Of a stretch of 64,000 nt of DNA, positions 1 through 64,000 are shown one piece after another. The DNA lies in IMG/VR virus record IMGVR_UViG_3300032242_002041, positions 1 through 64,000 of that record; one strand, 5' to 3'. The stretch's first letter is position 1. The number at the start of each line of letters is the position of its first letter. A program made the position numbers and the translations under genes. The notes beneath the pieces are model-generated. The model was not told the DNA's origin. It worked only from the letters and a program-made list of their open reading frames with translations, and did not search any database.

Positions 1-194
1 CCATTTCCAGATCCGCCAGCACCTACTAGGATACCGCCGGCTGTGTTGCCATCTGACACATAGATAGCATTTGTTATGGGATCATACCAGAGTCGTTGTT
101 CTTGTCCTACATAAGTTGCCGCATTGGCATTATTATCTCTACTGGTAAAGAATCTTTGTATCGCTTGTGGATCGTTTGGAATATTGGCCGACAT
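1..194 (-). CDS. Partial virion/fibre protein with an Mtd-N-like N-terminal motif; runs off the window edge
   Basis: Manual translation from ATG at 194: MSANIPNDPQAIQRFFTSRDNNANAATYVGQEQRLWYDPITNAIYVSDGNTAGG. The G-x-x-x-x-LWYD...SDG-x-T-x-GG pattern is typical of phage fibre N-terminal attachment modules. Confidence 0.6.
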   Translation of the reverse strand, partial: MSANIPNDPQAIQRFFTSRDNNANAATYVGQEQRLWYDPITNAIYVSDGNTAGGILVGAGGSGN

Positions 195-205
195 TGATCG
201 ACCCC

Positions 206-607
206 TTAATCGTTGACTACATCGTCATTGCTGAGTTCTTGAATTGCGGCTACAGGAACACCAGCCATACGTTTGATCTTGTCCAACAGATCTTCTTCTG
301 TAGTAGGTGCTTCTGCATTTTCATCGCTTGGATCAGCAGGCGGGCCATCGTCATAAACATTTTCTACGCCAACTGCTTTTTTCAATAGCTCTTGTTTTTG
401 TTGTAATGGTGGAAGGAATAGGTCTTTTGGTTCTTTGTCATTGCCACTGGCTGTAACGCCGTTTGGACTAGCGTGTTCTGTGTCAGTATCAGCTACAACT
501 TCCACATCAATAAGTTCAGCTGGATTTTGAATGCGTGGATCCGGTGTGCCGCCTGCTGCGTGTTCTAAATTGTTGGCTAAAGTGCGTAGTATATCAGCAA
601 TTTTCAT
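206..607 (-). CDS. Hypothetical acidic virion (internal head) protein
   Basis: 133-aa ORF with an AGGA RBS and a TAAATA late motif at 626-631. C-terminal IKRMAG resembles the LKRLAGL end of the scaffold. Confidence 0.6.
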   Translation of the reverse strand: MKIADILRTLANNLEHAAGGTPDPRIQNPAELIDVEVVADTDTEHASPNGVTASGNDKEPKDLFLPPLQQKQELLKKAVGVENVYDDGPPADPSDENAEAPTTEEDLLDKIKRMAGVPVAAIQELSNDDVVND

Positions 608-628
608 AATCTTTTCCTTGTCCTATAT

Positions 629-1021
629 TTACCTTGGATAGCCCTTGAATCCTGTAACAGGACTGCGTGTATCTACGTCTGTGGCTTCTTCACTGGCCAT
701 AGTACCAATTTGAACTGCGTCACTAGGTGGCATGCCCATGGCTCTTAGTGCATCATGAATATAATCAACCACATGCGGATCATAACTTACTACGATTTCG
801 TTTTCGCCAAACACTGATTCTTTACCGTCAAATGGCGGAACTCCATCTTCACGACGTTGTTTAGCACCCTTGGCGCCAGCAATAGCCACACCAAAACGAT
901 ATTGCAAGTACGGGTCTTGATTTTTTAGTGCAGGAATTTTAAATGCACCAGGAAGAGCACGTCCTACGTCTGCGGTAAATGATCCTGTACGACCTTCACC
1001 AATGAACTCTCTGGCTCTCAT
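629..1021 (-). CDS. Putative internal head protein, paralogue of 1018..1401
   Basis: Starts MRAREFIGE and ends SPVTGFKGYPR, both shared with the neighbouring ORF. Confidence 0.65.
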   Translation of the reverse strand: MRAREFIGEGRTGSFTADVGRALPGAFKIPALKNQDPYLQYRFGVAIAGAKGAKQRREDGVPPFDGKESVFGENEIVVSYDPHVVDYIHDALRAMGMPPSDAVQIGTMASEEATDVDTRSPVTGFKGYPR

Positions 1022-1401
1022 CTTGGATAACCTTTGAATCCTTTAACTGGGCTAACTTTGTGTGTTTCTGGGTGCTCGTTACTACGATGGTCTGTGACCA
1101 CATGATGAGCATCTGCGCCAATAGTTTTCATAGCACCGTGAATCATGTTGTCTTCTTCTTTGGTATAGGGATGTGCTGTATTGTATTTTTCAACCCAACT
1201 TGCTGGATCCATTTGGCTCCGTGGAATAGCTTTTTTTGTTTTACCGTCATGCATTGCAGCAGCCATCATCATACGATTCATATGATTGGTGCGATCGTAG
1301 CCTCCGTTATCGCGCATGATATGTGCGCCTGGCATTGAATTGTCGTGGCCGCCTGGAATTTTGCCCTTGCGGTCCTCGGAGATGAACTCACAGGCTCGCA
1401 C
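1018..1401 (-). CDS. Putative internal head protein, paralogue of 629..1021
   Basis: GTG start. Begins MRACEFISE and ends SPVKGFKGYPR. Confidence 0.65.
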   Translation of the reverse strand: MRACEFISEDRKGKIPGGHDNSMPGAHIMRDNGGYDRTNHMNRMMMAAAMHDGKTKKAIPRSQMDPASWVEKYNTAHPYTKEEDNMIHGAMKTIGADAHHVVTDHRSNEHPETHKVSPVKGFKGYPR

Positions 1402-1403
1402 CG

Positions 1404-1697
1404 TTAAACTCCAGAGGAGTTAAAAACGCTGTGTTGTGCTGAACTTTGTGTGCCTAGTGCTTTGGCAGTAAATGTAGTTCCAGCTATGATAAGGTAGTTA
1501 CCAGATCCAACATAAATTTGTTTGACTGTTCCATTAGGAACACCAACTACGTTAGCATACAGATTACCTGCTGGGGCAGCATTACCTAACCCAGTGGCAA
1601 ATACTTGATAGGTAACATCGGCACTTTTAGACTCTATTTCTGCTTTGTCTGTTGTCCACAATACATTACCTGCGGCATTAATAACTTGTACGCTCAT
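1404..1697 (-). CDS. Hypothetical small beta-rich virion protein
   Basis: 97-aa ORF tightly packed in the late operon. Confidence 0.6.
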   Translation of the reverse strand: MSVQVINAAGNVLWTTDKAEIESKSADVTYQVFATGLGNAAPAGNLYANVVGVPNGTVKQIYVGSGNYLIIAGTTFTAKALGTQSSAQHSVFNSSGV

Positions 1698-1702
1698 TTT
1701 GA

Positions 1703-3514
1703 TTAACCTTTATAATTTTTCCAAGTCTTGAACAAGCTACGCTCAAGCTCAACTGACTCTTCCATACTGGCCTGGCGACGTAACTGGCTAGCAACTACAG
1801 GAACGGTTGTTTGACCTGTTGACTTAGGACCATTTAGGCCGCCGCTGTATGTGCGTAGGTTAGGTTCTGCCTCAAGTGTTTCTTTATCTGTAGGCCAATC
1901 TGGATTGTTCAACGTTTCATCTGTGTCGCCGTAGGCTTCTTCAACTGTTTCATCGCAACTGCATGGTGTATTACCACATCCGCAAGATTCAGCGGACTGA
2001 CCGTGTAGACCTGCCATTTTTAACAGGGCGGCCAACTGATCAGCTTCTTCGCCTTCGGCACTAACAGTAATACTCTTACGAGTTTCACCATCTTCACCAG
2101 CGTTCATGTTTACACTGACGTTCATAGTTTCTGTAATCATTGATTCAACACGATTATTAAAACCTTCGTATACACCTTTACCAAACTGCATACCTTTGCC
2201 GGCTTTAGGTGCGGCATTGGCCACAGGTGCTACACTACCGGCTACTGTTGTTTCGTCAACTTTTTCTTCTTTGTCTTTAGAGGCTTTTTTCATAGGTTCT
2301 TTACGATCACCATCTTTATCTAAATCTAAAAAGTCTGGCTTGCCACCTTCCTTAACTTTCTTAGGTAAGCCTTTTTCTTTAGTAGCGGCAAAGTCGTGTG
2401 TGTCACCAGGTTTCATTGACTTGGCAACTTTTTTCAACTCTGGACTTGCGCCTTTGATTTTTTCACCTTTTTGGATAGCGTGTGCCATGCCCATAAACTT
2501 GCGTTGAGCTTTGCTTACGGCTTTTTCTGGAATAACTGTTGTAATCCCTTCTTCACCTGTGTGTTGTTCAACATCACGCTCGTGTGTGCTCAAGATATAA
2601 TCAGTAACACTACTCATCATACCTTTGATCTGTCCAATTTTTTCCTGTACCCACTCTGGCAGGTTCTCATTGCTACGCAAGGCACGCTCGAGTTCTTTTG
2701 CACTACGAACAATAGTATGCAAACTATCTTTGGCCATACCTGTTTCGTCATTATACTCACCTTGCTCGCCAGGATTAACATCCTCACTGCTCATGTTACT
2801 AGGGCGTGTCATCATAACTCCATCGCTATCAAGAGCTTCTTTAGTTTTGGTTTTGCGTTCGCCTTTGTGCTTCCAAGCACCTTTGGTTGTACGCTCTGGA
2901 CCTTTATCCTTGCCTTTTGGACGTCCTTTTTTCTTAGGAGCATCACTCTTAACTTCGTCATCTTTATCTTCTTCATCGTCGTGCTTGCGGGTATATGTTG
3001 TAGCTTTCATTCCGCCTGGCAAGGTGCGTTCTTTTTTATCAAATTTACCTGTGCCTTTTTCTTTTTCACGACTGGCCAACCAAGCATCCATGTCAGCAAA
3101 ACCTTCTTCAATGCTACTTGTATCTGTAAATTCTTTTCCACCTACTTTGAACTTGCCGCCCTTTGGTGTCTTTGCTAGTGCGCCAGTAAATGCATTACCT
3201 TCGTCAGTCATGCCAGTGCTTTCTTTAGGATGACGTAACTTATTCAATACCGCACCGGCAACACGCTCACCAGCCTCTTTACTGCCATAACGTTCGGCAG
3301 CACCTTTGGCAATCTTGCTAAAGTTCTTGCCAGGCTTGCCTAAATCTTTACCAGCACGGCCGGCCTTGGCACTGTAACCTGCTTCGGCTACTTCCAACGA
3401 TTCAGCTAATCTACTTTTAGGTGCAACAGCTTTTGCTTGTTCTGCAATATGTTGAGCATCTTGTTTATCAGCCAATGCGGCCAATCTCTTGTTTAGGTCA
3501 TGGAAAAATGTCAT
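1703..3514 (-). CDS. Large charged internal head protein, probable prohead-protease substrate
   Basis: 603 aa, low complexity and K/E-rich, with many hydrophobic-x-E sites, an AT-hook-like KKKGRPKGK and a DLDKDGD motif. Confidence 0.65.
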   Translation of the reverse strand: MTFFHDLNKRLAALADKQDAQHIAEQAKAVAPKSRLAESLEVAEAGYSAKAGRAGKDLGKPGKNFSKIAKGAAERYGSKEAGERVAGAVLNKLRHPKESTGMTDEGNAFTGALAKTPKGGKFKVGGKEFTDTSSIEEGFADMDAWLASREKEKGTGKFDKKERTLPGGMKATTYTRKHDDEEDKDDEVKSDAPKKKGRPKGKDKGPERTTKGAWKHKGERKTKTKEALDSDGVMMTRPSNMSSEDVNPGEQGEYNDETGMAKDSLHTIVRSAKELERALRSNENLPEWVQEKIGQIKGMMSSVTDYILSTHERDVEQHTGEEGITTVIPEKAVSKAQRKFMGMAHAIQKGEKIKGASPELKKVAKSMKPGDTHDFAATKEKGLPKKVKEGGKPDFLDLDKDGDRKEPMKKASKDKEEKVDETTVAGSVAPVANAAPKAGKGMQFGKGVYEGFNNRVESMITETMNVSVNMNAGEDGETRKSITVSAEGEEADQLAALLKMAGLHGQSAESCGCGNTPCSCDETVEEAYGDTDETLNNPDWPTDKETLEAEPNLRTYSGGLNGPKSTGQTTVPVVASQLRRQASMEESVELERSLFKTWKNYKG

Positions 3515-3518
3515 CGTA

Positions 3519-4127
3519 TTATCCCTTTAGGTTTGCGCCGGTAGCCGGGCGTGGTGGTCTCTTGACCTTGGTCATTGGGCTGTCATTGCCCATTGGTAAA
3601 TCATTTGTAGTTTTTGCAGGCGGTGTCTTGCCACCGGCCACAGTAAAGTCACTGCGATATGCATTCTTTAATACAGCATGCTCATCGTAAGGTGCTGAGT
3701 AATCTTTACTCAAGGCCCGTTGTGCGGCATCGGGTGCAGGATAATCTGTGTCGGTCAACAGGTCTTTATTTTCGTCTTCGACTCGTTTACGTTCACTGTC
3801 CATACCTTCTTCGTGTGGTGTGGTCAACATGATGATACGATTGGGATCCAAGAACAACAGTTGAGCAATCTGCTTGATCTGTGGCTCAATTGCTGGATAA
3901 CGGAACTCTACATCAATGCTGGTTACACTATCGTTGCTGTGCTTAGGAAAGTCAGCTGGGCTCATTTGAACCGGTGTAGTTTTTGGTCGGCTAAACTTGA
4001 CTGTGTCAAACTGTTTGCATTTTTCTTCTAGCGCCTTGACGAAATCAGGTGCTATGTCACCTACAATTTTGATTCTATAGTTGTAGGTTCTTTCGCTTTC
4101 TGCGAGGTATTGTTGAAAATTTTTCAT
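3519..4127 (-). CDS. Hypothetical virion protein
   Basis: 202 aa. The MKNFQQYLAE N-terminus is a typical T4-like capsid-targeting/cleavage signature. TAAATA motif at 4146-4151. Confidence 0.65.
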   Translation of the reverse strand: MKNFQQYLAESERTYNYRIKIVGDIAPDFVKALEEKCKQFDTVKFSRPKTTPVQMSPADFPKHSNDSVTSIDVEFRYPAIEPQIKQIAQLLFLDPNRIIMLTTPHEEGMDSERKRVEDENKDLLTDTDYPAPDAAQRALSKDYSAPYDEHAVLKNAYRSDFTVAGGKTPPAKTTNDLPMGNDSPMTKVKRPPRPATGANLKG

Positions 4128-4148
4128 ATTTGTATCCCTATATGATAT

Positions 4149-4655
4149 TTATGCTTTGTCATTGTTTTGGTCTCTTGACATCATCAAGCGTTCCAATAAA
4201 TCATTACGACTTAGTACTTGTCCGTGTGCTGTTTCTACAGCTTCTTCTGGTGCATTTTTAGCCGCATCTTGATCTAACTTTAACTTTTTCATCTGTAGAT
4301 CAACCATTTTTAACTTTTTATTAAGTTTGGCTGTTTTGGCAGTGATTGCATGGCCCAACATGGTGCTGGCCACAGCAAATATTTCACTTGAATAGCGACT
4401 ATCAACCTGCATACCCAAGTTCATTAGATCATCAAATGTTTCTGTGGCTTTAGCTGCCAGGTCATCCATTTCACCGTCGCTAGCATCTAGTCCTCGAACT
4501 GCCGGTAGTGCTAGATCAATTTTGTCAATGGCAAGATCAATATTTGCCATTGTAGTTTTATTTTCTTCTATGGTAGGTGCCGGCGTTTCAACGGGATTTG
4601 TAGTAGTGGGTTCTAGCTGGTCGAATTGAAAAAGTTCTTCTAATTTTTTTGTCAT
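4149..4655 (-). CDS. Helical protein, possibly terminase small subunit
   Basis: 168 aa with a helical/coiled-coil pattern, a late promoter and a position near the head-completion gene. Function is inferred only. Confidence 0.4.
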   Translation of the reverse strand: MTKKLEELFQFDQLEPTTTNPVETPAPTIEENKTTMANIDLAIDKIDLALPAVRGLDASDGEMDDLAAKATETFDDLMNLGMQVDSRYSSEIFAVASTMLGHAITAKTAKLNKKLKMVDLQMKKLKLDQDAAKNAPEEAVETAHGQVLSRNDLLERLMMSRDQNNDKA

Positions 4656-5239
4656 AGTGTATTTATGGGTGATTTTTTAGGGTTTAAAATAGTCCATCCT
4701 CTATGATGTTTGAAATGGCCGTTATTCACACCACTCATCTTTGTGTATAGCAACCCTTGTTCTTTGCATCCTTGTTTTAGGCTTTCATATGTGTACTGTA
4801 CACCCTCTGGTGAAATTAGTATAATAGATTTACATGGACCTTTTAATCCAGTGACTCCTTTGTTCCACGGTGCATAGCCTTCTTGTTTAATGCGATCCCA
4901 GCCTGCCTTCATAGCATCAATGTGTTCTATGGGTCTGGGTTTTCCTTTATGCATACCAGGAACCCCGCCACCTTCACCTGTTTCTGGTTTCAAATTGGCC
5001 CAGTCTGGTGAGTCTACTACATTCCAGAGTTTGCTGTAGTATTCTCCTCGAGTTTGTATTTCATTATGATTTGCTGTTTCAAACAAAACTTCAGTGTTTA
5101 CATCATTGCCGTGTTTTTTAAGATGGGCGATCCATCTTACTCCAGAACCCTTATATTTGTAGGGATTTTTGCGTGTAAAACCAAGATATTTTATATTTGT
5201 TGTTTTATGAGTTTTTTTATAAAGATAATATGTTGTCAT
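4652..5239 (-). CDS. Free-standing GIY-YIG (Seg-like) homing endonuclease
   Basis: YYLYKK...KYLGFT...YKGSG N-terminal nuclease motif, followed by NUMOD-like PWNKG and YESLKQGC DNA-binding segments. Confidence 0.8.
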   Translation of the reverse strand: MTTYYLYKKTHKTTNIKYLGFTRKNPYKYKGSGVRWIAHLKKHGNDVNTEVLFETANHNEIQTRGEYYSKLWNVVDSPDWANLKPETGEGGGVPGMHKGKPRPIEHIDAMKAGWDRIKQEGYAPWNKGVTGLKGPCKSIILISPEGVQYTYESLKQGCKEQGLLYTKMSGVNNGHFKHHRGWTILNPKKSPINTL

Positions 5240-5267
5240 ACAACTATTTAGTATGACTTTGCATAAT

Positions 5268-5699
5268 TTACTTTTTACCGTTACGGAAAATATCGTCTTC
5301 GGTAATTACTCGGAAGGTTAATCCATTGCGCTGGCACCATTTTTGAGCACTCGACCACTTGGCATAGTTTACTGCTACAATAGCACGATCGCGATCCGTT
5401 GCTTTGCTTTCAATCAGGCTTTGTTTTTTTGGTTTGATTTCAATTAGTTCAGCTCGGGTAGTGTTATCGGGGCCACGATAAGTCACTAGAAAATCTGGAA
5501 TATACATGCTGGGCTTACCGGTCAAAGGATTACGATAAGGTATTGCAATACTTTCGCTGGCCCACTGTAGAATATTATCGTTTGAATCTAAGAACATCAT
5601 AAAAGTAAGTTCCCAGCCTGACCGATAACGGGGTGTTCCTTTACCCACATATTTGGCAGTATTTTTTACAGTGTAGGCGCCTTGACGAAAATTAGGCAC
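5268..5699 (-). CDS. Head completion nuclease (T4 gp4-like, TnsA-type PD-(D/E)XK)
   Basis: YRSGWE, WASE, YIPDF, IEIKP and KW...FRVITEDD motifs. Confidence 0.9.
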   Translation of the reverse strand: MPNFRQGAYTVKNTAKYVGKGTPRYRSGWELTFMMFLDSNDNILQWASESIAIPYRNPLTGKPSMYIPDFLVTYRGPDNTTRAELIEIKPKKQSLIESKATDRDRAIVAVNYAKWSSAQKWCQRNGLTFRVITEDDIFRNGKK

Positions 5700-5702
5700 G
5701 GC

Positions 5703-6062
5703 TTAAATCCTAATGTTGTGAGCTACGTAATAGTTGGGCTGTGTAGGTACATTAAGGCCTAACAAGGTACTTCTACTACGAATACCATTTAGATAGTAGG
5801 CCAAGGTCAATGTAATTTGTGGAGCAGCTTGTCCTTGAAACTGTTGTAGTAATGTCATTGCAGGAATGTTGGTTGCATGGCTGATACGGAATACTGCCAC
5901 AGTCATATTGCCCGCGGCTTCTCTAGAACCAAATACTGATTTAAAATAACTCAAGATTGCATCATAGGCATCCACTGGCACTTGTTGTTGATAGCCATAG
6001 AATCGATCAAATATTTGAACAGTTTGATCTATACTGCGATTAGGTACGTTTACTGAAGCCAC
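5703..6062 (-). CDS. Hypothetical tail/baseplate-region protein
   Basis: 119-aa ORF with a GTG start, between the tube paralogue and gp4. Confidence 0.6.
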   Translation of the reverse strand: MASVNVPNRSIDQTVQIFDRFYGYQQQVPVDAYDAILSYFKSVFGSREAAGNMTVAVFRISHATNIPAMTLLQQFQGQAAPQITLTLAYYLNGIRSRSTLLGLNVPTQPNYYVAHNIRI

Positions 6063-6064
6063 AA

Positions 6065-7258
6065 TTATCCTTCACCGTACGCACTGGCATCTGCGGCATT
6101 TACGGTACCATCAGCATTGTAACTGGCAGTTATCGGATTAGGTGGTGCTGGAAACAAGAATCCACCAACTGCCCCAGCAGCTTGTCGTGCAGCATCTATA
6201 CTTCCACCAGCCAATGCTGGAGCCAAATTTTGTAGTATGTTTTGTGTATACGCACCAGATCCTGCCAGTGCAGCACCTGCAAATGCTGACGCAGTTGGAA
6301 CCAGACCTTGACCAACTGCCCCGATGACATTTTGTAAAGTGTTGTTGCCCTGAGCCAGTGCTTGTAAATCTTGTTTGGACCCAGCTGGAATATAAGTGCT
6401 GCCCGAAGGGGCTATTGGACTCTTTTCGGTATCGTAGTGTGCTGGGTCAGCAAAATTAGTAACCTGTTCGCTTGGTGTATCGCCGCCAATGTTTCCAGAA
6501 AAATATTTTACAGCTTCGTAACGTATGCTCATGGTATGTGTTACTATTCCGTTGCCCTGAGCATAGTCATAGGTATCATGCGTCCATTCACTTATCAGTG
6601 GATTAATCATGGTATACTGGGCATAGGTCTTTTGTGACAGACCGTAGATGGTAATGTCGCGGAAGAATGGTTCAACTCCGCTGGCAGGTCCAGTCAACAG
6701 GGCCGATGATAAACTTTGTAATGAAGGGTTTGTGTATCCTTGACCGCTGAGGCCCCAGTGTTGAACTGTTCGAACTGGGTTATAGATGTCGTTAGAGGGA
6801 TAACTAAATCCACTCATTAAGGTATCAATTTGCCCCAGGGTTCCTGATTGATTAGGAGTATTACCATAGGCATAGATTGGATCACTGTAGTAGTATTGAT
6901 AATATTGGTACCACATGTTGCGTATAAGATCGCTGTTGTCATCGTTAAATACTATCTGTGCTGGATTGTAATTGATTTTTTTCTGAATCAGTCGTTTTCT
7001 ATTGTACTGATTCATTGCGTCTACTTCAATTTGATAGCTGGGCAACTGTGCAGTTTTGACCATAAGACTAATCACACTTGATTTGCCGCCAGAAATTAAA
7101 TTTGATACCGCTGGTATATTGGTGTTTAAATTAAAATAAACATGAAATAGATACTTGTTTCTGGGAAGATATTGATAGCTTCCGCCACTTACAAAAGTTT
7201 TAGAGGCGTGTGTATAATCTCTTAACCCTTGTCCAGGCGGAAATGGTTGTAACGACAT
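6065..7258 (-). CDS. Tail tube-like protein (gp19/gp48/gp54 superfamily; tube initiator)
   Basis: PRNKYLFHVYF, VKTAQLPS, YNPAQIVFNDD and MSIRYE segments parallel the adjacent tube protein. Confidence 0.7.
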   Translation of the reverse strand: MSLQPFPPGQGLRDYTHASKTFVSGGSYQYLPRNKYLFHVYFNLNTNIPAVSNLISGGKSSVISLMVKTAQLPSYQIEVDAMNQYNRKRLIQKKINYNPAQIVFNDDNSDLIRNMWYQYYQYYYSDPIYAYGNTPNQSGTLGQIDTLMSGFSYPSNDIYNPVRTVQHWGLSGQGYTNPSLQSLSSALLTGPASGVEPFFRDITIYGLSQKTYAQYTMINPLISEWTHDTYDYAQGNGIVTHTMSIRYEAVKYFSGNIGGDTPSEQVTNFADPAHYDTEKSPIAPSGSTYIPAGSKQDLQALAQGNNTLQNVIGAVGQGLVPTASAFAGAALAGSGAYTQNILQNLAPALAGGSIDAARQAAGAVGGFLFPAPPNPITASYNADGTVNAADASAYGEG

Positions 7259-7264
7259 TGGCTA

Positions 7265-7888
7265 TTAGTTTGGATTTGATACGCCAGTTGCTGTGCCAGG
7301 TTTTTCTGTAGTCTCAATTTGAGAAGCATTGTCAAATCTAATAGTCATACTAACTGACATTGGCTCATTGGTGCCATAGTTAGCATCGTTATAGTTAACA
7401 GTTTGTAGATAGCAACCATACATTTCCCATGTTTCAAGAACAATCGGAACATTGGTGCCGTTGCCGCCATCTAAGACCTGGAATGTTGTTTGAAACTTAT
7501 AATTAATACCAGAAGCAGCACTTGACATTTCCGCAAAATCTAATTGTTTCTGTAACTGACTACCAATTACTCTTGAAATATTGCCGCCTGCATCGTCACG
7601 AACTTGGCAGGTAATATCTTGCCAGCTGTATTTGCCTGCAATTTTTACTGTACTGTTGTAAACAGGCAAATCAATGTTCTCAAACTGAACTTGCGGACGA
7701 GTAAAGTCCATTACTTGTCTGGTTACTTCTAATGTTTCACCAGGTCCGTAAGTTCCTATTCCTTGAAATTGAACGCGAAAGCGATATTTTAGCTTTGGCA
7801 TCAAGAGGGTTTGATTTCCAAGGCTTGAATCGCTTCCTGGTAACCCACCGGTGTAAACTGACATTTTTTGTAGTGATGCTGTTGGCAT
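7265..7888 (-). CDS. Tail tube protein (gp19-like)
   Basis: PKLKYRFRV, AGKYSWQDIT..RDD, WEMYGC and MTIRFD motifs. Lies directly after the sheath gene. Confidence 0.9.
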   Translation of the reverse strand: MPTASLQKMSVYTGGLPGSDSSLGNQTLLMPKLKYRFRVQFQGIGTYGPGETLEVTRQVMDFTRPQVQFENIDLPVYNSTVKIAGKYSWQDITCQVRDDAGGNISRVIGSQLQKQLDFAEMSSAASGINYKFQTTFQVLDGGNGTNVPIVLETWEMYGCYLQTVNYNDANYGTNEPMSVSMTIRFDNASQIETTEKPGTATGVSNPN

Positions 7889-7909
7889 TTTTATCTTCCT
7901 ATATAAGTG

Positions 7910-7915
7910 TATTTA
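7910..7915 (-). promoter_or_regulatory. T4-type late promoter TAAATA (tail tube)
   Basis: CATAAATA followed by an AGGAAG RBS leader. Confidence 0.75.
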
Positions 7916-7948
7916 TGGTATCAAAATTGAGTTTCAACTCAACGCTAG

Positions 7949-10900
7949 TTAAGCCGAGGCCTGCGCCGCAATAGTTCCTGTATTTTGAATACGCATTGGT
8001 ATGTAGATAAACTCTACTGCCTTAACTGGTTCAATAGCAATATCAACATAAAGTTCGTTACGATCAATGGTAGACGGAGTATTGTTTGTTGTATCGCAAA
8101 CAACCAAATAGTCATAGAGAGCACGTTTGCCCACTAACTCAACCATAAGCGATGTAATTTGCGCTGCGATTGAACTACGAGTAATTGTGTCATTGGGTTC
8201 AAACAAATACTGATTACCAATGACCTCTAATCGACCACGTAAGTATGCTACTAGACGTGCTACGTTGATACGATCAAGTGCTGTAGCAGCACCTTGTAGG
8301 GTATGGTTGCCAAAGTTAGTGATACCAGTTCCAGGAATGAATGTAATTGGATTAACATCATTCTGATATAAAACATCACGTAGTCCTTGGTTAACGCCCA
8401 ATGGTGTGAATTCGCCAGTTTGAGCCATTAAGTAACCAATTTGCAATGCATTGTCCACTACGCCGCGACGTAAACCAGCTGGAGCAAACCATGGATATGC
8501 CACTGCGTCTGAACGAATAATTGTACGAATCATCATATGACTTGGTGCGGTAACTACAACATTACCTGTCAAGTCAGTTGTAGTGCAACTTGGATAGAAC
8601 GCGGCACTGTATGCATCGCCGGTGGCCAAATTACCGTCAGCAAATGGTTGTCCTAGACCGTTGTTGTTAGTGGCCCAAGCCACTACATCAGCTGGATCTA
8701 AACGCAATGGTGTATCGACTACGCTAAATGCTGTATCACCACGATCATTGTTGAGAACACGCATTTCTGGTGCCAATTCTGGATATTGTGGGCAAGCAAT
8801 TAAGTTAAACTGTGCTTGTTGTTCACGCAATTGTGTACTGGTATCAATAGCTGCTCTTAGTGCCTGAACAATCAAGGCACGTTGAGCATGGCGACCCATG
8901 TTAGCAGCACCATCGGCGCGATTACCACTTGCTGTTACCCAGGCATTGGTTTGACTAGGCAATACATCTGGATACGGGAACGTTGTGGCGTTGAAGTAGT
9001 TAACCTGGAATGACTTAACATTAAATCCACTACGACGTGTATTCCACAACAGGATACCCTCTGGATACAATAATGGATTTGGTGCGTCAAGATCCAAATA
9101 GTCGCTGGTGATCAAAGGTGTTGAACCTGTAGCGATTGGAGGAATAGGATCTGTAATTGGATTAGTTGTGCCGTTAGGTGCCCAACGTGCATCTGCAAAC
9201 AAAATACCATTGATTGTGGTTTGATCAGCAGTACTAATCTGTACCCACTGATCTTGACCACTTACATTTTCCCAACGGCTGATTATAGGATAATTTTCCA
9301 AATCACTGGTGTTGATCCATAAGTCGCCATAGACCAATGGGCTTTCGGCTGTATCAGTCTGTGTAGTTGGTGCTGTGGCACTGAATATTGGGCCAGCAGC
9401 GTTAGTGGTACTTAAATTGTAACCACGAACATCGTTGGTAACGTTTTGATAACCTACCCAAGCTCCATTATTTTGAATCATAATGTCGGCTGTGGTAGCA
9501 TCACTGTAATACCAGAGTGTTCCGTCAGCTGGATTGATTTCAGGAGGACTGCCTGCAGCTATGTAAGTAAATGCTGGACTTCCAATCCAGTTACTCAAAG
9601 TAATACCGGCTACTGAACCATCAACATAAGTATCACGAACACCGGCAACTGTTGTAGTGAATCCAGCATCAGTTAATGGACTATTTGTACCATCAACTAG
9701 ATAAATGTCGCCGCCTGTGGAGTGTGTAAACACTATAGCACCAGCATTATTAACTGCGGCGCTAACATTGTCAATCATTGCAGCACTTACTGCCTGACAG
9801 AAATCAGCAACAGTAGTACCAGTAATGGTAATTGTTACTGGAGTTGTTGGTGTAGCTGTTTGTGGCTCTGTTGCTGATAAAGTAAATGTAGATCCATTAA
9901 CAAATGTTGGACTAGATACAGAAGCAGTAATAACAGTGGAGCCAGCAGCACTGCGCTCAAGAATTAACAATCCTGAAGTACTACTATTCAATGGATCAAT
10001 TTGTGCATAAGTAGTGCCAGCTGGAATACTCTGACCACCGTTAGCAGGATCTAAACCGTATAGTGCGGCTGAATCATTGGCATAAACTGGGCAACTTTGT
10101 AATACATAGGTACCCAAAGTGCTGTTATAACGCTTGACTTCTGGCAACATTCCCTGATTAACAAGGTTAGTTTGCTGAAATACTGATCCAGTAGGAGCTG
10201 GCATAGCCTGTCCTGTTCTCCAGCGTGGAGCGGCATAGTTAGGACCAAAATCATACTGTGGAGCATAGTATTCACCAGTAGTGAGTCCTAATGTAGCCAA
10301 TGCTGTGCCAGTATAGTTACTGATATAAACCACACCGCCATTGGCAGCAGAGTTTACAATAGTTCCACCTGACACATAGGAAGCTGTTGTGGTGTTAGCA
10401 TAAGATACAGATGTAGTTGTACAGGCTGTTACAGTATATGTTCCGTTGTAACCGGCTGGATTGATGCCAGCAACTGTGATTGAATCGCCAACTACATAAG
10501 GAGCAGTAGCTTGTGCTGTAAAGGTCAATGTTGCCACAGACCCTGTTCCTGTTGCACCAGTTACTACTACGTTATCTCCAGATGCCATACTGTCTGCGTA
10601 CAGAGTTAATTTTCCGCCAATGTTGGCAGCATAAACACCACTGGTGTTAAGCGCACTATTGATCTGTCCAGCCAAATACTGAACTGTATTGTTAGGAGCG
10701 CCAGCTACTGTAATATTTGTGCCATTAATTCTAATTACACTACCAGGAGTAATACTTGTAGGTGCTAGTGTGCCTTGTACAGTTGGCCAAGATGTTTTCC
10801 ATTCATCGCTTCCAATTTGTACCCAAGTGTTGTATAACTCTTCGGCTGTTAGCGCATCTTGTTGCCAACCAGGAGCCTGTGTAAGTCCGTTGACAGTAGT

Positions 10901-11515
10901 AGGACCGCCACGCTTGTAGTAAGTTGGATTGTAAACGTTTGTAGCTGTGACTGCATAGTCGCCAATGCTACCATAGCTGGTCAACGGTACTGTGCTTGAT
11001 GTTTCTAAATAAGCAGTGTCGGTGATCACTGAGGGTGTCTTGCGAGTAAATGCAGAAGTAGAAATATTCCACTCATTGATACCCCAACGACTATTGGTTG
11101 TATCTAACCAATATGTACCGTTAGCAGGAGCACCAAATGGGCGAGTTAATGTAGCAGTAAGAGCAGCCAAGTCAATATCGGCTCGCATTACATAAGCAAT
11201 GTTAGTTACACCCAAGGCTGAATAACCAGCTAATAACCCGTATTCATTGAGTTCGTATCCGTTGATCGGAGTACCAGCTGTGGTGTTATAAAAGAATGGA
11301 ACACCAAACGTAGACAACAAATCTCGTTGACTGGTCATCAAGTAAAGTTTACCTGCATTGACTTTTAGTGTTCCTGGAGCGATTCCAGTACCTGCACCAG
11401 AAATTTTATTCTGTGCAGTTGCCAATAAAATAAACGGTACCGAGCTAGCGGCAGCGGGCGTGTAATTACTTTGATCAATTACACTAACTTGTACACCTGG
11501 GGATAGTAAGGCCAT
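7949..11515 (-). CDS. Tail sheath protein (gp18-like) with large insertions
   Basis: N-terminal LLSPGVQVSVID and C-terminal WFAPAGLRRG, DRINVARL, FEPND and IEPVKAVEFIYI motifs. Confidence 0.95.
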   Translation of the reverse strand: MALLSPGVQVSVIDQSNYTPAAASSVPFILLATAQNKISGAGTGIAPGTLKVNAGKLYLMTSQRDLLSTFGVPFFYNTTAGTPINGYELNEYGLLAGYSALGVTNIAYVMRADIDLAALTATLTRPFGAPANGTYWLDTTNSRWGINEWNISTSAFTRKTPSVITDTAYLETSSTVPLTSYGSIGDYAVTATNVYNPTYYKRGGPTTVNGLTQAPGWQQDALTAEELYNTWVQIGSDEWKTSWPTVQGTLAPTSITPGSVIRINGTNITVAGAPNNTVQYLAGQINSALNTSGVYAANIGGKLTLYADSMASGDNVVVTGATGTGSVATLTFTAQATAPYVVGDSITVAGINPAGYNGTYTVTACTTTSVSYANTTTASYVSGGTIVNSAANGGVVYISNYTGTALATLGLTTGEYYAPQYDFGPNYAAPRWRTGQAMPAPTGSVFQQTNLVNQGMLPEVKRYNSTLGTYVLQSCPVYANDSAALYGLDPANGGQSIPAGTTYAQIDPLNSSTSGLLILERSAAGSTVITASVSSPTFVNGSTFTLSATEPQTATPTTPVTITITGTTVADFCQAVSAAMIDNVSAAVNNAGAIVFTHSTGGDIYLVDGTNSPLTDAGFTTTVAGVRDTYVDGSVAGITLSNWIGSPAFTYIAAGSPPEINPADGTLWYYSDATTADIMIQNNGAWVGYQNVTNDVRGYNLSTTNAAGPIFSATAPTTQTDTAESPLVYGDLWINTSDLENYPIISRWENVSGQDQWVQISTADQTTINGILFADARWAPNGTTNPITDPIPPIATGSTPLITSDYLDLDAPNPLLYPEGILLWNTRRSGFNVKSFQVNYFNATTFPYPDVLPSQTNAWVTASGNRADGAANMGRHAQRALIVQALRAAIDTSTQLREQQAQFNLIACPQYPELAPEMRVLNNDRGDTAFSVVDTPLRLDPADVVAWATNNNGLGQPFADGNLATGDAYSAAFYPSCTTTDLTGNVVVTAPSHMMIRTIIRSDAVAYPWFAPAGLRRGVVDNALQIGYLMAQTGEFTPLGVNQGLRDVLYQNDVNPITFIPGTGITNFGNHTLQGAATALDRINVARLVAYLRGRLEVIGNQYLFEPNDTITRSSIAAQITSLMVELVGKRALYDYLVVCDTTNNTPSTIDRNELYVDIAIEPVKAVEFIYIPMRIQNTGTIAAQASA

Positions 11516-11542
11516 AACTAATTCCTTTTTATTAATTAAAGA

Positions 11543-11608
11543 TATTTATCGGTTATCTCAAAAAGATTGGTGTAATACACCCCTACTTAGTAGGTTTTCT
11601 GCTAAATA
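11543..11608. promoter_or_regulatory. Divergent late promoters (sheath 11543-11548 minus; HNH 11603-11608 plus)
   Basis: TAAATA on each strand facing its gene. Confidence 0.7.
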
Positions 11609-11613
11609 TCTGC

Positions 11614-11958
11614 ATGAGACCCATGTGTTTAGCCTGTAATCAGCGGCCAAGAGCTGTAGCATACCACCGCAAGGACTCGGTGCAGTATCGAAGATTATGC
11701 GAGTATTGTATCAAACGTGGTAAACGTGTTAAGCCTCCAGAACCTAGATGGAGAGTTGCTGGATATAAGAAAAAACCCACATGTGATCGATGTGGGTTTA
11801 GAGCCAAGTTTGCAGCACAGTTATTGGTATATCATGTAGACGGAAACTTACATAATACCGGGCTTAGAAATTTAAAAACTATTTGTCAAAATTGTGTTAT
11901 AGAAGTTGAGAAGACTGATCTTCCTTGGCGGGTCGGAGACTTAACACCAGACGTTTGA
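11614..11958 (+). CDS. Zn-finger HNH-family nuclease-like protein
   Basis: CxxC pairs plus HVDGNLHN...NLKTICQNC. TAAATA lies 5 nt upstream. Confidence 0.7.
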   Translation: MRPMCLACNQRPRAVAYHRKDSVQYRRLCEYCIKRGKRVKPPEPRWRVAGYKKKPTCDRCGFRAKFAAQLLVYHVDGNLHNTGLRNLKTICQNCVIEVEKTDLPWRVGDLTPDV

Positions 11959-12556
11959 CCTGGGCAAATAGTGGATCAAGCCCATCTGCGTTGTTGTCAA
12001 TAACAGCGTCAAACACAGTACCAATCCAGGCCCATTCACTAGGATGTACACCTAGCTGTTTTAACAGTTCCTGATCGGGTAAAATGCCAGCGTTGGCACC
12101 AAGTGCAGTTTCGTACCAATCTGGTTCTGGGCCACGTACCACTCGAATAACAATACCACCAGCATTTCTAACTGCCTGAATTTCGTTAGGAAATCTAACG
12201 TCTGTAATAACAATATCGTTGTGTGCTTTAGATAACTTATTTTCAAGACTAGCAATCCAAGTGTCATCGTGCCAGCTTTTACGGGCTACTTCGGTTCCCC
12301 ATTTTTGCAGGACCAAGCGTGGAGTTAAGTTGGGCATGTTCAATCGGTTGGCCCACCACGGATCCACTTGTTCTCGCCAGGCACGACTTTCTGTTGTGCG
12401 GCCTTCTAACAGTTCGCGGTCCCACCCAAACACAGCAGCAACTGCATCTTTGAGTGTGGCGGCAAAACTATCACGTTTAAATCCGTAGATGTTTTGCAAG
12501 TAGTCAGCGATGGTATCTTTTCCTGACCCTTGGAAACCGGCTATTCCTATGATCAT
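11897..12556 (-). CDS. Deoxynucleoside monophosphate kinase (T4 gp1-like)
   Basis: IIGIAGFQGSGKDT P-loop, PRLVLQKWGTE and ITDVRFPNE. Confidence 0.92.
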   Translation of the reverse strand: MIIGIAGFQGSGKDTIADYLQNIYGFKRDSFAATLKDAVAAVFGWDRELLEGRTTESRAWREQVDPWWANRLNMPNLTPRLVLQKWGTEVARKSWHDDTWIASLENKLSKAHNDIVITDVRFPNEIQAVRNAGGIVIRVVRGPEPDWYETALGANAGILPDQELLKQLGVHPSEWAWIGTVFDAVIDNNADGLDPLFAQVKRLVLSLRPAKEDQSSQLL

Positions 12557-13077
12557 CTTAATTCCTTTACATTTAAGTGTTTAAGTGTGGCCTGTAACAT
12601 GTCAATTTGTCTGCGGCAATCTTCTAAAGCATGGTGGCTGGTTGCTGGTTTGGGCAGTTCCGGCCATAGGCTATAAATGGTTCTAGCATCACGCACATTG
12701 TAGAACTGCCAGGGTAGGGCCTTGCCATAGCTCTTGTAAGCATGTTCAAGTATGTTCATGTCATACGTCGGCCCATTGGCCCAGATAAATTTGTGTTGCC
12801 AGGCCAGTTTATATAGACTGTCCAAGGCTTGGTCCAAGTCCACACGACCTTCTTCCATAAATGCTTCTGCTTGTGCTTCAGGTTGAGTGGCCCACCAGTC
12901 TATGGTGTCTTGTTGTATAGTGCGGTTTTCTTGGCTTTCCAAAGTGATACGAGCATAGTATTGACGATCGTAATAACCCTTTCCAAATGGGTCAAAGCTC
13001 TGGGCCGCGATAGTCAAAATGGTGGCATCCGGGCCAGTGCCCAGTCCTTCTATATCAATCATTAATGATGTGCTCAT
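12553..13077 (-). CDS. DEDDh 3'-5' exonuclease (DexA/RNase AS-like)
   Basis: MIDIEGLG, WANGPTYD, RDART and HHALED motifs. Confidence 0.88.
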   Translation of the reverse strand: MSTSLMIDIEGLGTGPDATILTIAAQSFDPFGKGYYDRQYYARITLESQENRTIQQDTIDWWATQPEAQAEAFMEEGRVDLDQALDSLYKLAWQHKFIWANGPTYDMNILEHAYKSYGKALPWQFYNVRDARTIYSLWPELPKPATSHHALEDCRRQIDMLQATLKHLNVKELR

Positions 13078-13083
13078 GCTAAG

Positions 13084-13112
13084 AGTATAGCATGAATTTT
13101 AAGTTAAGTCTA
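13084..13112 (-). promoter_or_regulatory. Sigma70-like promoter TAGACT-17-TATACT (extended -10)
   Basis: Ends 6 nt before the exonuclease ATG. Confidence 0.6.
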
Positions 13113-13119
13113 GTGTTTG

Positions 13120-13890
13120 TTAACCAATAACCCAGGTAAGCGGTTGCGATCCATCTACGTAGTTCTTTAGATCTTCCAAGCACTTGTCAATCCCAGCTTG
13201 GCCTTCGGCTTTCATAGCTGAACCGTTTAGGGTGCCGCCGCCTTGTGGACCGGCGATGGTGCCAAACTTCTCACGTGCTTCGCCTATGATTATCTTACAA
13301 TTAGCTGTCATGTAGTCGCGGAACCACTGCCGAATTTGATAATCGCTGAGCAGGTTAAATTCAGGTTTAAGGTTATATGTCCATAACAAAACACTTTCAC
13401 CTGTGCCTTTTGGATCGCGGATCAACTGTAATTTTTTGGTTACAGGATTCCAAGTATAGTTCATGTAGGCGCCAAACATACGTCCAGCTAGCTCTACATA
13501 CTGACTATAGAAATCGTAAGTAGCGAGACCGCCGGCCACGTTGAAGTTCATCAGATACACGTTCATTGACGCTTGGCTAAATGGATCAAAGTTTGATGCA
13601 AACGGACCAGTGGAGTCGCCAAAAGTTCTACGGAAAATTTGTCTAACAGTTATAACTTCCTGTGGCAAGTCGTAGATGTTGACATTGGTAACCAGTTCTA
13701 AAAAACTATAACTTTCTTCGTAGGCGTTTTGTGCTCGCTGACGATAAACACCCAAGGTACGTTGATAGGCTGCTTCGTAGTGTTCAGCATCCAACTCAAG
13801 GTCAATGATTTGTGCGCCTAGTTGCAAGCGAACATAATCAATTAATTCTTGTTTTAGTGTTTCTGTAGTGGTTTGATTTTCTAATGCCAT
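13120..13890 (-). CDS. Neck protein (gp13-like)
   Basis: YVRLQLGAQIIDLEL and KFGTIAGPQGGGTLNG motifs. Confidence 0.85.
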   Translation of the reverse strand: MALENQTTTETLKQELIDYVRLQLGAQIIDLELDAEHYEAAYQRTLGVYRQRAQNAYEESYSFLELVTNVNIYDLPQEVITVRQIFRRTFGDSTGPFASNFDPFSQASMNVYLMNFNVAGGLATYDFYSQYVELAGRMFGAYMNYTWNPVTKKLQLIRDPKGTGESVLLWTYNLKPEFNLLSDYQIRQWFRDYMTANCKIIIGEAREKFGTIAGPQGGGTLNGSAMKAEGQAGIDKCLEDLKNYVDGSQPLTWVIG

Positions 13891-13921
13891 TAGGGACTCC
13901 GTGTTCCCTGTATTTAGTAGT

Positions 13922-15067
13922 TTACCAAGCCCAAAGTATGATTAGGTTATCGTTGCCACGTCCGTTAAACTTGGTTTCTGTTGCTTTAATTTCACTAAAT
14001 GCTTTACGAGCCGCGGGCTTGCCACCACCAACGACTGCCTTGATTTGTTCAGCTGGTTTGCGTAGTGTTTTTTGTACCGTTGTTAAAGCATCAAACCCTA
14101 CAATGGCACTGCCCTTGACTGTAAAAGTTCCAATATGACTGTCGGCCATAACGTGAATTAGTTTACGCTTGGCTGTGTCGTATAACCATGCTTCTGTGGC
14201 ACCAACCAATTTGGTAACCGGTTCAGATTTAAGTTTAAGTTCATCAAACTCTCGTAAGAACTTAAAGTTGCGTGTGAGTTTTTCTGGACTCACAGCTTTT
14301 TTAGCTCTAGGCTTTCGTTCTACTTTTTTCAGCTGAACATAGCTGTTGCAATCGTTAATCACAGTTTCACAGAACTTGACACAGTTCTTAAGTTGCAATC
14401 GTGTAAGATGACTATAGCCTTCGACTAGATCAGCATCATTGCCTTCTAATACTTCCGTAAATTCTGCAAGACGCAATTCCCAGACACGACTTACTGTGCT
14501 GATCATATTAGGACTTACATTCATTCCACGCATTAGTGCAATGGGCTTAAAGTCTGCTGACATCTTAGCACCAGCTACAATAAAGTCATCAAACATACCT
14601 TCAAGTTCACCACAACACTCAGAGATTTTTTCACGCAGATGATCTTGGATTGTAAGTTTAGCCACTGCGGTATCGGCATCAACTTCACTTTGTTCACGTT
14701 TCTTTTCTTGTTTGACTCGAAGCATTTGGCTGATTTGGTCGTCGACAATACTCTGTTCGTGTTCGTTGAGCATAAGGCCAATTAGTGTCATGCGACATAC
14801 CCAAGCCGGAGTTACACGAATTTGGCTATCAGGAATGCCACGCATAGTTTTAGCATCTTTGCTACGACCGTTGTGTTCTAAATAATGACACAGCATTTCT
14901 TTGGCATCTTTTTTACCATAGTGATAGTTGTACCACTGGAATGCGTTGGCCAAACTGCTAAGGCGATTTTCTTCAGTAGGTTGAAACTTCCACTCAGGCT
15001 CGTGTCCTACATATTTGGTTTCAGCACCCTTGGGGTTTAGTCTTTTAATTTCGTTTGATTTAGCCAT
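13922..15067 (-). CDS. Hypothetical protein, probably early (sigma70 promoter)
   Basis: 381-aa ORF preceded by TTGACA-16-TACAAT. Confidence 0.7.
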   Translation of the reverse strand: MAKSNEIKRLNPKGAETKYVGHEPEWKFQPTEENRLSSLANAFQWYNYHYGKKDAKEMLCHYLEHNGRSKDAKTMRGIPDSQIRVTPAWVCRMTLIGLMLNEHEQSIVDDQISQMLRVKQEKKREQSEVDADTAVAKLTIQDHLREKISECCGELEGMFDDFIVAGAKMSADFKPIALMRGMNVSPNMISTVSRVWELRLAEFTEVLEGNDADLVEGYSHLTRLQLKNCVKFCETVINDCNSYVQLKKVERKPRAKKAVSPEKLTRNFKFLREFDELKLKSEPVTKLVGATEAWLYDTAKRKLIHVMADSHIGTFTVKGSAIVGFDALTTVQKTLRKPAEQIKAVVGGGKPAARKAFSEIKATETKFNGRGNDNLIILWAW

Positions 15068-15074
15068 AGTCTTT

Positions 15075-15102
15075 ATTGTATATTAAATTTTTGTAATGTC
15101 AA
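15075..15102 (-). promoter_or_regulatory. Sigma70-like promoter TTGACA-16-TACAAT
   Basis: The -35 box overlaps the upstream TGA stop; the -10 box is 7 nt from the ATG. Confidence 0.7.
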
Positions 15103-15350
15103 CCAATAAGTGCCGCAAAGGTAATGTGTTTTTCCAAATTGTCAATACGCTCAGTTGCCTGTTGCAATAACTCTTGATATCGACTTGTTTCCTTATGCAT
15201 TCTGCGGCATTCTACCGATTCCTGATCCACCGCTGTCATAGCCATATCAACAGCACGAATCATTTTGATAAGGTCGCGCTTGGCCACTTTGCTTTTGACA
15301 GCATTTACCTGTTCTACAGCACGGTCCAAACGATCGTATAATTCATTCAT
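15099..15350 (-). CDS. Hypothetical coiled-coil protein; start revised to 15350
   Basis: TTGACT-17-TATAAT ends 7 nt before the ATG of MNELYDRL. Confidence 0.6.
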   Translation of the reverse strand: MNELYDRLDRAVEQVNAVKSKVAKRDLIKMIRAVDMAMTAVDQESVECRRMHKETSRYQELLQQATERIDNLEKHITFAALIG

Positions 15351-15357
15351 AACCTTA

Positions 15358-15401
15358 ATTATACCGGCTTTTGAATTCATAGTCAATCTAACCGCTAAAT
15401 A
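15358..15401. promoter_or_regulatory. Divergent promoters: TTGACT-17-TATAAT (minus) and late TAAATA (plus, 15396-15401)
   Basis: Each element lies 7 nt upstream of its ATG. Confidence 0.7.
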
Positions 15402-15408
15402 CACTACT

Positions 15409-16773
15409 ATGCCACGCTTATCGCTATACCGCCCTAATAGAACCAACGATTACCAGTTTTTGGATCGTACTATATCCGAAATGTACACAGTTGGTGGGCT
15501 TGACATTTATGTACACAAGTACCTAGGTCCACAAGGTGCAGGCACAGACAATGGCAACAACGATGCTACCATTCCTAATTATCCTACAACCAATCCTTTG
15601 TTTATTGAAGATTTGTTGCTGTTAGAAAATCGTGATCGTGTGTATGATCCAGATGTGTTCATCATGCGTGGTGTGTATCGTACACAAGATGTAGACTTTG
15701 ATTTAACACAATTTGGTTTGTTTTTGAATGGTGATACCTTGTTTATGACATTTCATTATAACAACATGATCGACACATTTGGGCGCAAGCTCATGTCGGG
15801 CGACGTTATTGAAGTTCCTAACCTAAGAGATTACAATCCACTTGACACTGCCCTGGTTAAAAGTTTACCCAGGTACTATGTAATACAAGACGCTAACTTT
15901 GCGTCAGAAGGATTCTCGGTTACTTGGTTGCCTCACTTGTGGCGTGTTAAAGCCACTCCATTGGTCAATGCTCAAGAGTACAGCCAAATAATGAATCAGC
16001 CGTTTATGCCAGAGAATATCTGGGATCCTGGCAATTTTTATCCCAATGCTTTTGTAGTTAACAATGGTGGCACTTATTATACAGCCAATGGACCAGTTCC
16101 TCCTGGGACTCCAATTGATGCGGTCAATCCCAGCACCGGTCTGCCATACTGGACTCCAACTACGCCAAGTACAGTAGGTGACAAGCAAAGTACCAGACCT
16201 CGAGACCTGGCTCTCAACGACGCTATCCTTGCACAGGCCTATGAAGAAGTTCCGTTATCAGGATACGACAACGTAAAATTTTATATCCTACCAACAGAAA
16301 ACACTCGTCAACCAGGATCATATGGTGTTACTACCACAACTGATGGAATTACAAGTTCTGGCGAGGAACCAGCATTAGATGTTACTCCTGATGGATTTGG
16401 CTATGTTCGCGGTTACTTAACCGGAGACACACATGCTCCCAACGGATTACCAGTTACTCCCGGAGTACAATTTCCTCCACACCCAGCCAACGGCGATTAT
16501 TGTTTACGTTTAGATTATTACCCTAATCGTCTGTTTCGTTACAACGGTCGTGCTTGGTTGGCTATCAGTGATAATGTCCGTACGGATCTTGATTATGCCG
16601 CAGAGGCATTGACTCAACGAGCCAGCTTTGTTAATAATACATACACTGTGCCTACTAAAGATATCGGTAACATTCCTAGTCGTCAAAGTCTTAGTAAGAT
16701 ACTTGAAATTAAACCCGACAACGGTGACCAAGGTGGCAACTTGCCACCTAACCCAAGACCTCCAGGGAGATAA
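15409..16773 (+). CDS. Neck/head-closure protein (gp14-like) with C-terminal extension; start revised to 15409
   Basis: MPRLSLYRP start 7 nt after TAAATA. Contains FDLTQFGLFL and GDVIE motifs and lies between gp13 and gp15. Confidence 0.75.
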   Translation: MPRLSLYRPNRTNDYQFLDRTISEMYTVGGLDIYVHKYLGPQGAGTDNGNNDATIPNYPTTNPLFIEDLLLLENRDRVYDPDVFIMRGVYRTQDVDFDLTQFGLFLNGDTLFMTFHYNNMIDTFGRKLMSGDVIEVPNLRDYNPLDTALVKSLPRYYVIQDANFASEGFSVTWLPHLWRVKATPLVNAQEYSQIMNQPFMPENIWDPGNFYPNAFVVNNGGTYYTANGPVPPGTPIDAVNPSTGLPYWTPTTPSTVGDKQSTRPRDLALNDAILAQAYEEVPLSGYDNVKFYILPTENTRQPGSYGVTTTTDGITSSGEEPALDVTPDGFGYVRGYLTGDTHAPNGLPVTPGVQFPPHPANGDYCLRLDYYPNRLFRYNGRAWLAISDNVRTDLDYAAEALTQRASFVNNTYTVPTKDIGNIPSRQSLSKILEIKPDNGDQGGNLPPNPRPPGR

Positions 16774-16775
16774 CC

Positions 16776-18191
16776 ATCGCTCAATATTTTTACGACGAGC
16801 AGCTACGTCGATTCCTATTACAGTTTGCTAGAATATTTTCAAACTTTGACGTTGAATTTGGCACCAACGAAGCTGGCCAAGGTCCGGGCAGTACCGTAGA
16901 TACTCTAGTGCGTGTACCAGTACGCTACGGAGATGCCAGCCGGCAAGCGCAGACCATATTGCAAAACAATTCAGCCAACGACATGCCGGCAACACCCTTG
17001 ATGACATTTTATATTACAGATTTAAAATATGATCGGCCTAGAATGCAGGAACCGTATTATGTACAAAACATGTCGGTTCGACAACGAACCTATGATCCCA
17101 ACACGGACACCTATGAAACCACGCAAGGCAATGCATTTACTATAGAACGTGCCATGCCTGTACCTTATGAAATGACCATAAACTTGGACATTTGGACCAG
17201 CAACACCAATCAAAAAATGCAGTTGTTGGAACAAATTTTAACCTTATTCAATCCTAGCTTAGAAATTCAAAGCACTGACAACTACATTGACTGGACCAGT
17301 TTGACTGTGTTGTATCTCAAAGATGTGCGTTGGTCAAGTAGAACTGTTCCTGTTGGCACCGATAACCCAATTGATATTGCCACCTTATCATTTACCCTGC
17401 CCATGTGGATTACTCCGCCGGCCAAGGTCAAGAAGCTTGGCGTTATTGAGCGTATTATTACCAGTGTGTACGATGCGCAAGGCGACCTAATCAACTCATT
17501 GACCAACAGTGATTTATTGTTGGGTACTAGACAACGATTTACACCCTTTGGATATCAAGTGCTACTAGTCAATAACAAATTGCAGGCACTACGTCACCAA
17601 CAAGTCATTGATGAACCCAATGCAACGTTGACCGAGGCCAATAGTCCACCTAGTAACTTGTTGTGGCATAGTGTAATTGGTATGTACGGCGTGCTTCGTC
17701 CTGGAATCAGTTATATTACACTAGAACAGCCAGATGGAACCGATGTGTCTGGTACCGTGGCTTATGATCCCACCGACGATAGATTTTTGTTGTTTACTGT
17801 AAACACCAGTACTGTGCCGGCCAACACCTTGCCGCCAATAACGGCTGTGATAGATCCTCTGATCAGTGGGCCCGGTTATGGGTTGCCAGCGGCTGCTCCG
17901 GGACAACGATACCTGCTTACACAGGATACCGGCTCTTGGTCTAATCCAGACACCACCAATCCTGTGGCCTGGGAAGGGACGTTTGGACAACCGCTAGTAG
18001 CTCGTGCCAATGATATTATTGAATATGATGGCACCTATTGGCAAATTGTGTTTGATCGCACTAGTAGTCTAAATAATACACAGTATGTTACAAATCTTAC
18101 CTCAGAGTTACAGTATCGTTGGACTGGCACAACCTGGGTCAAGAGTTATCAAGGTATCTATCCGGGGGGCCAATGGACGCTGGTACTGTAA
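16776..18191 (+). CDS. Tail sheath terminator/stabiliser (gp15-like); probable non-canonical ATC start at 16776
   Basis: The frame is open from 16752 and encodes QYFYDEQLRRFLLQFARIFSNF, then VPVRYG, MPVPY and QLLEQILTLFNP. Confidence 0.85.
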   Translation: MAQYFYDEQLRRFLLQFARIFSNFDVEFGTNEAGQGPGSTVDTLVRVPVRYGDASRQAQTILQNNSANDMPATPLMTFYITDLKYDRPRMQEPYYVQNMSVRQRTYDPNTDTYETTQGNAFTIERAMPVPYEMTINLDIWTSNTNQKMQLLEQILTLFNPSLEIQSTDNYIDWTSLTVLYLKDVRWSSRTVPVGTDNPIDIATLSFTLPMWITPPAKVKKLGVIERIITSVYDAQGDLINSLTNSDLLLGTRQRFTPFGYQVLLVNNKLQALRHQQVIDEPNATLTEANSPPSNLLWHSVIGMYGVLRPGISYITLEQPDGTDVSGTVAYDPTDDRFLLFTVNTSTVPANTLPPITAVIDPLISGPGYGLPAAAPGQRYLLTQDTGSWSNPDTTNPVAWEGTFGQPLVARANDIIEYDGTYWQIVFDRTSSLNNTQYVTNLTSELQYRWTGTTWVKSYQGIYPGGQWTLVL

Positions 18192-18604
18192 CGGCTGTGG
18201 GAGTTTGGTTTTACACTGTTAATACTCATAGATATCTATATCTTATGAGGAACGATCCTAAACATCCCGGCTCTTGGGGCTTGCCCGGTGGACGTGTAGA
18301 GTCGGGCGAAACCTTACTAGAAGCCATGACCCGTGAATGTCGTGAAGAATTAGGGTTTGTGCCTGACTATTTGCGTATGATTCCTTTGGAAAAGTTTACC
18401 ACTAGTGACGCAGGCTTTGAATATCACACGTTTTTTTGTGTGGTAGACTCAGAATTCCAACCTACATTAAATCACGAACACTTAGGATATGCCTGGATCA
18501 ATTCGGGTATTTGGCCTCGTCCCATGCACCCAGGACTTTGGTCAACTGTAAACTTTGACGCAGTACAAAACAAAATACTAGTTATTGAATCTAGTCTACT
18601 GTGA
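18173..18604 (+). CDS. NUDIX hydrolase
   Basis: Nudix box GGRVESGETLLEAMTRECREELG. Confidence 0.92.
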   Translation: MDAGTVTAVGVWFYTVNTHRYLYLMRNDPKHPGSWGLPGGRVESGETLLEAMTRECREELGFVPDYLRMIPLEKFTTSDAGFEYHTFFCVVDSEFQPTLNHEHLGYAWINSGIWPRPMHPGLWSTVNFDAVQNKILVIESSLL

Positions 18605-19261
18605 CACGTCGCAGTAACTGATCCAATCTCGATAACTTAAGGTTCTTACATTGGCGCAGTCTACCCACTCGTCGGGCATGTTGGTACTTTCGCCAACCAG
18701 ATAAAATTCAACTGGATAAGTTCTAAATACGTCGGCAATTTCGTTGATCCAGGTGTTGTGGCCCCCATCAACGTCTTGATTGTATCCTAACAAAAATATT
18801 TCTCGATGTCCGTCAAATGCCGCCAGGTAAACTACGGTAGCTAGATCTACAACGGCAGGGCGTTGTGGTATAAGATAAAAACTGCCAGGATTACGAATAC
18901 AATTTTTTGCAGTAGTGTAGACCACGCTGTCTTGTTGGATTGCTGATGCCTGTATTTTGGCCAATTGGTCGGTGCGAGTCTCTACAGTAAAATCCAAACG
19001 CATTTCCAAGGCAATCGCTCCAACACCGTAGGTTTGTAATTTTTTACTGCTTAGTAGACCGCCGCGGTGACGGGCCAGACGGGTGTAGTCAAATGCGGCT
19101 CGATCCGCTGAACTGCCAATGCAGGCCGCACGACCCGAAATGTGTTGATTTTCAATGGGATTAGGAATCCACTCTCTGGTTTCTGATTTTTTGCCGCCGG
19201 ACCATCGAGCTTCTAGCACAACAAATTCTCCAGGGTAGTCAGTACGATATCTAGCTTCCAT
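18596..19261 (-). CDS. Maf/DUF115-like (GT29-related) putative glycosyltransferase
   Basis: AACIGSS...YGVGA...DFTV and VYLAAFDGHREIFLLGY resemble the conserved segments of this fold. Confidence 0.45.
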   Translation of the reverse strand: MEARYRTDYPGEFVVLEARWSGGKKSETREWIPNPIENQHISGRAACIGSSADRAAFDYTRLARHRGGLLSSKKLQTYGVGAIALEMRLDFTVETRTDQLAKIQASAIQQDSVVYTTAKNCIRNPGSFYLIPQRPAVVDLATVVYLAAFDGHREIFLLGYNQDVDGGHNTWINEIADVFRTYPVEFYLVGESTNMPDEWVDCANVRTLSYRDWISYCDVSQ

Positions 19262-19269
19262 ATAGTTAC

Positions 19270-19905
19270 TTATCCGCCTAGAGTAACACCGCTACCAATG
19301 GTTACTCCTGAGATATTGAGATAGTATGGTGGATTAAGAGAAATTGCAACAGTTGATATTGCTCCACCGACCTGGGTAAGACCAGCAGTTCTTGCAGTTG
19401 ATATTCCTGCGGCAACCTGTAGTTCATCAACTATGAGTAATCCAGCACTAGCAGACCGGACTCCAGGAGTGTTTACTCGAACGGTAGTGGAAGCAGGTGC
19501 TGTCCATGTACCAGCAACGATTGGTGCACCGGCTGCATAAACACTTAGTACATAAGCATTGGCTGTGGGGGTTGTTAAAGTGTTGGTTGTTAATGTTGTT
19601 GAGTAGGACGCAACTGGCTGTAAAGAACTTACTCCCCTGTAGTCAATCATTACCGCTATAGTACTAGTGCCAGCGTTGGTTAGGGCTACACTTGATTCTG
19701 ATGCAGTGGCAGTTTTATAAAAAATAGTAGAAAATGTGCCACTACCTTGTGCAGAAAGTAAGGTCCATCCGGAGGGTGTGGTAGTTGTTGCAGTTCCTGT
19801 GGTAACAATTATCAAAGTATCACCTGCGGCATACCCAGCAGGTACAGCTACAGTTGGGTTTGCACCCGTTGCGACTGCGCCAACAGCAACAAATGAGACA
19901 GCCAT
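19270..19905 (-). CDS. Small beta-sandwich fibre tip/adhesin protein
   Basis: T/A/V/G-rich with TPSGWTL, and a C-terminal hexapeptide-like ISGVTIGSGVTLGG. Confidence 0.55.
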   Translation of the reverse strand: MAVSFVAVGAVATGANPTVAVPAGYAAGDTLIIVTTGTATTTTPSGWTLLSAQGSGTFSTIFYKTATASESSVALTNAGTSTIAVMIDYRGVSSLQPVASYSTTLTTNTLTTPTANAYVLSVYAAGAPIVAGTWTAPASTTVRVNTPGVRSASAGLLIVDELQVAAGISTARTAGLTQVGGAISTVAISLNPPYYLNISGVTIGSGVTLGG

Positions 19906-22397
19906 TAGGTTCTGCCTACTACTACTTCGATTGTTCCTTCGGCGCCATCGAAGTCCTCAAGTGCTTTGCCAATTACGGTGCCAACTCGAGGATTGGATTC
20001 TGCTCTGGCACGTCCTAAGCCTGCACTAACCATTAGGTCGCCTTTGCGTACCGGACCAACAACAAATGTTGGCACACGTCCTGTGAGTGCCACTGTAGCA
20101 ATGTATTCACATTCTAATCCTTCATTCATTACAAATCCAGGATCAGTAGACACTACTCCAGCTACTCTGCAATCACTATCCACAGCGTTAACTGTGACTT
20201 CAGCTGTGCCACCAAATACCACAACAGTGCCCGGCACATAGTTAGCGTCGGCTGTATATTTTTCTGCCAAGTCAGCGTACTGTGCTGTGGTTGCTTTGCC
20301 GCTATACACACCAGTTGATGATATGGTTACTATCGACGACATAGCACCTGGTGCACCAAAAGCAAAGTTTAAAGTTGCGCCGCTTCCTGTGGAATATAAA
20401 CCAATTGCTCCGGTACCATCCGTAAAAGCTAATCCTCCACCATATGAACCAGATGCTTGCAATCCATAATTTGTGGCAGCAGCCGGGCTGGCATTTGTTC
20501 CTGCAATAACTTTAGCACCAGTAACATTACCGGTTGTACTAATCAGTCCACTTGATGTAACTGATGTCAGTGTGCCAACTGAGGTAATATTTGGTTGTGC
20601 GGCAGTGGTCACAGTGCCAGCTGTGGTTGCTGATCCAGCTGATCCACCAATACTTAACGACGCAGCAGTACCTGTTAGGCCAGTGCCAGCACCAGTAAAC
20701 GATGATCCAGTTACTGTTCCACTAGCACTTAAACTTGTGCCTGTCATTACACCACCTACAACACTTGCGGCTGTGGTTGTGCCAGTGACACTTGTTGACG
20801 AGCCAGTGATTACTCCACCCACTGTACTTGCGGCAGTTACGGTACCACTTACACTGGCACTTGTAGAATACACAGTTGCCCAATAATTACTTGTTCCACC
20901 TAAATTTAGTGTAGCATTGGCTGCTGGAGTTAATGCAATATTACTTTGCCAGCTTGTTGTAGTGTTATTGAATCTCCAGTAGGCCAAGGCATTGTTACCA
21001 AGATCAATACCGCCACCATTTAAGGCAGTGCCAGTATTTTGATTGTTACCTAATGTTATATTAAGTTCGTTGGTAGTTATAGTCTGAGAGTCAATATAAG
21101 TTACGTTACCTTGTACACTCAAGTTACCTGCGATAACAACGTTACCGTCTGTGCCACCAGAACCATTAGGGTCAATGGTAAATGTTGGGCCAGCAGCTAT
21201 GAGTGTGTTTCCACTAAGAGTAATACTACCGCCAACAACACTGGCACCGGTTACAGCACCTGTTACTGATACACTTGAGCCTGTAATAATACCGCCAACA
21301 GTTGAGGCAGCAGTTTGGCTACCAGTTACGCTTGTTGACGTGCCGGTTATTACACCACCCACAGTACTTGCAGCAGTTTGACTACCAGTGACACTTGTAC
21401 TTGATCCAGTGATCACACCACCAGCTACACTAGCGGCAGTTACTCCACCACTTACTGAAACACTAGTACCATTATGAGCTGTACCTGTTACGGTTCCTGA
21501 TACTGATAAACTTGAACCAGTAATTACACCACCTACAGTACTTGCAGCAGTTTGTGAACCGGTAACACTTGTACTTGTTCCAGTAATGACTCCACCTGCT
21601 ACACTAGCGGCTGTAACACCACCTGTAACACTTACCGCAGTTCCAATGTGGGTAGCCGCACTAACGTTGGCTGCACTTGTGATGTTGCCAGTGGCACTTA
21701 ATGTTGTAGCTGATATCACATTGGCACCAGTAATATTGCCGCCTGCGCCAGAACCAGCAATAATATTACCACCAGTAATATTGCCTGTAGCACTTACTAA
21801 TCCGCCTGTGTTGATGTTGCCACCTGTGATGTTACCAGAGACGCTTGATAATCCAGAGGTGTATATTCCAGTTGTAGCAACTACAACAACATTTGATGTT
21901 CCGCCTATGGATATGTTGGCATTGCCACCACTTGTTCCAATATTGGCTTCACTTGTTCCATTTGAAATCTTAGTTGAGCTACCGCTTGCAATACCAGTTA
22001 ATTGACTGCCATTACCAATAAAGTATCCACCAGTAATGTTGCCAGTAGCACTTACTTGTCCGCCTGTTAGTACATTACCACCGGTGATGTTGCCTGTGAC
22101 TGATTCGGTTCCAGAGACTACCGTTCCAGTAGAACTTATGGTCAATATGTTGGCAGTACCAGCTGAGCTGATGGTTACATTACCACTGGCTCTGGTTACT
22201 ACGTTACTAGTGCCATTGATCAATTGGTTACCCGAAGCCGTACTGGCATTGGCCAATACAGTAACCACGTTACTGAGGTTTAAAAAGTACAGTACACCGT
22301 CGGCGTAATTTAGGCTTAATTCGCCATATGATAGGCTAGCCGCTAGAGGAACTGCGGCAACGTTGCCGTTGCGTTTAAGCAAAATTGTGTTAGACAT
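19905..22397 (-). CDS. Repeat-rich tail fibre protein with C-terminal intramolecular-chaperone-like domain
   Basis: 830 aa: MSNTILLKR start, SVTG..TAAS..GGVITG repeats and a YADLAEKY...RVAGVVST...GRVP C-terminal domain. Confidence 0.8.
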   Translation of the reverse strand: MSNTILLKRNGNVAAVPLAASLSYGELSLNYADGVLYFLNLSNVVTVLANASTASGNQLINGTSNVVTRASGNVTISSAGTANILTISSTGTVVSGTESVTGNITGGNVLTGGQVSATGNITGGYFIGNGSQLTGIASGSSTKISNGTSEANIGTSGGNANISIGGTSNVVVVATTGIYTSGLSSVSGNITGGNINTGGLVSATGNITGGNIIAGSGAGGNITGANVISATTLSATGNITSAANVSAATHIGTAVSVTGGVTAASVAGGVITGTSTSVTGSQTAASTVGGVITGSSLSVSGTVTGTAHNGTSVSVSGGVTAASVAGGVITGSSTSVTGSQTAASTVGGVITGTSTSVTGSQTAASTVGGIITGSSVSVTGAVTGASVVGGSITLSGNTLIAAGPTFTIDPNGSGGTDGNVVIAGNLSVQGNVTYIDSQTITTNELNITLGNNQNTGTALNGGGIDLGNNALAYWRFNNTTTSWQSNIALTPAANATLNLGGTSNYWATVYSTSASVSGTVTAASTVGGVITGSSTSVTGTTTAASVVGGVMTGTSLSASGTVTGSSFTGAGTGLTGTAASLSIGGSAGSATTAGTVTTAAQPNITSVGTLTSVTSSGLISTTGNVTGAKVIAGTNASPAAATNYGLQASGSYGGGLAFTDGTGAIGLYSTGSGATLNFAFGAPGAMSSIVTISSTGVYSGKATTAQYADLAEKYTADANYVPGTVVVFGGTAEVTVNAVDSDCRVAGVVSTDPGFVMNEGLECEYIATVALTGRVPTFVVGPVRKGDLMVSAGLGRARAESNPRVGTVIGKALEDFDGAEGTIEVVVGRT

Positions 22398-25300
22398 ACT
22401 TAGTATGTACCACCGTCAATGGTGTCGTTAGCATTTAATACGCTGACTCCACCTTTGTAAACTCCTGTACCAAGTATATTGCCGCCTGTAATGTTGCCTG
22501 TAGCACTTACAGTTCCACCAGTTGCTAAACTACCACCGGTTACTGCACCAGTTACTGAGGTACTCGAGCCAGTAATTACACCACCCACTGTACTTGCAGC
22601 TGTTTGGCTACCAGTTACTGAGGTACTAGATCCAGTAATAACACCGCCAACAACACTAGCACTAGTTACTGTACCTGTTACACTTACTGTAGTACCTGTA
22701 TGGGCTGTAGCACTAACGTTACCGCCAGTGATATTACCAGTGACACTTAACAATCCAGTTACATATTGACCTGTTGTTGCCCAAACTACTACGTTGCTAG
22801 TTCCGCTAATTGTAAGGTTAGCATTACCGTTGAGTGTTGTAGTAAGGTTTGTAGTACCGTTGGTAAGTGCTGTTGCTGTTGTGGCCGCAACACCTGTAAG
22901 TTGGCTACCATTACCAAAGTAATAACTAGCAGTTATGTTGCCTGTAGCACTAACTGTTGAGCCTGTAATGATACCACCAACGGTACTAGCGGCTGTTACT
23001 GCACCCGAAACGCTGGCACTGGCGCCACTTACAGCACCTGTTACTGATACGCTTGAACCGGTGATTACACCACCAACTGTTGAAGCAGCTGTTTGACTAC
23101 CAGTTACGCTTGTACTTGAGCCAGTGATTATACCACCCACTGTACTTGCCGCTGTCACTGCACCCGAAACACTAGCACTTGCACCACTTACAGCACCTGT
23201 TACTGATACACTTGTACCTGTGATTACACCACCAACTGTACTGGCAGCTGTTTGTGATCCAGTTACGCTTGTTGAAGTTCCTGTAATTACGCCACCTGCT
23301 ACACTGGCTGCAGTTATACCACCTGTTACTGATACTGATGCACCAACATGTGCGGCACCTGTATTACCAATTGTAGCGGCACTTACAGTACCGCCAACAA
23401 TACTGGCTAAAGCATTACCAATTGTAGCGGCGTTGATTGTAGCGGCTAAAACTGTACCTGTACCACTTACGGTACCTGTTCCATAGTTGACGTTGCCACC
23501 AGTGATATTGCCACTAGCACTAACTGTTGCGCCGCTTACGGCACCTGTTACACTGGTACTTGAGCCTGTGATAACTCCGCCTGCAACTGAAGCGGCAGTT
23601 ACACCACCACTAACACTTGCACTAGCACCTTGAACGGCACCTGTTACGCTTGCCGAACTTCCAGTGATAACACCGCCCACTGTACTTGCAGCGGTAACTG
23701 TACCACTTACTGAAGCACTTGACCCAGTGATAACACCGCCAACTGTACTAGCGGCAGTTACGGTACCGGATACGCTAGCACTGGCGCCACTTACAGCACC
23801 CGTTACCGATGTGCTTGAGCCAGTAATTACACCACCAACTGTACTAGCGGCAGTTTGTGTTCCAGTTACGCTGGTACTTGTACCAGTAATAACTCCACCT
23901 GCTACTGAGGCAGCTGTTACGCCACCTGATACACTAGCACTTGCGCCTTGAACGGCGCCTGTGACACTTGTACTTGTACCAGTAATTACACCGCCAACTG
24001 TACTAGCGGCAGTTACAGTTCCTGTAACACTTAAACTTGTACCAGTGGCTGCACCAATGTTTGGTGTTGTCAGTGTAGCACCGGCCTTGACAATAATGTT
24101 TCCAGCGCCATCAAACGCTGTGGTTGCATTGTCAACTTTGGCACTGAATACTGTACCAGTTAAACTGATACCAGCTGATGTATTGGCCGTATATGTTGTG
24201 GTTTGACTGAATACTGCAAAACTAATATTACTAGTTCCAAATGTAATTGTTCCTTGTGGTGCATTAACAACAAACGCAGTACCTCCATTAACAGCACCGT
24301 TGGATGTAAAGAAGTAGTCGTTAAGACTTAGGGTATTTGGAACAGATCCGTATGTGTTGGTATCTGTTGAACGAACAATAGCTGTTGCATTAGACCAGGT
24401 ATAAACACCGTTATATGCACCATTAGCTTCGTTTTTAACCAAGATACGTGTGCCAACAGTCTGAACGTTGGCTGTATCAATCAAATTAAACGAGCCAGTA
24501 GTTTGTAAGTATGCACCAACACCGTTTGAAACACCGTTAGGTTGAGTATAGGTAATTGTACCGCCTGTGGTTGTAGCCAAGGTAGTTGTTGTAGCTACAT
24601 AAACTGGTGTGTGGAAGGTTAACCCTGTTGATGCTATTTGATCAACGTAGTATTTAGATGCTGCATCAGTATCTTGTACTGGAGTTAACTGTAAACCGTT
24701 AACAAAAGTATTGGCCAAAACCAAATTACCGAATGGTGTAATATTGATATTGCCGCTACCATTGGTAATGGTTAGTCCTGTGGCATTGTATACTTGTGCG
24801 GTATTTACGTTGGCACCAGTAATATTGCCACTAGCACTAACAGTTGCACTACTTACAGCACCAGTAACACTTGTACTTGATCCGGTAATGACACCACCTG
24901 CTACACTAGCGGCTGTTACACCACCTGTTACACTTGCACTGGCGCCACTTACGGCACCAGTTACTGATGCGCTTGAACCAGTAATAACACCACCGGCAAC
25001 TGAAGCAGCTGTAACACCACCTGATACACTTGTGCTTGAGCCAGTGATTACACCACCTACTGTACTAGCGGCAGTTGCAGTACCAGTTACTGACACACTT
25101 GTTCCTGTAATAACACCACCAACTGTTGACGCGGCAGTTGCAGTACCACTTGTGCTGATTGCACCTGTGCTTAAAATGTTTGCGCCGGATATGTTGGCTG
25201 CACTAGTAAGGTTACCGGTAGAGCTGATTAGGCCGCCTGTTAAAACGTTCCCACCTGTTACGTTTCCACTTACACTTGTACTTGTACCTGTGATTACTCC

Positions 25301-28300
25301 ACCAACTGTACTGGCAGCTGTTTGTGTTCCTGTAACACTGGTACTTGTTCCTGTAATGACTCCGCCTGCTACTGAGGCGGCTGTTACTCCACCTGATACA
25401 CTTGCACTTGCACCTTGCACTGATCCAGTAACACTTGTACTTGAGCCAGTAATTACACCACCAACGGTACTTGCCGCTGTTTGTGTGCCTGTGACACTTG
25501 TTGAAGTACCGGTTATGACACCACCTACAACACTAGCAGCAGTTACGGTACCGGTAACGCTAACTGTGGTACCTGTATGAGCCGTTGCTGAAATGTTACC
25601 ACCAGTGATATTACCAGTTGACGAAATCAATCCGCCTGTTAGTAAATTACCGCCGGTGATGTTACCTGCATTAATTGTGCCGGTTGTTGAAATTGTATTA
25701 GAACCAAATGCAGCCAAGAAACTAGCGGCATTGGTATTGCTGTATCCAGCTGGCAAGCCAGTTATCTGACTACCATTACCAAAAAGGTAACTACCGGTGA
25801 TATTTCCTGTAGCACTAACACTTGTTGCTGTGATTACGCCACCTGCTACACTAGCAGCTGTAACGCCACCAGTAACACTTGTTGAAGTGCCGGTGATTAC
25901 ACCACCTGCTACTGATGCGGCAGTAACTCCACCTGATACGCTAGCACTGGCACCACTCACGGCACCTGTTACACTAGTACTTGAACCAGTAATTACACCA
26001 CCTACAGTACTTGCGGCTGTTTGTGTTCCTGTAACGCTAGTACTTGTACCAGTAATAACTCCACCTGCAACTGATGCGGCAGTTACCCCACCAGCAGTTG
26101 AATAACTACCCGCTGATGATGTGCCAGTAACACTTACAGAGCTACCAGTAATAACACCACCCACTGTACTTGCAGCAGTTACAGTACCACTGGTGCTGAT
26201 TGCACCCGAACTTAATACGTTGCCACCAATGACGTTACCAGACGTTGATATACTGTTGCCAGAGCCTGTAACAACTATGTTACTACCGTTGACTGTCAAC
26301 GTTGTGTCAGTAGCACCAACGGTTACGTTACCAAGATAAAGGGTACTGTTTGATAACCAAAGATCTTTCCAACGATTTGTAGTGTTACCCAAACTGTAGG
26401 TGATGTTTGCTGCGGGTATTAAATTGCTAGCAACTAGTCCTGCGGACAATTGGCCGCCTGTTGAAATATTACCGCCAGCTACGTTACCGGTTACGCTTAA
26501 TACGTTGGTTGCTGAATTATATGTAAATGCTGACGAAGCTGCCAAGTTACCAGCATTGTTATAAACAACCTGTGTGTTTGCTCCTGGAGCAGTTACGTTG
26601 CCACTAATACTACCGGCAAACGCACCAACAAAGTAACCAGCTGTAGTAATATTTCCTGTAGCACTTACTTGTCCGCCAGTTAATACGTTGCCGCCGGTAA
26701 TGTTACCTGAGGCCGAAACAGTAACGAAGCCTGTGGATTGTCTAGTCCAAGAATTTGAAGCTGACGAATAAACATACGTTATACCGTTTACTACTGTGGT
26801 TTGTCCGTCTGTTGGAGTAGTTGGAAATGCCATGATTAAAATCTCCCTACAGCAACTTCAATAATTTGAACGCTGTTATCTGTGATTGTTTCTAAACTCT
26901 TACCAATTACCACACCAGGTTGGAACCGACCAGCTTCAATTGCCATTGCAGTTCCTGGTACTGTACCAGACACGAGTATTTGTCCTTTTGTTACTGGTCC
27001 TTGTACCTGACATGGTACACGACCTGTTAATGCTACTGTTGCTGTCGTTGTTCCTTCAAGTCCGGCATTCATTACATAACTTGGATTTGTAGAAACAATG
27101 CCGGCTACACGAGAATCATGATCTGATGTAGACTGTGTAACTTCAGCATCCCCGTCAAAGATAACCACCGTACCGGGCGGATACTCCTCGTCGGCTGTGT
27201 ACATCTCAGCTAAGTCAGCGTAGAGTGCTGATGTTGCTTTGGCAAACACTGTATTGAAATATGTTGTAGCACTACCAATATTACCAACAGCATTGGCGTT
27301 GGCATTAACAATACTACCCACAGTAATTGTTCCAGTACTTACCGACAAGTTACCGCCGGTAATATTTCCACTTACACTCAATGAGCCAAGTGTGCCAACT
27401 GAGGTAATATTTGTTTGACTTGCTGTGGTGATTGTACCAACTAAACTTGCACCTGTTACAGCACCTGTTACCGATGCAGAACTACCAGTGATAACTCCGC
27501 CAGCAACACTAGCGGCAGTTACGCCACCTGTAACACTTGTTGAAGTACCAGTAATAACTCCACCTGCTACTGAGGCAGCTGTAACGCCACCGCTTACGCT
27601 GGCACTTGCACCACTTACGGCACCTGTTACACTTGCTGAACTACCAGTGATTACACCACCAACTGTACTTGCAGCTGTTTGTGAGCCAGTAACACTTGTT
27701 GAAGTGCCAGTGATAACTCCGCCAGCAACACTAGAGGCTGTTACACCACCTGTTACTGATACCGATGTGCCTGTAATTACACCACCAACAACACTTGCGC
27801 CAGTTACAGCACCAGTAGCACTTACTACGCCGCCAATATACAAACCAGTAGTAGCAAACACTGCCACGTTGCTCGTTCCGCCGATGGTGATGTTGGCGTT
27901 ACCATTTTGAGTTTGTATATCAATCATGGTTGTACCATTTTGAATACGATCGCCCAAGATGTTACCAGTCAAGGTAGCGTTACCTGTTACAGTCAAATCG
28001 CCATTGATTTGTAATCCGCTATTGGCAAACACAGCCACGTTAGGTGTGCCATTAATTGATATAGCCAAGTTACCGCCGCCTGCACCAATATTGGCTTGGC
28101 TAGTACCGTTTACAATAGCTGAGAATGTTCCGCCTGAGCCAACGGTAGCGCCAAAGTCATCAATCCAGTAGTAGCTAGTACCGTCAAATGTGTAACGATA
28201 CTGTACGTTGGTTGTGGTGTTGTACCAGAAATCACCAACTGTTGGGCTGGCAGGAGCAGTTCCACTTGATGTTGAACGCACACCGCCGCCCACAATGTTA

Positions 28301-31300
28301 CCCGAAGTACTGATTAATCCTGTGGATAAGATGTTTCCACCAGTTACGTTGCCACTTGCGCTTACTACACCAGTGACATATTCACCAGTTGTTGCCCAAA
28401 CTACCACGTTACTTGTGCCGCCTACGCTTGCTGCAATATTGCCACCTGAGGCAGTTACAGTTACGTTACTGTTGCCTAAGTTGATATTGGCCACGCTGGT
28501 AATAACGCCTGTCAATGATGCACCGTTACCTAAAATATAATTGCCAGTGATGTTACCTGTGGCACTAACAATGCCGCCAGTTAATATGTTACCACCAGTA
28601 ATATTACCAGAACCAGAAATGCTTCCACCAGAACCTGGAAGTACAATGTTGCCGCCTGTGATGTTGCCTGTAGCACTAACAATGCCGCCAGTTAGGACAT
28701 TACCACCTGTTACGTTGCCGCTCGCACTGACAGTTGCACCACTTACAGCACCAGTAACACTTGTACTTGACCCTGTGATAACACCACCCACTGTGCTTGC
28801 AGCAGTTTGTGATCCGGTTACGCTGGTACTTGTACCTGTAATTACTCCACCTACAGTACTAGCGGCAGTTTGACTGCCGGTGACACTGGTGCTTGTTCCT
28901 GTAATTACACCACCCACTGTACTAGCAGCAGTTTGTGTTCCTGTAACACTTGTACTTGTACCGGTGATTACACCACCAACTGTACTGGCAGCTGTTTGAC
29001 TACCGGTTACACTTGTACTTGTTCCAGTAATAACTCCACCTGCTACTGAAGCAGCAGTAACGCCACCTGACACACTTGCACTGGCACCACTTACGGCACC
29101 TGTAACACTAACACTCGAACCAGTGATTACTCCACCTACTGTACTAGCAGCAGTTTGGCTACCAGTTACACTTGTGCTTGTTCCGGTTATGACACCACCC
29201 ACTGTACTTGCTGCTGTTTGTGTTCCTGTAACACTTGTACTTGTACCAGTAATTACACCGCCGGCAACACTGGCTGCTGTTACACCACCCGATACACTGG
29301 CACTTGCTCCTTGAACAGCACCAGTGACACTAGCACTTGATCCAGTGATCACGCCACCTACTGTACTTGCAGCAGTTTGTGATCCGGTTACGCTGGTACT
29401 TGTACCAGTAATAACTCCACCTACTGTACTTGCCGCTGTTTGTGTACCTGTGACACTTGTTGACGTACCAGTGATCACACCGCCCACAGTTGAAGCAGCA
29501 GTTACTGTGCCTGTTACTGATACGTTTGTACCTGTATGATTTGTTGCTGAAATGTTACCGCCAGTGATGTTACCAGTTGACGATATTGTGCCGGCAGTAG
29601 CTAAATTACCGCCTGTAATTGTACCGCCCACTGACAAAGCATTTGTTGTTTGAGTAAATGTAAATGCTGAGGATCCAGCCAAGTTACCGCTGTTGTTATA
29701 CTGAATTTGTGTATTTGAGCCGCCTGCTGTTACGTTACCGCTGATACTACCAGCAAACGCACCAACAAAGTAACCGGCTGTGGTGATGTTGCCAGTAGAA
29801 CTGATAATACCACCTGTTAAGACATTACCACCTGTTACGTTGCCTGTGGCACTTACTGTACCTGCTGTGGCTAAATTACCACCAGTTACTGTACTTGTAG
29901 CACTGATACCTACGTTGGTTGTCCAAGCATTGGCTACTGTAGCATAAGTCCAGTTTGTTAACGGTGTACCTTGTGGTCCTACGTTAAGACCTGCACCATT
30001 GATATTGGCATAGGTAGTTTGATTATTGGCCAGTTCAATGTATAAATCATTAACTGTAATTACGTTGCTGTTAATAAATGTTACGTTTCCTTGAACATTT
30101 AAGTTGCCAAGGATATTAGCATTGTTTGAAACAACCAAATTACCAACGGTGGCAGTTCCAGTGGCGCTTACCTGACCACCTGTATTGATATTGCCACCTG
30201 TTACATTGGCACTTACTGAAACACTTGTACCGGTAATTACACCACCAGCAACACTGGCGGCAGTAACTCCGCCTGTAACACTTGTACTTGTTCCAGTAAT
30301 AACTCCACCTGCTACTGAGGCTGCTGTTACACCACCTGACACACTTGCACTGGCACCACTTACGGCACCTGTAACACTAACACTCGAACCAGTGATTACT
30401 CCACCTACTGTACTAGCAGCAGTTTGGCTACCAGTAACGCTTGTACTTGAGCCAGTAATTACTCCACCAGCAACACTAGCAGCAGTAACGCCACCTGATA
30501 CACTTGCACTGGCACCACTTACAGCACCCGTTACCGATGTGCTTGAGCCGGTGATTACGCCACCCACTGTTGAAGCAGCTGTTTGACTGCCAGTGACACT
30601 TGTTGAAGTGCCGGTGATTACACCACCAGCAACAGATGCGGCAGTAACGCCACCTGATACGCTAGCACTGGCACCACTTACAGCACCGGTTACTGATGTG
30701 CTTGACCCTGTGATAACACCGCCAACTGTACTAGCGGCAGTTTGACTGCCAGTTACACTTGTACTTGTTCCTGTAATTACACCACCTGCAACTGAGGCAG
30801 CAGTTACAGCGCCACTAACACTTGTACTTGTTCCGGTGATTACACCACCTACAGTACTTGCAGCTGTTTGTGTTCCTGTTACGCTGGTACTTGTACCAGT
30901 AATAACGCCGCCAGCAACTGATGCGGCAGTAACGCCACCTGATACACTTGCACTTGCGCCTTGAACGGCACCTGTTACGCTTGTTGAACTACCAGTGATC
31001 ACACCACCCACAGTACTTGCCGCTGTTTGTGTACCAGTTACACTTGTTGAAGTACCTGTGATTACACCACCCACTGTTGAGGCAGCTGTTTGGCTACCAG
31101 TGACACTTGTGCTTGTTCCTGTAATAACACCGCCCACTGTTGAGGCAGCTGTTTGGCTACCAGTGACACTTGTGCTTGTTCCTGTAATTACTCCACCTAC
31201 TGTACTAGCGGCAGTTGCAGTACCAGTGACTGATACTGATGTACCGACGTGTGCGGTACCTGTATTACCAATTGTAGCGGCACTTACAGTACCACCAACG

Positions 31301-31650
31301 ATACTGGCTAATGCGTTACCAATAGTAGCGGCATTAACAGTAGCAGCCAATACTGTACCTGTGCCACTTACTGTACCTGTTCCATAGTTGACGTTGCCAC
31401 CTGTTACGTTGCCAGTCACACTTGCTGACGTACCAGTAATAACACCGCCTACTGTACTTGCCGCTGTTTGTGTACCAGTAACACTTGTACTTGTTCCTGT
31501 GATCACGCCACCAGCAACAGATGCGGCTGTTACTCCACCTGATACACTTGCACTGGCACCACTTACAGCACCTGTGACACTGGCACTTGATCCAGTGATA
31601 ACACCACCCACTGTACTAGCGGCAGTTACTGTGCCTGTTACTGATACGTT
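20700..31650 (-). repeat. Degenerate 63-bp (21-aa) coding repeats across three fibre genes
   Basis: TS(T/V/A)SVTG(S/T/G)(Q/V)TAAS(T/V)(V/A)GGVITG units interspersed with 11-aa SVTGAVSGASA half-units. Confidence 0.9.
22400..26833 (-). CDS. Giant repeat-rich fibre protein
   Basis: 1477 aa: MAFPTTP start, many 21-aa repeats and an IDGGTY end. Confidence 0.8.
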   Translation of the reverse strand: MAFPTTPTDGQTTVVNGITYVYSSASNSWTRQSTGFVTVSASGNITGGNVLTGGQVSATGNITTAGYFVGAFAGSISGNVTAPGANTQVVYNNAGNLAASSAFTYNSATNVLSVTGNVAGGNISTGGQLSAGLVASNLIPAANITYSLGNTTNRWKDLWLSNSTLYLGNVTVGATDTTLTVNGSNIVVTGSGNSISTSGNVIGGNVLSSGAISTSGTVTAASTVGGVITGSSVSVTGTSSAGSYSTAGGVTAASVAGGVITGTSTSVTGTQTAASTVGGVITGSSTSVTGAVSGASASVSGGVTAASVAGGVITGTSTSVTGGVTAASVAGGVITATSVSATGNITGSYLFGNGSQITGLPAGYSNTNAASFLAAFGSNTISTTGTINAGNITGGNLLTGGLISSTGNITGGNISATAHTGTTVSVTGTVTAASVVGGVITGTSTSVTGTQTAASTVGGVITGSSTSVTGSVQGASASVSGGVTAASVAGGVITGTSTSVTGTQTAASTVGGVITGTSTSVSGNVTGGNVLTGGLISSTGNLTSAANISGANILSTGAISTSGTATAASTVGGVITGTSVSVTGTATAASTVGGVITGSSTSVSGGVTAASVAGGVITGSSASVTGAVSGASASVTGGVTAASVAGGVITGSSTSVTGAVSSATVSASGNITGANVNTAQVYNATGLTITNGSGNINITPFGNLVLANTFVNGLQLTPVQDTDAASKYYVDQIASTGLTFHTPVYVATTTTLATTTGGTITYTQPNGVSNGVGAYLQTTGSFNLIDTANVQTVGTRILVKNEANGAYNGVYTWSNATAIVRSTDTNTYGSVPNTLSLNDYFFTSNGAVNGGTAFVVNAPQGTITFGTSNISFAVFSQTTTYTANTSAGISLTGTVFSAKVDNATTAFDGAGNIIVKAGATLTTPNIGAATGTSLSVTGTVTAASTVGGVITGTSTSVTGAVQGASASVSGGVTAASVAGGVITGTSTSVTGTQTAASTVGGVITGSSTSVTGAVSGASASVSGTVTAASTVGGVITGSSASVSGTVTAASTVGGVITGSSASVTGAVQGASASVSGGVTAASVAGGVITGSSTSVTGAVSGATVSASGNITGGNVNYGTGTVSGTGTVLAATINAATIGNALASIVGGTVSAATIGNTGAAHVGASVSVTGGITAASVAGGVITGTSTSVTGSQTAASTVGGVITGTSVSVTGAVSGASASVSGAVTAASTVGGIITGSSTSVTGSQTAASTVGGVITGSSVSVTGAVSGASASVSGAVTAASTVGGIITGSTVSATGNITASYYFGNGSQLTGVAATTATALTNGTTNLTTTLNGNANLTISGTSNVVVWATTGQYVTGLLSVTGNITGGNVSATAHTGTTVSVTGTVTSASVVGGVITGSSTSVTGSQTAASTVGGVITGSSTSVTGAVTGGSLATGGTVSATGNITGGNILGTGVYKGGVSVLNANDTIDGGTY

Positions 31651-32175
31651 TGTACCAGTGTGATTTGTTGCTGAAACGTTACCGGCAATGACGTTGCCAG
31701 TGACACTTAATAATCCGGTGATATATTCGCCTGTGGTGGCAAACACTGCTACGTTAGCAGTTCCGCCAACGCTGACAGCAACGTTGCCGCCAGATGTACC
31801 AATGTTGACATTGGATGTGCCGTTGGTGATATTGCTGGCGTTAAAGCTGACCACGTTGTTACTGATACTGGTAACACGACCTTTGGAGTCAACTGTTACA
31901 GTAGGAATACTTGTACTGTTACCATATGTTCCAGCAGTCACACCTGAGTTGGCCAAGGTAGTAGTGATTGCAGTTTGACCAGAACCAGTGACATCGCCGG
32001 TTAAACTAATAGTTTGATTTTGAGTAAGGTTAATGATAGCATCGCTACCATTATTGATCTTGGTAAACAAATTACCATCGTTTGTGTTGATAGCCAATTC
32101 GCCCAGAGCCAAACTACCTGTGGTTGGTACAGCATTTGCTATGGCATTGCGTTTTAATAAAATTTGATTACTCAT
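26836..32175 (-). CDS. Giant repeat-rich fibre protein with C-terminal intramolecular-chaperone-like domain
   Basis: 1779 aa: MSNQILLKR start, 21-aa repeats and a YADLAEMY...GRVP C-terminal domain. Confidence 0.8.
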   Translation of the reverse strand: MSNQILLKRNAIANAVPTTGSLALGELAINTNDGNLFTKINNGSDAIINLTQNQTISLTGDVTGSGQTAITTTLANSGVTAGTYGNSTSIPTVTVDSKGRVTSISNNVVSFNASNITNGTSNVNIGTSGGNVAVSVGGTANVAVFATTGEYITGLLSVTGNVIAGNVSATNHTGTNVSVTGTVTAASTVGGVITGSSASVTGAVSGASASVSGGVTAASVAGGVITGTSTSVTGTQTAASTVGGVITGTSASVTGNVTGGNVNYGTGTVSGTGTVLAATVNAATIGNALASIVGGTVSAATIGNTGTAHVGTSVSVTGTATAASTVGGVITGTSTSVTGSQTAASTVGGVITGTSTSVTGSQTAASTVGGVITGTSTSVTGTQTAASTVGGVITGSSTSVTGAVQGASASVSGGVTAASVAGGVITGTSTSVTGTQTAASTVGGVITGTSTSVSGAVTAASVAGGVITGTSTSVTGSQTAASTVGGVITGSSTSVTGAVSGASASVSGGVTAASVAGGVITGTSTSVTGSQTAASTVGGVITGSSTSVTGAVSGASASVSGGVTAASVAGGVITGSSTSVTGSQTAASTVGGVITGSSVSVTGAVSGASASVSGGVTAASVAGGVITGTSTSVTGGVTAASVAGGVITGTSVSVSANVTGGNINTGGQVSATGTATVGNLVVSNNANILGNLNVQGNVTFINSNVITVNDLYIELANNQTTYANINGAGLNVGPQGTPLTNWTYATVANAWTTNVGISATSTVTGGNLATAGTVSATGNVTGGNVLTGGIISSTGNITTAGYFVGAFAGSISGNVTAGGSNTQIQYNNSGNLAGSSAFTFTQTTNALSVGGTITGGNLATAGTISSTGNITGGNISATNHTGTNVSVTGTVTAASTVGGVITGTSTSVTGTQTAASTVGGVITGTSTSVTGSQTAASTVGGVITGSSASVTGAVQGASASVSGGVTAASVAGGVITGTSTSVTGTQTAASTVGGVITGTSTSVTGSQTAASTVGGVITGSSVSVTGAVSGASASVSGGVTAASVAGGVITGTSTSVTGSQTAASTVGGVITGTSTSVTGTQTAASTVGGVITGTSTSVTGSQTAASTVGGVITGTSTSVTGSQTAASTVGGVITGSSTSVTGAVSGATVSASGNVTGGNVLTGGIVSATGNITGGNIVLPGSGGSISGSGNITGGNILTGGIVSATGNITGNYILGNGASLTGVITSVANINLGNSNVTVTASGGNIAASVGGTSNVVVWATTGEYVTGVVSASGNVTGGNILSTGLISTSGNIVGGGVRSTSSGTAPASPTVGDFWYNTTTNVQYRYTFDGTSYYWIDDFGATVGSGGTFSAIVNGTSQANIGAGGGNLAISINGTPNVAVFANSGLQINGDLTVTGNATLTGNILGDRIQNGTTMIDIQTQNGNANITIGGTSNVAVFATTGLYIGGVVSATGAVTGASVVGGVITGTSVSVTGGVTASSVAGGVITGTSTSVTGSQTAASTVGGVITGSSASVTGAVSGASASVSGGVTAASVAGGVITGTSTSVTGGVTAASVAGGVITGSSASVTGAVTGASLVGTITTASQTNITSVGTLGSLSVSGNITGGNLSVSTGTITVGSIVNANANAVGNIGSATTYFNTVFAKATSALYADLAEMYTADEEYPPGTVVIFDGDAEVTQSTSDHDSRVAGIVSTNPSYVMNAGLEGTTTATVALTGRVPCQVQGPVTKGQILVSGTVPGTAMAIEAGRFQPGVVIGKSLETITDNSVQIIEVAVGRF

Positions 32176-32183
32176 AATCTATC

Positions 32184-33029
32184 CTAATATGATCCTGCAT
32201 CTACTACCTGGAAGTCGTTAATTATCTTATACCACGACGTCCACGTTCCACTATAAAGTGTTCTATCCCACTGGATTTTCGCATTATTCAATGTTACTGT
32301 TCCAGGGTAAAATGTTTGTGTTGTTGTTGCTCCACTTGTCAACACTACTAATAATCCTGTATACACTGTACTATCTACTGGGGCTCCGGTTACACCGCTC
32401 CACGAGGTACGATTTACATTGTATGTTCCCATATTTATCAAGCTATTCCAATTATCTGTGTCTGAGCCACGATCTATGGCCACATTAGGAGCGACAATGT
32501 TGCCGGTGACACTGAGCGTTCCTACTATTACTGTACCGGTCGAACTTACTGTTAATACATTGGCCACACCGGCGCTACTAATAGTCACATTGGCATTGCT
32601 GTTGACTACAACATTGCTAGAGCCGCTTGAAATTGAGTTTGCTGAATAGTTTTGTGTGAATACCAGGGCTGTAGACCCAATTAAGATTGGGTTATCGGTG
32701 ATCAATTTCCACTGAGTATCGGCATATATGGAACCCTCAGTGACCATGATGATCATGCCAGCTTCAATTTCGCCGTTGTCGTTGCCGTCACTTGTTCTAG
32801 CCCAGGTACCGTTGGAGCCTGTGCCCACTGTGGCTACATAGTAAAGGCCGTTTTGACTGGCTGTAGTTTGCCCTGTAACCAAAACTCTATCGTTTTGAAC
32901 AAGAGTTACACCGTCAACCACAGTTGGGGTGCCGCCTGCTAGTGTGACGTTGGTTACAGTAACTACACGAGTAGCTTGCTTGTAATCAAGGTTAAAAATC
33001 TGCGCGGCACGCGGTCTAGTTAAGGCCAT
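32184..33029 (-). CDS. Fibre-associated protein
   Basis: 281 aa. The DGVTL...DRVLV..Q....NGLY module is related to modules in the 1477- and 1620-aa fibres. Ends VDAGSY. Confidence 0.7.
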   Translation of the reverse strand: MALTRPRAAQIFNLDYKQATRVVTVTNVTLAGGTPTVVDGVTLVQNDRVLVTGQTTASQNGLYYVATVGTGSNGTWARTSDGNDNGEIEAGMIIMVTEGSIYADTQWKLITDNPILIGSTALVFTQNYSANSISSGSSNVVVNSNANVTISSAGVANVLTVSSTGTVIVGTLSVTGNIVAPNVAIDRGSDTDNWNSLINMGTYNVNRTSWSGVTGAPVDSTVYTGLLVVLTSGATTTQTFYPGTVTLNNAKIQWDRTLYSGTWTSWYKIINDFQVVDAGSY

Positions 33030-33067
33030 AGTCTATCCAGTATTAGCTAATATTTAGTCAAAAAAAC

Positions 33068-33090
33068 AAATAGGGCTTAGAGCCCTATTT
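33068..33090. terminator. Intrinsic terminator (bidirectional-type) after pirin
   Basis: AAATAGGGCT-TAG-AGCCCTATTT flanked by A/T runs. Confidence 0.8.
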
Positions 33091-33108
33091 TGTAATAAAA
33101 TTTATTGT

Positions 33109-33780
33109 TTAAACCAGGTCAAACAAGATCATTTCTGATTCCGCAGGATTGAGTATTTCTATTTCTATTTCATTTTCAAAACTCAATCCGTCGCCTTCTA
33201 CTACCGGTTGATCGTTTATAGTAGCTGTACCTGTGACTACGTATAGATAATAGTGACGGCTAGGATCAATCCAGTAGGTAAAATCTTCGGTAAAAATGCC
33301 GGCTAACAAACGGGCATCTTGATGTATAGGCAGATACTCAGTTATGTTACAAAAACAGTTGAGTTTGTCCTCACGAGAGAACTGGTGCCAGACATGTGCA
33401 GGTTTGGTATCCAGCTTGTTGGGCTGTATCCATAACTGTAAGTAACGATTAGGAGTGTTGGCAGTATTACCTTCGGTATGGCTTATACCTGATCCACAAC
33501 TCATACGCTGAACAGCACCAGCAGGTACTTCTACATCATTACCAAGACTATCCACATGATGGCTGCTACCTTCTACAACATAGCCAAAGATTTCCATGTT
33601 CTTGTGTTCATGCCAAGGTACTTGCCAGGCATACTGAACACGGTCATCATTGATGGTTTGAAGGTCGCTATAGTTCATATAGCGACTGTCGTAATAACTA
33701 GGGAAACTAAACGTCCTGTAACTGTTTATAAAATCTGCTCTAGGATTTCCCCTAGTATTAGCAGGACGATGTAATATCAT
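33109..33780 (-). CDS. Pirin-family cupin (YhhW/quercetinase-like)
   Basis: TFSF..YYD, INDD, HEHKNMEI..YV.EG..HHVDSLGN and QRMS.GSGI.H.E motifs. Confidence 0.9.
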   Translation of the reverse strand: MILHRPANTRGNPRADFINSYRTFSFPSYYDSRYMNYSDLQTINDDRVQYAWQVPWHEHKNMEIFGYVVEGSSHHVDSLGNDVEVPAGAVQRMSCGSGISHTEGNTANTPNRYLQLWIQPNKLDTKPAHVWHQFSREDKLNCFCNITEYLPIHQDARLLAGIFTEDFTYWIDPSRHYYLYVVTGTATINDQPVVEGDGLSFENEIEIEILNPAESEMILFDLV

Positions 33781-34326
33781 TTAGCACCATTGATTTGTGT
33801 TAACGATATTTGGTGTAATTATTGTAAATGTAGCAGGTAAGTTCCAAGTTCCTGCTAATGTGTAAATAGGACCGTTGTAGTAACCAGTTCCAGAAGTTTG
33901 CCAGATAGGATTAGCGGTATCAACCACACCCATATCCAACCATGCGTTATTGTCGCCGGCGTCATACAAACGCATAACGACCACACCAGATGCAAGTGTG
34001 CTACCGGCTCCCCAGACCACATTGAACATATAAGCATCAGTGCTGGGATTCAATCCATTACTGGCCCAGTACGCACGAATCTCAGCAAGTTTGGCAGGAC
34101 TACCGCCGTTGTTTAAACTTAAACTAGGCTCCCAAAATGCTTCTCCTGGACCACTTTGTCCAGTAGTGGTAAATCCTATGTTACCGTTAGGGGATATATA
34201 GTTTCCACCATAGGAAATAGTAAAGTCTGTTGAACTTAGTGAAAATGATGCTCCACTGCTAACACCTATGCCCCAGCCAGGTCCTATGCTTACTCCGGGT
34301 CCTATTGATACGTTATATGCTACCAT
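33781..34326 (-). CDS. Small IGPG-tagged virion/adhesin paralogue
   Basis: SIGPGVSIGPGW N-terminus, WGAGS, PATFT and a C-terminal WC. Confidence 0.65.
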   Translation of the reverse strand: MVAYNVSIGPGVSIGPGWGIGVSSGASFSLSSTDFTISYGGNYISPNGNIGFTTTGQSGPGEAFWEPSLSLNNGGSPAKLAEIRAYWASNGLNPSTDAYMFNVVWGAGSTLASGVVVMRLYDAGDNNAWLDMGVVDTANPIWQTSGTGYYNGPIYTLAGTWNLPATFTIITPNIVNTNQWC

Positions 34327-34348
34327 GATTTGTTTTCCTTAATGTTGT

Positions 34349-34903
34349 TTAACACCAACCGCCCTTGTTAATGGCCGGAGTTACCAAAGTGAATGTTGCT
34401 GGGAACAAAAATGTGCCGGCAAGTTCTTGAGTAGTGTTGTTGTTGGGTGGATCAGTATTCCAGCCTGTGACTGTAGTGTCTACTGGAGCAATAAAAAGAT
34501 TGCCAGTAGAATTACTTGTTCCAGACATTATGACATATCCGTTAGTAATACTACTGCCGGCTCCCCAGGTAACTGACCATAAAGCAGCTTGATTGGCGCT
34601 TGTCAGCACGTTTGAGTTCTGTAAGTTAGTGAAGAAATCTGCAACAGGTTGACTGTTGATGTTTACATAGTAAGGACTAAATGCCGTGTAGTTAAAATTA
34701 GAGCTATCAGGAGGAATGTTGGAAAGATTTACAATAAATCCATCTACTCCGTTTGTGCCCACTGGTGTAGGATAGTCAACTGTGGCTGAATTATTGTAGG
34801 AATATCCTGTGGTAAAGTCAGATGACTGTAGCGTGATTGAATGTCCGCTACTAATACTAAATCCTGGTCCTATGCTGAATCCTGGTCCTATGCTGAATGA
34901 CAT
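34349..34903 (-). CDS. Small IGPG-tagged virion/adhesin paralogue
   Basis: SIGPGFSIGPGF N-terminus, WGAGS, FPATFT and a C-terminal WC. Confidence 0.65.
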   Translation of the reverse strand: MSFSIGPGFSIGPGFSISSGHSITLQSSDFTTGYSYNNSATVDYPTPVGTNGVDGFIVNLSNIPPDSSNFNYTAFSPYYVNINSQPVADFFTNLQNSNVLTSANQAALWSVTWGAGSSITNGYVIMSGTSNSTGNLFIAPVDTTVTGWNTDPPNNNTTQELAGTFLFPATFTLVTPAINKGGWC

Positions 34904-34913
34904 GTGTTATTCC

Positions 34914-35357
34914 TTAGCTAAATGTAACTGGGAATATGAACGTTGCTGGGAAACTGACCACATCATTCATAAAGAATACAATCACGCCAGGTTGTCCAGA
35001 TTGATCATTTTGTTGAAGATTGACTGTCATTGTAGTAGTTGTGCTTCCAGATGACCAGGTCACAGTTCGATTGCCTGTGCCGTAGGTACTAAAGAATGCT
35101 TGATTATTGGCAGTTAGATAACTGACAGCAACACCGTTTGAAGTACTTCCAGACCCACTGGTGGCGTTGAGAATAAATCCATTGCTGATCATTGTGGCTG
35201 TTTGGTCTTCTATCCATTGCTGACTGTTGCCACTCTGAGTCATCTCGGTGAAGCCAACGACTCCGTTACTGCCGCTAGGGCCAGCGCCGCCGCCTGTGCC
35301 TACTGTCCATCCAGGTCCTACTGTCCAGCCTGGTCCAAATGTTGTTGGTGCTACCAT
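34914..35357 (-). CDS. Small GPG-tagged virion/adhesin paralogue
   Basis: FGPGWTVGPGWTV N-terminus, WSSGS and FPVTFS. Confidence 0.6.
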   Translation of the reverse strand: MVAPTTFGPGWTVGPGWTVGTGGGAGPSGSNGVVGFTEMTQSGNSQQWIEDQTATMISNGFILNATSGSGSTSNGVAVSYLTANNQAFFSTYGTGNRTVTWSSGSTTTTMTVNLQQNDQSGQPGVIVFFMNDVVSFPATFIFPVTFS

Positions 35358-35413
35358 ACGTCGTTATCCTTTGTTAATGTTAGTACCGGGCTGTTACACC
35401 CGGCACTGTCTTT

Positions 35414-38400
35414 TTACTTTTGAATCTGCGCTTTTATTGCTTCGATATCTTGTCTTAACTCTTTGACTGTTTCAATCAAAAATGGTATTACCATTATATA
35501 GTTAACTGACTTGATACCTTCTGCATTTGTACTAACTGCTTCAGGAAGTATTTGTTCTACTGCCTGTGCAATCATACCGTATGCGTGACCAGATCCATCT
35601 TTCCAATCGTATCCAACACCTTGCAATCCATCAACTACTTGACCGGCATTGACTATTGGTGTAACATTGTCTTTGAGACTAGCATCACTGGTATTAACAA
35701 AGTTCTGTGCATATACATTTCCACTTACAACCAAGTTGCCTGTGGCAGCAATATTTGAACTTCCGTCTACAACACTGATTTCAGCAGTTCCAAGACCGTT
35801 ACTGATACTGTAAACAGTTGTAGTAGTGGTCAACACACGAACGTCAATCAAGTCGCCTACTGCAGGAGCTTCAGTAAATGTAAGTGTCACACCGCTGACA
35901 GCATAAGCTGTTGTTGGAATCTGTTGCACACCGTTGATACTGACAATTGTACCAGCTGTGGTAGCATTTCCACTCAATGTAAACACTACTGTAGTGCCAT
36001 CACCGTTGAACTGTTGATCAGTGATCAATGTATAACTTGGAGCACCTACTTGAGTCCACATGTTGTTGTCATACACTTCTAAATAATTAGTAGTTGTATT
36101 AAAACGGAACTGACCAGTTGAACCCACAGGACGCTGTGCGCTGTTACCAACCGGAACTTTGATACTGTTGGTTGCGTTAAACGACACAATTGAATTGATT
36201 GTTTGTGTAGCATTTCCAAAACTAGCTGTGCCTGTACCTGCGTCAACAAAGAACGTAATATTACCTGTACTGTCGTAGATACCAGTATTGGTATTCAACT
36301 GACTGTAGTTTAAGAACAAGTTGGCCGCTGGGCTATCAATACCACCTGATGTTGTAACCAAGAAATTGCCTTCAACATTGCCTGTAGCACTGAGGTTGCC
36401 AGCTGTGGTGTCACCCGGTATATTTACTGTAGAGGTTGTGTTACCTAAAGTCAGTGTGGCGCTGGTAGTATTAGCACCTATCTGAATCAAGTTAGGATAT
36501 TGATCTCCAATAGAAATTTTGCCGCCGCCTGGGTTGGCAACTCCTATACTAAGGAAAGTACTGTTTGTCCAAATTTGACTAGAATTTAGACGAATATTTT
36601 CAGCTGTTACATTACCTGTGGTACTGACATTACCGTTAATGTTAATGCCAGTGTCGTAGAATGTAGCAACAACGTTTGAACTAGTGCCAATAGCAACAAC
36701 TACGTTACCATTTGGAGTAATAACATTGGCGTAGCTTCCACCATTGGTAATTTTAGTTGAGCTTACATTGGCGGCATTAATGTTACTGATATAGTAGCCA
36801 TCACCAAACAAATAATTGGCTGTTATAATATTACCAGTTGCTGATACATAGCCACCAGTTAAAATGTTACCACCAGTTACGTTACCACCAGCTGAAATAT
36901 TTCCGGCTCCTGTGATATTTCCGTTAGAGCCACTGGTTTTTAAGTTGCCGCCGGTGACATCACCTGTGGCACTTACATAACCACCTGTGGCAATGTTGCC
37001 GCCAGTTACTGTACCTGTTGCACTAACCGCACCTGCTGTGTTTACGTTGCCGGCTGTTACAGTGCCTATAGCACTTACATAGCCACTTGCGGTTACGTTG
37101 GCCAAATTGGCTATGCCACTGACACTAACTCCGTTCAGGATGCCAACGCTTGTCAGACTTGAGTTGACTACGTTGTTGGCAATGAATGTGCCTGTTAAGG
37201 TTTCAGCGTTGGCTGAACTGGCTGTAACACCTGTTAACTGGCTACCATTACCAATGATATAATTACCAGTGACGTTGCCTGTAGCACTTACATAGCCGCC
37301 TGTGGCCACATTACCTACTGTGGCTGTACCTGTGGCACTTACGACTCCTGTGGTCAATAAATTACCACCGTGAACATCGCTTGTGGCCGACACTTGACCG
37401 GCTGTGATTAAATTACCACCAGTTACGTCGCCTGTGGCTGTTACAAAACCAGTAGTAGAAACATTTGCACCATAAATTGTATCACCCGATGTAACTGATC
37501 CAGTTGCACTTACTAAGCCGCTGGTTAGAACATTGCCGCCTGTAATGTTGCCTGTACCAGAAATTGTTCCACCAGTAGACAAATTACCACCTGTTACTGT
37601 ACCGGTAGCACTTACTGTACCACCTGTGGCTAAATTACCTACTGTGGCTGTGCCGGTGGCACTTACTGTACCGCCTGTGGCCAAGTTGCCACCTGTTACT
37701 GTACTGGTTACACTTAGGCTTGTACCTGTTGCAGCACCAATGTTAGGTGTTGTTAAATTAGCACCAGCTTTGACAATAATGTTACCTAAGCCGTCAAAGG
37801 CTGTAGTGTTGTTGTCAACTTTGGCACTGAATACTGTGCCAGTTAAGCTGATACCAGCTGCTGTGTTGGCTGTGTATGCTGTAACTTGGCTGAATACTGC
37901 AAACGTAATATCACTTGTACCAAAAGTAATTGTTCCTGTTGGCGCATTAACAACAAACGCAGTACCTGCATTAACGTTACCATTGGTTGTAAAGAAGTAG
38001 TCGTTCAAACTTAGAGTATTTGGTTGTGTACCATATGTATCAGTGTCTAGGGTACGAACAATTGTTGTAGCATTGGCCCAACCGTACACACCGTTCCAGG
38101 CAGCATTGGCTTCGTTCTTGATCAGGATACGTGTGCCAACTGTTTGAACATTGGCTGTGTCAATTAAATCAAACGAGCCTGTGGTTTGCAAATATGCACC
38201 AACACCGTTACTTACACCATTGGGTTGAGCATAGCTAACTGTACCACCTGTGGCTGTGTCCAACGTTGTTGAGGTAGCCGCATAAACTGGTGTGTGGAAG
38301 GTTAATCCTGTTGATGCAAGATTGTCAACATATAGTTTATTGGCCGCATCTTGATCTTGCGCTGGATAGGCTACACCGTTGATATAGGTGTTGGCCAGTA

Positions 38401-40276
38401 CAACATTACCAAAGGTGCCAAGATTAATATTTCCTGTACCTGCGGACAAGGTCAATGCAGTTGCACCATATACTTGTGCGGTGTTTACATTGGCACCTGT
38501 AATATTGCCTGTGGCACTTACTGTACCACCAGTGTTGATGTTGCCACCGTTTACATTGCCACTTGCAGTTACCAAACCGCTGGTGTTGATATTGCCACCA
38601 GTGATGTTGCCAGCACCAGACAATTCGCCACCTGATCCGCTGGTATAAATGTTGCCGCCAGTGATTGAACCTGTGGCACTTACAGCACCACCTGTGTATA
38701 AATTAGCACCAGTAATGTCCCCGCTAGCACTTGCATAACCATTAGCGTTTACATTAGCACCTGTGATATCTCCACTAGCTGAAACAGTACCACCTGTGGC
38801 CAAATTGCCACCAGTTACTGTACCAGAAGCTGTTACAATACCGATTGTGTTTACGTTGCCACCGGTTACGTCGCCTGTGGCACTTACATAGCCACTAGTA
38901 TTGATGTTACCACCTGTTTGGGTAACTTCTCCGTTGACACTAAGGCTAGTTAGTACTCCAACTGTTTGTAGGCTTGAATTGATTACGGTAGAATTAAGGA
39001 ATGTGCCTGTTAAGGTTTCAGCATTGGCTGAGTCAGCTGTGACGCCTGAGATGTAACGTCCATTACCAACAAAGTAGTTAGAAGTTGCAATATTACCTGT
39101 GGCAGTTACAACTCCGCCAGTTACAAGGTTAGCACCGGTTACTTCGCCTGTGGCAGTTATCAAACCACCTGTTATGATGTTGCCGCCAATGATGTTGCCA
39201 GAACCACTGATGTCTCCGCCTGATCCGCTGGTATAAAGGTTACCACCTGTGATCGAACCAGTGGCACTTACAGCACCACCTGTGTATAAATTAGCACCGG
39301 TTACATCACCTGACGCACTTGCATAGCCGCCTGTGACCAAGTTGCCACCAGTTACTGTACCAGAGGCTGTTACCACACCAGTTGTGTTTACGTTACCACC
39401 AGTTACGTCGCCTGTGGCACTTACATATCCGCCAGTGGCAATGTTGCCACCTGTTACTGTACCGGTAGCACTTACTTGACCACCTGTGGCCAAATTACCA
39501 GAGGTTGTGTTGCCGCTTACAGATAAGTTGGACAATACGCCAACTGTTTGTAGACTTGAATTAATTACATTGTTGGCAAGGAATGTTCCGGTTAGTGTTT
39601 CAGCATTGGCTGAATCGGCTGTGACGCCTGTAATATTGCGACCATTACCGAAGAAATAATTGGCTGTTGTAATATTGCCAGTGGCACTAACATAACCGGC
39701 TGTTAGAATGTTGCCGCCTGTGATGTTGCCGCCTGCACTGGCTGTTCCAGCAGTGGCCAAGTTACCACCTGTGACGGTGCCTGTGACATTGGCATCACTG
39801 ATGATGTTTCCACCCAAACTGGTTGTGCCTGAAATTTTAACATTGCCACCAATGGTAGCATTGGCTGTGTGGATATTGGCATAGCCTGTGACTGTGATTA
39901 CAGTGTTGGATTCAGCTGTGCTGGTAAAGGCTGTGACAAATTCTTTGGTACTTTCTTGCCATACAAAGGCAATATTTTCGCTAGTACCACGTTGTCCAAT
40001 AAAACCAATGTCCACTGCTGGAGTACCAGTTTGCATACTGGCCAATAAAATAACCGGATCTTCAATTGTGGTAATTGTAGTATCAATTGCTGTGGTATTG
40101 CCTTGAACTGTCAAGTTACCTGTAACTGTCAAGTCTGAACCATAGGTCAGATTGTTGGCAATTTTTGTACTTGTAATTGAGTAGTTTTGTAGTTTGGTAT
40201 TTGCATTAATACCAAGATACACGTTACCTGCTACTGCATCGGTTATTTGATTATTATTAATTCTTGTGACAGCCAT
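35414..40276 (-). CDS. Giant fibre protein with C-terminal peptidase S74-type chaperone domain
   Basis: 1620 aa with SATG.VTGGN repeats and a C-terminal SDASLKDNV...YDWKD...GMIAQ...VNY..VIPFLIETVKEL domain. Confidence 0.85.
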   Translation of the reverse strand: MAVTRINNNQITDAVAGNVYLGINANTKLQNYSITSTKIANNLTYGSDLTVTGNLTVQGNTTAIDTTITTIEDPVILLASMQTGTPAVDIGFIGQRGTSENIAFVWQESTKEFVTAFTSTAESNTVITVTGYANIHTANATIGGNVKISGTTSLGGNIISDANVTGTVTGGNLATAGTASAGGNITGGNILTAGYVSATGNITTANYFFGNGRNITGVTADSANAETLTGTFLANNVINSSLQTVGVLSNLSVSGNTTSGNLATGGQVSATGTVTGGNIATGGYVSATGDVTGGNVNTTGVVTASGTVTGGNLVTGGYASASGDVTGANLYTGGAVSATGSITGGNLYTSGSGGDISGSGNIIGGNIITGGLITATGEVTGANLVTGGVVTATGNIATSNYFVGNGRYISGVTADSANAETLTGTFLNSTVINSSLQTVGVLTSLSVNGEVTQTGGNINTSGYVSATGDVTGGNVNTIGIVTASGTVTGGNLATGGTVSASGDITGANVNANGYASASGDITGANLYTGGAVSATGSITGGNIYTSGSGGELSGAGNITGGNINTSGLVTASGNVNGGNINTGGTVSATGNITGANVNTAQVYGATALTLSAGTGNINLGTFGNVVLANTYINGVAYPAQDQDAANKLYVDNLASTGLTFHTPVYAATSTTLDTATGGTVSYAQPNGVSNGVGAYLQTTGSFDLIDTANVQTVGTRILIKNEANAAWNGVYGWANATTIVRTLDTDTYGTQPNTLSLNDYFFTTNGNVNAGTAFVVNAPTGTITFGTSDITFAVFSQVTAYTANTAAGISLTGTVFSAKVDNNTTAFDGLGNIIVKAGANLTTPNIGAATGTSLSVTSTVTGGNLATGGTVSATGTATVGNLATGGTVSATGTVTGGNLSTGGTISGTGNITGGNVLTSGLVSATGSVTSGDTIYGANVSTTGFVTATGDVTGGNLITAGQVSATSDVHGGNLLTTGVVSATGTATVGNVATGGYVSATGNVTGNYIIGNGSQLTGVTASSANAETLTGTFIANNVVNSSLTSVGILNGVSVSGIANLANVTASGYVSAIGTVTAGNVNTAGAVSATGTVTGGNIATGGYVSATGDVTGGNLKTSGSNGNITGAGNISAGGNVTGGNILTGGYVSATGNIITANYLFGDGYYISNINAANVSSTKITNGGSYANVITPNGNVVVAIGTSSNVVATFYDTGININGNVSTTGNVTAENIRLNSSQIWTNSTFLSIGVANPGGGKISIGDQYPNLIQIGANTTSATLTLGNTTSTVNIPGDTTAGNLSATGNVEGNFLVTTSGGIDSPAANLFLNYSQLNTNTGIYDSTGNITFFVDAGTGTASFGNATQTINSIVSFNATNSIKVPVGNSAQRPVGSTGQFRFNTTTNYLEVYDNNMWTQVGAPSYTLITDQQFNGDGTTVVFTLSGNATTAGTIVSINGVQQIPTTAYAVSGVTLTFTEAPAVGDLIDVRVLTTTTTVYSISNGLGTAEISVVDGSSNIAATGNLVVSGNVYAQNFVNTSDASLKDNVTPIVNAGQVVDGLQGVGYDWKDGSGHAYGMIAQAVEQILPEAVSTNAEGIKSVNYIMVIPFLIETVKELRQDIEAIKAQIQK

Positions 40277-40390
40277 GTTGGTCTCCAGTTAGCCCATTTT
40301 TAATGCCTTAGCAAGAAGGATCTTGCTACAAAATTCGTTAGCCCAGGAGCGGATTTTCCCTCACCCGAATACAAGGCTATGACATATTTA
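40277..40390 (-). promoter_or_regulatory. Late promoter plus structured ~105-nt 5' leader of the 1620-aa fibre gene
   Basis: TAAATA at 40385-40390, stems GCCTT/AAGGC, ATTCG/CGAAT and TAGCAAGA/TCTTGCTA, and a TGGGCTAAC direct repeat. Confidence 0.6.
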
Positions 40391-40435
40391 CCAGAGACCA
40401 GCGAAAAGGACGGCTGTGACAAAATTATGAACCAT

Positions 40436-40463
40436 AAAAAAATCCCCAACAAGTGGGGATTTT
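40436..40463 (-). terminator. Intrinsic terminator after the 320-aa gene
   Basis: AAAATCCCCA-ACAAG-TGGGGATTTT with an A-run (U-tract on the minus strand). Confidence 0.8.
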
Positions 40464-40481
40464 GATTGAAAAACACCGCTA

Positions 40482-41444
40482 TTAGGATGTGTAATTCTGA
40501 ACCTGTGCCAAGGTAAGATCACCTGTGGTGTTGGTCCAAGTTGGGATGTCTGCGCCAGATTTAGCAGTGGTTGAAACAGCTTCACTGAATGTTAATCCAC
40601 GTGTGTTACCAGCAGCAGTCACAATGTTTGCACCACCTTCGGTAGCAGCCAACTGGAAAGTTGTTGTACCGTTGGTACCAATAACAAAATATGTTGTTGG
40701 GTTGGTGTAACCGGTGATTGTGGCATTGCCTGTAAGTGCGCCGGCTACAGTGATAACTTGACCTGTTGTAAAGGTTGTGGCATTGGCAGTGAACCAACCA
40801 GCAGTGTTAGCAACAGCCACACTACCAAGAGTGATTGCGGTTGTTTCGCCAGAAACAAAGAAGTTAACAGCGTAACGATTTGGAGGTGTTGATGAATCCC
40901 AAATGTACTTGTTGGTCAAACGACTAGCAAAAGTTTGGCCACCGTTGGCACTGAATACCATGTTCATTTGACCAGACGTGATTGTGGCGTTTGCAACCAA
41001 TTGGCATTGACCACAGTCACTGGCAGTGCCTGAACCTGCACCAGCACCGGTTGCTGTGAAAACGTCACCAACTGTTGGGTTGATTCCAGCACCAATTGAG
41101 GTCCAGTTTGTGTTGCCCAAGCTGAGAATTTGATAGCTAAAGCCCGGAGTGAAACTTCCTGCGTTTACACTATTTTCACCAGATACTAGATATTTGTAAG
41201 TGCCTTTTTGTGTAATAATGTGAGCAGCACCTTGTTGGCCGTTTACGTTGGCAGTGATTTTGACCACTGGAAAAGTGCTTGTAGCAATGCCTGTATTGGC
41301 ACCACCAACCACGCCCAAGAATTCAGTGCTGGTCATTCCAACCGGAATAACTTGCGTACCTGGATCCAAGTTGGCAAACTGTGGATAACCAGCATCTGTT
41401 GGAATGCTGTTGTTTAATTTTTGTATTTTAAGTGGACGACCCAT
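40482..41444 (-). CDS. Putative abundant virion structural/decoration protein
   Basis: 320 aa, beta-rich, MGRPLKI start. Has a strong AAGGAG RBS, a late promoter and its own terminator. Confidence 0.6.
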   Translation of the reverse strand: MGRPLKIQKLNNSIPTDAGYPQFANLDPGTQVIPVGMTSTEFLGVVGGANTGIATSTFPVVKITANVNGQQGAAHIITQKGTYKYLVSGENSVNAGSFTPGFSYQILSLGNTNWTSIGAGINPTVGDVFTATGAGAGSGTASDCGQCQLVANATITSGQMNMVFSANGGQTFASRLTNKYIWDSSTPPNRYAVNFFVSGETTAITLGSVAVANTAGWFTANATTFTTGQVITVAGALTGNATITGYTNPTTYFVIGTNGTTTFQLAATEGGANIVTAAGNTRGLTFSEAVSTTAKSGADIPTWTNTTGDLTLAQVQNYTS

Positions 41445-41545
41445 GATTTGTTTTCTCCTTAAAGAAGTCCGATGTGGGTTCTAGCCACTACGCGGTAGGG
41501 TTTATTCTTCCGCATAAAACGCAGGATTGCGTTGACTAGTATTTA
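41445..41545 (-). promoter_or_regulatory. Late promoter plus cloverleaf-like 5' leader
   Basis: TAAATA at 41540-41545 and three hairpins closed by AGTC/GACT. Confidence 0.6.
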
Positions 41546-41593
41546 TGGGCCGACAAATATTTTGGGTCTGCCAGCGCAGAATTAAATAGAGTC

Positions 41594-42739
41594 ATGCACA
41601 CAGAAGAACTAATAGACCTGGGCAATCAAGCCCGCGAAGCAAACAACCCAGAACTGGCCCTGACGTATTATGCTCAGGCCATGACGCAGGATCGAAATTC
41701 TGCAAGTGCTTTTAATAATTATGGCAATGTGTTACGCGAATGCGGAGACCCTGCAGGTGGTATTCCATTTTTGCAACGCAGTATACAGCTAGCGCCAGAA
41801 CACCCAACTGCTCCATTTAATCTGGCAGTGGCTTTGTTGCTGGCTGGTGATTACAGCCGGGGCTGGACCCAATACGAAGCACGATGGAATTATGAGCATT
41901 TAGCCGGTGCATTACCTGCTTACCAACAACCCAGGTGGACTGGTCAAGATCTTACGGATAAAACTGTGTTGGTTCTTGGTGAACAAGGTCACGGTGATAA
42001 TCTACAGTTTGTTCGATTTATTGGCGATGTCAAGTCACGCGGTGCAAGAGTAATATTAGCCGTTAATGAAAGTCTGCGGCCCTTGTTTTTGGGACCAAAT
42101 ATTCCTGAAATTGTTTCGCCAGGAGATCCCTTGCCTGAATTTGACTACTGGATTCCTATCATGAGCATTCCTGCGGTAATTGGAACAACCCTGGAAAACT
42201 TAGCCGAGGTGCAATATTACTTGACTGCTGATGCTGACCTACAGAAACAGTGGCAGGCGACGCTTGGACCTAAACGCAGATTACGTGTGGGCTTTTGTTG
42301 GTCAGGGCGCAGAGATACCTGGATCAATCGACACAAGGCCATGCCGTTTGCAGACATGCTGGCCTTAATAAAACGCAATCCCGGCTATGAGTGGGTTAAC
42401 TTACAGTGCGATTGCACCGAGGAAGAAGAGCGTGAATTAGTTGCCGCCGGAGTTAGAGCATATCCAGGTGCCATCTCAAGTTTTGCTGATTCAGCAGCCT
42501 TGCTCATGCACATGGATGTGGTCTTGGCTGTGGATACTGCTGTGGCACATTTAGCTGGCGCACTAGGCCGACCAGTCTGGGTCATGCTGAGTCAATTTGC
42601 GTTGGATTGGCGCTGGTTGCTGGATCGTGATTCAAGTCCCTGGTACACCACTGCTAGACTATTCCGTCAACCTCAAATGGGTGACTGGGCCTCGGTAACA
42701 GAACGAATACACAAATACTTGTCGTGGTATAAGATATAG
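41594..42739 (+). CDS. TPR-repeat plus glycosyltransferase family 9-like protein
   Basis: N-terminal TPRs, then EQGHGDNLQFVRF and DVVLAVDTAVAHLAGALG...WRW...SPWY. Confidence 0.9.
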   Translation: MHTEELIDLGNQAREANNPELALTYYAQAMTQDRNSASAFNNYGNVLRECGDPAGGIPFLQRSIQLAPEHPTAPFNLAVALLLAGDYSRGWTQYEARWNYEHLAGALPAYQQPRWTGQDLTDKTVLVLGEQGHGDNLQFVRFIGDVKSRGARVILAVNESLRPLFLGPNIPEIVSPGDPLPEFDYWIPIMSIPAVIGTTLENLAEVQYYLTADADLQKQWQATLGPKRRLRVGFCWSGRRDTWINRHKAMPFADMLALIKRNPGYEWVNLQCDCTEEEERELVAAGVRAYPGAISSFADSAALLMHMDVVLAVDTAVAHLAGALGRPVWVMLSQFALDWRWLLDRDSSPWYTTARLFRQPQMGDWASVTERIHKYLSWYKI

Positions 42740-42743
42740 TCAC

Positions 42744-42769
42744 AAAAAACCACCCGACGGGTGGTTTTT
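42744..42769. terminator. Bidirectional terminator between convergent genes
   Basis: AAAAACCACCCG-A-CGGGTGGTTTTT. Confidence 0.85.
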
Positions 42770-42808
42770 GTTTGTGTTACTAACTTGTGTTGACCCGGTT
42801 GTGTTGTA

Positions 42809-44146
42809 TCAACTGGTCAAGGTGTAGAACGGACTGAGACCTGTTTCTACACAACTACCATTGTTGGTAATGGTGTAGGCATTAGGACTTGCATCAACAG
42901 TGGCACTGGTTGTGCTTTGTGCTGTTAATAGCTGTGTACCGGAGATGGCTGTGAGCGGTACTGTTGGTACTGTATAAGTAGATCCAGGATAAAGTGCTCT
43001 ATTAAGAACTCGTAAATTTGAAATATAACCAGTCATGTAAGCTGCATTTATTTGACCTATTGACACAGTTGTTCCTGTTACATTAGGTGCTGTTGGTGTG
43101 TCGGATGCTTTTACTACGCCATTGACAAATATTTTTCTAGTAGTTCCGTCGTATTGTGCTACAACGTGATACCATGTATTTGCTACTAGGCCTATATCTC
43201 CAGTGCTCAAATCGTTAAACCACCAATAGTTGATTAGTCCTGTTCCGTTTTCAATTCTAAAAGCGTTTAGCTGACTATTGGTCTGAGTTCCCCAGTTGAT
43301 AATCTCGGCTCTTGTTCCTTGGTTGTAAACCCAGGCCTCTATGGTGTAACTAGAACTTCCTGTTGGCAATGCTGGAGCACTAGCAGAAAGATAAGAATTG
43401 CTGAACTTTGTTGAGCCGCCGATGAATGGGTTGCTGGTCACAGGCACAGAGCTACCTGTATTGGTAATGGTGTAGGCATTAGTACTTGCATCGGTAATTG
43501 TGGTGGCGCTTTGACAGGTCAATAGCTGTGTACCAGAAATGGCGGTGAGTGGTGTGGTTGGAGGTGTAAAGTTGCTGGTATAAACTGCGGTGCCTTTGAC
43601 AATGCGTAAATTACTCACATTGCCGGCAAAATATGTATTGAGAAATGCGCCAATTGACAAGGGAGTTCCTGCTGATGATTGTGGTGAACCACTTATTGCT
43701 ACCGTTCCTTGTGAGACGCCGTTTACAAATAAAGTAATTCCGCCAGTGGACTTGGTCATGGCAATGTGTGTCCAAGTATTCAATGCCACAGTCGCAGTAG
43801 AATTTACAGATTGAGATGAACCATTATAATAATAAAAAGCTATTCTTCCTGTGTTGGAATTGATACCAAATGCCCAATATTGAGTAGAGGTAGCAGGATC
43901 CATATTGCCAACTAAAACAGGAGAAGGAGTGCTACTCCAGAAATTATATGCGGTTGGATATATCCAAGCTTCAATGGTGTAATCAGTGGTATACCAATCA
44001 AAATTTGCAGTTGAATATGGCACGGTCAAATATTGACTGGATCCGTTGAGCGCTACTGAACCGGTCAAGGTTGTGGCAGGTGCACCAGATCCTGATACGG
44101 TAAATCCAGGTCCTATGGTAAATCCGGGTCCAATTGTTAATGGCAT
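42809..44146 (-). CDS. Tandem LamG/concanavalin-like lectin domain protein with IGPG tag
   Basis: Two YTIEAW...W.H.A...G.ISNLR domains after an MPLTIGPGFTIGPGFTV N-terminus. Confidence 0.8.
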   Translation of the reverse strand: MPLTIGPGFTIGPGFTVSGSGAPATTLTGSVALNGSSQYLTVPYSTANFDWYTTDYTIEAWIYPTAYNFWSSTPSPVLVGNMDPATSTQYWAFGINSNTGRIAFYYYNGSSQSVNSTATVALNTWTHIAMTKSTGGITLFVNGVSQGTVAISGSPQSSAGTPLSIGAFLNTYFAGNVSNLRIVKGTAVYTSNFTPPTTPLTAISGTQLLTCQSATTITDASTNAYTITNTGSSVPVTSNPFIGGSTKFSNSYLSASAPALPTGSSSYTIEAWVYNQGTRAEIINWGTQTNSQLNAFRIENGTGLINYWWFNDLSTGDIGLVANTWYHVVAQYDGTTRKIFVNGVVKASDTPTAPNVTGTTVSIGQINAAYMTGYISNLRVLNRALYPGSTYTVPTVPLTAISGTQLLTAQSTTSATVDASPNAYTITNNGSCVETGLSPFYTLTS

Positions 44147-44189
44147 CGTGTGATTCCTTTTGAGATTATGTATTTATTTAGTGGCCAAC

Positions 44190-44209
44190 AAAAAGCCCGA
44201 GTCTCGGGC
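44190..44209 (-). terminator. Intrinsic terminator
   Basis: GCCCGAG/CTCGGGC stem followed by a U-tract on the minus strand. Confidence 0.75.
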
Positions 44210-44359
44210 AGTTTATTTTTGTTTGTGTGCAACAGGAATCGCCGACCCACCAGCTGAACAATTTTGACTCCGCTCAGTCAGGAGTGTAACGTACTTATGG
44301 GGCTGATTGTTGGGCCAGCAATTTTTGACAGTGATCGCCGTGCCAGCGGGCGTAATTAG

Positions 44360-44713
44360 TTAGTGCAAGTGCTTTACTACAGGAACTGCTGGTTCTTCTA
44401 TTTCTTCGGGTTTTGTAATTGCCATTTCGTTTTCGCAATCTTCACAGATTTTGTCGTCGGCTTTAGAGTGATCAAACACTTCGTCTAGCAAGTTTTCGGT
44501 GCTCCAACCTGAGCTGGATAATACATGAATACAATCAATAAACAAGCTAAACACCGCGGCTGTATAATCAAACTTTTCAGTACGGCCTTCTTTGCTCCAA
44601 AGCAATGCCATAGCATCTTCTGCAGCTTCGTTGCACACGTCCATGTTGAACACGTAGGTTGAGCCGTCGGCTAGGGTTTCAACAATGTCTTCGTTCTTTT
44701 CTACTTTACTCAT
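44360..44713 (-). CDS. Hypothetical acidic protein with CxxC
   Basis: 117-aa ORF with an AGGAG RBS inside the 3' end of the upstream endonuclease gene. Confidence 0.6.
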   Translation of the reverse strand: MSKVEKNEDIVETLADGSTYVFNMDVCNEAAEDAMALLWSKEGRTEKFDYTAAVFSLFIDCIHVLSSSGWSTENLLDEVFDHSKADDKICEDCENEMAITKPEEIEEPAVPVVKHLH

Positions 44714-45566
44714 GTGTTTCTCCTTTTGGTTTAATGCGTGGTTTTAATTTAGGGTTGTATCGTTTTGATTCTGAATTCATATGACAGTTATCGCCGTGCC
44801 ATCGTTTGAACATACTGGTTGGCACAGTCCAAGTACAGCACAAACAAGTGGTTTCAGATTGTGACGGATGTGTTCCTTCTGCTAACCGCATCAGATTGCC
44901 TTCGCTGCCGAGAAAGTTGTGTGTACCATCTTCTACTCGTTTGGCATTTAATTCAGGGCCAAGGAAGTTATGGGTACCGTCTGCTACTAACTTAGCATTT
45001 AATTTTCCGCCGGCATTTGGACTTTTTCCATCTTGCCAATGATGTATGCCTGCTGCACTACGCCATATGCTCGGATTGTTGGTTAAGTTAATGTGCGTAC
45101 CATTGGCCATTGCTGTTTTGGCATTACGACCGTCTTTGTTTGGGTGATTATTTAAAAATACTTGTTTAGCGTCAGGGTTACGATTCATCCAATGATTATC
45201 GCCAGCAAATTTTTCTCTATGTTTTTCAGGATCTTTATTAAACCAATGATTATCTCCTGATAACTTTGCCGCTACTTCGGGATCCTTCATTGGATTATTT
45301 TCAGAATCAAACCCTATTGGATCTTTGGTACGATTCATACAATTTGGTTTACCAAAATGCTCTGCTAAGTATTTGCCCTCAAGCGCCTTAACTGCTTCAA
45401 TTGAATCTGCGTATTCTAATATTTCGCGGGTCAGTGTCGACTTATCTTTTATTGATAGCGGCCATTTACCAGAGCCAATATACCCGTCGTTGATGTTGTT
45501 TGTACTGTGTCTTCCAACATAGTATTTTCCGTTTGTGTGTGTTGTTTTGTAGATAAAGTGTTTCAT
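44706..45566 (-). CDS. Free-standing GIY-YIG homing endonuclease with repeated GTH(N/P)F / GDNHW DNA-binding modules; start revised to 45566
   Basis: HFIYKTT...YYVGRHST...YIGSG and C-terminal CLCC...WHGDNC. TAAATA lies 5 nt upstream of the ATG. Confidence 0.85.
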   Translation of the reverse strand: MKHFIYKTTHTNGKYYVGRHSTNNINDGYIGSGKWPLSIKDKSTLTREILEYADSIEAVKALEGKYLAEHFGKPNCMNRTKDPIGFDSENNPMKDPEVAAKLSGDNHWFNKDPEKHREKFAGDNHWMNRNPDAKQVFLNNHPNKDGRNAKTAMANGTHINLTNNPSIWRSAAGIHHWQDGKSPNAGGKLNAKLVADGTHNFLGPELNAKRVEDGTHNFLGSEGNLMRLAEGTHPSQSETTCLCCTWTVPTSMFKRWHGDNCHMNSESKRYNPKLKPRIKPKGETHE

Positions 45567-45630
45567 AGTATTATTTAGCATAGTCTGTCGCATTACTAAA
45601 ATATTAACATCTTTAGAATTAAAAGTCAAC

Positions 45631-45654
45631 AAAAAAGGCACTCGAAAGTGCCTT
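45631..45654 (-). terminator. Major capsid gene terminator with UUCG loop
   Basis: AAGGCACT-TTCG-AGTGCCTT-TTTT on the minus strand. Confidence 0.88.
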
Positions 45655-45710
45655 CTTTGGTAGTACTTAAAACAAATACCGTTACAATGAAGTAACGCGG
45701 TACCAAATTC

Positions 45711-46907
45711 CTAGCTAAACGATAGGTTCTGTACAGCGATTTCTCCAACATAATCGGCGGCATTCCCGAACGAGGAGGCCGTGTTAGTGAGTTCTACGAA
45801 TCCGTAGCGAGTCATAAAGCTAACTACTGGTTCGAATGTGGACGGATCCAATACAACACCTGAGCTCATCAACGGAATGTATGGGCAATAGAACGCAGCA
45901 GCATCAGCTTCTGATGTGCCTTTGTAACCTACCAATACACTTGCTGTATCTTGAGCGTAGCTGTTTACAAACACACGCATTGCACCGTTCAATGTACCAA
46001 CAAACTTGGTGTTTGTAGGAGCTTCGAATGTGCCTTCTGTTGTGCGAGCAAAAGCTGATGTTGTTGCACTTTGTAGCACTGTTAAGCTAGCTGGACTAAC
46101 AACAGCCCAGTTACCAGCGCCACGACGTGTACGCTGAGCGATCAAGTTAGCAACGCGGTTAATCAACACTGCCAAAGCGGCATGCTCATCACCAACGAAT
46201 GTTGCTGTACCACTTACAGTAGCTTGGTTGTATGTGTACTCAGTAGCAGCCAGGGTACTCAAACTTAACAAGATCTCTTGATCGATCTCAGCTGTGATCT
46301 CTTGTGCAAGAGCAGCCATGATTTCAGCTTCTACATCGATACCGTGCATGGCTTGTGCATCTTGAGCACTTTCAAATGTCCAACGAGCTTGTAACTTGCG
46401 TGTCTTAGCTTCAACAGCTTGTTTCAAGATCTGTACGGAAATTTGCTTACCGCCTGTGCCTTCCATTGTTGCTGTGTTGTTACCTGTGTAACCAGTAGCT
46501 GTTGTTTGCGCTTGTGGCACTGTAGAGTAAGCAGTAGCAATTGTGAATGGACTCAAAGCTTCACTACCAGCTGCAACGCTAGTAGCGGCTGCGGATTGGT
46601 CATTCAAACTTTGTGCATAGCGAACACGTAGCGTGTGGATTTGGCCTACTGGACCTGTCATTGGCTGTACGCCTACCAACTCGTTAGCAATAACTGTTGG
46701 CATTACACGACGGATCACTGGCAGAATCACACGGTTTAATGTGGCGATGTTACCAGAAACTGTAGAACCGGAACTTGCATTCTCACGCAAGTATTTCTTT
46801 GTATTTTCGAGGATAACGGACATGGATGTACGCTTAGAACCAGACAGGCCTTCTAACAGTGCATCTTTAGTTTCGCTCCAACGACCTTCTAATAATTCTT
46901 GTGACAT
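45711..46907 (-). CDS. Major capsid protein (gp23-like)
   Basis: VGVQPMTGPVGQI, KTRKLQARWT.E.AQD, EITAEIDQE, YCPYIPL and FEPV..FMTRYG motifs. Confidence 0.97.
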   Translation of the reverse strand: MSQELLEGRWSETKDALLEGLSGSKRTSMSVILENTKKYLRENASSGSTVSGNIATLNRVILPVIRRVMPTVIANELVGVQPMTGPVGQIHTLRVRYAQSLNDQSAAATSVAAGSEALSPFTIATAYSTVPQAQTTATGYTGNNTATMEGTGGKQISVQILKQAVEAKTRKLQARWTFESAQDAQAMHGIDVEAEIMAALAQEITAEIDQEILLSLSTLAATEYTYNQATVSGTATFVGDEHAALAVLINRVANLIAQRTRRGAGNWAVVSPASLTVLQSATTSAFARTTEGTFEAPTNTKFVGTLNGAMRVFVNSYAQDTASVLVGYKGTSEADAAAFYCPYIPLMSSGVVLDPSTFEPVVSFMTRYGFVELTNTASSFGNAADYVGEIAVQNLSFS

Positions 46908-46935
46908 TTAAGTCTCCTTATATTATGTCTTGGAT

Positions 46936-48033
46936 TTACAGCCCTGCCAAACGCTTTAGATCGATCACGTTGGATTCTTGTTCAACTTGATCTGCATCTG
47001 GACTGCGGGCAGATTTATCGCCAGTTGCTGTAGATAATGATTCTGTAATCACCTTGGAGGCTTTTACTGAACGGTCATCTAAAACTGCTGGTAGATACTT
47101 TTCAAATGCGTTGGACAGACGTGCTGTTTGTACGCTTTCGAGCAAATTACGCATAACTTCTTGCTTTTCCTTGTTTAGGGGAGCAAGCAATTCCTCTAAC
47201 ACAGCTTCACGCTGATTAGATTCTTTGAGTATACGCATTTCGCGTTCTTTGTTTTCGACCAGAACTCGTGCCTTCTGGGCGAATTTGATGGCTTCGGACA
47301 GTTTGGCATCTTTGGCAGCGATTGTGTCATGCAATTTACGAACTTCCTGCTTCTCATTTAAATGAGTTGCACCAAATTCTGTTGCATACGCTTCAAAAAT
47401 ACGGCGACCAAAATTGTTCTCACGAGCAACTTTGATGTCTTCTTTTAACTGACTGAGTTCACCCTTTAGATGTGTGCTAACAGCGTTAGACATCTTGCGA
47501 GCAGATTCAGCAACGAATCGACTCTTCAATGTTTCTAACTGACGGCGAGCTTCACGCACCAAACGAACTTTTGTGTTGACCACATCTTGTTTGTCTGTTG
47601 CAAATTCTTGAATCTCACGTGCAAGAGCATGTACCACAAATTGTTCTAATTTCTGAACACCTTCGGTGTGTGTCTTGCGGTCTTTGCGCAGTTCGCCAAT
47701 TTCTTCGGCCAATTTAGTAACCATAAACGAATTGAACTTCGTTGCTGATTCTTTCATTTTGACTTGGAAACGAACGCGATCTTCGGCCAACTGTTGCTTT
47801 TCAGCGGCAATTGATTGAATCTCTGCTGCAAGACCTTCTGTTACCATACGATCCAGGGCTTCCACCATCACTGTTTTGTCATGCTCATAGCGTTGTGCAA
47901 ACTCTTCGCGTAGTTCTGCACGTACTTGTTCACGAGCTTCGTTTAACTTGGATTCCCAAGCCTCAGTAATTTCTTGCTGAGCGTCCTCGCTTAACAGTTC
48001 GCTATCTAGTAACGGTTTAATAGCATCTAACAT
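46936..48033 (-). CDS. Prohead scaffold protein (gp22-like)
   Basis: Long charged coiled coil between the protease and capsid genes. Confidence 0.85.
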   Translation of the reverse strand: MLDAIKPLLDSELLSEDAQQEITEAWESKLNEAREQVRAELREEFAQRYEHDKTVMVEALDRMVTEGLAAEIQSIAAEKQQLAEDRVRFQVKMKESATKFNSFMVTKLAEEIGELRKDRKTHTEGVQKLEQFVVHALAREIQEFATDKQDVVNTKVRLVREARRQLETLKSRFVAESARKMSNAVSTHLKGELSQLKEDIKVARENNFGRRIFEAYATEFGATHLNEKQEVRKLHDTIAAKDAKLSEAIKFAQKARVLVENKEREMRILKESNQREAVLEELLAPLNKEKQEVMRNLLESVQTARLSNAFEKYLPAVLDDRSVKASKVITESLSTATGDKSARSPDADQVEQESNVIDLKRLAGL

Positions 48034-48035
48034 GC

Positions 48036-48686
48036 TTATTTCTCCTGTATCTTGAGACCACGTATCAATCGCATTACTTCGCTTTTTACGTATCTCTGTG
48101 CTTTGTTGCTGTTAGCCGGATCCTTAAACATTTCTAACAAGCGAGCTCCGCCGGCGTGATTTAACAGGCCTTCGTAAATTGCTGTTGGATATGCGTTGGG
48201 AGCACTTGGCTGAGCAACCACATCTACAGTGACAATTTCAAAGTCACTGACATGTCCGTTATGGTCGTCGACGTTACCGCTGCCACGACTGCTAACTCCT
48301 AATTTTACACCGTTAGTCAACATGGTTTTGACCAGTTCGCCCATCGGTGTAGGTAGTATCTTTAATGTGCCCATACCAGCTGGCCCATCCATCCACATTT
48401 TTTCAATCATGTGACTTACACGATCCAGGTTAATTTTCAAGTCATCTGGATGATCAACTTCACCTAGTACACTATGACCAGTTTTAATTTGTTCGTTAAT
48501 GGTGTCAACTGCCTTGGCAATTTCATTTACAGGATATACTCGCTCATTGGCGTTACGAACGCCGCCCTCAATGCAGATACCCTTTAACTTCAAGGTGCCT
48601 TTACCGGAGCCATCGTGGGCTTCCTCAGACAAGATTTCTAGTCCTGCCTGAGTGAAGCTTAGATGTTCTTTTAGATATCGAGCCAT
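48036..48686 (-). CDS. Prohead protease (gp21-like)
   Basis: RNANERVYP, GEVDHP, GVSSRGSG and DVVAQPSAPNA motifs. Confidence 0.95.
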   Translation of the reverse strand: MARYLKEHLSFTQAGLEILSEEAHDGSGKGTLKLKGICIEGGVRNANERVYPVNEIAKAVDTINEQIKTGHSVLGEVDHPDDLKINLDRVSHMIEKMWMDGPAGMGTLKILPTPMGELVKTMLTNGVKLGVSSRGSGNVDDHNGHVSDFEIVTVDVVAQPSAPNAYPTAIYEGLLNHAGGARLLEMFKDPANSNKAQRYVKSEVMRLIRGLKIQEK

Positions 48687-48695
48687 ATCTCTGGA

Positions 48696-49559
48696 TTAGC
48701 CTTTTGGAAATGGTGTTTTTGTGTTAACGCCACTGGCTTGGGCTGTTACAGGTTTTGGAGCAGCTGCTAACTTAGCATTTGCGCTGCCTTTGCCTGGTAC
48801 ATTCTTAAATGTTCCTGCTTCTGGCAAATCACCAGTTTTTGGAGCACTACGACCTTGTGCTGTGTCACCAGTCATTCGAACTGGAGCACCTTGCATACCT
48901 TTAGCACCGCTGTTAAAAGCTACAGTACTCTTGGTATTTGTGCCAGCTGGTTCGCTAGTTACAGGCTTTGGTGCTGCATCTAACTTGACGTTTTCCATCA
49001 TGGCTTCGTCGGCAAACTCAGCTGTTTCTGTATCGTCCATTTCTAAAGCGTCGCCGCCGTCAATGTCAGACACACTATCACCGTGCTCTTCGCCACCCAT
49101 CAATGACTCAAATTCAGCCATGAGTTCGTCAAGTTTGTCTTCGAGATCAACAACGCGGTCTTCGATATCACCTTCGTCATGGTCTTTTTCCATGTCGTGT
49201 GTGAGTTCTTCGCCGTCTTCTTCAGCTGAATCATCAAATTCTGCATCAGTTTCTTCTGACATGCCTTCTTCTTCCATTTCAACTTCGTCGCCTAAGTTTT
49301 GAAAGTTTTCGTCAAGTTCGTCTTCTTCTTCTTCGTGAAGTTCGTCGTACTCGATGTCTTTAGCAACCTTTTTGCCTGCTTTTTCAGCATGGTCGTCGCG
49401 TTCAGCGTCAGACTCTTCGTCCAACTCTTCCTCTTCCTGCATTAGATTTTCGTAGATTTCGCGACTTTTTTCTACCACGATATCGTGGAATAGTTCTTTG
49501 GCTTTCGCCTCTTCATCATTGATCACGTATTCGATCAATTGTTCAAATTTCGATGTCAT
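48696..49559 (-). CDS. Acidic prohead core protein
   Basis: Very D/E-rich and located between the portal and protease genes. Confidence 0.7.
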   Translation of the reverse strand: MTSKFEQLIEYVINDEEAKAKELFHDIVVEKSREIYENLMQEEEELDEESDAERDDHAEKAGKKVAKDIEYDELHEEEEDELDENFQNLGDEVEMEEEGMSEETDAEFDDSAEEDGEELTHDMEKDHDEGDIEDRVVDLEDKLDELMAEFESLMGGEEHGDSVSDIDGGDALEMDDTETAEFADEAMMENVKLDAAPKPVTSEPAGTNTKSTVAFNSGAKGMQGAPVRMTGDTAQGRSAPKTGDLPEAGTFKNVPGKGSANAKLAAAPKPVTAQASGVNTKTPFPKG

Positions 49560-49657
49560 ATTTTTTCCTCCATAGGTTATGGCTCGTCAGATATTTACTA
49601 TCAACAAGTAATATTGGTACTTTTGAGGTAGAAAACTGGGTGTTTTTGACTGTTATA

Positions 49658-49879
49658 TTACAGTGCAGGTGCCGCAGGAGGAGGTGCGTATTGCTTTTTA
49701 ACTTTTTTAAGTTTTTCTTTAAATTCGTAACTTCTTACATCGTTCATTTGACGTAACTTATTAAGCTGACGCAGAGTTAAGCGTGTTTTGCGGAGATTAC
49801 CCAAACGAGGCTGGCTATTATCTTGACTTAGGTCTTGATAAGAGTTGGGTTCGCGAGAGTAGATTTCGTTTAGGATCAT
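49658..49879 (-). CDS. Small head-assembly protein; start revised to 49879
   Basis: MILNEIY start 4 nt after TAAATA, with a basic RKTRLTLRQLNKLR segment. Confidence 0.65.
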   Translation of the reverse strand: MILNEIYSREPNSYQDLSQDNSQPRLGNLRKTRLTLRQLNKLRQMNDVRSYEFKEKLKKVKKQYAPPPAAPAL

Positions 49880-49886
49880 TGTGTAT

Positions 49887-51722
49887 TTATACTCCGGGTA
49901 CGCCGCCGGCAGGAGCTGTTGGAACAGCAGTTCCAGGAGCTGTAGTAGGAGCTCCGGGCATACCGCCTTCTGCACCCAGCATGCCGCCTGTGTCGGCGCC
50001 AGCTAGTTCTTCCCCAGTTTGAATATCACTTTCAAGTCCTGCAGGTGTAACGCCCACTGCACGTAGGTCCTGTCCTTGCGTAGTTTCTAATTCTGGTTCG
50101 TCGCGTTCTTCCATCCAAAGTGTTTCGTTTTCTACAATTTCTTCTTCGGTCAAGCCTAGGTAACGTTTCATCAGGAAGCGTTTGCTCATGTATGGCAGGG
50201 CTTCCACTTGTGAAAACGCTTGGATACGAGTAGTATCCAATTCACTCTGACGGTAACTTGCAAAGTTCTGTGGTTCGCAGAAGCTGATATTAAAGATCCC
50301 AGCGTCAATGTTAAAGCCTCTCCAACGCAAGAACATCTTGAATTCGTCGTCCAATTTCTGCATGATCAGCCGCTGTAGACGCATGCAATACTGGTTAAAA
50401 CGGTATTCTTGAATCAGTGCTGTGCCCACACGACCGTCACTCATGGCACGATCACTGTCGTCTGGACCGGTGGGCAAGTAGCTACTTGGCACACGTAGAC
50501 CACGTGCCATTTTGTTATTAAAGTACTTTAAATCATCAATTTCGCCAAGATTGCTACCGCCGGCCAGGGTAGTAACATCAGACCCTTTGCTGTCTGCACT
50601 CACCGGAAAGAAGTAGTCTTCGTTAATACTCAGTGGATTATAACTTGAATCCATCATATTTGCGCCACCGCCGGTGTTGGTAGGAATACGACGCTGATGC
50701 ATTTCATTCTTTACACGCTCAACAAACTGCATGGCCATATGGCTAGGCATATTGCCTACGTCAATTTTAAAGATTCTGCGCTCTGGAGCACGTTGTACAC
50801 GATAGATTAGGACAGCATCTTCCAGCAGTTCTTTTTGCTTGTAGACTTTAAAAATGTTTTCTAGTATACTCTGTCCAAAAGGCCAGAAAAAGTCAAGGCC
50901 TTCGTTGAGGCTTAGGTGCACCACGTGACGTGCATCTAAACAAGTTTCATTCATGGCCTGTGTAAAGCGACTGTTACCTGCTCCGCCCACTCCGCCGGCA
51001 CCACCACCGCCGCCTGCTCCGTTGGGTGCTGTATAGTTGGTTTGTCCCATTCCTCCAGTAGCACGACTTACATAGTAGTCGCTGGTAGTTTTTTGTGCCA
51101 CACTCATGTTTTGAAAGTTGGGATTAATATCGCGGATAACATACTGCTCAGGACGCTTGCCTTCGCTTTCGTTAACAATAACACGGGCCACTTTGACCAT
51201 GTCTACCCACATCATTTCAAATGTTTCTGGGTCACGTACAAATACTTGATCGCCATACTTGATTGTGTTGCGGAACAATTTGAATATGCGTTGATCTAAC
51301 TTGTTTAACTTGGTCCATTGCTGTAGTTGTTTTTTAACAATGTCTACTTCGTGATCTGTGGGTTTGTCAGTAAAATTAATATCAAACGGTGTACCGTTGT
51401 CTTGGTTGACTTGTGTTGAAAATTCAGCAATAATATCTAAACAGGCATTAACTTCGGAGTCCATGTCCATGTTTTCGTACTGATTATACCGCTCGATACG
51501 GTTAGGGTGCCCTGAATATACTTCAGGCAAACGGCTAGCATAGTTACGAAAGGCAAAATCGTTTGGTGTGCCGCCGGCAGCATAGCCTTGTCCGGTCTGG
51601 CGGGGATAGCCGTCTAACCCGAACTGGTTTTGTCCTGAAATTGGACTAAGTTGCCCGCCGGTACTAGCAACTTTAAAATATTTTTTCCAACCGCGTTTAC
51701 GGTTATTATCGTTATCTGCCAT
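49887..51722 (-). CDS. Portal protein (gp20-like)
   Basis: LLEDAVLIYRVQRAPERRIFKIDVGNMP, EDYFFP, LGEIDDLKYF and LRVPSS motifs. Confidence 0.97.
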   Translation of the reverse strand: MADNDNNRKRGWKKYFKVASTGGQLSPISGQNQFGLDGYPRQTGQGYAAGGTPNDFAFRNYASRLPEVYSGHPNRIERYNQYENMDMDSEVNACLDIIAEFSTQVNQDNGTPFDINFTDKPTDHEVDIVKKQLQQWTKLNKLDQRIFKLFRNTIKYGDQVFVRDPETFEMMWVDMVKVARVIVNESEGKRPEQYVIRDINPNFQNMSVAQKTTSDYYVSRATGGMGQTNYTAPNGAGGGGGAGGVGGAGNSRFTQAMNETCLDARHVVHLSLNEGLDFFWPFGQSILENIFKVYKQKELLEDAVLIYRVQRAPERRIFKIDVGNMPSHMAMQFVERVKNEMHQRRIPTNTGGGANMMDSSYNPLSINEDYFFPVSADSKGSDVTTLAGGSNLGEIDDLKYFNNKMARGLRVPSSYLPTGPDDSDRAMSDGRVGTALIQEYRFNQYCMRLQRLIMQKLDDEFKMFLRWRGFNIDAGIFNISFCEPQNFASYRQSELDTTRIQAFSQVEALPYMSKRFLMKRYLGLTEEEIVENETLWMEERDEPELETTQGQDLRAVGVTPAGLESDIQTGEELAGADTGGMLGAEGGMPGAPTTAPGTAVPTAPAGGVPGV

Positions 51723-51729
51723 GGTAGTA

Positions 51730-51735
51730 TATTTA
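51730..51735 (-). promoter_or_regulatory. Late promoter TAAATA (portal)
   Basis: CATAAATA 7 nt before the ATG. Confidence 0.7.
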
Positions 51736-51772
51736 TGGAGCTGTTAGATTGCGCAGACTAATTTACGCAGAT

Positions 51773-53971
51773 TTATCTAGCAGAGTTTTGCGCTTGCTTT
51801 TTGCTGTTATCATCAATGTTGGCTAATCGACGATCCATAGATTGTAGCGCACTGTTTAACGTACCTAAAATTTCTTCACTGTGATCTGTGCGACTAGCTT
51901 CTTGATTGGCTTTTGCTACTTCTTTTTCAGGTAAAGTGGCATTAGGTTTTATTGCGGCTAGCTTGTTGTCAAAACTGTTCTTGGGGCCTGCCAATAATTC
52001 TGATCGAGCATCCTGTGCGGTTGTTTTGGCTTGACCAGCCAATAATTCTGATCGAGCATCCTGTGCGGTTGTTTTGGCTTGACCAGCCAACAACTCTGCA
52101 TTGGCCATTCTGGCACCTGTTTCGGTGCCAGCCGACCGTTCGTATAATCTATCTACTAGTTGAGCAGCCTGGGCCGCTGTTTTAGCTTGACGTAATTGAT
52201 CGCCGGCTCGTTTTTCAGTATTTTTAAGTTCATAGTCAACAAACTTTAGTTGCTCTTCGAGCGTAGAGTCTTTTAATGTTTTGCCCATGACTCGTTCAAA
52301 ATTGGCCTGGCGATCTGGGTGCCACTGTGCAACTCCCTTGGCTTTGCCACCATCGCCCACAGCATTGATGTTTAAATTCTTTCCAGATTCTTGTTGTAGG
52401 TTCCCTACAATTCCAGCGGCTTGTTCTTTGGTCCAGCCGGCACTTTGAAAGAATTTCATTGCGGTGTCGGCATTTTGACTTGAGCCAGCCCCTTGCCCGC
52501 CAAACGTTTTAGCAGGGCCGCCACCTATGCCCTGGGTGGATGCTATATTTCCTGGTGCTACTCCAGCAATTTTGTTGGTTACTTTGGATAATGCTTCCAA
52601 TGATGTAGTAGCTGGGTTTACACCCATTGTAACAAAACTTTGTAGAGAATCTCTACTCTTCATCTGGTTAATACGCAGTTCAACCTGTGCTTTGGTGTTA
52701 GGATCTAGGCCTTTTTGTTGTAGCTCTTGTTGAGCCTTGGCCAAATCCTCTTGTTGTTTCATACTAACGTCGGTATTACGAGATAAGATTCGACTACGTG
52801 TTTCAGCATCGTAGACTGCGTCGTCCATTGCTCCGTTAAACTTGTACATGCTGGCCATGCCAGATTCGTCAAATTGTTTCATGCCGGCTGTTAGTTTATC
52901 CATTCCAGCGGCTGCTTTAAAGTTTTTATCTTGTGTGTACAGTGCAAATTCACTCATTCCCATGGTCATCATCTTGCCACTTGCACTAACATCTCCGCCA
53001 ATACTTCTCCAATAATCTTTTTGTAGTGCTGGAGAAGTTTTTAGCATATCAGACATTTTGATATATTCGTCGGCTAAATCTAGTGATGCTTGGTCTCCCT
53101 TTTTCCTTAGCTCGTAAATGGTTTGATTAAACGCATTTTCAGCCATGGCTTGATTTCTATTTTCTTGAAGGGCCTCTGCACTTTCGCCTGTGAGCTTGCT
53201 CATTAAATCTAACTGCTTGATATACTCAGCACTTCTGGCAGCTAGATTTTGTTGTATGTTTGTTGATGTTACTCCAGACATTTGCTGTTGTTTAACAAAC
53301 ATAGCTATACCACGATTTATATCATCGGGTGTTTTGCCCAACATCTGTAATGATTTACCTACATCACTACGTTGTATCTGTGAGGCTGCATCGGCAAATG
53401 CTCTGGTTCCGCTAGCAGCAGTGCCACCAAAAGATGCCAGTGCCGCACTGTTCTCTTTGATTATTGCAGTCATTTGGTCTAGTTGTTCAAAACCATAACC
53501 TAACTTCTGCATGTTGGCAGTAATTTCTGTCATGCCACCAGCAGCGGCTGCACCTGATTTACTTAAATCTTGATAGGCTTTAAATACCGCATCACTCTGC
53601 TTGTTTACTGTTTTAAGTCCTTCGGCAAATACGCCCACAACTTTGCTGGCTGCAAACAAGCCTGCTTTAAGCAAAGCAGATCCGGGAATAATAAGAAGAA
53701 GAGCTTCTAGTCCACCAGCAAGCGAATCTATGGCGCCGTTCATTGCCGACATGCCTTGCTCGCCCTTATACATGGCCTTGGTAAAGTCTACAACTCCTTT
53801 GCCCATTTTTGACTGGGCGTCGGCCATTGCTTTAGAGTAGCCTTTGAGACCTTTTTCGGCATCTTTCATGGCATTAGCCATTTCCTGAGTTATAGGAGTG
53901 CCAGATTTGATTGCGTTATTATACGCTTCAAATATGCCTTGGATTTCTTCCGGGGTGTATTGATCAGCCAT
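51773..53971 (-). CDS. Tape-measure/hub protein with C-terminal phage tail lysozyme domain; start revised to 53971
   Basis: Long Ala-rich helical region, then FFQSAGWTKEQAAGIVGNLQQES...GVAQW...LEEQLKFVDYEL...YER. Confidence 0.8.
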   Translation of the reverse strand: MADQYTPEEIQGIFEAYNNAIKSGTPITQEMANAMKDAEKGLKGYSKAMADAQSKMGKGVVDFTKAMYKGEQGMSAMNGAIDSLAGGLEALLLIIPGSALLKAGLFAASKVVGVFAEGLKTVNKQSDAVFKAYQDLSKSGAAAAGGMTEITANMQKLGYGFEQLDQMTAIIKENSAALASFGGTAASGTRAFADAASQIQRSDVGKSLQMLGKTPDDINRGIAMFVKQQQMSGVTSTNIQQNLAARSAEYIKQLDLMSKLTGESAEALQENRNQAMAENAFNQTIYELRKKGDQASLDLADEYIKMSDMLKTSPALQKDYWRSIGGDVSASGKMMTMGMSEFALYTQDKNFKAAAGMDKLTAGMKQFDESGMASMYKFNGAMDDAVYDAETRSRILSRNTDVSMKQQEDLAKAQQELQQKGLDPNTKAQVELRINQMKSRDSLQSFVTMGVNPATTSLEALSKVTNKIAGVAPGNIASTQGIGGGPAKTFGGQGAGSSQNADTAMKFFQSAGWTKEQAAGIVGNLQQESGKNLNINAVGDGGKAKGVAQWHPDRQANFERVMGKTLKDSTLEEQLKFVDYELKNTEKRAGDQLRQAKTAAQAAQLVDRLYERSAGTETGARMANAELLAGQAKTTAQDARSELLAGQAKTTAQDARSELLAGPKNSFDNKLAAIKPNATLPEKEVAKANQEASRTDHSEEILGTLNSALQSMDRRLANIDDNSKKQAQNSAR
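51990..52090. repeat. Exact 48-bp tandem duplication (GQAKTTAQDARSELLA x2)
   Basis: 51990-52037 is identical to 52038-52085. Confidence 0.9.
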
Positions 53972-53997
53972 AATTATATTTACCGAGGTAAGAAAAC

Positions 53998-54837
53998 ATG
54001 AATCTAAACAATCCACTTAAACAGTATTTTAGACAACCGGCAATCTACGTCCGACTGCCCAGTCAGGGTCAAAGTTACCCTGCAGGTGCTCTAACCATGC
54101 CACCAACAGGCGAATTACCAGTGTATCCAATGACTGCCATTGACGAAATTACCTATCGTACACCAGATGCGTTATACAATGGACAAGCCACAGTCAACGT
54201 AATACAAAGCTGTATTCCTGATATCAAAGATGCTTGGGCAGTTCCTTCTACCGACACCGATACCCTGTTAATAGCTATACGCATAGCCACCTACGGGCAT
54301 GATATGGATTTTGGCACTGTTTGTCCATCCTGTAGAAAAGAGTCAGAACAAACATTGGATTTGCGTAATGTCTTGGATTCTATGCGTCCAGCTGATTATA
54401 GTAAAACTGTACAGGCTGGCGATATGGAAATATTTTTCAAACCATTGAATTACAAGAATATCAATGACAACAACGCAATACAGTATGAAAATCAAAAACT
54501 CTTACAGATGTTGCCCGATACTGCTGTACCCGACGCTGAAAAAATGACAGCCTTGACTGCTGCTTTAAAAAGAATTACCGATATTACAGTAAGTGCAATT
54601 GGACAAAGTATTTCTGCAATAAAAACTCCACAGGCTTTGGTCAACGAGCCTGCTTTCATTGAAGAATTCTTAACAAATTGTGATCGAAAACTGTTTAATC
54701 AAATTCGTGATTTTATTATCAATCTCAAGGTTAATTCAGAAATGCAACCACTTAAGATAACATGCCCTGATTGTAATCACACATACGAACAAAGTATTAC
54801 ATTGGACATGTCCAGTTTTTTCGGGTCCGCCTCTTAG
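53998..54837 (+). CDS. Baseplate hub / tail assembly chaperone (gp26/gp51-like)
   Basis: LPSQG..YP, PMTAIDE, DTLLIAIRIATYG, two CxxC motifs and a C-terminal SFF. Confidence 0.8.
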   Translation: MNLNNPLKQYFRQPAIYVRLPSQGQSYPAGALTMPPTGELPVYPMTAIDEITYRTPDALYNGQATVNVIQSCIPDIKDAWAVPSTDTDTLLIAIRIATYGHDMDFGTVCPSCRKESEQTLDLRNVLDSMRPADYSKTVQAGDMEIFFKPLNYKNINDNNAIQYENQKLLQMLPDTAVPDAEKMTALTAALKRITDITVSAIGQSISAIKTPQALVNEPAFIEEFLTNCDRKLFNQIRDFIINLKVNSEMQPLKITCPDCNHTYEQSITLDMSSFFGSAS

Positions 54838-54863
54838 TCTCGACATCTGACCAGATTAGCAAG

Positions 54864-55052
54864 ATGGTTGATCAGATGGAAAAAGACACAGTTAATATCA
54901 GACGAGAGGCGTTGCAAATGGCCTGGTATATGCGTGGAGGATTGTCTTACGATCAAGCTCTGCAGCTCAGCGTCAGTGAGCGTACATTAATCAGCGAATT
55001 AATTAAAGAAAACTTAGACACCACCAAAAAATCAGGATTACCTTTTTTCTAA
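54864..55052 (+). CDS. Small hub-assembly ORF, probably also expressed as a -1 frameshift extension of 53998..54837
   Basis: WYMRGGLSY...LS..ER motif. The frame is open back to the T TTT TTC heptamer at 54816. Confidence 0.7.
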   Translation: MVDQMEKDTVNIRREALQMAWYMRGGLSYDQALQLSVSERTLISELIKENLDTTKKSGLPFF

Positions 55053-55558
55053 TGTTAGATCTAGCAACTGTAAAACAAGCGATAGAGCAGTGGATAGTAG
55101 ACTTCGTTGAAGTTCCACATCCAGCACTTGGTGGCTGGGCTCCTTGTCCGTATGCTCGTAAGGCTCGCCTTGAACAAGCCTATGAAGTAAGGTTGGGCAC
55201 AGACCCCTATGTTGACTTGCTGGAAATTTCTAAAACTGGCCTAAACGGTAAAAGTGTCATTGTCGTTGCTTATGATCCTGCACACTGGGAATACCGATAT
55301 TTTAGTGAAAGCCTAAAAGCTGCAAACATTGTGCATTTACTTGACCGTGACCTCCTGGCCTTGGAGGATCATCCTGGAGACCCAGAAATTGTCAACGGCG
55401 TTTCAATGAATCAAGGAACCTATGCCTTGGCCTTGGTCCAGAGTCTCAGTGACCTGAATGAAAAAGCCAAGGCCATGGCTCGCAAAGGATTTTATGCAAC
55501 GTGGCCAGAAGAATATTTACAAGCATTGTTTGAAAACCGCAAGGATCCTAGACTGTGA
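55052..55558 (+). CDS. DUF1415-like protein with PCPYA motif
   Basis: W...FVE.P...GGWAPCPYA and EDHP motifs. Confidence 0.5.
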   Translation: MLDLATVKQAIEQWIVDFVEVPHPALGGWAPCPYARKARLEQAYEVRLGTDPYVDLLEISKTGLNGKSVIVVAYDPAHWEYRYFSESLKAANIVHLLDRDLLALEDHPGDPEIVNGVSMNQGTYALALVQSLSDLNEKAKAMARKGFYATWPEEYLQALFENRKDPRL

Positions 55559-55989
55559 CTTATCAGTTTGCTAGAATACGATTAGCAGAAACTACCTACC
55601 AGGCCACAGTAGAATGGGAATATCTGCATGAGCCTAACATTGTACAGCTCAAAGACATTTACAGAACCTACTGCATCTATAAACACTTTGCTAGTGTTAT
55701 GCCATTATTTGATAGTCAGTTTACAGATCCTGATACAGATGTTGTTGGTTACAGAGAAGAAGGGCAACTAGTAGCGTTTAGTTTGATGAAACGCTACGAT
55801 GAGCAAAACGTTCTAGCCAGTCAGTTTGCATGGACCTATCATAATCCACGAACAAGACTAGGCATAGAAAGTTTAAAAACAGAGTGTGCTATCTATAGAG
55901 AACGCGGATTTAAGTTCTTGTACTTAGATCAAGCACATCTGTACAAGCAAGGCTTAGAAGGCTTTGAAATTTTAGGGACACTACAATAA
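55555..55989 (+). CDS. GNAT-fold protein resembling the arginyl-tRNA-protein transferase C-terminal domain
   Basis: YREEGQLVAFS...RLGIESLKTEC..YRERGFKFLYL...YK..L.GFE follows the ATE/Bpt C-terminal pattern. Confidence 0.6.
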   Translation: MTYQFARIRLAETTYQATVEWEYLHEPNIVQLKDIYRTYCIYKHFASVMPLFDSQFTDPDTDVVGYREEGQLVAFSLMKRYDEQNVLASQFAWTYHNPRTRLGIESLKTECAIYRERGFKFLYLDQAHLYKQGLEGFEILGTLQ

Positions 55990-56324
55990 TGGCAGATTTA
56001 TACACAATTTGGGCAAACAAAGAAGGCGACATCTCAGACCTAGACTGGACCAACGGAATGCGTAGCTTTTTTGATCACTTAGTTGCAGAAGGCAAAATGG
56101 AATCATACAGAATTACTCGTTGTAAAATGGGCTTCCGCAGTATTGCTGATATGCCTGAATGGATGATTTTAATGGAATTTAAAAATATGGCTCAAATGGA
56201 TGAGGCCTTTAAGAGAGTTGCTCCATTAGAAGGCGAACTCGAAGTGAAACATAAATCATTTAATCAGTTTGTTAGTGGAGACATTCAACATGCACTGTTT
56301 AGAGATTGGCCTGATCAATTCTAA
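55989..56324 (+). CDS. Small ferredoxin-like/dimeric alpha-beta barrel protein
   Basis: L.AEGK.ESYRITR.K.GF...PEW.I.MEF..MAQMD.AF pattern. Confidence 0.55.
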   Translation: MADLYTIWANKEGDISDLDWTNGMRSFFDHLVAEGKMESYRITRCKMGFRSIADMPEWMILMEFKNMAQMDEAFKRVAPLEGELEVKHKSFNQFVSGDIQHALFRDWPDQF

Positions 56325-56742
56325 ACGAACTTATATGAGATCTCTTAGAGATCTATGTCTTTCGTTACACTCAGACATGATTGTTTTTCTTTAGCATTAT
56401 CTAGATTACGCGGTCACAATTCACCGTATGCACGGTGAACTGACTTCTACATTATCTGAGTGTAGCTGTCATTTATCATAATGAGATTGTCTTACGACGC
56501 GGAGGCGGTTGACCGGTACCCCCTACTCAAGCTTCACATATCAACGGAACCCTAGTGACCCGACGATAAATCCAAGTCCTACGAGCATGGGTCGTATCTT
56601 TTTCAACGGAGCCCAAACCATTTGTTGCCTTAAGTTAGCAATTGCCTTTCACACGCAAGCCATTCTGGACCGGGTATTGCACCGTTCCTCCTTGCGAGTC
56701 GAGCATCCTCGACCAAACAGAGTGTGTTGTTGCCTGTCTAGT
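56325..56742 (-). ncRNA. Candidate large structured non-coding RNA downstream of the GIY-YIG gene
   Basis: About 10 nested or adjacent stems, a GNRA (GUAA) loop and several G-U pairs that work on the minus strand only. No credible ORF. Confidence 0.6.
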
Positions 56743-57171
56743 TTAAATTTTGTTTTTTATGTGACTTCCATGTATACGGCACACAATTTGTCCGTTATAA
56801 TAGTCGTCTGATTCTAATACTCTATGATTAAATTGTTCTCTGGCTTCAATATAACTACATTCTGCTTTTGATTTACAATAAAATAATATTTCTCTTGTAA
56901 AGTTGTCGGCGCCCTGCGCTAGAATATCTTGGTTGAGTTGATCGTTGCTTCCATAGTATAGTTGCCAGTCTGAGTCTATTTTGCTTTTTATTTTCTTACG
57001 TTTTTTGTTGCCGTTTTTTAATTTTACTACCTTGTATGAGGTTTTACTAAATTTTGCTAATTTTTTTCCAATATATTTTCTGCCAGTTATGTTATTTGTA
57101 ATCAAATAAACAAAGCCGACACAGTCTTCGGGTAGTGTTTCAATTTGTGTGTTTTCGTAAAGCCATACCAT
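56743..57171 (-). CDS. Minimal GIY-YIG nuclease
   Basis: GFVYLITN...KYIGKK, YYGS, FTREIL and YIEAREQF...YYNG motifs, plus a Lys-rich insertion. Confidence 0.85.
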   Translation of the reverse strand: MVWLYENTQIETLPEDCVGFVYLITNNITGRKYIGKKLAKFSKTSYKVVKLKNGNKKRKKIKSKIDSDWQLYYGSNDQLNQDILAQGADNFTREILFYCKSKAECSYIEAREQFNHRVLESDDYYNGQIVCRIHGSHIKNKI

Positions 57172-57189
57172 GGACTTATAGTTATCATA

Positions 57190-58200
57190 TCACCACTCGG
57201 TTGCATATTTTTCATCCACTTTCGTATCAGAACACTTGGTTTGACATTCTTGCCAACGAAATGTTTTTAATTCTGCTGTCCAAAACGGATCAGCTATTAC
57301 ATCTAATAAGGTTCTAGTATGTAGATCAAACTGTTCAGCCAGAGTTTGCCACTCACTGTTGTGCCCGTATCGGTTGGCTACCCAGCAACAAGGAAACAAT
57401 CTACCACGAGCGTCTATGTACAAGCCCTTGTTACCAATTTCACACAAAGGTTTAACGCCGTTGATCTCAGTCGCCGACTTGTACAATTGTATATTTTTTT
57501 CGTTTACACGATTGTTAATGCCACGTGAGCTTAACAGTATAACATCTCTTTCAAATCTATGCGACCCGCTGACAAACTTACGACTAGGTTCCAACGGATC
57601 ATCAATGCCGTAACTGGGATAAACACTGCCAAATTTGGTAGAACGTGTAAGTTGAAATGCATCCATGCCCAGTTTCGTTGCTAAAGATTTCATATAGTCA
57701 ACGTGATCTTCGTTGAACTTAAAGGCTATAGCGGCCCACACCAATCGACACTTGCTTACGGCTCTTAGAGTTTCAATTCCCAGCACGATTGATACAAAAT
57801 CACTGTTTACACGATATAGATTATTACTGGCGTTATCGTAACCGTCTACGCTAAAATGCACTGTGTCTTGATCTGTTAACACAGAGCCTAGCCCTTGCCA
57901 CCATTCAGGCTTCTTGTGTGAACCATTGGTAACAATAACTATCTGCACAGGTTTAATGCGTTTGATATACTCAATTACAGGAATAAGATCGTGTGCATAT
58001 ATAGGGTCGCCATCATCGCCACAGAATGTAATTTTCTCAACATTTTTTAATATAAAATCTTCTGTAAAGTTACGTTTAAAGAACGCTAAATCTAATTCAG
58101 TATTAACTAACCCATTGGGAACTTCCTGCCGGGCGCACCGAGGGCACCGTAAGGTACACTTACTGCTGATCTCAATATGGAAGTGCCAAGTTGCTAACAT
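57190..58200 (-). CDS. Radical SAM enzyme with C-terminal SPASM/twitch domain
   Basis: CTLRCPRC, FCGDDGDP, TNGS, FSVDG and C-terminal C...PCCW...CQTKC. Confidence 0.92.
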   Translation of the reverse strand: MLATWHFHIEISSKCTLRCPRCARQEVPNGLVNTELDLAFFKRNFTEDFILKNVEKITFCGDDGDPIYAHDLIPVIEYIKRIKPVQIVIVTNGSHKKPEWWQGLGSVLTDQDTVHFSVDGYDNASNNLYRVNSDFVSIVLGIETLRAVSKCRLVWAAIAFKFNEDHVDYMKSLATKLGMDAFQLTRSTKFGSVYPSYGIDDPLEPSRKFVSGSHRFERDVILLSSRGINNRVNEKNIQLYKSATEINGVKPLCEIGNKGLYIDARGRLFPCCWVANRYGHNSEWQTLAEQFDLHTRTLLDVIADPFWTAELKTFRWQECQTKCSDTKVDEKYATEW

Positions 58201-58952
58201 AAGTTGACGAATTTATTTCCGGCTAATGCCATCAAACTATATCTTTCTGCCAAGGTTAACTCTGGATTGTTAAAATCATAGTCCTTGTTTATTACTTTAT
58301 TTTGATACGCACCACTGGGTACGTTTTTTTTATTACTGTCTAGCCAAGTATTATACACATAATAAAACTTTGAGTCAATATCAAATTGGTACTTTTTTAA
58401 TACAGAATCAAATGTAGCTTCGTTTTCCAATAACGCAGAAACATTTATATGTTGAGTGCCAACAGTTTGTTTACGAATATGATCAACAGCAACACAATAC
58501 ATAGAGTAATTGACTTTTACTATAGGATCGATAATTTTTGATGCTAATACATTAAAATTTATATCAACTGTTGTTGTTTTATCAATGTTGCTTGCAACTA
58601 CAAACGGTAACGCAATATCGTCGGCTACTATGTCTATTGTAAAATTATCAAACAGGTCAGTGGTATAGTAATGACTTTTGAACCATTGGTGATTTGGCAA
58701 AGAACAATACTCATCCAGTTCAGATGATAATTCTTGAATGTTAACATGGTCTAAGTAATCAGCGTTGGCAATCTTGTCAATATTTTTAGCTGTAGCCCAG
58801 TTAACTTTTGAAAAATCTGTACCAGTTTTGCCATTACTTTCTATGGCAGTATACTTTATGTTGACAACTGATTCAGGCGAGCCAAGCGATTTAAGATATA
58901 AAATCATATCGCCACCTGCTCCACCACTCCATCGTAAAATCTTGGCCGCCAT
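58194..58952 (-). CDS. Hypothetical protein with Gly-rich N-terminal loop (possible sulfotransferase/P-loop-like)
   Basis: ILRWSGGAGGDMI and KSH motifs; AT-rich DNA. Confidence 0.45.
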   Translation of the reverse strand: MAAKILRWSGGAGGDMILYLKSLGSPESVVNIKYTAIESNGKTGTDFSKVNWATAKNIDKIANADYLDHVNIQELSSELDEYCSLPNHQWFKSHYYTTDLFDNFTIDIVADDIALPFVVASNIDKTTTVDINFNVLASKIIDPIVKVNYSMYCVAVDHIRKQTVGTQHINVSALLENEATFDSVLKKYQFDIDSKFYYVYNTWLDSNKKNVPSGAYQNKVINKDYDFNNPELTLAERYSLMALAGNKFVNLC

Positions 58953-59488
58953 TATTTCTTCCTAACAATTACAATAGAATTGTTAATTTGTTGTCCGTTG
59001 GTTTTTTCTAATACATTTTTATATGTTGTAGTAAGCCTATTAAAATGGACACGGACAAACGGTACAGTACAAATCACTTGGCCGCCTGCTGGTACATACT
59101 CTAACAACTGATCTAAATTATCAACTAGCTGATCCACTGTTTGGTGGTGTACCCAATAATCGCTGTGTAGTATGACTAGATTTGTTGACAATAGCTTATT
59201 CAGAACAAGACGGTACAGTGCTGGGTTCTCGGGCTCTACAAATAGAGTTGACTTGTGAAATTCTAAATTGGCATTTTTAAACATTTTAAGCTCAAGGTAT
59301 GTGGCATCAAAATCTAAACGCCAACTTCCGCTAAACATAAAAGTTGTTTTCCCGGGTAATATCATATTTTTAACACAGTCAAGCACATCTGTATCTATAG
59401 GATAAGATAAAAATTTACAACGATTTGCCAACGTACCTGGATCGTCAAGTAATTTAGATTCTGTTACATAAGAATTAACAATATTCAT
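58952..59488 (-). CDS. Hypothetical protein, possibly a degenerate Rossmann methyltransferase-like fold
   Basis: The ATG at 59488 overlaps the upstream stop. Contains LLEYVPAGGQVICT. Confidence 0.5.
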   Translation of the reverse strand: MNIVNSYVTESKLLDDPGTLANRCKFLSYPIDTDVLDCVKNMILPGKTTFMFSGSWRLDFDATYLELKMFKNANLEFHKSTLFVEPENPALYRLVLNKLLSTNLVILHSDYWVHHQTVDQLVDNLDQLLEYVPAGGQVICTVPFVRVHFNRLTTTYKNVLEKTNGQQINNSIVIVRKK

Positions 59489-59973
59489 TGTGCAACCCTT
59501 AGATGAAATCGTGTCAATGGATGTATCCAATTAAACTTGTTGCCAAAATCAAGTCCACATGGTTGGTATTGTTCAACTGTTGCGTTTATGTTTTTGGTAA
59601 TAAATTGCTCAATAGCAGTGTCATAGTCAGCAGACAACGTGGAATCATAGCAGTTGGCCTGTGCCACATACTTGTTCAGTGACAGATAAATTAAGGATCC
59701 TGGAAGCATTTGATTTTTTATTATACCATTGATGTTGGAAACAAGATCGTCAAAATTAAATTCTTGTAACTGTATATAGATACAAAAATCTACCGGTTCT
59801 GAATCTACAAATTCAACAAAGTCAGCAAAGTAATCAATCGCGCCTATTGCTAACGCTTGTTTATAATTGCCACGATTGATTATATCTATCAAGTCTTGAT
59901 CCTGCTGTATACGGCACTGGCCTTCAAATAAACTCAATTGACCATCGCGGTCTGGTCTAGGATATGTCGACAT
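59485..59973 (-). CDS. Hypothetical protein
   Basis: 162-aa ORF overlapping the end of gp46; contains MLPGSLIYLS. Confidence 0.55.
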   Translation of the reverse strand: MSTYPRPDRDGQLSLFEGQCRIQQDQDLIDIINRGNYKQALAIGAIDYFADFVEFVDSEPVDFCIYIQLQEFNFDDLVSNINGIIKNQMLPGSLIYLSLNKYVAQANCYDSTLSADYDTAIEQFITKNINATVEQYQPCGLDFGNKFNWIHPLTRFHLRVAQ

Positions 59974-61720
59974 CGGTGTTATAACTTGTAAATCCGTTTT
60001 CTTTGACCACTTTGAGAATATTTTCTACTCGTCCAGCAAGTTCATCTCTATGACTTACTAGCCAAATTGACTTGTGTCGTTCGCGGCTCATCTGTTTTAA
60101 CAAGGCCAACGCACTCTCTACACCAGCAGTATCGAGTCCGTTGTCAATCATTTCGTCTATAAACAGGAGATTAATTGGCTGGTATAAACTTTCAAATACA
60201 TCACGGAATGCCCACGACATACTCAGAATTAGTCGATTACGTTCACCGCGGCTTAGGTTATCAAAGTCCAACTCACGACCTAGCTCTTCAATACCAACGG
60301 TTAAGTCGTTTTGGAATACCACAGTATGCGGCAAGCCCACGCGATCCAAGTAGTGTGTTAGTCTAGCATTTAGATAGCTAAGATTTTGTTCAATAATCTT
60401 CTTACGGATGAAACTGTCTTTGCTTGTGAGCAGTTTGAGTAGGAACTCTTGATGTTCTTGCAAGCGAGTAAGTTCATTAAGTGTGTCATATGAGACCTCC
60501 TGTAAGGCTTGTTGTTGCATTTCTTCAATCTGTTCTGCATAAGGATCTGTTTCCACTTGCTTTGTGGCAATCTGTTGCTCCAAGCTAGTTAATGTAGCTT
60601 GATGTTGAATAGCATCACTCTCTTTGTCATAGAACATCTTGGGCGGCTTACCTAACGTGCCCAAGGCCGTGTGGGCAGTCTCCAGCTCTGATAGGAGGGT
60701 GCTGTAAGTTGTGCCGCTCTCTCGAGCCGTTGCCAGATCACTCTGTTTCGCTTCCATAACCTGTTGGTGCTTACTATCGTGGAAGGGCTGACCACACGTA
60801 TGACATTCATGGTTAGCGAGCGTTTCAATTTCCTTAGATAGTTTGGCGACCAACTTGTCCTCCCGGCCGATGTCCAGTTTGACTCGTGCGATCTGACTCG
60901 ATAGTTCGTTGATATCCTTTCGCTTTTGATCCCACTCCTTGTGATCTTTATGCGCTTGGATCTCCACTGCAATGTCAATTGCCTGTAACGATTGTAAGGC
61001 TTTCTCAAGTTCTTTGATATCTTCGCCATGTTTAGTAGCCCATAATCCTTGTCTACGTTTAAGACTGTCTATTTGTTCTTCGATGCGTTTATTGGCTTCC
61101 TGTATTGCACGAATACGAAATTCTTCTTGCGTAATTCCGTCTTTGGTTTGTTTGTTGAGCTCTTTAATTCGGTCAGCACGTTCACTTAGCATGGTAATGC
61201 CAAGCAATTGCTCAATTATGGTACGCTGATCGTTGGCTTTAAGACTTAAAAATGGTTCAGTATAAGTGTTTAACGCCATGATATGTTTGAACATATCGTG
61301 ACTAAGTCCCAAGGTAGCTTCAATTGACTCTTGCGTTTCTCTTGAATCACCTTGTGCTTCGTCAGTAATGACTTGTTCTTGATTGTTTACATAGAATTTT
61401 AAAATATTGGGTTTACGACCACGCTCAATTTTATAAGTTTGATTTCCAGCTACAAAATCTAAACTGACCAACATGCCCTTGCCGTTGGTCTTATTAACCA
61501 GATTGTCTTTGCGAATATTGCTTAGTGCCTGGCCGTATAATGCATAACTCAGGGCATTTATAATAGTAGTCTTACCAGTACCATTGCGACTACCATCACC
61601 ACCTAGGTCCAAATTTTCTCCTAGTACAAGAGTCAGGTCGGTGCGATCAAAATCAATAGCCTGTGTGGTATTGCCTACACTCATAAAGTTTTTTACAGTA
61701 AGATTTTTAATTTGTATCAT
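59957..61720 (-). CDS. Recombination endonuclease ATPase subunit (gp46/SbcC/Rad50-like)
   Basis: KNFMSVGN, NGTGKTT, CHTCGQ zinc hook, LSRGE signature, FIDE and VSH motifs. Confidence 0.96.
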   Translation of the reverse strand: MIQIKNLTVKNFMSVGNTTQAIDFDRTDLTLVLGENLDLGGDGSRNGTGKTTIINALSYALYGQALSNIRKDNLVNKTNGKGMLVSLDFVAGNQTYKIERGRKPNILKFYVNNQEQVITDEAQGDSRETQESIEATLGLSHDMFKHIMALNTYTEPFLSLKANDQRTIIEQLLGITMLSERADRIKELNKQTKDGITQEEFRIRAIQEANKRIEEQIDSLKRRQGLWATKHGEDIKELEKALQSLQAIDIAVEIQAHKDHKEWDQKRKDINELSSQIARVKLDIGREDKLVAKLSKEIETLANHECHTCGQPFHDSKHQQVMEAKQSDLATARESGTTYSTLLSELETAHTALGTLGKPPKMFYDKESDAIQHQATLTSLEQQIATKQVETDPYAEQIEEMQQQALQEVSYDTLNELTRLQEHQEFLLKLLTSKDSFIRKKIIEQNLSYLNARLTHYLDRVGLPHTVVFQNDLTVGIEELGRELDFDNLSRGERNRLILSMSWAFRDVFESLYQPINLLFIDEMIDNGLDTAGVESALALLKQMSRERHKSIWLVSHRDELAGRVENILKVVKENGFTSYNTDVDIS

Positions 61721-63222
61721 AGATTCTTATTATACACGTATCCCATGGCTTTTGCAATCTCAAAATGGTTTTCTGAAAAGTTTTCATTTCTAATTTGATC
61801 AAACCATCTAACTCGATTATTAAACTTAGCACCATCGCTGTCTGGTAGCGTTTTTATAATTTCCAATACCTTTTGTATTTCGTTCCAGGGATGGTCTTTG
61901 AATTTGTTAAACATTAATTCCTTAGCGTCTTTGGTTAAATTATTCAATTCAACACCAGGGCCACGCACATGACTAACAAATAACGGAAACCCGTGTTGTT
62001 GTGCCCAGTTGTATACTTGATCAATGTAATACACGTTCATAATACTGATGGTAGGCATAATACTGATAGAAAGATTTGGTAAATTTAATTCTTTGATTCT
62101 GAGAATATTTGCCTCAACATCTTTCCAACTGCCGCCTCGTTGTAACTCAAACTGTTTTTCAACAGCATCAATACTAAAATGTATATCAACCAATTTAAAA
62201 TCTGGCCAGTAAGGTAATAACTGTTCGGGCCATATAGACCCGTTACTGTTATAGTGCAATCTGATATGCGTGGAGTGCCCTTGATCAACAGCTAGCTCTA
62301 GCACTTTTTTAAATTTTTTTATTAAAAATGGTTCGCCGCCAAACATGTCAATGTTTTGAATTCTTGGAAGCAACTCAACCATTTGATTAATAAAACTATC
62401 ACTTTCACTCCAGTTGTCTTGTAAAACCAGCGGGATTCCTTGATACTTGTGTTCCTCTAATGCAAACAGTGAGCTGCTCTCGCCGTTGCATACACGACAT
62501 TTAAAATTGCAAGTGTTATTAAACTTAAGATCAATGGTTGATATTTCAGGATCATCCAAAAACTTAGTTAAAAAATCTTTTTTTGTACGTTTTATATTAT
62601 GCATACGTATTGAAGTTAAGTTTTTATCTTCAACTTTCCAACAGGAGCTACATTCTGCTGGTTTCCTGCCAGCTAAGAATTCTGCCCGCAATTGTGTTGC
62701 AACCTCACTGTGAAATGCCTGTTCCAGCGTTGTAGTTTTAATATTGCCCAAACTTAAATTTTTGATCATACAACAAGGTGTAATATCACCAGTTGAACGG
62801 ATTTCTAAATTGGTCCAGGGTATTGAGCAAATAGTATCGGGCAGCATATTTGAATCAACCACTTTGTGGGTAGGACCAAGAGCAACTTCTTGAAATCCAA
62901 CAGGAATTGGATCTGTTGAAAACTGCCGGCACGATGATGCCACTAGATCCTTTAATTCAGCAGGACCGCAGATTAATATAAACCAGTTGCTAATATCAAT
63001 AAAGTTAATTGTTTCATACAGATTTTGCAAGAACTGCTCAGATAGGTGTTGCGAAGTGTAAAATACAATACGATCGTCGGCATTGTAACTCTCTTGATAT
63101 ACACTGTCTAGTGCTTTAAACAATCCATTAGGAGTGGCTGATAGCTTTCCTAAATCGTGTATCAGCTTGACATTAAATTTTTCTTTCAGTTGACTTTCGA
63201 GATCATCCGGCGAAATAATCAT
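61717..63222 (-). CDS. Radical SAM enzyme with upstream SPASM/twitch-like domain
   Basis: CSIPW...PCC...CSSCW followed by CNFKCRVC, FGGEPF and FSID. Confidence 0.9.
   Translation of the reverse strand: MIISPDDLESQLKEKFNVKLIHDLGKLSATPNGLFKALDSVYQESYNADDRIVFYTSQHLSEQFLQNLYETINFIDISNWFILICGPAELKDLVASSCRQFSTDPIPVGFQEVALGPTHKVVDSNMLPDTICSIPWTNLEIRSTGDITPCCMIKNLSLGNIKTTTLEQAFHSEVATQLRAEFLAGRKPAECSSCWKVEDKNLTSIRMHNIKRTKKDFLTKFLDDPEISTIDLKFNNTCNFKCRVCNGESSSLFALEEHKYQGIPLVLQDNWSESDSFINQMVELLPRIQNIDMFGGEPFLIKKFKKVLELAVDQGHSTHIRLHYNSNGSIWPEQLLPYWPDFKLVDIHFSIDAVEKQFELQRGGSWKDVEANILRIKELNLPNLSISIMPTISIMNVYYIDQVYNWAQQHGFPLFVSHVRGPGVELNNLTKDAKELMFNKFKDHPWNEIQKVLEIIKTLPDSDGAKFNNRVRWFDQIRNENFSENHFEIAKAMGYVYNKNL
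61729..61757 (-). promoter_or_regulatory. Sigma70-like promoter TTGCAA-17-TATAAT for gp46, embedded in the radical SAM 3' end
   Basis: The -10 box lies 8 nt before the gp46 ATG. Confidence 0.55.
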
Positions 63223-64000
63223 AGGCTCTGATATATTTTTAACAGTAGTTTAGGATCGTAAAACTCTGATTCAATGTTGGTAATCTGATCTGTGACAATC
63301 TGATCCACACTTTCAAACTTAATTTCGCCAGGCGCAAGATCTAAATCCACAGCGGTGCTCTTAATAGGCAACAGGGCCATTTCACGTAGGTTATAGTCTT
63401 TGATGAATGTTTCTTTGATAAAGTTGGCTTCTTCATAGCTGATATCAATGTCTAGTTCTACACGCACATGCATATTGGGTCGAAATATATTGGCACCGTT
63501 GTCAATGGCTTCACTTAACTTCATAACTCGATACAATGGTTGTCCTGGCCAAGCAAAGTATTGCTGTTCTTGCCCCCACTCCAGAACCATCATACCACGA
63601 TTAGCATCGCCAGCATCGGCAAAGTTGTGTGGAAAGCAGTTGCCAATATAGTTGATGTTCTTTTTCTGTTGACGCAAATGGAAGTGCCCGGAGTACACAC
63701 TTTCGACTCCGGTAAAGTTTTCTACTTTGATCTCACCGTGGTCTGGCATTTCTACCATGGCATTCATCTTAAAGTGCGGTAGCTCAAAGTGTCCAAACAT
63801 ATATTTTGCTGACATTTTAGCTAATTTTTTATGATCATCTCCAACCAACCAAGGAGCAATGATAACATCATCCTGTTTAAACCAGTCGTTGACCACAGTA
63901 ATATTGGGCAAGTGTTGTGCCCATTCTGCGCCGTGAATATCACGTTTATCTCTATAGTAAAGATCGTGATTGCCCGGAATAAAGTAAAATTGTTCAAACG
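63219..64000 (-). CDS. Recombination endonuclease nuclease subunit (gp47/SbcD/Mre11-like), 5'-truncated
   Basis: The frame is open to the window edge and includes IPGNHD, FGHFE and SGHFH. Confidence 0.93.
   Translation of the reverse strand, partial: FEQFYFIPGNHDLYYRDKRDIHGAEWAQHLPNITVVNDWFKQDDVIIAPWLVGDDHKKLAKMSAKYMFGHFELPHFKMNAMVEMPDHGEIKVENFTGVESVYSGHFHLRQQKKNINYIGNCFPHNFADAGDANRGMMVLEWGQEQQYFAWPGQPLYRVMKLSEAIDNGANIFRPNMHVRVELDIDISYEEANFIKETFIKDYNLREMALLPIKSTAVDLDLAPGEIKFESVDQIVTDQITNIESEFYDPKLLLKIYQSL

What the first reader, a model, noticed from the sequence alone, without database searches (positions are those of the whole stretch)
19270..40276. Terminal docking code suggesting a branched, modular fibre network
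Seen: twice a gene ending D(G/A)G(T/S)Y (32184: VDAGSY; 22400: IDGGTY) is immediately followed by a gene that starts MSNxILLKRN...P...SL..GEL..N..DG.L and ends in the same YADLAE..GRVP chaperone domain. The 1779-aa protein also carries an internal P.VGDFWYNTTT...Y.FDG.SYYWID module, and the next gene begins MAFPTTPTDGQTTVVNGITYVY....SW. Short (I)xNGTSxxNI linker modules recur in all the fibres. Inference: paired plug and socket motifs chain separately encoded fibres (about 5,700 aa in the four largest) into long or branched appendages, with gene order mirroring assembly order.
Basis: partly seen in the sequence, partly recalled or inferred. Interest (0 to 1): 0.62.

Follow-up and report, generated by a model that had tools for sequence, protein, structure and literature searches.

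The report
Two-part phage fibres with T4-type joints
In this uncultivated jumbo phage, two very long fibres are each probably built from two adjacent genes whose products clip together end to end, through a joint whose head is related to the head of phage T4's long-tail-fibre protein gp37; the proposed branched network is not supported.

Summary
In the 228-kb virus record, D[GA]G[TS]Y occurs only twice among 796 ORFs. Both are exact C-termini, and each lies 2-8 nt upstream of the only two genes starting MSNxILLKR.

The ILLKR head is homologous to the N-terminus of T4-type gp37, the distal long-tail-fibre subunit, which trimeric gp36 binds. The tail-then-head rule holds well beyond this window. 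It is met in 54 of 67 distinct gene pairs from 80 metagenomic phage loci and in Ralstonia phage RsoM2USA.

A 3+3 complex prediction scored 0.69, against 0.00 for the best control. It places the last residues of the 281-aa protein (VVDAGSY) against residues 1-10 of the 1779-aa protein.

The YADLAE..GRVP end is a distant Peptidase_G2-type intramolecular chaperone, with a fold like the phi29 gp12 C-terminus.

The second proposed pair, GDFWY module with FPTTP head, has no support: there is no co-occurrence and no detectable relationship. Branching is not supported either.

My best reading is three fibres: a single-chain 1620-aa fibre, 281+1779 aa, and 1477+830 aa. Relatives carry at least four other matched tail/head classes, so a lock-and-key set is plausible.

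This is a new member of a known kind, of moderate interest.

The parts
35414..40276 (-). 1620-aa single-chain fibre. Head is MAVTRINNNQ; shaft has 17/34-aa repeats. The C-terminal Peptidase_S74 intramolecular chaperone covers residues 1530-1581, about 35534-35689.
   Evidence: Pfam Peptidase_S74 scored 46.2 bits against a cut-off of 22. PHROG tail-fibre and baseplate-wedge families match the C-terminal part. Tandem repeats.
32184..33029 (-). 281-aa proximal connector. It has a conserved N-terminal domain (1-130), a short shaft, a conserved knob of about 95 aa and the tail ..KIINDFQVVDAGSY.
   Evidence: 67 related loci share the N-terminal part. The knob family was aligned in A3. PHROG fibre and structural families match residues 10-199.
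32187..32207 (-). Plug 1: the last seven codons, VVDAGSY, of the 281-aa protein.
   Evidence: Residues 275-281 are the lowest-error contacts in the complex prediction. The motif is unique to C-termini in this genome.
32086..32175 (-). Socket 1: the first 30 codons of the 1779-aa protein, MSNQILLKRN..P..L..GELAIN. This is a gp37-N-like, Mtd_N-like head.
   Evidence: Contacts fall at residues 1-10, 15, 17-18, 21-22, 26 and 28. tblastn finds gp37 N-termini in 923 phage records. Head profile E 1.5e-23.
26836..32175 (-). 1779-aa distal fibre subunit. It has about 32 copies of a 21-aa repeat (63-bp DNA period) and an internal GDFWY module at 28165-28245.
26839..27222 (-). C-terminal YADLAE..GRVP..VGRF domain of the 1779-aa protein. 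It is a Peptidase_G2-like intramolecular chaperone.
   Evidence: 22 of 38 family members hit Pfam Peptidase_G2, best E 2.5e-5. The model has pLDDT 84.8. Foldseek matches the phi29 gp12 C-terminus, 3gqh and 3suc, at TM 0.57-0.61.
22400..26833 (-). 1477-aa proximal fibre subunit. FP head MAFPTTPTDGQ..NGITYVY..W at 26732-26833; about 25 copies of the 21-aa repeat; tail ..NDTIDGGTY.
22403..22423 (-). Plug 2: the last seven codons, TIDGGTY, of the 1477-aa protein.
   Evidence: The same end precedes gp37-N-like heads in L034, in RsoM2USA gene 415 and in 54 of 67 distinct pairs.
22308..22397 (-). Socket 2: the first 30 codons of the 830-aa protein, MSNTILLKRN..P..L..GELSLN.
   Evidence: Head profile E 1.1e-14; alignment A2.
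19905..22397 (-). 830-aa distal fibre subunit. The Peptidase_G2-like chaperone domain is at 19908-20279.
   Evidence: Pfam Peptidase_G2 E 0.0032, below the cut-off. It is the first member of alignment A1. The fold model was built on this sequence.

Best explanation
The region is the fibre-gene cluster of an uncultivated jumbo myovirus. The record is 228 kb and estimated about 66% complete.

I read it as encoding three long, probably trimeric fibres:
1. A single-chain 1620-aa fibre ending in a Peptidase_S74 chaperone.
2. A two-part fibre made of the 281-aa connector plus the 1779-aa distal subunit.
3. A two-part fibre made of the 1477-aa proximal subunit plus the 830-aa distal subunit.

In fibres 2 and 3 the upstream gene product ends in ..(V/I)D(A/G)G(S/T)Y-COOH. 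The downstream product starts with a gp37-type head, MSNxILLKRN..P..L..GEL..N..DG.

Inferred mechanism: three tails and three heads interlock. The last seven or so residues of each tail lie as a parallel strand beside residues 3-10 of a head. The terminal Tyr packs against the conserved Pro17 and the GEL-A motif. This continues the fibre across the gene boundary, as in T4, where trimeric gp36 binds the N-terminal region of gp37.

The distal subunits fold with help from their C-terminal Peptidase_G2-like domain. By analogy with phi29 gp12, this domain is probably cut off afterwards.

Shown here: the motifs, the homology of the head, the adjacency rule across phages, and the fold of the C-terminal domain.
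Inferred: binding itself (predicted only), trimer stoichiometry, cleavage, and where the 281-aa and 1477-aa proteins attach on the virion.
For: - Both motifs are unique and terminal in the genome.
- Head homology: PHROG 'long tail fiber protein distal subunit' families match at their own N-termini. tblastn hits gp37 N-termini in 923 phage records. The alignment with T2 gp37 shares K8, R9, P17, G25, L27, N30 and D33.
- T2: the gp36-like gene ends ..QDFGYY, followed 8 nt later by gp37 [12 protein letters not shown]...
- Further instances: RsoM2USA gene 415 ends ..VIDGGTY and gene 416 starts MSNTLLLKRS. L034, the closest relative and so not independent, has a three-link series..VIDAGSY > MSNQILLKR...DTIDGGTY > MANTILIKRS.
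- In 80 IMG/VR loci chosen by the head alone, 54 of 67 distinct pairs have an upstream ORF ending D[GA]Gx[YF].
- Complex prediction, 3 x residues 150-281 of the 281-aa protein with 3 x residues 1-115 of the 1779-aa protein: ipSAE 0.69 (three runs 0.69, 0.73, 0.67), best of three controls 0.00. That mark was reached by 58 of 80 solved complexes and 2 of 110 mismatched pairs. Partner pLDDT was 91-92 and the runs share at least 95% of contacts. The contacts are exactly the conserved tail and head residues.
- No solved structure of gp36 or of the gp37 N-terminus exists that the model could have memorised.
- Chaperone domain.
Against: - Binding is only predicted. My own alignments were used, and the 3+3 set-up differs from the tool's calibration.
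- T-even gp36 tails (QDFGYY) are not detected by a profile of the DGGxY tails, so homology on the plug side with T4 is only a loose D-x-G-x-Y likeness.
- Exceptions to adjacency exist: RsoM2USA gene 418, two cyanophages and 13 of 67 distinct pairs.
- Adjacent segments are inherited together anyway, so co-variation alone cannot prove interaction.
- The split into three separate fibres rests on negative evidence, namely that no partner was found for the FP head.
- The cluster sits between neck and head genes, far from the giant baseplate genes at 73-92 kb. The attachment site is therefore open, and the fibres may not be baseplate fibres at all.
Confidence: 0.7

Rival explanations
1. A single four-part linear chain, 281 > 1779 > 1477 > 830. 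After the chaperone domain of the 1779-aa protein is cut off, the FP head of the 1477-aa protein docks on the newly exposed tip. T2/T6 gp38 caps proteolytically processed gp37 in a similar way.
For: - FP-head genes are preceded by a chaperone-ended fibre gene in about half of 55 loci, with tight spacing of -1 or 9-11 nt.
- Precedent: the gp37 C-terminus is cleaved and then capped by gp38, with lock-and-key subtypes (PMC3157838).
- A rare '..AL-YADLAE' variant just before the chaperone domain is seen in the window's 1779-aa protein and, among the other loci listed, in five FP-followed proteins and one protein with no downstream gene in view; the printed lists were capped.
Against: - Chaperone-ended genes are followed just as often by non-fibre genes: the 220-aa xARYR protein, GPGW proteins, or the connector gene.
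- The segment before the chaperone domain (GNIGS.TTYFNTVFAKATSAQ) is nearly the same whatever follows, so there is no clear lock-and-key co-variation.
- FP-head genes also follow a 233-aa non-fibre protein and '..WFNGAMVRGA' ends.
Confidence: 0.15
2. One reading: the FP head of the 1477-aa protein plugs into the internal GDFWY module of the 1779-aa protein and makes a side branch.
For: Only the juxtaposition in this one window.
Against: - None of about 16 chaperone-ended proteins upstream of FP-head genes has such a module within the 600-1000 residues in view. The window's own module lies 465 residues from the end, so it would have been seen.
- The FP-head profile scores -3.6 bits on the module, and BLAST finds nothing.
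- No T4 gp10-like branching domain, nor any other Pfam branching domain, is detected.
Confidence: 0.05
3. The motif pairing is a by-product with no protein contact. The tail codons might serve as the ribosome-binding site or coupling signal of the next gene, or the two ends may simply be inherited together as one recombination cassette.
For: - Genes are tightly packed, with 2-8 nt spacers in the window.
- GGTGG and AGGA strings lie near the starts.
- Junction cassettes move as units on the tree of the connector's N-terminal domain, which linkage alone could produce.
Against: - The two window tails use different codons, gac ggt ggt aca tac against gat gca gga tca tat.
- The spacer between tail and start varies from -1 to 126 nt in 54 pairs while the peptide stays at the exact C-terminus.
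- In L047-L050 a matched tail and head stay paired although another gene lies between them.
- T4 biochemistry and the complex prediction both point to contact.
Confidence: 0.07

Closest known systems
Phage T4/T2 long tail fibre, gp36-gp37 joint of the distal half-fibre
   Same: - The head of the downstream protein is homologous to the gp37 N-terminus.
- The partner is encoded immediately upstream.
- The upstream tail ends D-x-G-x-Y (T2: QDFGYY).
- Gene order runs proximal to distal.
- Trimeric gp36 binds the gp37 N-terminal region (PMC3004832).
   Different: - The joint is used twice in tandem.
- The upstream partners (281 aa with a knob, and a 1477-aa repeat fibre) are not detectable gp36 homologues.
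- The distal subunits end in a Peptidase_G2-like chaperone, whereas T4 uses a gp38/gp57A-dependent tip.
- No gp34/gp35 homologues were identified.
- The cluster lies beside neck and head genes.
T-even gp37 C-terminus / gp38 N-terminus lock-and-key subtypes (PMC3157838)
   Same: A few subtypes of a fibre's C-end are each invariably linked in the genome to one subtype of the next gene's N-terminal attachment domain. In this clade the pairs are GTNWR>QVQYRRG, YTDLA>TVVQFRRG, EPVDLG>TVLQFRRG, VPxSTL>LDGTTGIS and DGGTY>ILLKR, with no mismatches among the 40 classified pairs (16, 6, 1, 16 and 1; four of the VPxSTL pairs have one gene in between).
   Different: Here the downstream partner is another long fibre segment, whereas gp38 is a small adhesin. 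The sequences are unrelated to gp38.
Bacillus phage phi29 gp12 appendage, C-terminal auto-chaperone (Pfam Peptidase_G2, MEROPS G2)
   Same: - A C-terminal domain of about 125 residues on a trimeric fibre or spike.
- Weak but recurrent Pfam hits.
- Fold match to 3gqh and 3suc.
- Invariant Asp and Glu in YA-D-LA-E.
   Different: - Sequence similarity is below Pfam's cut-off for the window's own copies.
- Foldseek ranks capsid cement proteins and the phi29 gp8.5 base equally high or higher.
- Cleavage has not been shown.
Branched receptor-binding complexes: Klebsiella podophages KP32/K11 (branching domain plus conserved docking peptide), Ackermannviridae, RaK2/phiKp24
   Same: Separately encoded fibres or spikes are joined through a short conserved N-terminal docking element on the secondary protein (PMC13352976, PMC9700779).
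   Different: Those systems dock side-on to T4 gp10-like branching domains. No such domain is found here, and the predicted joint is end-to-end.
Mtd_N, the N-terminal domain of Bordetella phage BPP-1 major tropism determinant (Pfam PF18454)
   Same: The QYRRGT heads of the sister junction classes are bona fide Mtd_N, at 35-45 bits against a cut-off of 26.3. The ILLKR head shares the pattern K/R-R..P..L..GE...D.
   Different: The window's heads score below the cut-off: E 0.027 for one and no hit for the other.

Membership tests
T4-type gp36/gp37 fibre joint | The downstream protein starts with the gp37-type N-terminal head. | tested here: met
   PHROG 1699, 19966 and 35830 ('LTF distal subunit') match from profile positions 6-7 up to position 71-122. 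923 phage records matched, mostly Tequatrovirus gp37. Alignment A2. Head profile E 1.5e-23 and 1.1e-14.
T4-type gp36/gp37 fibre joint | The partner is encoded directly upstream, with the joint at its C-terminus. | tested here: met
   2- and 8-nt spacers in the window. 54 of 67 distinct pairs elsewhere. T2 and STP4-a gp36 end in QDFGYY or QDFGYYS directly before gp37.
T4-type gp36/gp37 fibre joint | The upstream protein is a gp36 homologue. | tested here: not met
   No PHROG or Pfam gp36 hit for the 281-aa or 1477-aa proteins. The tail profile does not detect T2 or STP4-a gp36. Only a D-x-G-x-Y likeness remains.
T4-type gp36/gp37 fibre joint | Physical binding of the two trimers. | tested here: inconclusive
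   Prediction only: ipSAE 0.69 against a best control of 0.00. That mark was reached by 58 of 80 solved complexes and 2 of 110 mismatched pairs. pLDDT 91-92, at least 95% contact agreement.
Peptidase_G2 intramolecular chaperone (phi29 gp12 type) | Sequence match to Pfam PF11962. | tested here: inconclusive
   The 830-aa copy scores E 0.0032, 17.3 bits against a cut-off of 25. The 1779-aa copy has no hit. 22 of 38 family members hit, best E 2.5e-5.
Peptidase_G2 intramolecular chaperone (phi29 gp12 type) | Fold like the gp12 C-terminal fragment. | tested here: met
   Model pLDDT 84.8. Foldseek: 3suc TMq 0.61 and 3gqh TMq 0.57, probability 1.00. Capsid cement proteins and the phi29 gp8.5 base score similarly.
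Peptidase_G2 intramolecular chaperone (phi29 gp12 type) | Autoproteolytic release after trimer folding. | not testable with these tools
   Only invariant D and E in YADLAE were seen. Their correspondence to the phi29 catalytic residues was not verified.
Peptidase_S74 chaperone (endosialidase / T5 pb1 type), 1620-aa fibre | Pfam PF13884 above its cut-off at the C-terminus. | tested here: met
   46.2 bits against a cut-off of 22, residues 1530-1581.
Mtd_N (PF18454) | Pfam match above its cut-off at the N-terminus. | tested here: inconclusive
   Window heads: E 0.027 (14.8 bits against 26.3) and no hit. QYRRGT heads of relatives score 35-45 bits.
Branched RBP systems (T4 gp10-like branching domain plus docking peptide) | A branching domain in the primary fibre. 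| tested here: not met
   No Pfam domain other than S74 and a sub-threshold FapA hit in any of the five fibres. No co-occurrence of the proposed GDFWY 'socket' with FP heads.

The most novel reading that the evidence does not exclude
This jumbo-phage clade may use a set of at least five mutually exclusive tail/head junction classes as a plug-and-play code:
- DGGxY > ILLKR
- DGTNWR.. > QVQYRRGT
- EPVDLG.LT > TVLQFRRGT
- Y(T/N)DLA.GEA.VGA > TVVQFRRGT
- VP..STL... > L.LDGTTGIS

Under this reading, fibre segments of any length can be re-assorted between phages provided tail and head travel together, and several different fibres can assemble in one cell without cross-joining. The DGGxY > gp37-head joint would then be the ancestral, pan-myovirus version, whose atomic logic (strand addition plus a terminal aromatic residue in a Pro/GEL pocket) has never been resolved, even in T4.
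Probability: 0.4. Interest if true: 0.65.

Novelty: new member of a known kind. Interest (0 to 1): 0.5.

Why it matters
Multi-gene fibres are how large phages build long, re-targetable host-recognition organelles. For T4, the gp36-gp37 joint is known from genetics and biochemistry, but no solved structure of gp36 or of the gp37 N-terminus was found here.

This work contributes three things:
- A residue-level, testable model of that joint.
- Evidence that the same tail/head rule holds in jumbo phages and many uncultivated viruses.
- Sister junction classes that always travel as matched pairs.

If the classes prove orthogonal, they would give simple rules for annotating which fibre genes form one fibre. 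They would also guide swapping of fibre segments in laboratory phage-host work. For this window, the result turns about 5,700 aa of 'hypothetical' repeat protein into three interpretable fibres.

Tried and rejected
1. Tail codons acting as a Shine-Dalgarno site. Rejected: the codons differ between the two tails, and spacers range from -1 to 126 nt.
2. One gene split by frameshift or read-through. Rejected: spacers and frames vary, and each downstream gene has its own ATG.
3. Rosetta-stone fusions with tail and head motifs internal to one protein. None found. The junction motifs are terminal in all loci, except one VPTSSTLYIY inside the L047 connector. Connector genes fused directly to a chaperone end simply lack a joint.
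4. Profile of the last 25 residues of the tails. It detects RsoM2USA gene 415 (E 1.7e-8), but not T2 or STP4-a gp36. A second profile, built without L034, does not detect the window's own tails, which sit on long low-complexity proteins.
5. Homology between the FP head and the GDFWY module. Not detectable.
6. The connector's N-terminal domain recurring inside the 1477-aa protein. BLAST finds only shaft similarity.
7. Fold of the connector's N-terminal 190 residues. The model was poor (pLDDT 62.6), there was no Foldseek match at E of 0.001 or better, and the Atlas gave only unnamed phage clusters. Its attachment site stays unknown.
8. Sequence searches of the PDB for the chaperone domain, the gp37-like head and T2 gp36 found nothing meaningful.
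9. Near-identical DNA in cultured phages. Only a 545-bp capsid-gene match to Vibrio phage 2.275.O.

Not used:
- The large protein searches, because the claim does not rest on absence of relatives.
- The read-mapping tools.
- Any genetic code other than table 11.
Full report
**What the window is.** The window is the first 64 kb of a 228,286-bp IMG/VR virus record, estimated 66% complete. PHROG scans place the finding inside the structural module of a contractile-tailed jumbo phage:
- tube, 6065-7258
- sheath, 7949-11515
- head-tail adaptor, 13120-13890
- a gene matching tail-sheath and sheath-stabiliser families, 16908-18191
- the fibre cluster, 18.6-40.3 kb
- major head protein, 45711-46907
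- protease, then portal at 49887-51722

Giant ORFs of 1141 and 4454 aa, which I take to be baseplate genes although I did not scan them, lie far away at 73-90 kb of the record. No cultured phage is close at the DNA level.

**Checking the observation.** The gene order is:
- 1620 aa
- three small GPGW proteins and a cupin-like ORF
- 281 aa, ending ..VVDAGSY
- 1779 aa, from MSNQILLKRN.. to ..YADLAE..GRVP..VGRF
- 1477 aa, from MAFPTTPTDGQ.. to ..TIDGGTY
- 830 aa, from MSNTILLKRN.. to ..YADLAE..GRVP..VGRT
- 211 aa, then 221 aa

Spacers at the three fibre-fibre boundaries are 8, 2 and 2 nt. In all 796 ORFs of the record, D[GA]G[TS]Y and ILLKR each occur twice only, always terminal and always paired. 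A head profile built from other phages picks out only these two proteins, at E 1.5e-23 and 1.1e-14. The shafts are made of 63-bp (21-aa) repeats with higher-order periods of 126-285 bp. There are 32, 25 and 7 repeat cores in the three repeat fibres, and the about-34-aa NGTS module recurs.

**What the ILLKR head is.** PHROG families annotated 'long tail fiber protein distal subunit' match it at their own N-termini. A tblastn search with residues 1-125 finds 923 phage records, mostly the first 60-80 residues of gp37 of T-even phages. It also finds cyanophages and the 344-kb Ralstonia phage RsoM2USA, at 56% identity. Aligned with T2 gp37 ([39 protein letters not shown]), the invariant positions are K8, R9, P17, G25, L27, N30 and D33. 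[quoted passage not shown] T2 gene 36 ends ..QDFGYY eight nucleotides before gene 37.

- RsoM2USA gene 415 ends ..VIDGGTY, and gene 416 starts MSNTLLLKRS.
- The closest metagenomic relative, L034, has three links in a row..VIDAGSY > MSNQILLKR (671 aa) ..DTIDGGTY > MANTILIKRS...
- I fetched 80 IMG/VR loci by the head alone. In 54 of 67 distinct pairs (81%), the ORF ending just upstream terminates in D[GA]Gx[YF]: DGGTY 19, DGGTF 17, DGGSF 5, DGGSY 4. Spacers range from -1 to 126 nt.
- Exceptions exist: RsoM2USA gene 418 and two cyanophages.
- T-even gp36 tails are too divergent for a tail profile to detect.

**Predicted contact.** One complex job was allowed. I used three copies of residues 150-281 of the 281-aa protein (alignment A3) with three copies of residues 1-115 of the 1779-aa protein (alignment A4).
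- Score: ipSAE 0.69 (runs 0.69, 0.73, 0.67); best of three controls 0.00.
- That mark was reached by 58 of 80 solved complexes and 2 of 110 mismatched pairs.
- Partner pLDDT was 91-92, and the runs share at least 95% of contacts. The tool notes that my own alignments and the multi-copy set-up make these counts approximate.
- The interface is residues about 265-281 (..KIINDFQVVDAGSY) against residues 1-10, 15, 17-18, 21-22, 26 and 28 of the head.
- The lowest-error pairs run D277-L6, A278-L7/K8, G279-K8/R9, S280-R9/N10 and Y281-N10/P17/A28. This is a parallel strand addition, with the terminal Tyr against the invariant Pro and GEL-A motif.
- No solved structure of gp36 or of the gp37 N-terminus exists, so the result is unlikely to come from memory.
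- This supports binding but does not demonstrate it.

**The C-terminal YADLAE..GRVP domain.**
- Aligned over 38 copies, it has invariant D and E in YA-D-LA-E, plus GRVP and other positions.
- The window's 830-aa copy hits Pfam Peptidase_G2 ('IMC autoproteolytic cleavage domain') only at E 0.003. However, 22 of the 38 copies hit it, best E 2.5e-5.
- An AlphaFold model (pLDDT 84.8) matches the phi29 gp12 C-terminal fragment and pre-mature gp12 at TM 0.57-0.61. It also matches capsid cement proteins and the phi29 head-fibre base.
Cleavage here is inferred.
- The 1620-aa fibre carries the other chaperone type, Peptidase_S74, instead.

**The second proposed pair.** FP-head genes (MAFP.SPTNGQ..NGITY.Y....W) are common; 55 loci were analysed. 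About half follow a chaperone-ended fibre gene with -1 or 9-11 nt spacing. Others follow a 233-aa non-fibre protein or ends such as ..WFNGAMVRGA. None of about 16 upstream chaperone-ended proteins has a GDFWYN-type module in the 600-1000 residues visible. A profile of 38 FP heads scores -3.6 bits on the window's module, and BLAST finds nothing. Chaperone-ended genes are followed by many kinds of gene. The segment before the chaperone domain is almost the same whatever follows. The simplest reading is that a chaperone end marks the distal end of one fibre and the FP head starts the next fibre. A weaker alternative is that the FP head docks on the processed tip, as gp38 does on cleaved gp37 in T2/T6 (PMC3157838). 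That alternative cannot be excluded. One small hint for it is the '..AL-YADLAE' variant seen here and in several FP-followed proteins.

**Sister junction classes.** Homologues of the 281-aa connector occur in 67 loci. Their C-ends and the next gene's N-termini fall into matched classes:
- ..DGTNWR(R/F)......(T/S) > M.(S/T)Q(V/I)QYRRG (16 of 16)
- ..Y(T/N)DLA.GEA.VGA > MPTVVQFRRGT (6 of 6)
- ..EPVDLG.LT > MPTVLQFRRGT (3 loci)
- ..VP..S(T/V)L... > M.L.LDGT(T/A)GIS (16 of 16, four of them with one gene in between)
- ..DAGSY > ILLKR

The QYRRGT heads are bona fide Pfam Mtd_N. The same VP..STL tail also occurs on proteins with other N-termini and is still followed by an LDGTTGIS head. On a tree of the connector's N-terminal domain the classes are scattered. 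The tree needs 22 label changes, and well-supported branches force at least 5, 5 and 4 for the three main classes, yet tail and head never mismatch. This mirrors the 'lock-and-key' argument made for gp37/gp38 subtypes (PMC3157838). Physical linkage of adjacent segments could contribute to the pattern.

**Recombination within the cluster.**
- The L034 671-aa protein has the head of the window's 1779-aa protein. Its last about 30 residues are nearly identical to those of the 1477-aa protein. The [chaperone end + FP head] segment is therefore gained or lost by recombination between shaft repeats.
- Some connector homologues are fused directly to a chaperone-ended shaft and have no joint.
- Orthologues of the 1620-aa fibre carry the G2-like chaperone in most relatives, but the S74 type here and in L034.

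**Verdict.** It is wrong or unsupported for the GDFWY/FPTTP pair and for branching. The system is a new member of a known kind: multi-gene fibres joined by conserved terminal adaptors, as in the T4 long tail fibre. Two results are useful beyond the window: a residue-level model of a joint for which no solved structure was found, and a family of matched junction classes. Where the proximal proteins attach on the virion remains unknown.

Noticed in passing
window 44706-45641 (-): A 311-aa ORF matching homing-endonuclease PHROGs (E 2.5e-22) sits directly beside the major head protein gene at 45711-46907.
   Followed up: no
window 33781-35357 (-) and 33109-33780 (-): Three paralogous small proteins (147, 184 and 181 aa) start with repeats of the G-P-G-(W/F)-x-(V/I) kind, such as GPGWTVGPGW, GPGFSIGPGF and GPGVSIGPGW. 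A 223-aa ORF follows that looks cupin- or pirin-like by eye. None has a PHROG hit. Similar GPGW proteins, ending ..WSAYRTRFGY, precede the connector gene in many relatives. They may be fibre accessory or lectin-like proteins.
   Followed up: partly
window 18119-18604 (+): A 161-aa ORF carries a NUDIX-box-like motif, GGRVESGETLLEAMTRECREELG. This was read from the sequence and not scanned. It converges on the conserved 221-aa 'M.ARYR.DY' gene (18596-19261), which closes the fibre cluster in nearly all relatives.
   Followed up: no
window 24711-25580 (+), 27425-27910 (+), 37533-38000 (+): Long antisense ORFs rich in P, V, T and L lie inside the fibre genes. They mirror the G/T/S/A/V repeat codons and are almost certainly not genes.
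   Followed up: partly
L034:9090-11105 compared with window 22400-32175: In the closest relative, one 671-aa gene has the head of the window's 1779-aa gene and the tail of its 1477-aa gene. Repeat-mediated recombination seems to insert or delete the chaperone end plus FP head as a block.
   Followed up: partly
window 35534-35689 compared with L001-L067: The 1620-aa fibre ends in a Peptidase_S74 chaperone here and in L034. Its orthologues in most relatives end in the Peptidase_G2-like ..IEVVVGRF domain. The chaperone types have been swapped on one fibre scaffold.
   Followed up: partly
L155, L160, L161, L170, L172: A possible further junction class: proteins ending ..(W/Y)F(N/S)G(A/C)M(V/L)RGA (the only complete one, in L155, starts like the connector) are followed after 9 nt by an FP-head gene. 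This suggests the FP head can itself be a docking head.
   Followed up: no
G000 contig C1, 77153-90517 (+), outside the window: A 4454-aa ORF and a 1141-aa ORF just before it, which I take to be baseplate genes although I did not scan them. A 339-aa ORF with a copy of the G2-like chaperone domain (about 41% identity to the 830-aa protein's) lies just downstream, at 91332-92351.
   Followed up: no
L069 (Ralstonia phage RsoM2USA, MG752970, genes 415-418): These genes are annotated as hypothetical proteins. Genes 415/416 form a DGGTY > LLLKR fibre pair. Gene 418 has a second gp37-like head with no matching tail upstream. The head matches four places in that genome.
   Followed up: partly
loci, and window about 27223-27240: A rare variant just before the chaperone domain..AT(T/S)AL-YADLAE in place of ..ATSAQ-YADLAE. 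It occurs in the window's 1779-aa protein (seen) and, among the other loci listed, in five FP-followed proteins and one protein with no downstream gene in view; the printed lists were capped. It may be a clade effect or a hint of tip-to-FP-head matching.
   Followed up: no

What the first reader, a model, noticed from the sequence alone, without database searches (positions are those of the whole stretch)
33781..35357. Family of small variable proteins sharing an IGPG hexapeptide tag (swappable adhesin cassette)
Seen: three tandem paralogues start with 2-3 copies of a hexapeptide [IVF]GPG[FWV][ST]. They share W(G/S)xGS and PxTF motifs, two end in WC, and their central regions are highly diverged. 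The same tag starts the unrelated double-LamG protein (42809-44146), and a variant (ISGVTIGSGVTLGG) ends the 19270 protein. Known: [LIV]-G-x4 hexapeptides form left-handed beta-helix turns. Inference: the tag is a universal connector that lets different receptor-binding heads plug into a common virion site, giving mixed host or surface recognition.
Basis: partly seen in the sequence, partly recalled or inferred. Interest (0 to 1): 0.6.

Follow-up and report, generated by a model that had tools for sequence, protein, structure and literature searches.

The report
Hexapeptide-tagged swappable phage adhesin heads
A lake-water giant phage encodes several small, unrelated lectin-like "head" proteins that all start with the same ~18-residue glycine-rich hexapeptide repeat. 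Comparison with related phages shows this repeat is a movable N-terminal adaptor of the kind phages use to attach interchangeable receptor-binding proteins, though attachment to the virus particle is not yet shown.

Summary
Three minus-strand genes begin with 2-3 hexads of h-x-h-G-x-G: A (35357-34914), B (34903-34349) and C (34326-33781). So does the double-LamG gene (44146-42809). In the whole 228-kb record the relaxed motif occurs only at these four N-termini and at the C-terminus of the 211-aa protein; shuffles give 0.3.

The window belongs to an uncultured freshwater jumbo T4-like phage (capsid 61-65% identical to PA5oct, CBB and Vibrio 2.275.O, which lack the tag). In its clade the tag heads at least six cargo families, encoded at two hot spots of the structural module. 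A pattern scan found 51 N-terminally tagged ORFs in 47 viral contigs.

The same cargos occur elsewhere behind a different ~115-aa N-domain. The B/C domain also forms the extreme C-terminal tip of 700-1200-aa proteins. So the tag is a separable adaptor and the cargos are swappable heads.

Docking to the virion is inferred, not shown.

Unexpected: the B/C domain (no Pfam family, no known fold, ends in Trp-Cys) is followed by a conserved 223-aa YhhW-type pirin in 16 of 16 contexts.

Verdict: new variant of a known kind; interest 0.6.

The parts
34914..35357 (-). Gene A, 147 aa: hexad tag plus a truncated relative of the B/C head domain (ends FPATFIFPVTFS, no WC tail)
   Evidence: homologues L018 140 aa, L051 135 aa and L054 139 aa, all tagged and ending YNYPFTFS or similar
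35292..35342 (-). Tag of A (residues 6-22: TFGPGW TVGPGW TVGTG)
34349..34903 (-). Gene B, 184 aa: hexad tag plus 'WC' head domain (beta-rich, one helix; ends KGGWC)
   Evidence: no Pfam or PHROG family; no known fold
34844..34897 (-). Tag of B (residues 3-20: FSIGPG FSIGPG FSISSG)
   Evidence: pLDDT below 50 in the monomer model
33781..34326 (-). Gene C, 181 aa: hexad tag plus 'WC' head domain of another subfamily (ends TNQWC). Its stop codon abuts the pirin start codon
   Evidence: 59% identity to the C-terminal tip of the 984-aa protein L108:6001-8955
34264..34311 (-). Tag of C (residues 6-21: VSIGPG VSIGPG WGIG)
   Evidence: Pfam Hexapep below threshold (E 0.014)
33109..33780 (-). 223-aa YhhW-type pirin (bicupin), the invariable downstream partner of WC-domain genes
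   Evidence: Pfam Pirin 4.5e-23 and Pirin_C_2 1e-15; E 7e-39 to E. coli YhhW (1tq5/6uts), with the H-x-H and H-x-E motifs that line up with the same motifs in YhhW kept; synteny
42809..44146 (-). 445-aa tagged protein with two Laminin_G_3 (concanavalin-like) domains, at hot spot 1 downstream of the capsid gene
   Evidence: LamG part 34-38% identical to LamG domains inside giant cyanophage virion or baseplate proteins
44084..44140 (-). Tag of the LamG protein (residues 3-21: LTIGPG FTIGPG FTVSGSG)
44171..44177 (-). ATAAATA late-promoter-like heptamer, 31 nt upstream of the LamG gene
   Evidence: 18 of 28 genomic copies lie within 80 nt upstream of a start codon (about 4% expected), including portal and sheath
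35414..40276 (-). 1620-aa repeat-rich fibre with a C-terminal Peptidase_S74 intramolecular chaperone, directly upstream of A (hot spot 2). Candidate shaft for the tagged heads
35386..35404 (-). GC-rich hairpin between the fibre gene and A (approximate coordinates)
   Evidence: read from the sequence
19273..19320 (-). C-terminal hexad-like peptide (LNISG VTIGSG VTLGG) of the 211-aa protein. Lineage-specific and of doubtful relevance
32184..33029 (-). 281-aa protein whose N-domain marks the downstream border of hot spot 2 in related contigs
40482..41444 (-). 320-aa clade-specific protein, conserved next to hot spot 1. Candidate docking partner by co-occurrence only
   Evidence: no homologue in 50,697 phage records
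41594..42739 (+). TPR + GT-B (GT9-like) glycosyltransferase on the opposite strand, conserved beside hot spot 1

Best explanation
A, B, C and the double-LamG protein are late, free-standing adhesin or receptor-binding 'heads' of an uncultured freshwater jumbo T4-like phage.

Each consists of a carbohydrate-binding-type or fibre-tip-type beta domain preceded only by a ~18-20-residue adaptor. The adaptor is M-x(2-8) followed by 2-3 hexads of h-x-h-G-(P/G/A)-G, that is, three-residue beta strands joined by tight Gly turns.

The adaptor is specific to this clade. It takes the place that a ~115-aa N-domain, or a whole ~1000-aa shaft, occupies in other phages. It most likely fixes the heads non-covalently to a shared site on the virion by adding short beta rungs to an oligomeric (probably trimeric) partner. 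I favour the fibre network over the capsid, about 60:40.

Because the adaptor is constant and the cargo is not, heads can be exchanged by recombination at two hot spots, which changes what the particle binds.

Shown: the motif, its modular distribution, the gene positions, the promoter-like element and the strain-level variability.
Inferred: virion location, the docking mechanism, oligomeric state and role in host recognition.
For: (1) The tag sits only at extreme N-termini. There are four in this genome. There are 51 tagged ORFs in 47 IMG/VR loci, with the ATG 3-4 codons upstream in 39 of them. 52 of 58 members of the WC family alignment carry it, with consensus I-x-I-G-(G/P/A)-G x2.7.

(2) At least six cargo families sit behind the tag: the WC domain, the A-type domain, single LamG (~240 aa), double or longer LamG (445-696 aa), a 109-aa family and others.

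(3) Reciprocal shuffling. The WC cargo and the single-LamG cargo each also occur behind a ~115-aa 'SRPFAYN' N-domain in other phages. The homology starts right after the tag or after that domain.

(4) The WC domain is always at the extreme C-terminus. 130 of 146 hits end in WC, in proteins of 160-1196 aa. That is the position of a fibre-tip receptor-binding domain. C is 59% identical to the tip of a 984-aa protein.

(5) Tagged genes lie at two hot spots of the structural module: capsid gene - homing endonuclease - [tagged genes] - TPR-GT - 320-aa gene - fibres, and giant fibre - [tagged genes] - 281-aa-type gene - fibre.

(6) The LamG gene has a late-promoter-like ATAAATA, as do the portal and sheath genes. 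Its LamG part matches LamG domains inside cyanophage virion proteins.

(7) The tag is conserved at protein level with synonymous differences.

(8) Gene B is missing from contigs of related samples that hold C, the pirin gene and the fibre gene.

(9) Precedent: short conserved N-terminal peptides (7-11 aa and longer) dock secondary receptor-binding proteins in K1-5/SP6, KP32/KP34, Menlow and phiK64-1-type phages (PMC6872550; tested experimentally in PMC13352976). RaK2, a T4-like jumbo phage, assembles nine fibre proteins through conserved N-terminal domains (PMC10253068).
Against: There is no virion proteomics, no structure and no cultured member, so particle association is inferred from gene position and analogy.

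The AlphaFold2 monomer model gives the tag no structure (pLDDT below 50).

No docking partner is identified, and no T4 gp10-like branching domain was looked for successfully.

In PA5oct, the small genes at the equivalent place after the capsid gene carry no ESI-MS/MS virion note in the record. They are not homologous to the genes here.

The head domain has no known fold (best VIA Z 4.9; Foldseek E above 0.1), so 'receptor-binding' rests on its position in proteins, not on a fold match.

The strict link to an enzyme-like pirin is not explained by a pure adhesin model.
Confidence: 0.55

Rival explanations
1. The tag is mainly a self-association element. Three chains each contribute three hexads to a short triangular beta-helix or prism 'neck', which makes the small heads trimeric knobs. 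Attachment to the virion, if any, uses another surface, or there is none.
For: The hexad pattern (aliphatic, G, x, G, hydrophobic, x) resembles [LIV]-G-x4 beta-helix repeats, with a sub-threshold Hexapep hit. Three hexads equal one coil, which is unstable alone but plausible in an oligomer. The tag is disordered in the monomer model. There are weak fold echoes of trimeric adenovirus fibre heads (Z 4.0, 2.9, 2.7).
Against: The fold echoes are within noise. The tag replaces whole anchor domains and shafts in homologues, which points to attachment rather than only oligomerisation. This reading does not exclude docking. Oligomerisation was not tested.
Confidence: 0.2
2. The common site is the capsid. 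The tagged proteins would be Hoc-like head decoration proteins that bind capsomers through the tag and display lectin-like domains for adherence to surfaces or host envelopes.
For: Hot spot 1 lies directly downstream of the major capsid gene. LamG and other beta-sandwich domains are common capsid decorations (general knowledge). The N-domain of the neighbouring 281-aa protein is annotated 'head decoration' in several phage records.
Against: Hot spot 2 lies between fibre genes. The WC cargo caps long proteins of 700-1200 aa elsewhere. The LamG cargo matches baseplate or virion giants of cyanophages. No Ig-like or Hoc family match was found.
Confidence: 0.2
3. The proteins are not virion parts. 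The tag would be a recognition peptide for something else, for example a substrate or handle for the neighbouring TPR-glycosyltransferase, or a localisation signal, with the WC protein and pirin forming an intracellular or released enzyme system.
For: A TPR + GT-B gene is conserved beside hot spot 1. The window's tags carry Ser or Thr at the sixth hexad position. The pirin keeps the conserved H-x-H and H-x-E motifs seen in YhhW and is 64-81% identical across phages, like an enzyme. In the PA5oct record the small genes at the equivalent place carry no ESI-MS/MS virion note.
Against: The sixth position is not conserved as Ser or Thr in relatives, where E, Q, D, N and K are common. The tag has no signal-peptide features. 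Cargo identity and position argue for particle proteins. The genes share strand and context with structural genes.
Confidence: 0.12
4. Chance low-complexity similarity or annotation artefact.
For: 43 of 94 pattern matches in viral contigs are Gly/Pro-rich frames, collagen-like runs or internal acyltransferase-type hexapeptide repeats.
Against: Shuffles give 0.3 against 6 observed. The other 51 matches all sit 2-9 codons after an ATG in ORFs of at least 90 aa. The tag is conserved across a family defined by its cargo. Ribosome-binding sites are present.
Confidence: 0.01

Closest known systems
Conserved N-terminal docking peptides of secondary receptor-binding proteins in branched RBP systems (K1-5/K1E/SP6 hepta- and undecapeptides; KP32, KP34, Menlow, phiK64-1 groups; G7C gp63.1). 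Sources: PMC6872550, PMC13352976
   Same: A short N-terminal sequence is constant within a phage group and followed directly by variable, horizontally exchanged binding domains. Several such proteins occur per genome. The genes interrupt a syntenic structural module.
   Different: Here the peptide is a periodic hexad repeat (h-x-h-G-x-G, 2-3 copies), not a unique sequence. The cargos are small lectin-like or tip domains (109-445 aa) rather than beta-helical depolymerases. No anchor protein with a T4 gp10-like branching domain has been identified. Nothing has been tested experimentally.
Branched fibre networks of T4-like jumbo phages (RaK2/phiK64-1, PMC10253068) and CBA120 tailspikes
   Same: A jumbo myovirus with many fibre genes, in which several binding proteins are assembled through conserved N-terminal modules.
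   Different: Those modules are folded domains of about 100 aa (CBA120 D1, XD and AD types). The nearest cultured jumbo relatives of this window (PA5oct, Vibrio 2.275.O) have no hexad tag.
Hexapeptide-repeat left-handed beta-helix (Pfam PF00132, acyltransferases)
   Same: Period of six, with an aliphatic residue followed by Gly. Such proteins are usually trimeric.
   Different: There are only 2-3 hexads (one coil). The i+4 position holds bulky residues (F/W/I) instead of small ones. The score is below the Pfam threshold, and the monomer model predicts no helix.
Tail-fibre tip plus downstream partner gene (T4 gp37/gp38, T2 gp38 adhesin, Tfa chaperones of Mu/P2/lambda). From general knowledge
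   Same: A conserved gene lies immediately downstream of the gene that encodes the distal receptor-binding domain. This matches WC domain followed by pirin in 16 of 16 contexts.
   Different: The partner here is a YhhW-type bicupin that keeps the conserved H-x-H and H-x-E motifs. It is far more conserved than the tip domain and shows no co-variation with it (r = -0.01). No bicupin is known to me in that role.
T4 Hoc and other capsid decoration proteins
   Same: Dispensable-looking, surface-display-type beta domains encoded near head genes.
   Different: No Ig-like domains and no Hoc family match. The attachment element is N-terminal and repetitive. Half of the genes lie between fibre genes.

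Membership tests
Conserved-peptide secondary RBPs of branched receptor-binding complexes | Short N-terminal sequence conserved among otherwise unrelated RBPs of one phage group | tested here: met
Conserved-peptide secondary RBPs of branched receptor-binding complexes | A primary anchor RBP or adapter with a T4 gp10-like branching domain that receives the peptide | tested here: inconclusive
   Pfam and PHROG scans of the neighbouring large proteins name only fibre, S74, FapA-like and LamG features. No gp10-like hit appeared, but no sensitive profile or fold search of these 800-1800-aa proteins was done.
Conserved-peptide secondary RBPs of branched receptor-binding complexes | Cargo is a receptor-binding or depolymerase domain | tested here: inconclusive
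   The LamG cargo is a lectin-type fold. The WC cargo always sits at the C-terminal tip of proteins but has no known fold. No depolymerase beta-helix was found.
Conserved-peptide secondary RBPs of branched receptor-binding complexes | Physical presence in the virion and tag-dependent incorporation | not testable with these tools
   Uncultured phage.
Hexapeptide-repeat left-handed beta-helix (PF00132) | Score at or above the Pfam gathering threshold | tested here: not met
   C only: 15.5 bits against 27, E 0.014. A and B gave no hit.
Hexapeptide-repeat left-handed beta-helix (PF00132) | Several consecutive coils (at least about 5-6 hexads) folding as a beta-helix | tested here: not met
   2-3 hexads only. 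pLDDT below 50 and no strands in the monomer model. Oligomer not tested.
Laminin_G_3 / concanavalin-like lectin (445-aa protein) | Pfam match above threshold | tested here: met
   E 2.3e-39, 135 bits, two stretches
Pirin, YhhW-type quercetinase-like bicupin (33109-33780) | Pirin N- and C-terminal cupin domains above threshold | tested here: met
   PF02678 81.8 bits and PF17954 58.1 bits; E 7e-39 to 1tq5/6uts over the full length
Pirin, YhhW-type quercetinase-like bicupin (33109-33780) | Metal ligands (3 His + 1 Glu) conserved | tested here: met
   The H-x-H and H-x-E motifs line up with the same motifs in E. coli YhhW and are kept in all 9 phage copies compared. That these four residues are the metal ligands is from my own knowledge of pirins, not from a tool result.
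Pirin, YhhW-type quercetinase-like bicupin (33109-33780) | Dioxygenase activity | not testable with these tools
   Needs an enzyme assay.
T4 Hoc-type head decoration | Ig-like domains and a Hoc family match | tested here: not met
   No Pfam or PHROG match for A, B or C.

The most novel reading that the evidence does not exclude
Two linked novelties.

(a) The hexad tag may be a minimal 'beta-rung' plug: 18 residues that complete or extend an oligomeric beta-helix on the virion. That would let one freshwater jumbo-phage clade display a changing set of free-standing heads that other phages carry covalently at the ends of 1000-aa fibres.

(b) The WC head may be a new fibre-tip domain that works only together with a conserved YhhW-type pirin encoded immediately downstream. 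The pirin could be an assembly factor, a distal subunit held through the invariant C-terminal Trp-Cys (for example Cys ligating the cupin metal), or an enzyme acting at the host surface. Any of these would be the first bicupin component of a phage adsorption apparatus.
Probability: 0.25. Interest if true: 0.8.

Novelty: new variant of a known kind. Interest (0 to 1): 0.6.

Why it matters
If the tag is a docking plug, it is the shortest periodic adaptor yet seen for phage receptor-binding modules. It would give a simple rule (M-x2-8-(hxhGxG)2-3) for finding adhesin cargo in uncultured freshwater jumbo phages, whose hosts and receptors are unknown. It would also be a candidate handle for display or host-range studies once a cultured member exists.

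The comparative data also define a previously unnamed C-terminal 'WC' tip domain. It has 186 representative clusters among 1.84 billion proteins, no Pfam family and no fold match. Its gene is strictly linked to a very abundant phage pirin (more than 1150 clusters at 90% identity). That raises a directly testable question: what does a metal-dependent bicupin do at a phage fibre tip?

Tried and rejected
- Pfam and PHROG scans of A, B and C gave nothing, apart from a sub-threshold Hexapep hit.
- megablast and tblastn of the region, B and C against 50,697 phage records found no match.
- Fold searches with the B model (pLDDT 81.6) found no convincing fold. PDB Foldseek gave E above 0.1. VIA against 48,161 chains gave a best Z of 4.9, to the riboflavin-kinase barrel, which is within noise. 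BFVD returned only one uncharacterised phage protein.
- The ESM Atlas gave scores of 0.81 or less, so no lead.
There is therefore no verdict on oligomerisation, docking or WC-pirin binding.
- The AlphaFold2 model of the alternative 'SRPFAYN' N-domain protein was too poor to search (pLDDT 65.5).
- The T4 late promoter TATAAATA is not enriched (1 match against 2.8 expected). The shorter ATAAATA is enriched.
- The tag was sought in the nearest cultured relatives (Vibrio phage 2.275.O, PA5oct) and is absent.
- The idea that the C-terminal hexads of the 211-aa protein are a conserved counterpart of the tag is rejected as unsupported, because only 2 of the 16 aligned family members have them.
- The idea that Ser/Thr of the tag is a conserved glycosylation site is unlikely, because that position varies.
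- Literature searches found no description of this tag or of a phage pirin at fibre genes.
- No genetic code other than table 11 was needed.
Full report
**What is in the window**

The reported interval holds exactly three minus-strand ORFs: A (35357-34914, 147 aa), B (34903-34349, 184 aa) and C (34326-33781, 181 aa). Each is preceded by an AAGGA-type ribosome-binding site.

Upstream lies a 1620-aa repeat-rich fibre gene with a C-terminal Peptidase_S74 chaperone domain. Downstream, abutting C's stop codon, lies a 223-aa pirin gene.

All three proteins start with 2-3 hexads best written h-x-h-G-(P/G/A)-G. B has FSIGPG FSIGPG FSISSG. So does the 445-aa double Laminin_G_3 protein at 44146-42809.

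B and C are homologous (41% identity, E 1.7e-12). A is a truncated relative that lacks the last ~12 residues, including the terminal Trp-Cys (hhalign 99.4%).

**Is it more than chance?**

I searched the 236 ORFs (72,246 residues) of the 228-kb record that contains the window. A relaxed motif (hxhGxGhxhG) occurs only at these four N-termini and in the last 11 residues of the 211-aa protein at 19905-19270. Residue shuffles give 0.3 matches.

Identical tag residues in the four genes are often encoded by different codons. The peptide is therefore maintained by selection and not by recent gene conversion.

It is shared by only 2 of the 16 aligned family members; the other 14 end in a hydrophobic ...FFLMF-type peptide. 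I give it little weight.

**What genome is this?**

The record is an IMG/VR virus contig, 66% complete by CheckV. One of its proteins also lies on a 345-kb contig.

It has a T4-type portal, prohead protease, capsid protein and a 1188-aa sheath. Its capsid protein is 61-65% identical to those of the jumbo phages Vibrio 2.275.O, PA5oct, Sinorhizobium Phosso and Pectobacterium CBB.

Reads and contigs that share parts of the region come from freshwater and lake metagenomes. Neither the Vibrio phage nor PA5oct contains the tag.

**The tag is a separable module**

B recovered 72 metagenomic homologues. In the 58-sequence alignment built from them together with A, B and C, 52 carry 2-3 hexads at residues ~3-20. 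The consensus is I-x-I-G-(G/P/A)-G, 2.7 times.

A DNA pattern for IGPGxxIGPG matched 94 reading frames in viral contigs.
- 51 are ORFs of at least 90 aa in 47 loci. In these the motif starts 2-9 codons after an ATG, and 3-4 codons after it in 39.
- The other 43 are Gly/Pro-rich frames, collagen-like runs or ordinary internal hexapeptide-repeat enzymes.

At least six cargo families sit behind the tag:
- the WC domain;
- the A-type domain (135-147 aa);
- single LamG (~240 aa, the commonest);
- double or longer LamG (445-696 aa, three in tandem in L023);
- a 109-aa family;
- several others.

**Reciprocal shuffling**

In phages of other groups (L009, L011, P0030, P0037, P0073) the WC domain follows a ~115-aa N-terminal domain that begins M-x-x-SRPFAYN. 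In L009 the same N-domain heads two LamG proteins, one of them 51% identical over its LamG part to an ORF of L042 that begins MIISGG (no clear hexad tag) and 41% identical to a hexad-tagged LamG protein of L086. In every case the homology begins right after the tag or right after that domain.

A profile search of 1.84 billion representative proteins found 186 members of the WC family. The domain is always at the extreme C-terminus, and 130 of 146 end in WC. The carriers range from 160 to 1196 aa.

C is 59% identical to the tip of a 984-aa protein of another phage, but only about 41% identical to its neighbour B. So B and C are separately acquired heads and not a recent tandem duplication.

The same head can therefore be covalently attached to a long protein, or be free-standing behind 18 residues of tag.

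**Where the genes lie**

In contigs whose capsid protein is 85-99% identical to the window's, tagged genes occupy two places.
- Hot spot 1: capsid gene - homing endonuclease - tagged gene(s) - TPR-glycosyltransferase (opposite strand) - 320-aa gene - fibres.
- Hot spot 2: giant fibre - tagged gene(s) - a protein with the 281-aa-type N-domain - fibre - 221-aa gene.

The window has the LamG gene at the first and A-B-C-pirin at the second.

The heptamer ATAAATA occurs 28 times in the genome. 18 of these lie within 80 nt upstream of a start codon, where about 4% would be expected. One lies 31 nt upstream of the LamG gene, and others precede the portal and sheath genes.

The LamG part is 34-38% identical to LamG domains embedded in giant cyanophage virion and baseplate proteins.

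In contigs of related samples, the pirin 5' part, gene C and the fibre gene are represented. Gene B has essentially no coverage, and A is near-identical in only one run. This is contig-level evidence, so gaps prove little.

**Structure**

The AlphaFold2 model of B, built from the 58-sequence alignment, is good for the head (mean pLDDT 81.6, pTM 0.79). The head is beta-rich with one helix. The tag is disordered (residues 5-17 below 50).

No solved structure matches it. Foldseek gave E above 0.1. VIA gave a best Z of 4.9, with small adenovirus fibre heads at Z 2.7-4.0, all within noise. The only BFVD match is an uncharacterised phage protein.

Pfam's Hexapep model reaches 15.5 bits on C against a threshold of 27. 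The left-handed beta-helix idea is therefore neither confirmed nor excluded. Three hexads would make a single coil, which could only be stable in an oligomer or stacked on a partner.

**Most likely mechanism**

The tagged proteins are late, free-standing adhesin or receptor-binding heads. The tag is a clade-specific adaptor that takes the place of an anchor domain or shaft. It fixes the heads to a common site of the particle, probably by beta-strand (rung) addition in an oligomer.

I favour the fibre network. Hot spot 2 lies between fibre genes, the WC domain is a tip domain elsewhere, and the LamG cargo has baseplate relatives. A capsid site is a serious alternative, because hot spot 1 follows the capsid gene.

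The modularity is shown. Docking, oligomeric state and any effect on host range are inferred. The closest precedent is the conserved N-terminal peptide that docks secondary receptor-binding proteins in K1-5/SP6-, KP32-, KP34-, Menlow- and phiK64-1-type phages (PMC6872550, tested in PMC13352976), along with the N-terminal assembly domains of RaK2 fibres (PMC10253068).

The differences are the periodic hexad nature of the tag, the small lectin-like cargos and the absence so far of an identified socket.

**An unexpected finding outside the question**

Every WC-domain gene examined is followed by a 223-aa pirin, usually within 0-15 nt. This holds for the window, L003-L011, L106 and L108. It also holds when sampling starts from the pirin (L110, L111 and two contigs without DNA). 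That makes 16 of 16 contexts, spanning T4-like and unrelated phages and carriers from 165 to 1196 aa. In one context (L007) two tagged genes lie between the WC gene and the pirin gene.

The pirin is a YhhW-type bicupin (E 7e-39 to 1tq5/6uts) that keeps the H-x-H and H-x-E motifs lining up with YhhW's; I take these to be the metal ligands from prior knowledge of pirins. It is 64-81% identical across all contexts and very abundant, with more than 1150 clusters.

The WC domains are only 24-75% identical, and their divergence does not track that of the pirin (r = -0.01).

The arrangement recalls a fibre-tip gene followed by its chaperone or adhesin (T4 gp37/gp38; my own knowledge). I know of no bicupin in that role. 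Its function here is open.

**Verdict**

The 'swappable cassette with a common connector' reading is partly supported: the modular and cassette parts are well supported, and the connector mechanism is untested. 'Universal' and 'left-handed beta-helix' are not supported as stated.

This is a new variant of a known kind of system, with an additional unexplained gene pair that deserves experiments.

Noticed in passing
window 33109-34326 (pirin + gene C); L003:10001-11200; L004:10001-11197; L009:7779-9133; L010:7449-9111; L011:7506-8997; L106:6001-10264; L108:6001-9638; L110:4429-5672; L111:4470-5672: A strict two-gene unit. A protein ending in the 'WC' domain (165-1196 aa, any N-terminal architecture) is followed within 0-15 nt by a conserved 223-aa YhhW-type pirin that keeps the H-x-H and H-x-E motifs. 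This holds in 16 of 16 contexts across unrelated phages. In L007 two tagged genes lie in between.
   Followed up: partly
window 44171-44177, 51730-51736, 11543-11549, 7910-7916 (minus strand) and elsewhere in the 228-kb record: The heptamer ATAAATA is strongly concentrated within 80 nt upstream of start codons (18 of 28 copies, about 4% expected). It looks like this phage's late-promoter core. The full T4 octamer TATAAATA is not enriched.
   Followed up: partly
window 41594-42739 (+): A TPR + GT-B (GT9-like) glycosyltransferase on the opposite strand is conserved next to hot spot 1 in related contigs (L040, L049, L054, L078; L003 has GT17 + TPR as two genes). It could glycosylate virion proteins. 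Not tested.
   Followed up: no
window 44706-45641 (-): A homing endonuclease gene (phrog_314) lies directly downstream of the major capsid gene, at the border of hot spot 1. PA5oct and the related contigs also have an endonuclease-size gene there. It may drive cassette turnover.
   Followed up: no
L009:11977-13599, L009:14144-15154 (minus), L011:7506-8315; P0030, P0037, P0073: A second adaptor-like N-terminal module (~115 aa, begins M-x-x-SRPFAYN-x-G-x-P-I-x-GT) heads both WC and LamG cargos in another phage group. Its AlphaFold2 model was too poor (pLDDT 65.5) to classify.
   Followed up: partly
window 19270-19905 (-) and alignment A3: The family of the 211-aa protein mostly ends in a conserved hydrophobic C-terminal peptide (...S-N-F-F-L-M-F). 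In this phage and one close relative that peptide is replaced by hexad-like VTIGSG VTLGG. The family has no Pfam or PHROG match.
   Followed up: partly
window 34464-34857 compared with 33479-34266: In three related metagenome runs, gene B has almost no contig coverage. The pirin 5' end and gene C are covered by many 85-95%-identical contigs at high summed depth. This suggests strain-level presence/absence of single heads and a very abundant pirin/C-type unit.
   Followed up: partly
L023:4789-12848: Three tandem tagged LamG paralogues (679, about 670 and 696 aa). The first two are each followed by a ~310-aa ORF ending VGSGSITF, and the third by a 182-aa ORF cut by the end of the locus. They lie directly after the capsid gene of a 331-kb contig. 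This is a larger version of the same cassette array.
   Followed up: no
window 19905-32175 and 35414-40276 (-): Four giant fibre genes (830, 1477, 1779 and 1620 aa). Two end in a shared ~100-aa domain (...IEVxVGR-x; phrog_22593/19602). One ends in a Peptidase_S74 chaperone. Internal TGGN/SATG repeats produce many assembly joints in metagenome contigs.
   Followed up: no
L004:13287-17674; L106:10296-11375: Related contigs carry unusual auxiliary genes near the cassette: carbonic anhydrases (Carb_anhydrase, LCIB_C_CA), DnaJ and ClpB.
   Followed up: no

Follow-up and report, generated by a model that had tools for sequence, protein, structure and literature searches.

A T4-type hub chaperone gene of a jumbo phage that very probably yields short and long products through a programmed -1 frameshift

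Assembly of the phage T4 baseplate hub requires two chaperones, gp26 and gp51, which both belong to the Pfam family PF12322 (T4_baseplate) and are encoded by two separate, divergently transcribed paralogous genes. Leiman et al. 2010 (PMC3004832) list both as hub assembly chaperones, call gp51 essential, of unknown function and absent from the particle, and note that the presence of gp26 in the hub is disputed. In cyanophages and phiW-14-like phages a small ORF annotated as 'gp51' or 'baseplate hub assembly catalyst' (phrog_634) follows the gp26 gene. In other long-tailed phages, short/long chaperone pairs are produced from one gene: lambda gpG/gpGT and P2 gpE/gpE+E' are made by -1 frameshifting near the 3' end of the first ORF, in P2 on a T-run (Xu, Hendrix and Duda 2004), and such a pair is also known from Mu. 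While short/long chaperone pairs made in this way are a hallmark of long-tailed phage assembly, T4-type phages have been treated as lacking one. Full-text literature searches, in a collection that lacks most subscription journals, found no description of frameshifting in gp26/gp51-type genes, and none of the annotated records that we examined shows a joined CDS. Here we examine a gp26-type gene in a 64,000-nt stretch of DNA (the window), part of a 228-kb IMG/VR record from freshwater or lake samples, for which a -1 frameshift had been proposed from the sequence alone.

Anatomy of the locus

To establish whether the sequence is as described in the original prediction, we first re-examined the reading frames of the region, and found that the observation was correct in its details. 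The upstream ORF ends TCC AGT TTT TTC GGG TCC GCC TCT TAG, placing T_TTT_TTC in X_XXY_YYZ phase four codons before the stop. After a -1 slip the next codon would be CGG at 54822, and the frame remains open for 76 codons to TAA 55050-55052, so that the predicted long product comprises 275 + 76 = 351 aa. The features of the locus are as follows.

49887-51722 (-): T4-type portal protein (gp20; PF07230, 2.8e-103).
51773-53971 (-): tape-measure-like protein with a tail lysozyme domain (phrog_9570 at 7.8e-36; Phage_lysozyme2, PF18013, at 1.1e-30), the divergent neighbour; the ORF is open from a GTG at 54016, but the first Met is at ORF residue 16 and the likely start is the ATG at 53971.
53998-54837 (+): gp26-type baseplate hub assembly chaperone gene, with a 279-aa 0-frame product containing two CxxC pairs and a C-terminal Phe-Phe.
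54816-54822 (+): slippery heptamer T_TTT_TTC; the Phe-Phe codons are preceded by a codon ending in T.
54822-54863 (+): bridge of 14 -1-frame codons (RVRLLVSTSDQISK), which could be translated only after a frameshift.
54822-55052 (+): full -1-frame extension of 76 codons plus TAA.
54835-54837 (+): 0-frame stop codon TAG that ends the short product.
54864-55052 (+): 62-aa ORF from a mechanical listing, which is the C-terminal 62 codons of the extension and probably not an independent gene.

The 0-frame product matches PF12322 at 56.7 bits against a cut-off of 24.5 (E = 3.5e-15) and phrog_150 at 2.2e-16, and is the only PF12322 copy in the 228-kb record. It aligns with T4 gp26, with the terminal FF invariant, and C109, C112, C256, C259, F274 and F275 are invariant or nearly so in three alignments. 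The AlphaFold2 model of this domain has a pLDDT of 86, and its matches in BFVD are T4-like baseplate hub assembly proteins from many myoviruses. The extension is predicted to be helical, with two long and two short helices (pLDDT 85). Foldseek searches of the PDB and AFDB Swiss-Prot, as well as profile searches of PDB sequences, gave no meaningful match for either domain. The surrounding genes fit a T4-related virus: apart from the portal, the window encodes a major head protein, a prohead protease, a tail tube and a tail sheath / sheath stabilizer-like protein. The closest named relatives are Rak2-like jumbo myoviruses, while a DNA-level search of the phage collection found nothing. The synteny portal <- tape measure <- | -> chaperone gene is also seen in Phosso.

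The 14 bridging codons hold no ATG, GTG or TTG, and ATG 54864 is the first start after the upstream stop in that frame. The original prediction also noted that the 62-aa ORF has no recognisable RBS. This is true but is weak evidence, because many genes in this window lack one. The heptamer alone could likewise be chance. Of 94 long frames in the window, seven have an in-phase heptamer in their last 12 codons, and one other, G_GGG_GGC at 18164, also has a long -1 ORF, which however is an unrelated NUDIX hydrolase with its own ATG at 18173. We dismissed this site, as well as a heptamer at 55043-55049 in the end of the extension itself, as chance. What lifts the site at 54816 above chance is its conservation in relatives.

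Conservation of the heptamer and of the -1 frame

The prediction had named conservation of the T-run, of the -1 register and of a coding signal upstream of ATG 54864 as its own criteria, with bridge stops, a variable register or synonymous changes that break the run counting against it, and we therefore examined each of these in homologues. Six isolate genomes (Atu_ph07, Phosso, RaK2, 121Q, PA5oct and GAP32, 23-33% protein identity to the window) all carry T_TTT_TTC in phase, 1-6 codons before the stop, and 80 IMG/VR loci at 44-80% identity do the same; together these give 74 distinct window-type sequences, 74 of which have the heptamer. The codon before Phe-Phe always ends in T, although it encodes D, S, N, H or R, while elsewhere in these genes Phe is TTT 379 : TTC 216. 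The 0-frame tail after FF is 1-6 codons long and not conserved. By contrast, the -1 ORF is 70-77 codons long in this group and conserved from its first residue (R-x-R-L-L ... W-Y-M-R-G-G ... E-T-T-K-K-S-G-L-P-F-F), with R1, L4 and L5 invariant in the alignment of the extension.

The signal is much wider than this clade. Cyanophages S-WAM1 and S-SSM6a and Aeromonas phage Aeh1 have T_TTT_TTC one codon before the stop and a 60-68 codon -1 ORF, and among 80 IMG/VR cyanophage-type loci 61 of 61 distinct sequences have the heptamer. The codon after the junction Arg in these loci is ATA, TTA, GTA or CTA, none of which is a start. Across both types and Aeh1 the codon preceding FF always ends in T, whether it encodes D, S, N, H, R or A. 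The T-run, its phase and the -1 register are thus invariant in 135 distinct homologues from two deeply diverged clades, in which the -1 ORF is 62-77 codons long; the bridging codons carry a -1-frame coding signal and a near-invariant R-x-R-L-L peptide, and no homologue has a stop in the bridge. In T4, FF is invariant in the protein but is encoded TTC TTT, gene 25 follows directly, and there is no extension.

To determine where the coding signal switches frame, we computed per-column entropy over 65 distinct window-type sequences. Variability peaks at the third codon position of the 0 frame upstream of the heptamer (1.43) and, from the first 30 nt downstream, at the third position of the -1 frame (1.35-1.62), while the heptamer and the following G have zero entropy. 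As a matched control for a conserved dipeptide under no such constraint, we examined the Pro-Phe-Phe-stop that ends the extension itself. In 62 distinct loci of the same set this FF is TTC-TTC 32, TTC-TTT 16, TTT-TTC 7 and TTT-TTT 6 times, the preceding codon ends in A, T, G or C, and T_TTT_TTC is formed only once, in the window. Conserved FF dipeptides in these genomes therefore vary freely at synonymous sites, except at the proposed slip site.

These data bear on the alternative that the locus comprises two ordinary genes, with the 62-aa ORF translated from its own ATG at 54864, possibly coupled to termination of the upstream gene, and the T-run being merely the codons of a conserved Phe-Phe. 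An ATG does exist at 54864, the FF dipeptide is itself functionally conserved, even in T4, which has no extension, and in 12 of 74 relatives as well as in phage Cygsa01 an ATG lies at or next to the junction, so independent initiation is possible in some lineages. However, the first ATG of the -1 frame falls at 11 different codon positions among the window-type relatives (codon 1, 2, 6, 11, 12, 14, 18, 30, 32, 36 or 127), the second codon is usually not a start, and the RaK2, PA5oct, S-WAM1 and Aeh1 records annotate nothing there. Since independent initiation explains neither the conserved start-less bridge, nor the variable ATG position, nor the covalently joined long forms described below, we consider it unlikely.

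A second alternative, that the same long protein is made by transcriptional slippage, with RNA polymerase adding one U in the T6 run, gives exactly the same product, and sequence alone does not distinguish the two routes. We nevertheless consider it unlikely: productive slippage sites use runs of about 8-9 or more, whereas the run here is exactly six T in all 135 homologues, although FFF or a T-ending context would allow a longer one, and it always keeps ribosomal X_XXY_YYZ phase with C at position 7. A hairpin placed 6-7 nt downstream, as in the relatives described below, is moreover the classic ribosomal stimulator. A metatranscriptome contig of a relative crosses the junction without an indel, but contigs hide minority forms, and no RNA sequencing run was found to hold this phage. 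Finally, a homopolymer sequencing or assembly error splitting a single in-frame gene is all but excluded, because T6 followed by an early 0-frame stop is found in 135 independent assemblies, including isolate genomes, and because contigs of four samples, the source sample among them, show no indel at the run.

Contiguous long forms, gene copy number and RNA context

To probe what the extension is, we compared it with T4 gp51 and with the small 'gp51' ORFs. The cyanophage and Aeh1 extensions hit phrog_634. T4 gp51 (249 aa), a paralogue of gp26, hits PF12322 over residues 1-201 (E = 3.9e-52) and phrog_634 over residues 147-246; its residues 8-180 align with the Aeh1 0-frame protein, and its residues 200-248 align without gaps with the Aeh1 -1 extension, starting at the junction F-(K/R)-L (E = 3e-5). 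T4 gp51 is therefore a contiguous protein colinear with the predicted trans-frame product, and gp26 corresponds to the short form. For the window-type extension the relation to the gp51 tail is weaker. It has no phrog_634 hit, its alignment with single-sequence T4 gp51 by hhalign was not significant, and hhalign of the window-type against the gp51-type extension alignment gave only E = 0.0074, over the ...S-x-x-E-R...L-I segment. The position after FF and the register are the same, but these observations do not settle whether the two tails are homologous.

Contiguous long forms also exist for the window's own type. A profile of the window-type extension searched against 1.84 billion protein representatives found 459 matches, most of them small ORFs whose called starts fall at 18 or more different profile positions. 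Twenty of the best 150 matches are 319-351 aa proteins with the extension at the very C-terminus, and all eight that were tested carry PF12322. Their junction reads ...L-D-W-S-S-S-F-R-N-K-I-L..., compared to ...L-D-M-S-S-F-F | R-V-R-L-L... in the window. In three of three genomic contexts examined (metagenomic relatives L181, L182 and L183) the long gene is preceded by a tandem short PF12322 paralogue of 287-294 aa in the synteny of the window: portal <- 829-aa tape-measure-like protein <- | -> short -> long. The window protein is closer to the long paralogue (E = 3e-40) than to the short one (E = 3e-33). The existence of such long forms could be taken to favour an assembly error in the window, but they have different codons at the junction (TTC CGT, TTC AGA) as well as a separate short paralogue. 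The short paralogues of L181 and L182 still end in T_TTT_TTC although their -1 frame closes after one or two codons, and the T-run can therefore persist without an extension, either as a relic or for another reason.

We next assessed PF12322 copy number in eleven genomes. T4, KFS-EC and KARL-1 have two copies and no heptamer. Aeh1, S-WAM1, S-SSM6a, RaK2, PA5oct, Atu_ph07 and the window's record have one copy, with the heptamer and the -1 extension. Cygsa01 has one copy and no heptamer, with the extension as a separate ATG-initiated ORF.

A search for stimulatory RNA structures gave different results in different groups. In the subgroup that is sister to the window's (L042-L087) a two-part stem-loop starts 6-7 nt after the heptamer, the classic position of a ribosomal stimulator; it is 90.5% paired, with 13 cells changed on both sides, a level reached by 0/500 shuffles, while slid controls are 31-57% paired. 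Mean folding z-scores for the 62 nt after the heptamer are -2.24 in this subgroup and -2.91 in the cyanophage type. RNAalifold gave no consensus for the cyanophage set, where the hairpins are in different registers, so structure there is supported by per-sequence z-scores only. In the window's own subgroup RNAalifold found no conserved structure at all, the z-score is -0.22, and the window's own MFE hairpin is not conserved. A structure is not obligatory for low-level slips, and frameshift efficiency in this phage may therefore be low and unstimulated, or stimulated by something that we did not detect.

A proposed model and its relation to described systems

Taken together, these results strongly support the interpretation in the original prediction, that the two ORFs encode a short protein and a -1 frameshifted fusion. 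In this model most ribosomes stop at TAG 54835 and make the 279-aa protein, while a fraction slip back one base when the two Phe-tRNAs sit on UUU-UUC of U_UUU_UUC, re-pair on UUU-UUU and continue for 76 more codons, giving the 351-aa long form with a helical C-terminal domain. The short form would correspond to T4 gp26 and the long form to T4 gp51, so that one gene would supply a chaperone pair at a ratio fixed by slip efficiency. The sequence anatomy, its conservation, the frame switch of the coding signal and the existence of contiguous homologues of the fusion are shown by the analysis, whereas the ribosomal nature of the slip, its efficiency and the division of labour between the two forms are our inferences. 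The support is comparative, and there is no protein-level, ribosome-profiling or reporter evidence, but we hold with high confidence that the trans-frame product is made. A role in hub assembly is inferred from T4 and was not assayed; the only hint as to presence in the virion is that the PA5oct record marks the neighbouring tape-measure-like protein, but not this protein, as detected by ESI-MS/MS.

A broader reading, which we consider somewhat more likely than not, is that a -1 frameshift on U_UUU_UUC is the usual, and possibly ancestral, way in which T4-superfamily myoviruses make the gp26/gp51 pair, including Rak2-like jumbo phages, marine cyanophages and Aeh1-like phages. T4's two genes, and the tandem short/long pairs of some metagenomic relatives, would then be independent duplications that replaced the recoding event, T4 hub assembly would come under the 'short plus frameshift-extended chaperone' rule known from lambda, P2 and Mu, and the small cyanophage 'gp51' genes would have to be re-annotated as frameshift tails.

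While the mechanism is a standard -1 frameshift, what appears new is its presence in the T4-type hub chaperone family and the reading of gp26 and gp51, which remain essential and of unknown function, as the two isoforms of one chaperone. This suggests that a fixed short:long ratio matters for hub assembly, an idea for which genomes with one frameshifting gene and genomes with two separate genes offer natural comparisons. It would also correct the annotation of hundreds of jumbo-phage and cyanophage genomes, in which the extension is either missing or called as a truncated small ORF, and would add a deeply conserved bacterial-virus U_UUU_UUC site to the recoding catalogue.

The small 'gp51' ORFs of cyanophages and phiW-14-like phages occupy the same position and the same -1 register after a PF12322 gene and share the ...P-x-E-R... 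motif. They are annotated as free 57-63 aa proteins starting at an internal Met, but our data indicate that in cyanophages they are the tail of a frameshift product, since 61 of 61 have the heptamer and the codons before the Met are conserved. In Cygsa01, a true separate ORF is plausible.

The 'G/GT-type' designation of the original prediction holds only as a mechanistic analogy. As in lambda and P2, an in-phase heptamer sits near the 3' end of the first ORF, the extension has no start codon of its own, a short and a long isoform would share an N-terminal domain, and the gene lies next to the tape-measure gene and is inferred to have an assembly role rather than a virion role. However, no tail assembly chaperone family was among the Pfam or PHROGs hits, and with no PDB match the fold was not compared with known tail assembly chaperones. 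The upstream protein is about three times larger, and the gene is divergent from the tape-measure gene rather than upstream of it, between the tube and tape-measure genes. A complex prediction for the chaperone domain with tape-measure residues 1-510 returned no answer, which counts neither for nor against binding; binding to the tape measure or tube is not shown, and the T4 homologues act in hub assembly.

The prediction was right that this is not the textbook picture of T4. T4 itself lacks the slippery site and uses two genes where one gene with a -1 slip is inferred here, and the window-type tail has a ~17-residue insertion and only weak similarity to the gp51 tail. The N-terminal domain is nevertheless homologous, with the zinc-ribbon cysteines and the terminal Phe-Phe, the short and long forms differ by a C-terminal helical tail of about 50-76 residues, and the genes lie beside the hub or tape-measure genes.

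Heptamers within the window

We examined two other heptamers in the window:
18164-18170, G_GGG_GGC, six codons before the stop of the 427-aa tail sheath / sheath stabilizer-like ORF (16908-18191)
18173-18604, 144-codon -1 ORF behind that heptamer, a NUDIX hydrolase (phrog_1198)
55043-55049, second T_TTT_TTC, at the very end of the extension (CCT TTT TTC TAA), with the next ORF (55052-55558) in its -1 frame

The NUDIX hydrolase ORF has its own ATG at 18173, just after the G-run, and looks like an ordinary overlapping gene, with the G-run serving as a ribosome-binding site, rather than the product of a frameshift. In the case of the second T_TTT_TTC, only the window has this heptamer among 62 distinct relatives, indicating a chance arrangement, and we used this position as the synonymous-site control. 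In four metagenome or metatranscriptome runs, contigs of several different relatives pile up exactly on the ~60-nt stretch around the proposed slip heptamer (window 54794-54856), which is the most conserved DNA of the locus.

Neighbouring genes

The structural module and its surroundings contain the following additional features:
51773-54016 (-), tape-measure-like protein with a Phage_lysozyme2 domain at residues 515-641
44706-45641 (-) and 56743-57171 (-), homing-endonuclease-like ORFs (phrog_314 / phrog_7363 hits)
57190-58200 (-), 61717-63222 (-) and 59957-61720 (-), two radical-SAM-domain proteins flanking an SbcC-like nuclease subunit

The tape-measure-like ORF is open from a GTG that overlaps the start of the chaperone gene, but the first ATG (53971) is the more likely start. 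The homing-endonuclease-like ORFs lie between structural genes, one of them just downstream of the major head protein gene, and the second ORF listed (56743-57171) also hits phrog_447, which is annotated 'NAD synthetase'. The radical-SAM and SbcC-like genes form an unusual cluster beside the structural module.

Two-gene relatives and public annotations

In two of the relatives that carry separate short and long genes, the short PF12322 paralogues (locus L181, 820-1704, and locus L182, 411-1295) have lost the first CxxC pair. However, both still end in T_TTT_TTC, although the -1 frame closes after 1-2 codons, and this may be a relic of a frameshifting ancestor. In a two-gene relative, the T4-type portal gene, as listed for the contig of GCA_015689235.1, is 1015 aa and carries an intein (PF14890) inside the Portal_T4 domain; the DNA of this contig was not examined.

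Finally, we considered the public records of the cyanophages S-WAM1 and S-SSM6a, Aeromonas phage Aeh1, and the phages RaK2 and PA5oct. These records either annotate nothing after the gp26-type gene or call a truncated small ORF starting at an internal Met, the cyanophage 'gp51 / hub assembly catalyst'. If the frameshift is real, these annotations need a joined CDS.

Follow-up and report, generated by a model that had tools for sequence, protein, structure and literature searches.

The window analysed here, positions 1 to 64,000 of IMG/VR virus record IMGVR_UViG_3300032242_002041 (228 kb, 66% complete), belongs to an abundant uncultured T4-like phage and carries a run of five genes on the + strand. 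Beginning from its 5' end, the run contains a gene for a gp26-like baseplate hub protein (hub26, 53998-54837; Pfam T4_baseplate, 3.5e-15; phrog_150 'baseplate hub', 2.2e-16); a 62 aa ORF of unknown function (54864-55052) without a Pfam or PHROG match; and three overlapping ORFs we call O1 (55052-55558, 168 aa, ATG start), O2 (55555-55989, 144 aa, GTG start) and O3 (55989-56324, 111 aa, ATG start). The TAA stop of the 62 aa ORF overlaps the ATG of O1 (TAATG), the GTG start of O2 lies within a GTGA overlap with O1, and the O2/O3 junction is again TAATG. The hub gene, which we regard as context rather than part of a pathway, lies upstream of the cassette in nearly all related loci, and the 62 aa ORF is conserved between hub26 and O1 at 50-92% identity in these loci, including those with a longer form of O2. 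A terminator-like hairpin with a T-rich tail (56338-56354, + strand), located by consensus scan, closes the run. It is followed by a strongly structured stretch (RNA folding of 56320-56480 gives -43.7 kcal/mol, z -4.3) that matches no Rfam family.

The observation made in the preliminary description, of three translationally coupled ORFs following hub genes and encoding a CPYA-motif protein, a single GNAT domain with an ATE/Bpt C-terminal pattern and a small third protein, is confirmed. The genes are real: 2,735 and 2,793 clusters (90% identity) of O2 and O1 homologues, respectively, exist in metagenomes, and median dN/dS against relatives is 0.13, 0.07 and 0.065 for the three ORFs, indicating strong purifying selection. 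In GenBank phage records the region has no DNA match, tblastn finds no match for O2, O3 or two long-form proteins, and O1 has only distant singleton homologues. NCBIfam returned nothing for any of the three proteins, and PADLOC returned nothing meaningful.

O2, a minimal relative of ATE/Bpt transferases

O2 is a Cys-less protein predicted to consist of a GNAT core only (model pLDDT 85). Its best full-length structural matches (Foldseek and exhaustive VIA searches, Z 13-14) are the second GNAT domains of aminoacyl-tRNA transferases and other tandem GNATs, with top hits including MprF, FemX, ATE1 and Sbb17. Fold search alone cannot separate it from acetyltransferases, given Z 13.8 to VipF and about 11 to many single-domain acetyltransferases. 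At the sequence level O2 itself falls short of the Pfam ATE_C cut-off (18.3 bits against 25), but many of its homologues pass it (for example two close homologues at 33.5 and 49.2 bits). Among 144 representatives at 50% identity the family occurs in a short (~145 aa) and a long (225-270 aa) form, whose profiles align at 99.9% probability (hhalign, E 1.7e-31). The long-form profile hits yeast ATE1 structures (8e3s, 7tif, 7wfx) at E 5e-10 over the beta4-alpha3-beta5 region, whereas profiles of the O2 close clade, O1 and O3 against PDB sequences gave only noise. The conserved motifs LY..Y, FxWDY/P..LG and YLG..YK are shared with ATE1.

Mapping through these alignments to the donor amino-acid pocket of klAte1 (S255, S273, E277, Y289) and its catalytic Tyr-Lys pair (Y303, K304; PMC9351520) gives A88, S106, E110 and L122, plus Y130 and K131, in O2. 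The equivalents of S273, E277, Y303 and K304 are thus kept, including the Glu that reads the arginine side chain in ATE1, while A88 and L122 resemble Bpt (A168, L201). S106, E110 and Y130 are invariant in the close clade; across the short and long forms Y130 is invariant and E110 and K131 are at least 90% conserved, but S106 is not among the columns conserved at this level. The segment at 95-106 (Y-H-N-P-R-T-R-L-G-I-E-S), between strand 85-93 and helix 102-116, contains no Q/RxxGxG/A pyrophosphate-binding motif, with no residue fitting the motif register, and matches instead the ATE1 'P..xSLGK' pattern.

O2 differs from ATE1 and Bpt in lacking the ATE_N domain with its Cys4 Zn finger, which contributes to tRNA binding in yeast ATE1 (PMC10115844), as well as ATE1's C-terminal region. 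It starts at the equivalent of the last ATE_N motif (..ARIxL), no ATE_N hit was found in 20 short and long family members (E<=0.01-0.1), and the long form's N-terminal extension has no conserved Cys. The acceptor pocket for an acidic N-terminal residue (klAte1 R80, Y25, Y87; PMC9351520) lies in ATE_N and is likewise missing. At 144 aa, O2 is much smaller than Bpt (about 235-260 aa) or ATE1 (about 500 aa). The family is unannotated, essentially viral and abundant in environmental viromes, with 6 hits in 185,579 species genomes (all but one weak partial on MAG contigs) against more than 700 stretches in IMG/VR.

O1, O3 and linked genes

O1 (model pLDDT 96) is predicted to be a miniature relative of the thiolate-heme 'sandwich' enzymes (cytochrome P422/DUF6875, YqcI/YcgG). 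Foldseek against PDB found nothing at E<=0.001, but the exhaustive VIA search returned a single stand-out match, AglA (9ub3_A), a thiolate-heme arginine N-hydroxylase (Z 7.4, rmsd 3.7, 145 residues aligned, model 1-157; next hit Z 4.2). The element order inferred from O1's DSSP output (a1-Cys-a2-b1-a3-b2-a4-b3-b4-a5) follows the published AglA description of a four-stranded sheet and five helices (PMC12866846); this match is moderate and one of overall fold, such that an equivalence of Cys32 with AglA Cys44 is presumptive only. O1 itself scores below the DUF6875 cut-off (16.6 bits against 24.5), although 18 of 29 family members give DUF6875 hits (best 9.7e-7) and 5 give DUF1415 hits. Alignment with six true DUF6875 proteins (hhalign, 95.2%, E 2.7e-8) places Cys32 of the CPYA motif on their invariant VCPF Cys, the heme ligand of the xxVCP motif of the P422 tryptophan hydroxylases (bioRxiv 10.64898/2025.12.11.692455), and both O1 (as modelled) and P422 have an alpha/beta sandwich with four strands. 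This alignment must be tempered by its extent, as it covers only 45 N-terminal columns (the first helix, the Cys loop and the following helix) and the similarity does not continue past about residue 55. Moreover, the heme-propionate-binding Arg of RxGxVCP is replaced by Gly/Asn in the O1 family, the published substrate-binding motifs (SBR1-3) were not recognisable, and O1 is 75-100 residues shorter than characterised enzymes. Cys32 (in CP[YF]A), D106, H107, P108, N120, Y148, W151 and R163 are invariant in the O2-linked subfamily; Cys32 is invariant in all O1-family proteins, including singleton O1 paralogues, in which a YY..W motif is also conserved, whereas D106 and H107 are not.

O3 is a clear member of DUF6614 (1.1e-20; 74.2 bits against a cut-off of 25, residues 3-110), as are all 20 aligned homologues, and is the most conserved of the three proteins, being 64-92% identical (47% in one lineage) in loci where O2 is only about 30% identical. 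Its nearest Atlas clusters are 100% viral. The alpha-beta barrel-like fold suggested for it in the preliminary description rests on sequence alone, and only 2 of 20 members give a faint YCII hit. The only paper we found that mentions DUF6614 assigns it to the anti-Druantia factor Druad1, a 44 aa protein with no detectable homologues; we judge this a spurious label with no bearing on the 111 aa O3.

O1 lies next to O2 in 19 of 29 divergent O2 lineages (60% clusters), in four arrangements: upstream/same strand, downstream/opposite, downstream/same and upstream/opposite. In close relatives the slot between O1 and O3 holds the long form of O2 on the opposite strand. O3 lies next to the ATE-like gene in about 9 of the 29 lineages, in two or three arrangements. 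The linkage is not absolute, since about 10 long-form lineages have no O1 within 5 kb and O1-family genes occur alone in cultured phages. In several lineages a fourth gene joins the cluster, encoding a protein similar to L-arginine:glycine amidinotransferase (phmmer to PDB AGAT, 5e-10; also HsvA, SxtG and StrB1) with the catalytic GGxHC(x)T motif kept. In distant lineages it is inserted between O1/O2 or O2/O3, or abuts O2; it is absent from the cassette in the window, but this phage encodes one at about 115 kb. Only the C-terminal ~65 residues of this protein match by single-sequence search, and its Pfam ADI score is sub-threshold.

A possible tRNA-dependent conjugation and oxidation pathway

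Our tentative interpretation is that the cassette forms the core of a phage-borne, tRNA-dependent pathway that conjugates and oxidises an amino acid. In this view O2 would take the aminoacyl group from a charged host tRNA and place it on an amine acceptor, the donor probably being arginyl-tRNA because O2 keeps the Glu that reads the Arg side chain in ATE1. O1, as a putative minimal cysteine-ligated heme protein, would oxidise that amino-acid moiety before or after transfer, most likely by N- or C-hydroxylation, drawing electrons from a host ferredoxin system, and O3 would be a conserved accessory. The amidinotransferase-like gene points to guanidino/arginine chemistry. The analysis itself establishes the homologies, the folds (as models), the conserved residues and the gene linkage; the use of tRNA and aminoacyl transfer by O2, arginine as donor, heme binding and oxygenase activity of O1, the order of the steps and the nature of the acceptor (small molecule or protein N-terminus) are inferences, in the absence of biochemical data for any member of either phage family. 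Within the incomplete 228 kb record we found neither a ferredoxin gene (Fer2) nor a tRNA-Arg. A complex prediction for O1, heme and O2, run without controls and with ligands unscored, gave a score of 0.00 against a mark of 0.32 and is no evidence either way.

The proposed logic mirrors argolaphos biosynthesis in Streptomyces monomycini, in which AMPn-Arg is made with ArgRS, tRNA and AglC, a GNAT-superfamily Arg-tRNA-dependent ligase, and is then N-hydroxylated on the arginyl guanidine by AglA (PMC12866846), the two genes lying two genes apart in the cluster (PMC8976061). The parts nevertheless differ: AglC (AlpF) is a 342 aa Acetyltransf_6/FemX-type tandem GNAT rather than ATE_C-type, AglA is a 243-274 aa YqcI/YcgG protein whereas O1 is closer in sequence to DUF6875, and the phage set has no phosphonate genes.

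The interpretation offered in the preliminary description, of a split transferase or a tRNA-dependent modification pathway, is partly supported. The two conditions it had named as refuting, a canonical acetyl-CoA site in the GNAT protein and a failure of the genes to co-occur, were both examined; the acetyl-CoA motif is lacking and the genes co-occur well beyond one clade. Its placement of O2 in the ATE/Bpt lineage without the Cys-rich N-terminal domain also held, as did the pathway idea. By contrast, the split-transferase idea is not supported, as O1 has a P422/AglA-like predicted fold and motif rather than those of ATE_N, and the long form of O2 carries its own N- and C-terminal extensions and still sits next to O1. 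Of the three outcomes it suggested (marking host proteins for proteolysis, modifying virion proteins or making a small molecule), small-molecule or conjugate synthesis now fits best, given the recurrent amidinotransferase-like gene and the AglC/AglA precedent.

Aminoacyl-tRNA transferases acting outside translation are known from N-degron pathways, cell-wall and lipid aminoacylation and a few actinomycete natural products, and our literature searches found no report of one in a virus. If the pathway is real, phages tap the host's charged-tRNA pool for chemistry other than translation, and these small, soluble-looking proteins would provide minimal versions (144 and 168 aa) of two otherwise much larger enzyme classes, useful for mechanism and engineering, and a new class of auxiliary or biosynthetic genes in T4-like phages of aquatic bacteria. 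A more far-reaching version, which we consider unlikely though not excluded, is that these are the first viral aminoacyl-tRNA transferase and the first viral P422/YqcI-type thiolate-heme enzyme, working together with the amidinotransferase and DUF6614 to divert host arginyl-tRNA into a guanidino or N-hydroxy-arginyl product that acts during infection, either as a diffusible small molecule or as a modified N-terminus on a baseplate or injected protein. In that case O2 would also show that the ATE catalytic core works without its Zn-finger N-domain.

Among alternatives, N-degron-type tagging, in which O2 arginylates or leucylates N-termini of host or phage proteins to mark them for ClpS/ClpAP-type degradation or to alter their function, with O1 and O3 as specificity or regulatory partners, is unlikely but not excluded. 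The known substrates of ATE1/Bpt are protein N-termini (PMC9351520), and the cassette is co-oriented with baseplate hub genes, so a virion or injected protein could be the target; however, the acceptor-binding part of ATE1 is missing, and the recurrent partners resemble enzymes typical of small-molecule pathways. It is more doubtful that O1 is instead a thiol enzyme or redox protein using Cys32, possibly with H107 and D106, in a module for acyl/aminoacyl-thioester or redox chemistry rather than oxygenation. The invariance of these three residues in the O2-linked subfamily, the small size of O1 and the missing heme-propionate Arg are compatible with this reading, but the loss of D106 and H107 in singleton paralogues that retain the Cys and YY..W fits a family-wide cofactor ligand plus subfamily-specific substrate residues, the Cys aligns on the P422 heme Cys, and the whole fold matches AglA alone.

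A purely structural or assembly role in the baseplate appears improbable. It is suggested by the position of the cassette after gp26 and the 62 aa ORF in T4-like relatives, and by O1-family singletons next to baseplate wedge genes in S-RIM32 and S-SCSM2R and next to a virion structural gene in HMO-2011. However, all three proteins show enzyme-like invariant polar residues, O2 keeps catalytic-site equivalents of ATE1, and the pair also occurs in other contexts, for example after thyX in one locus, and together with an amidinotransferase. Least likely is that O2 is an ordinary acetyl-CoA-dependent acetyltransferase with functionally unrelated neighbours, a reading compatible with its fold but disfavoured by the missing pyrophosphate-binding motif, by profile links that go specifically to ATE1 and not to acetyltransferases (the only Pfam families hit being ATE_C and, faintly, Acetyltransf_6), and by linkage with O1 that persists through four gene arrangements.

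Predicted identities of the three overlapping genes

The cassette lies in a 228-kb IMG/VR virus record estimated to be 66% complete, with T4-like structural genes that include portal gp20, a tail-lysozyme protein and a gp26-like hub. On the + strand, the hub gene (53998-54837) and a 62-aa ORF (54864-55052) are followed by O1 (55052-55558, 168 aa), O2 (55555-55989, 144 aa, GTG start) and O3 (55989-56324, 111 aa). The junctions are TAATG, GTGA and TAATG, as the preliminary description had it, and its observation of three overlapping genes in this position is confirmed. A terminator-like hairpin occurs at 56338-56354, followed by a strongly structured spacer (56364-56466, + strand); the 161-nt fold has a predicted energy of -43.7 kcal/mol (z -4.3, 0 of 200 shuffles as stable), and no Rfam family matches it. 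The ORFs are real genes: a word search found 2,735 clusters for O2 and 2,793 for O1, 232 IMG/VR stretches encode close O2 relatives, and median dN/dS against those relatives is 0.13, 0.07 and 0.065 for O1, O2 and O3, respectively. Every named database entry is labeled 'hypothetical protein'.

The Pfam hit of O2 itself to ATE_C is sub-threshold (E 0.0037, 18.3 bits against a cut-off of 25). An AlphaFold model built from 25 homologues (pLDDT 85) is a single GNAT domain, for which the best Foldseek matches are the aminoacyl-phosphatidylglycerol synthase domain of MprF (E 5e-6), tandem GNATs (VipF, MAB_4324), the aa-tRNA-dependent peptide synthases Sba18/Sbb17, ATE1 and FemX. By Z-score these are tied with N-myristoyltransferase and lie only 2-3 units above ordinary acetyltransferases, and O2 always aligns to the second GNAT domain of these enzymes; fold alone therefore does not decide the question. 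Sequence profiles do decide it. An exhaustive profile search found 144 representatives at 50% identity, in a short (~145 aa) and a long (225-270 aa) form, of which several short and most long ones pass the ATE_C cut-off and none hits ATE_N. The short and long profiles align at 99.9%, E 1.7e-31, over 134 columns, and the long-form profile hits yeast ATE1 structures (8e3s, 7tif, 7wfx) at E 5e-10 and nothing else meaningful.

Chaining these alignments allows residue equivalences to be assigned. The klAte1 donor pocket S255/S273/E277/Y289 (Bpt A168/A185/Q189/L201; PMC9351520) corresponds to O2 A88/S106/E110/L122, and Y303-K304 corresponds to Y130-K131. E110, Y130 and K131 are invariant or nearly so across both forms, and S106 is invariant in the close clade. 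Retention of this Glu is the basis for our inference that the donor is a basic amino acid, probably Arg. The acetyl-CoA motif Q/RxxGxG/A is absent from the O2 sequence, as are a Zn-finger N-domain and the ATE1 acceptor pocket. O2 is therefore not a canonical family member, but, judged from sequence and model alone, it probably works like the donor half of one.

For O1, Pfam gives a weak DUF6875 hit over residues 9-48, and PHROGs gives two families of unknown function. DUF6875 has recently been described as 'cytochrome P422', cysteine-ligated heme enzymes that hydroxylate tryptophan, with the heme motif RxGxVCP (bioRxiv 10.64898/2025.12.11.692455). A model from 29 diverse homologues is very confident (pLDDT 96). 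Foldseek found nothing for it at E<=0.001, but an exhaustive VIA search gave one stand-out, AglA (9ub3_A), with Z 7.4 over 145 residues covering model residues 1-157, the next hit being at Z 4.2. AglA is a YqcI/YcgG thiolate-heme enzyme that N-hydroxylates the guanidine of an arginine conjugate, and has a four-stranded sheet sandwiched by five helices with Cys44 as the axial ligand (PMC12866846). The element order inferred from the DSSP output for the O1 model follows that description, with Cys32 in the loop before helix 2.

Six true DUF6875 proteins were retrieved from bacterial genomes and aligned; hhalign of these against the O1 family gives 95.2%, E 2.7e-8, over 45 columns, placing the PCPYA of O1 on their VCPF, and 18 of 29 O1-family members hit DUF6875 individually. 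Cys32 and a YY..W motif are conserved in every O1-family protein, while the D106-H107-P108 motif is conserved only in the O1 copies that are linked to O2, and is absent from singleton paralogues in this genome (at about 108 kb) and in HMO-2011, S-RIM32 and S-SCSM2R. That pattern fits a family-wide cofactor ligand plus subfamily-specific substrate residues better than it fits a Cys-His-Asp triad. Heme binding by O1 is itself an inference, tempered by the lack of conservation of the propionate-binding Arg of P422, and by the size of O1, which is much smaller than any characterised enzyme of this type.

O3 is a full-length DUF6614 protein whose nearest Atlas clusters are all viral. It is strikingly conserved, at 64-92% identity (one lineage 47%) in loci where O2 is only about 30% identical. 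The only literature mention of DUF6614 concerns a 44-aa protein and is not informative.

Gene linkage across divergent lineages

In the 80 close loci the order O1-O2-O3 is constant wherever the contig allows it to be seen. Because this could be mere inheritance, distant homologues were also considered. Two divergent short-form lineages (O2 41-46% identical) again have an O1 homologue directly upstream; in a divergent lineage represented by Logan contigs (loci L085/L086) the O1-O2 pair directly follows a thyX (Thy1) gene, and the O1 motif is ACAFA instead of PCPYA. The long form occurs in 487 IMG/VR stretches. Iterative searches over all locus ORFs, with O2 clustered at 60% identity, gave 29 lineages, in 19 of which O1 is adjacent, in four arrangements (upstream/same strand, downstream/opposite, downstream/same and upstream/opposite), with O3 nearby in about 9. 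In T4-like relatives the layout is hub26, 62-aa ORF, O1, a long ATE-like gene on the opposite strand, and O3, such that the slot between O1 and O3 holds either form in either orientation. In one group of loci (L096-L131) O3 stays about 90% identical to the window's copy while the ATE-like gene between O1 and O3 is the long form on the opposite strand (~30% identical), suggesting that the transferase gene was replaced in situ.

The ~1.1-kb insertions seen in some close loci, between O1/O2 or between O2/O3, all encode the same ~377-aa protein, which hits L-arginine:glycine amidinotransferase (5e-10), HsvA, SxtG and StrB1 in the PDB and keeps the catalytic GGxHC motif. The same gene abuts the ATE-like gene in distant short-form loci (L082/83) and in several long-form lineages (loci L087-89, L093, L095, L139, L140, L144, L159 and L170). 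A 30%-identical copy lies at 114.6-115.6 kb of this phage's own record, within a second biosynthetic-looking cluster (106000-118000 of the record, outside the window) that holds the amidinotransferase-like gene (341 aa, GGISCCT), an O1 paralogue (177 aa, PCPYA kept, DHP lost), a NodU/CmcH-type carbamoyltransferase (484 aa), three radical SAM proteins (one with SPASM) and several unknowns.

The ATE-like family is essentially viral. A pattern scan of one genome for each of 185,579 prokaryote species gave six hits, all on MAG contigs except one weak partial match, and GenBank phages gave none.

A proposed tRNA-dependent pathway

The closest functional precedent is argolaphos biosynthesis, in which AMPn-Arg is made enzymatically from arginine, ATP, ArgRS, tRNA and AglC, and AglA then hydroxylates the arginyl guanidine (PMC12866846). 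In the gene cluster the YqcI/YcgG protein and a GNAT annotated as an aminoacyl-tRNA ligase lie two genes apart (PMC8976061). The phage set repeats this logic with minimal proteins of related but different families and adds an arginine amidinotransferase. Three independent hints point to arginine or guanidine chemistry: the retained ATE1 Glu, the AglA-like predicted fold, and the amidinotransferase.

We therefore propose that O2 transfers an aminoacyl group, probably arginyl, from host aa-tRNA to an amine acceptor, that O1 oxidises the amino-acid moiety using host redox partners, and that O3 has an accessory role. Whereas the family relationships and gene linkage are results of the analysis, aminoacyl transfer, the donor, heme binding and oxidation are inferred from them. 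The model fixes neither the order of the steps nor the biological purpose, and it admits a small molecule or a protein N-terminus as acceptor; the position in the baseplate hub operon keeps a virion-protein target possible. A complex prediction for O1 + heme + O2 gave no verdict. We hold the general mechanism only tentatively, and arginine as the donor more doubtfully still. The reading offered in the preliminary description, of a split transferase or a tRNA-dependent modification pathway, is supported in part: the pathway idea holds, and the split-enzyme idea does not. Although the two-enzyme logic is already known, the version proposed here is phage-specific and is built from unusually small members of the ATE and P422/YqcI lineages.

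Other features of the phage genome

ARAGORN finds ten tRNA genes (Thr, Ser, Leu, Cys, Trp, Gly, Asn, Glu, Tyr, Met) and a tmRNA-like gene at 135500-159000 of the record, outside the window, and no tRNA-Arg in the 66%-complete record. Upstream of the cassette, 51773-54016 (- strand) encodes a 747-aa protein with a phage tail lysozyme domain and an internal near-perfect tandem repeat (…ARSELLAGQAKTTAQD… twice); the start of this protein overlaps the divergent hub gene by 19 nt. A SegE-type GIY-YIG homing endonuclease (56743-57171, - strand; Pfam 4.9e-32) is conserved downstream of O3 in most relatives, at variable distance. Two radical SAM proteins (57190-58200 and 61717-63222, both - strand), the second with a SPASM domain, flank three ORFs with no family match (252, 192 and 162 aa) and a gp46/SMC-like ATPase (59957-61720).
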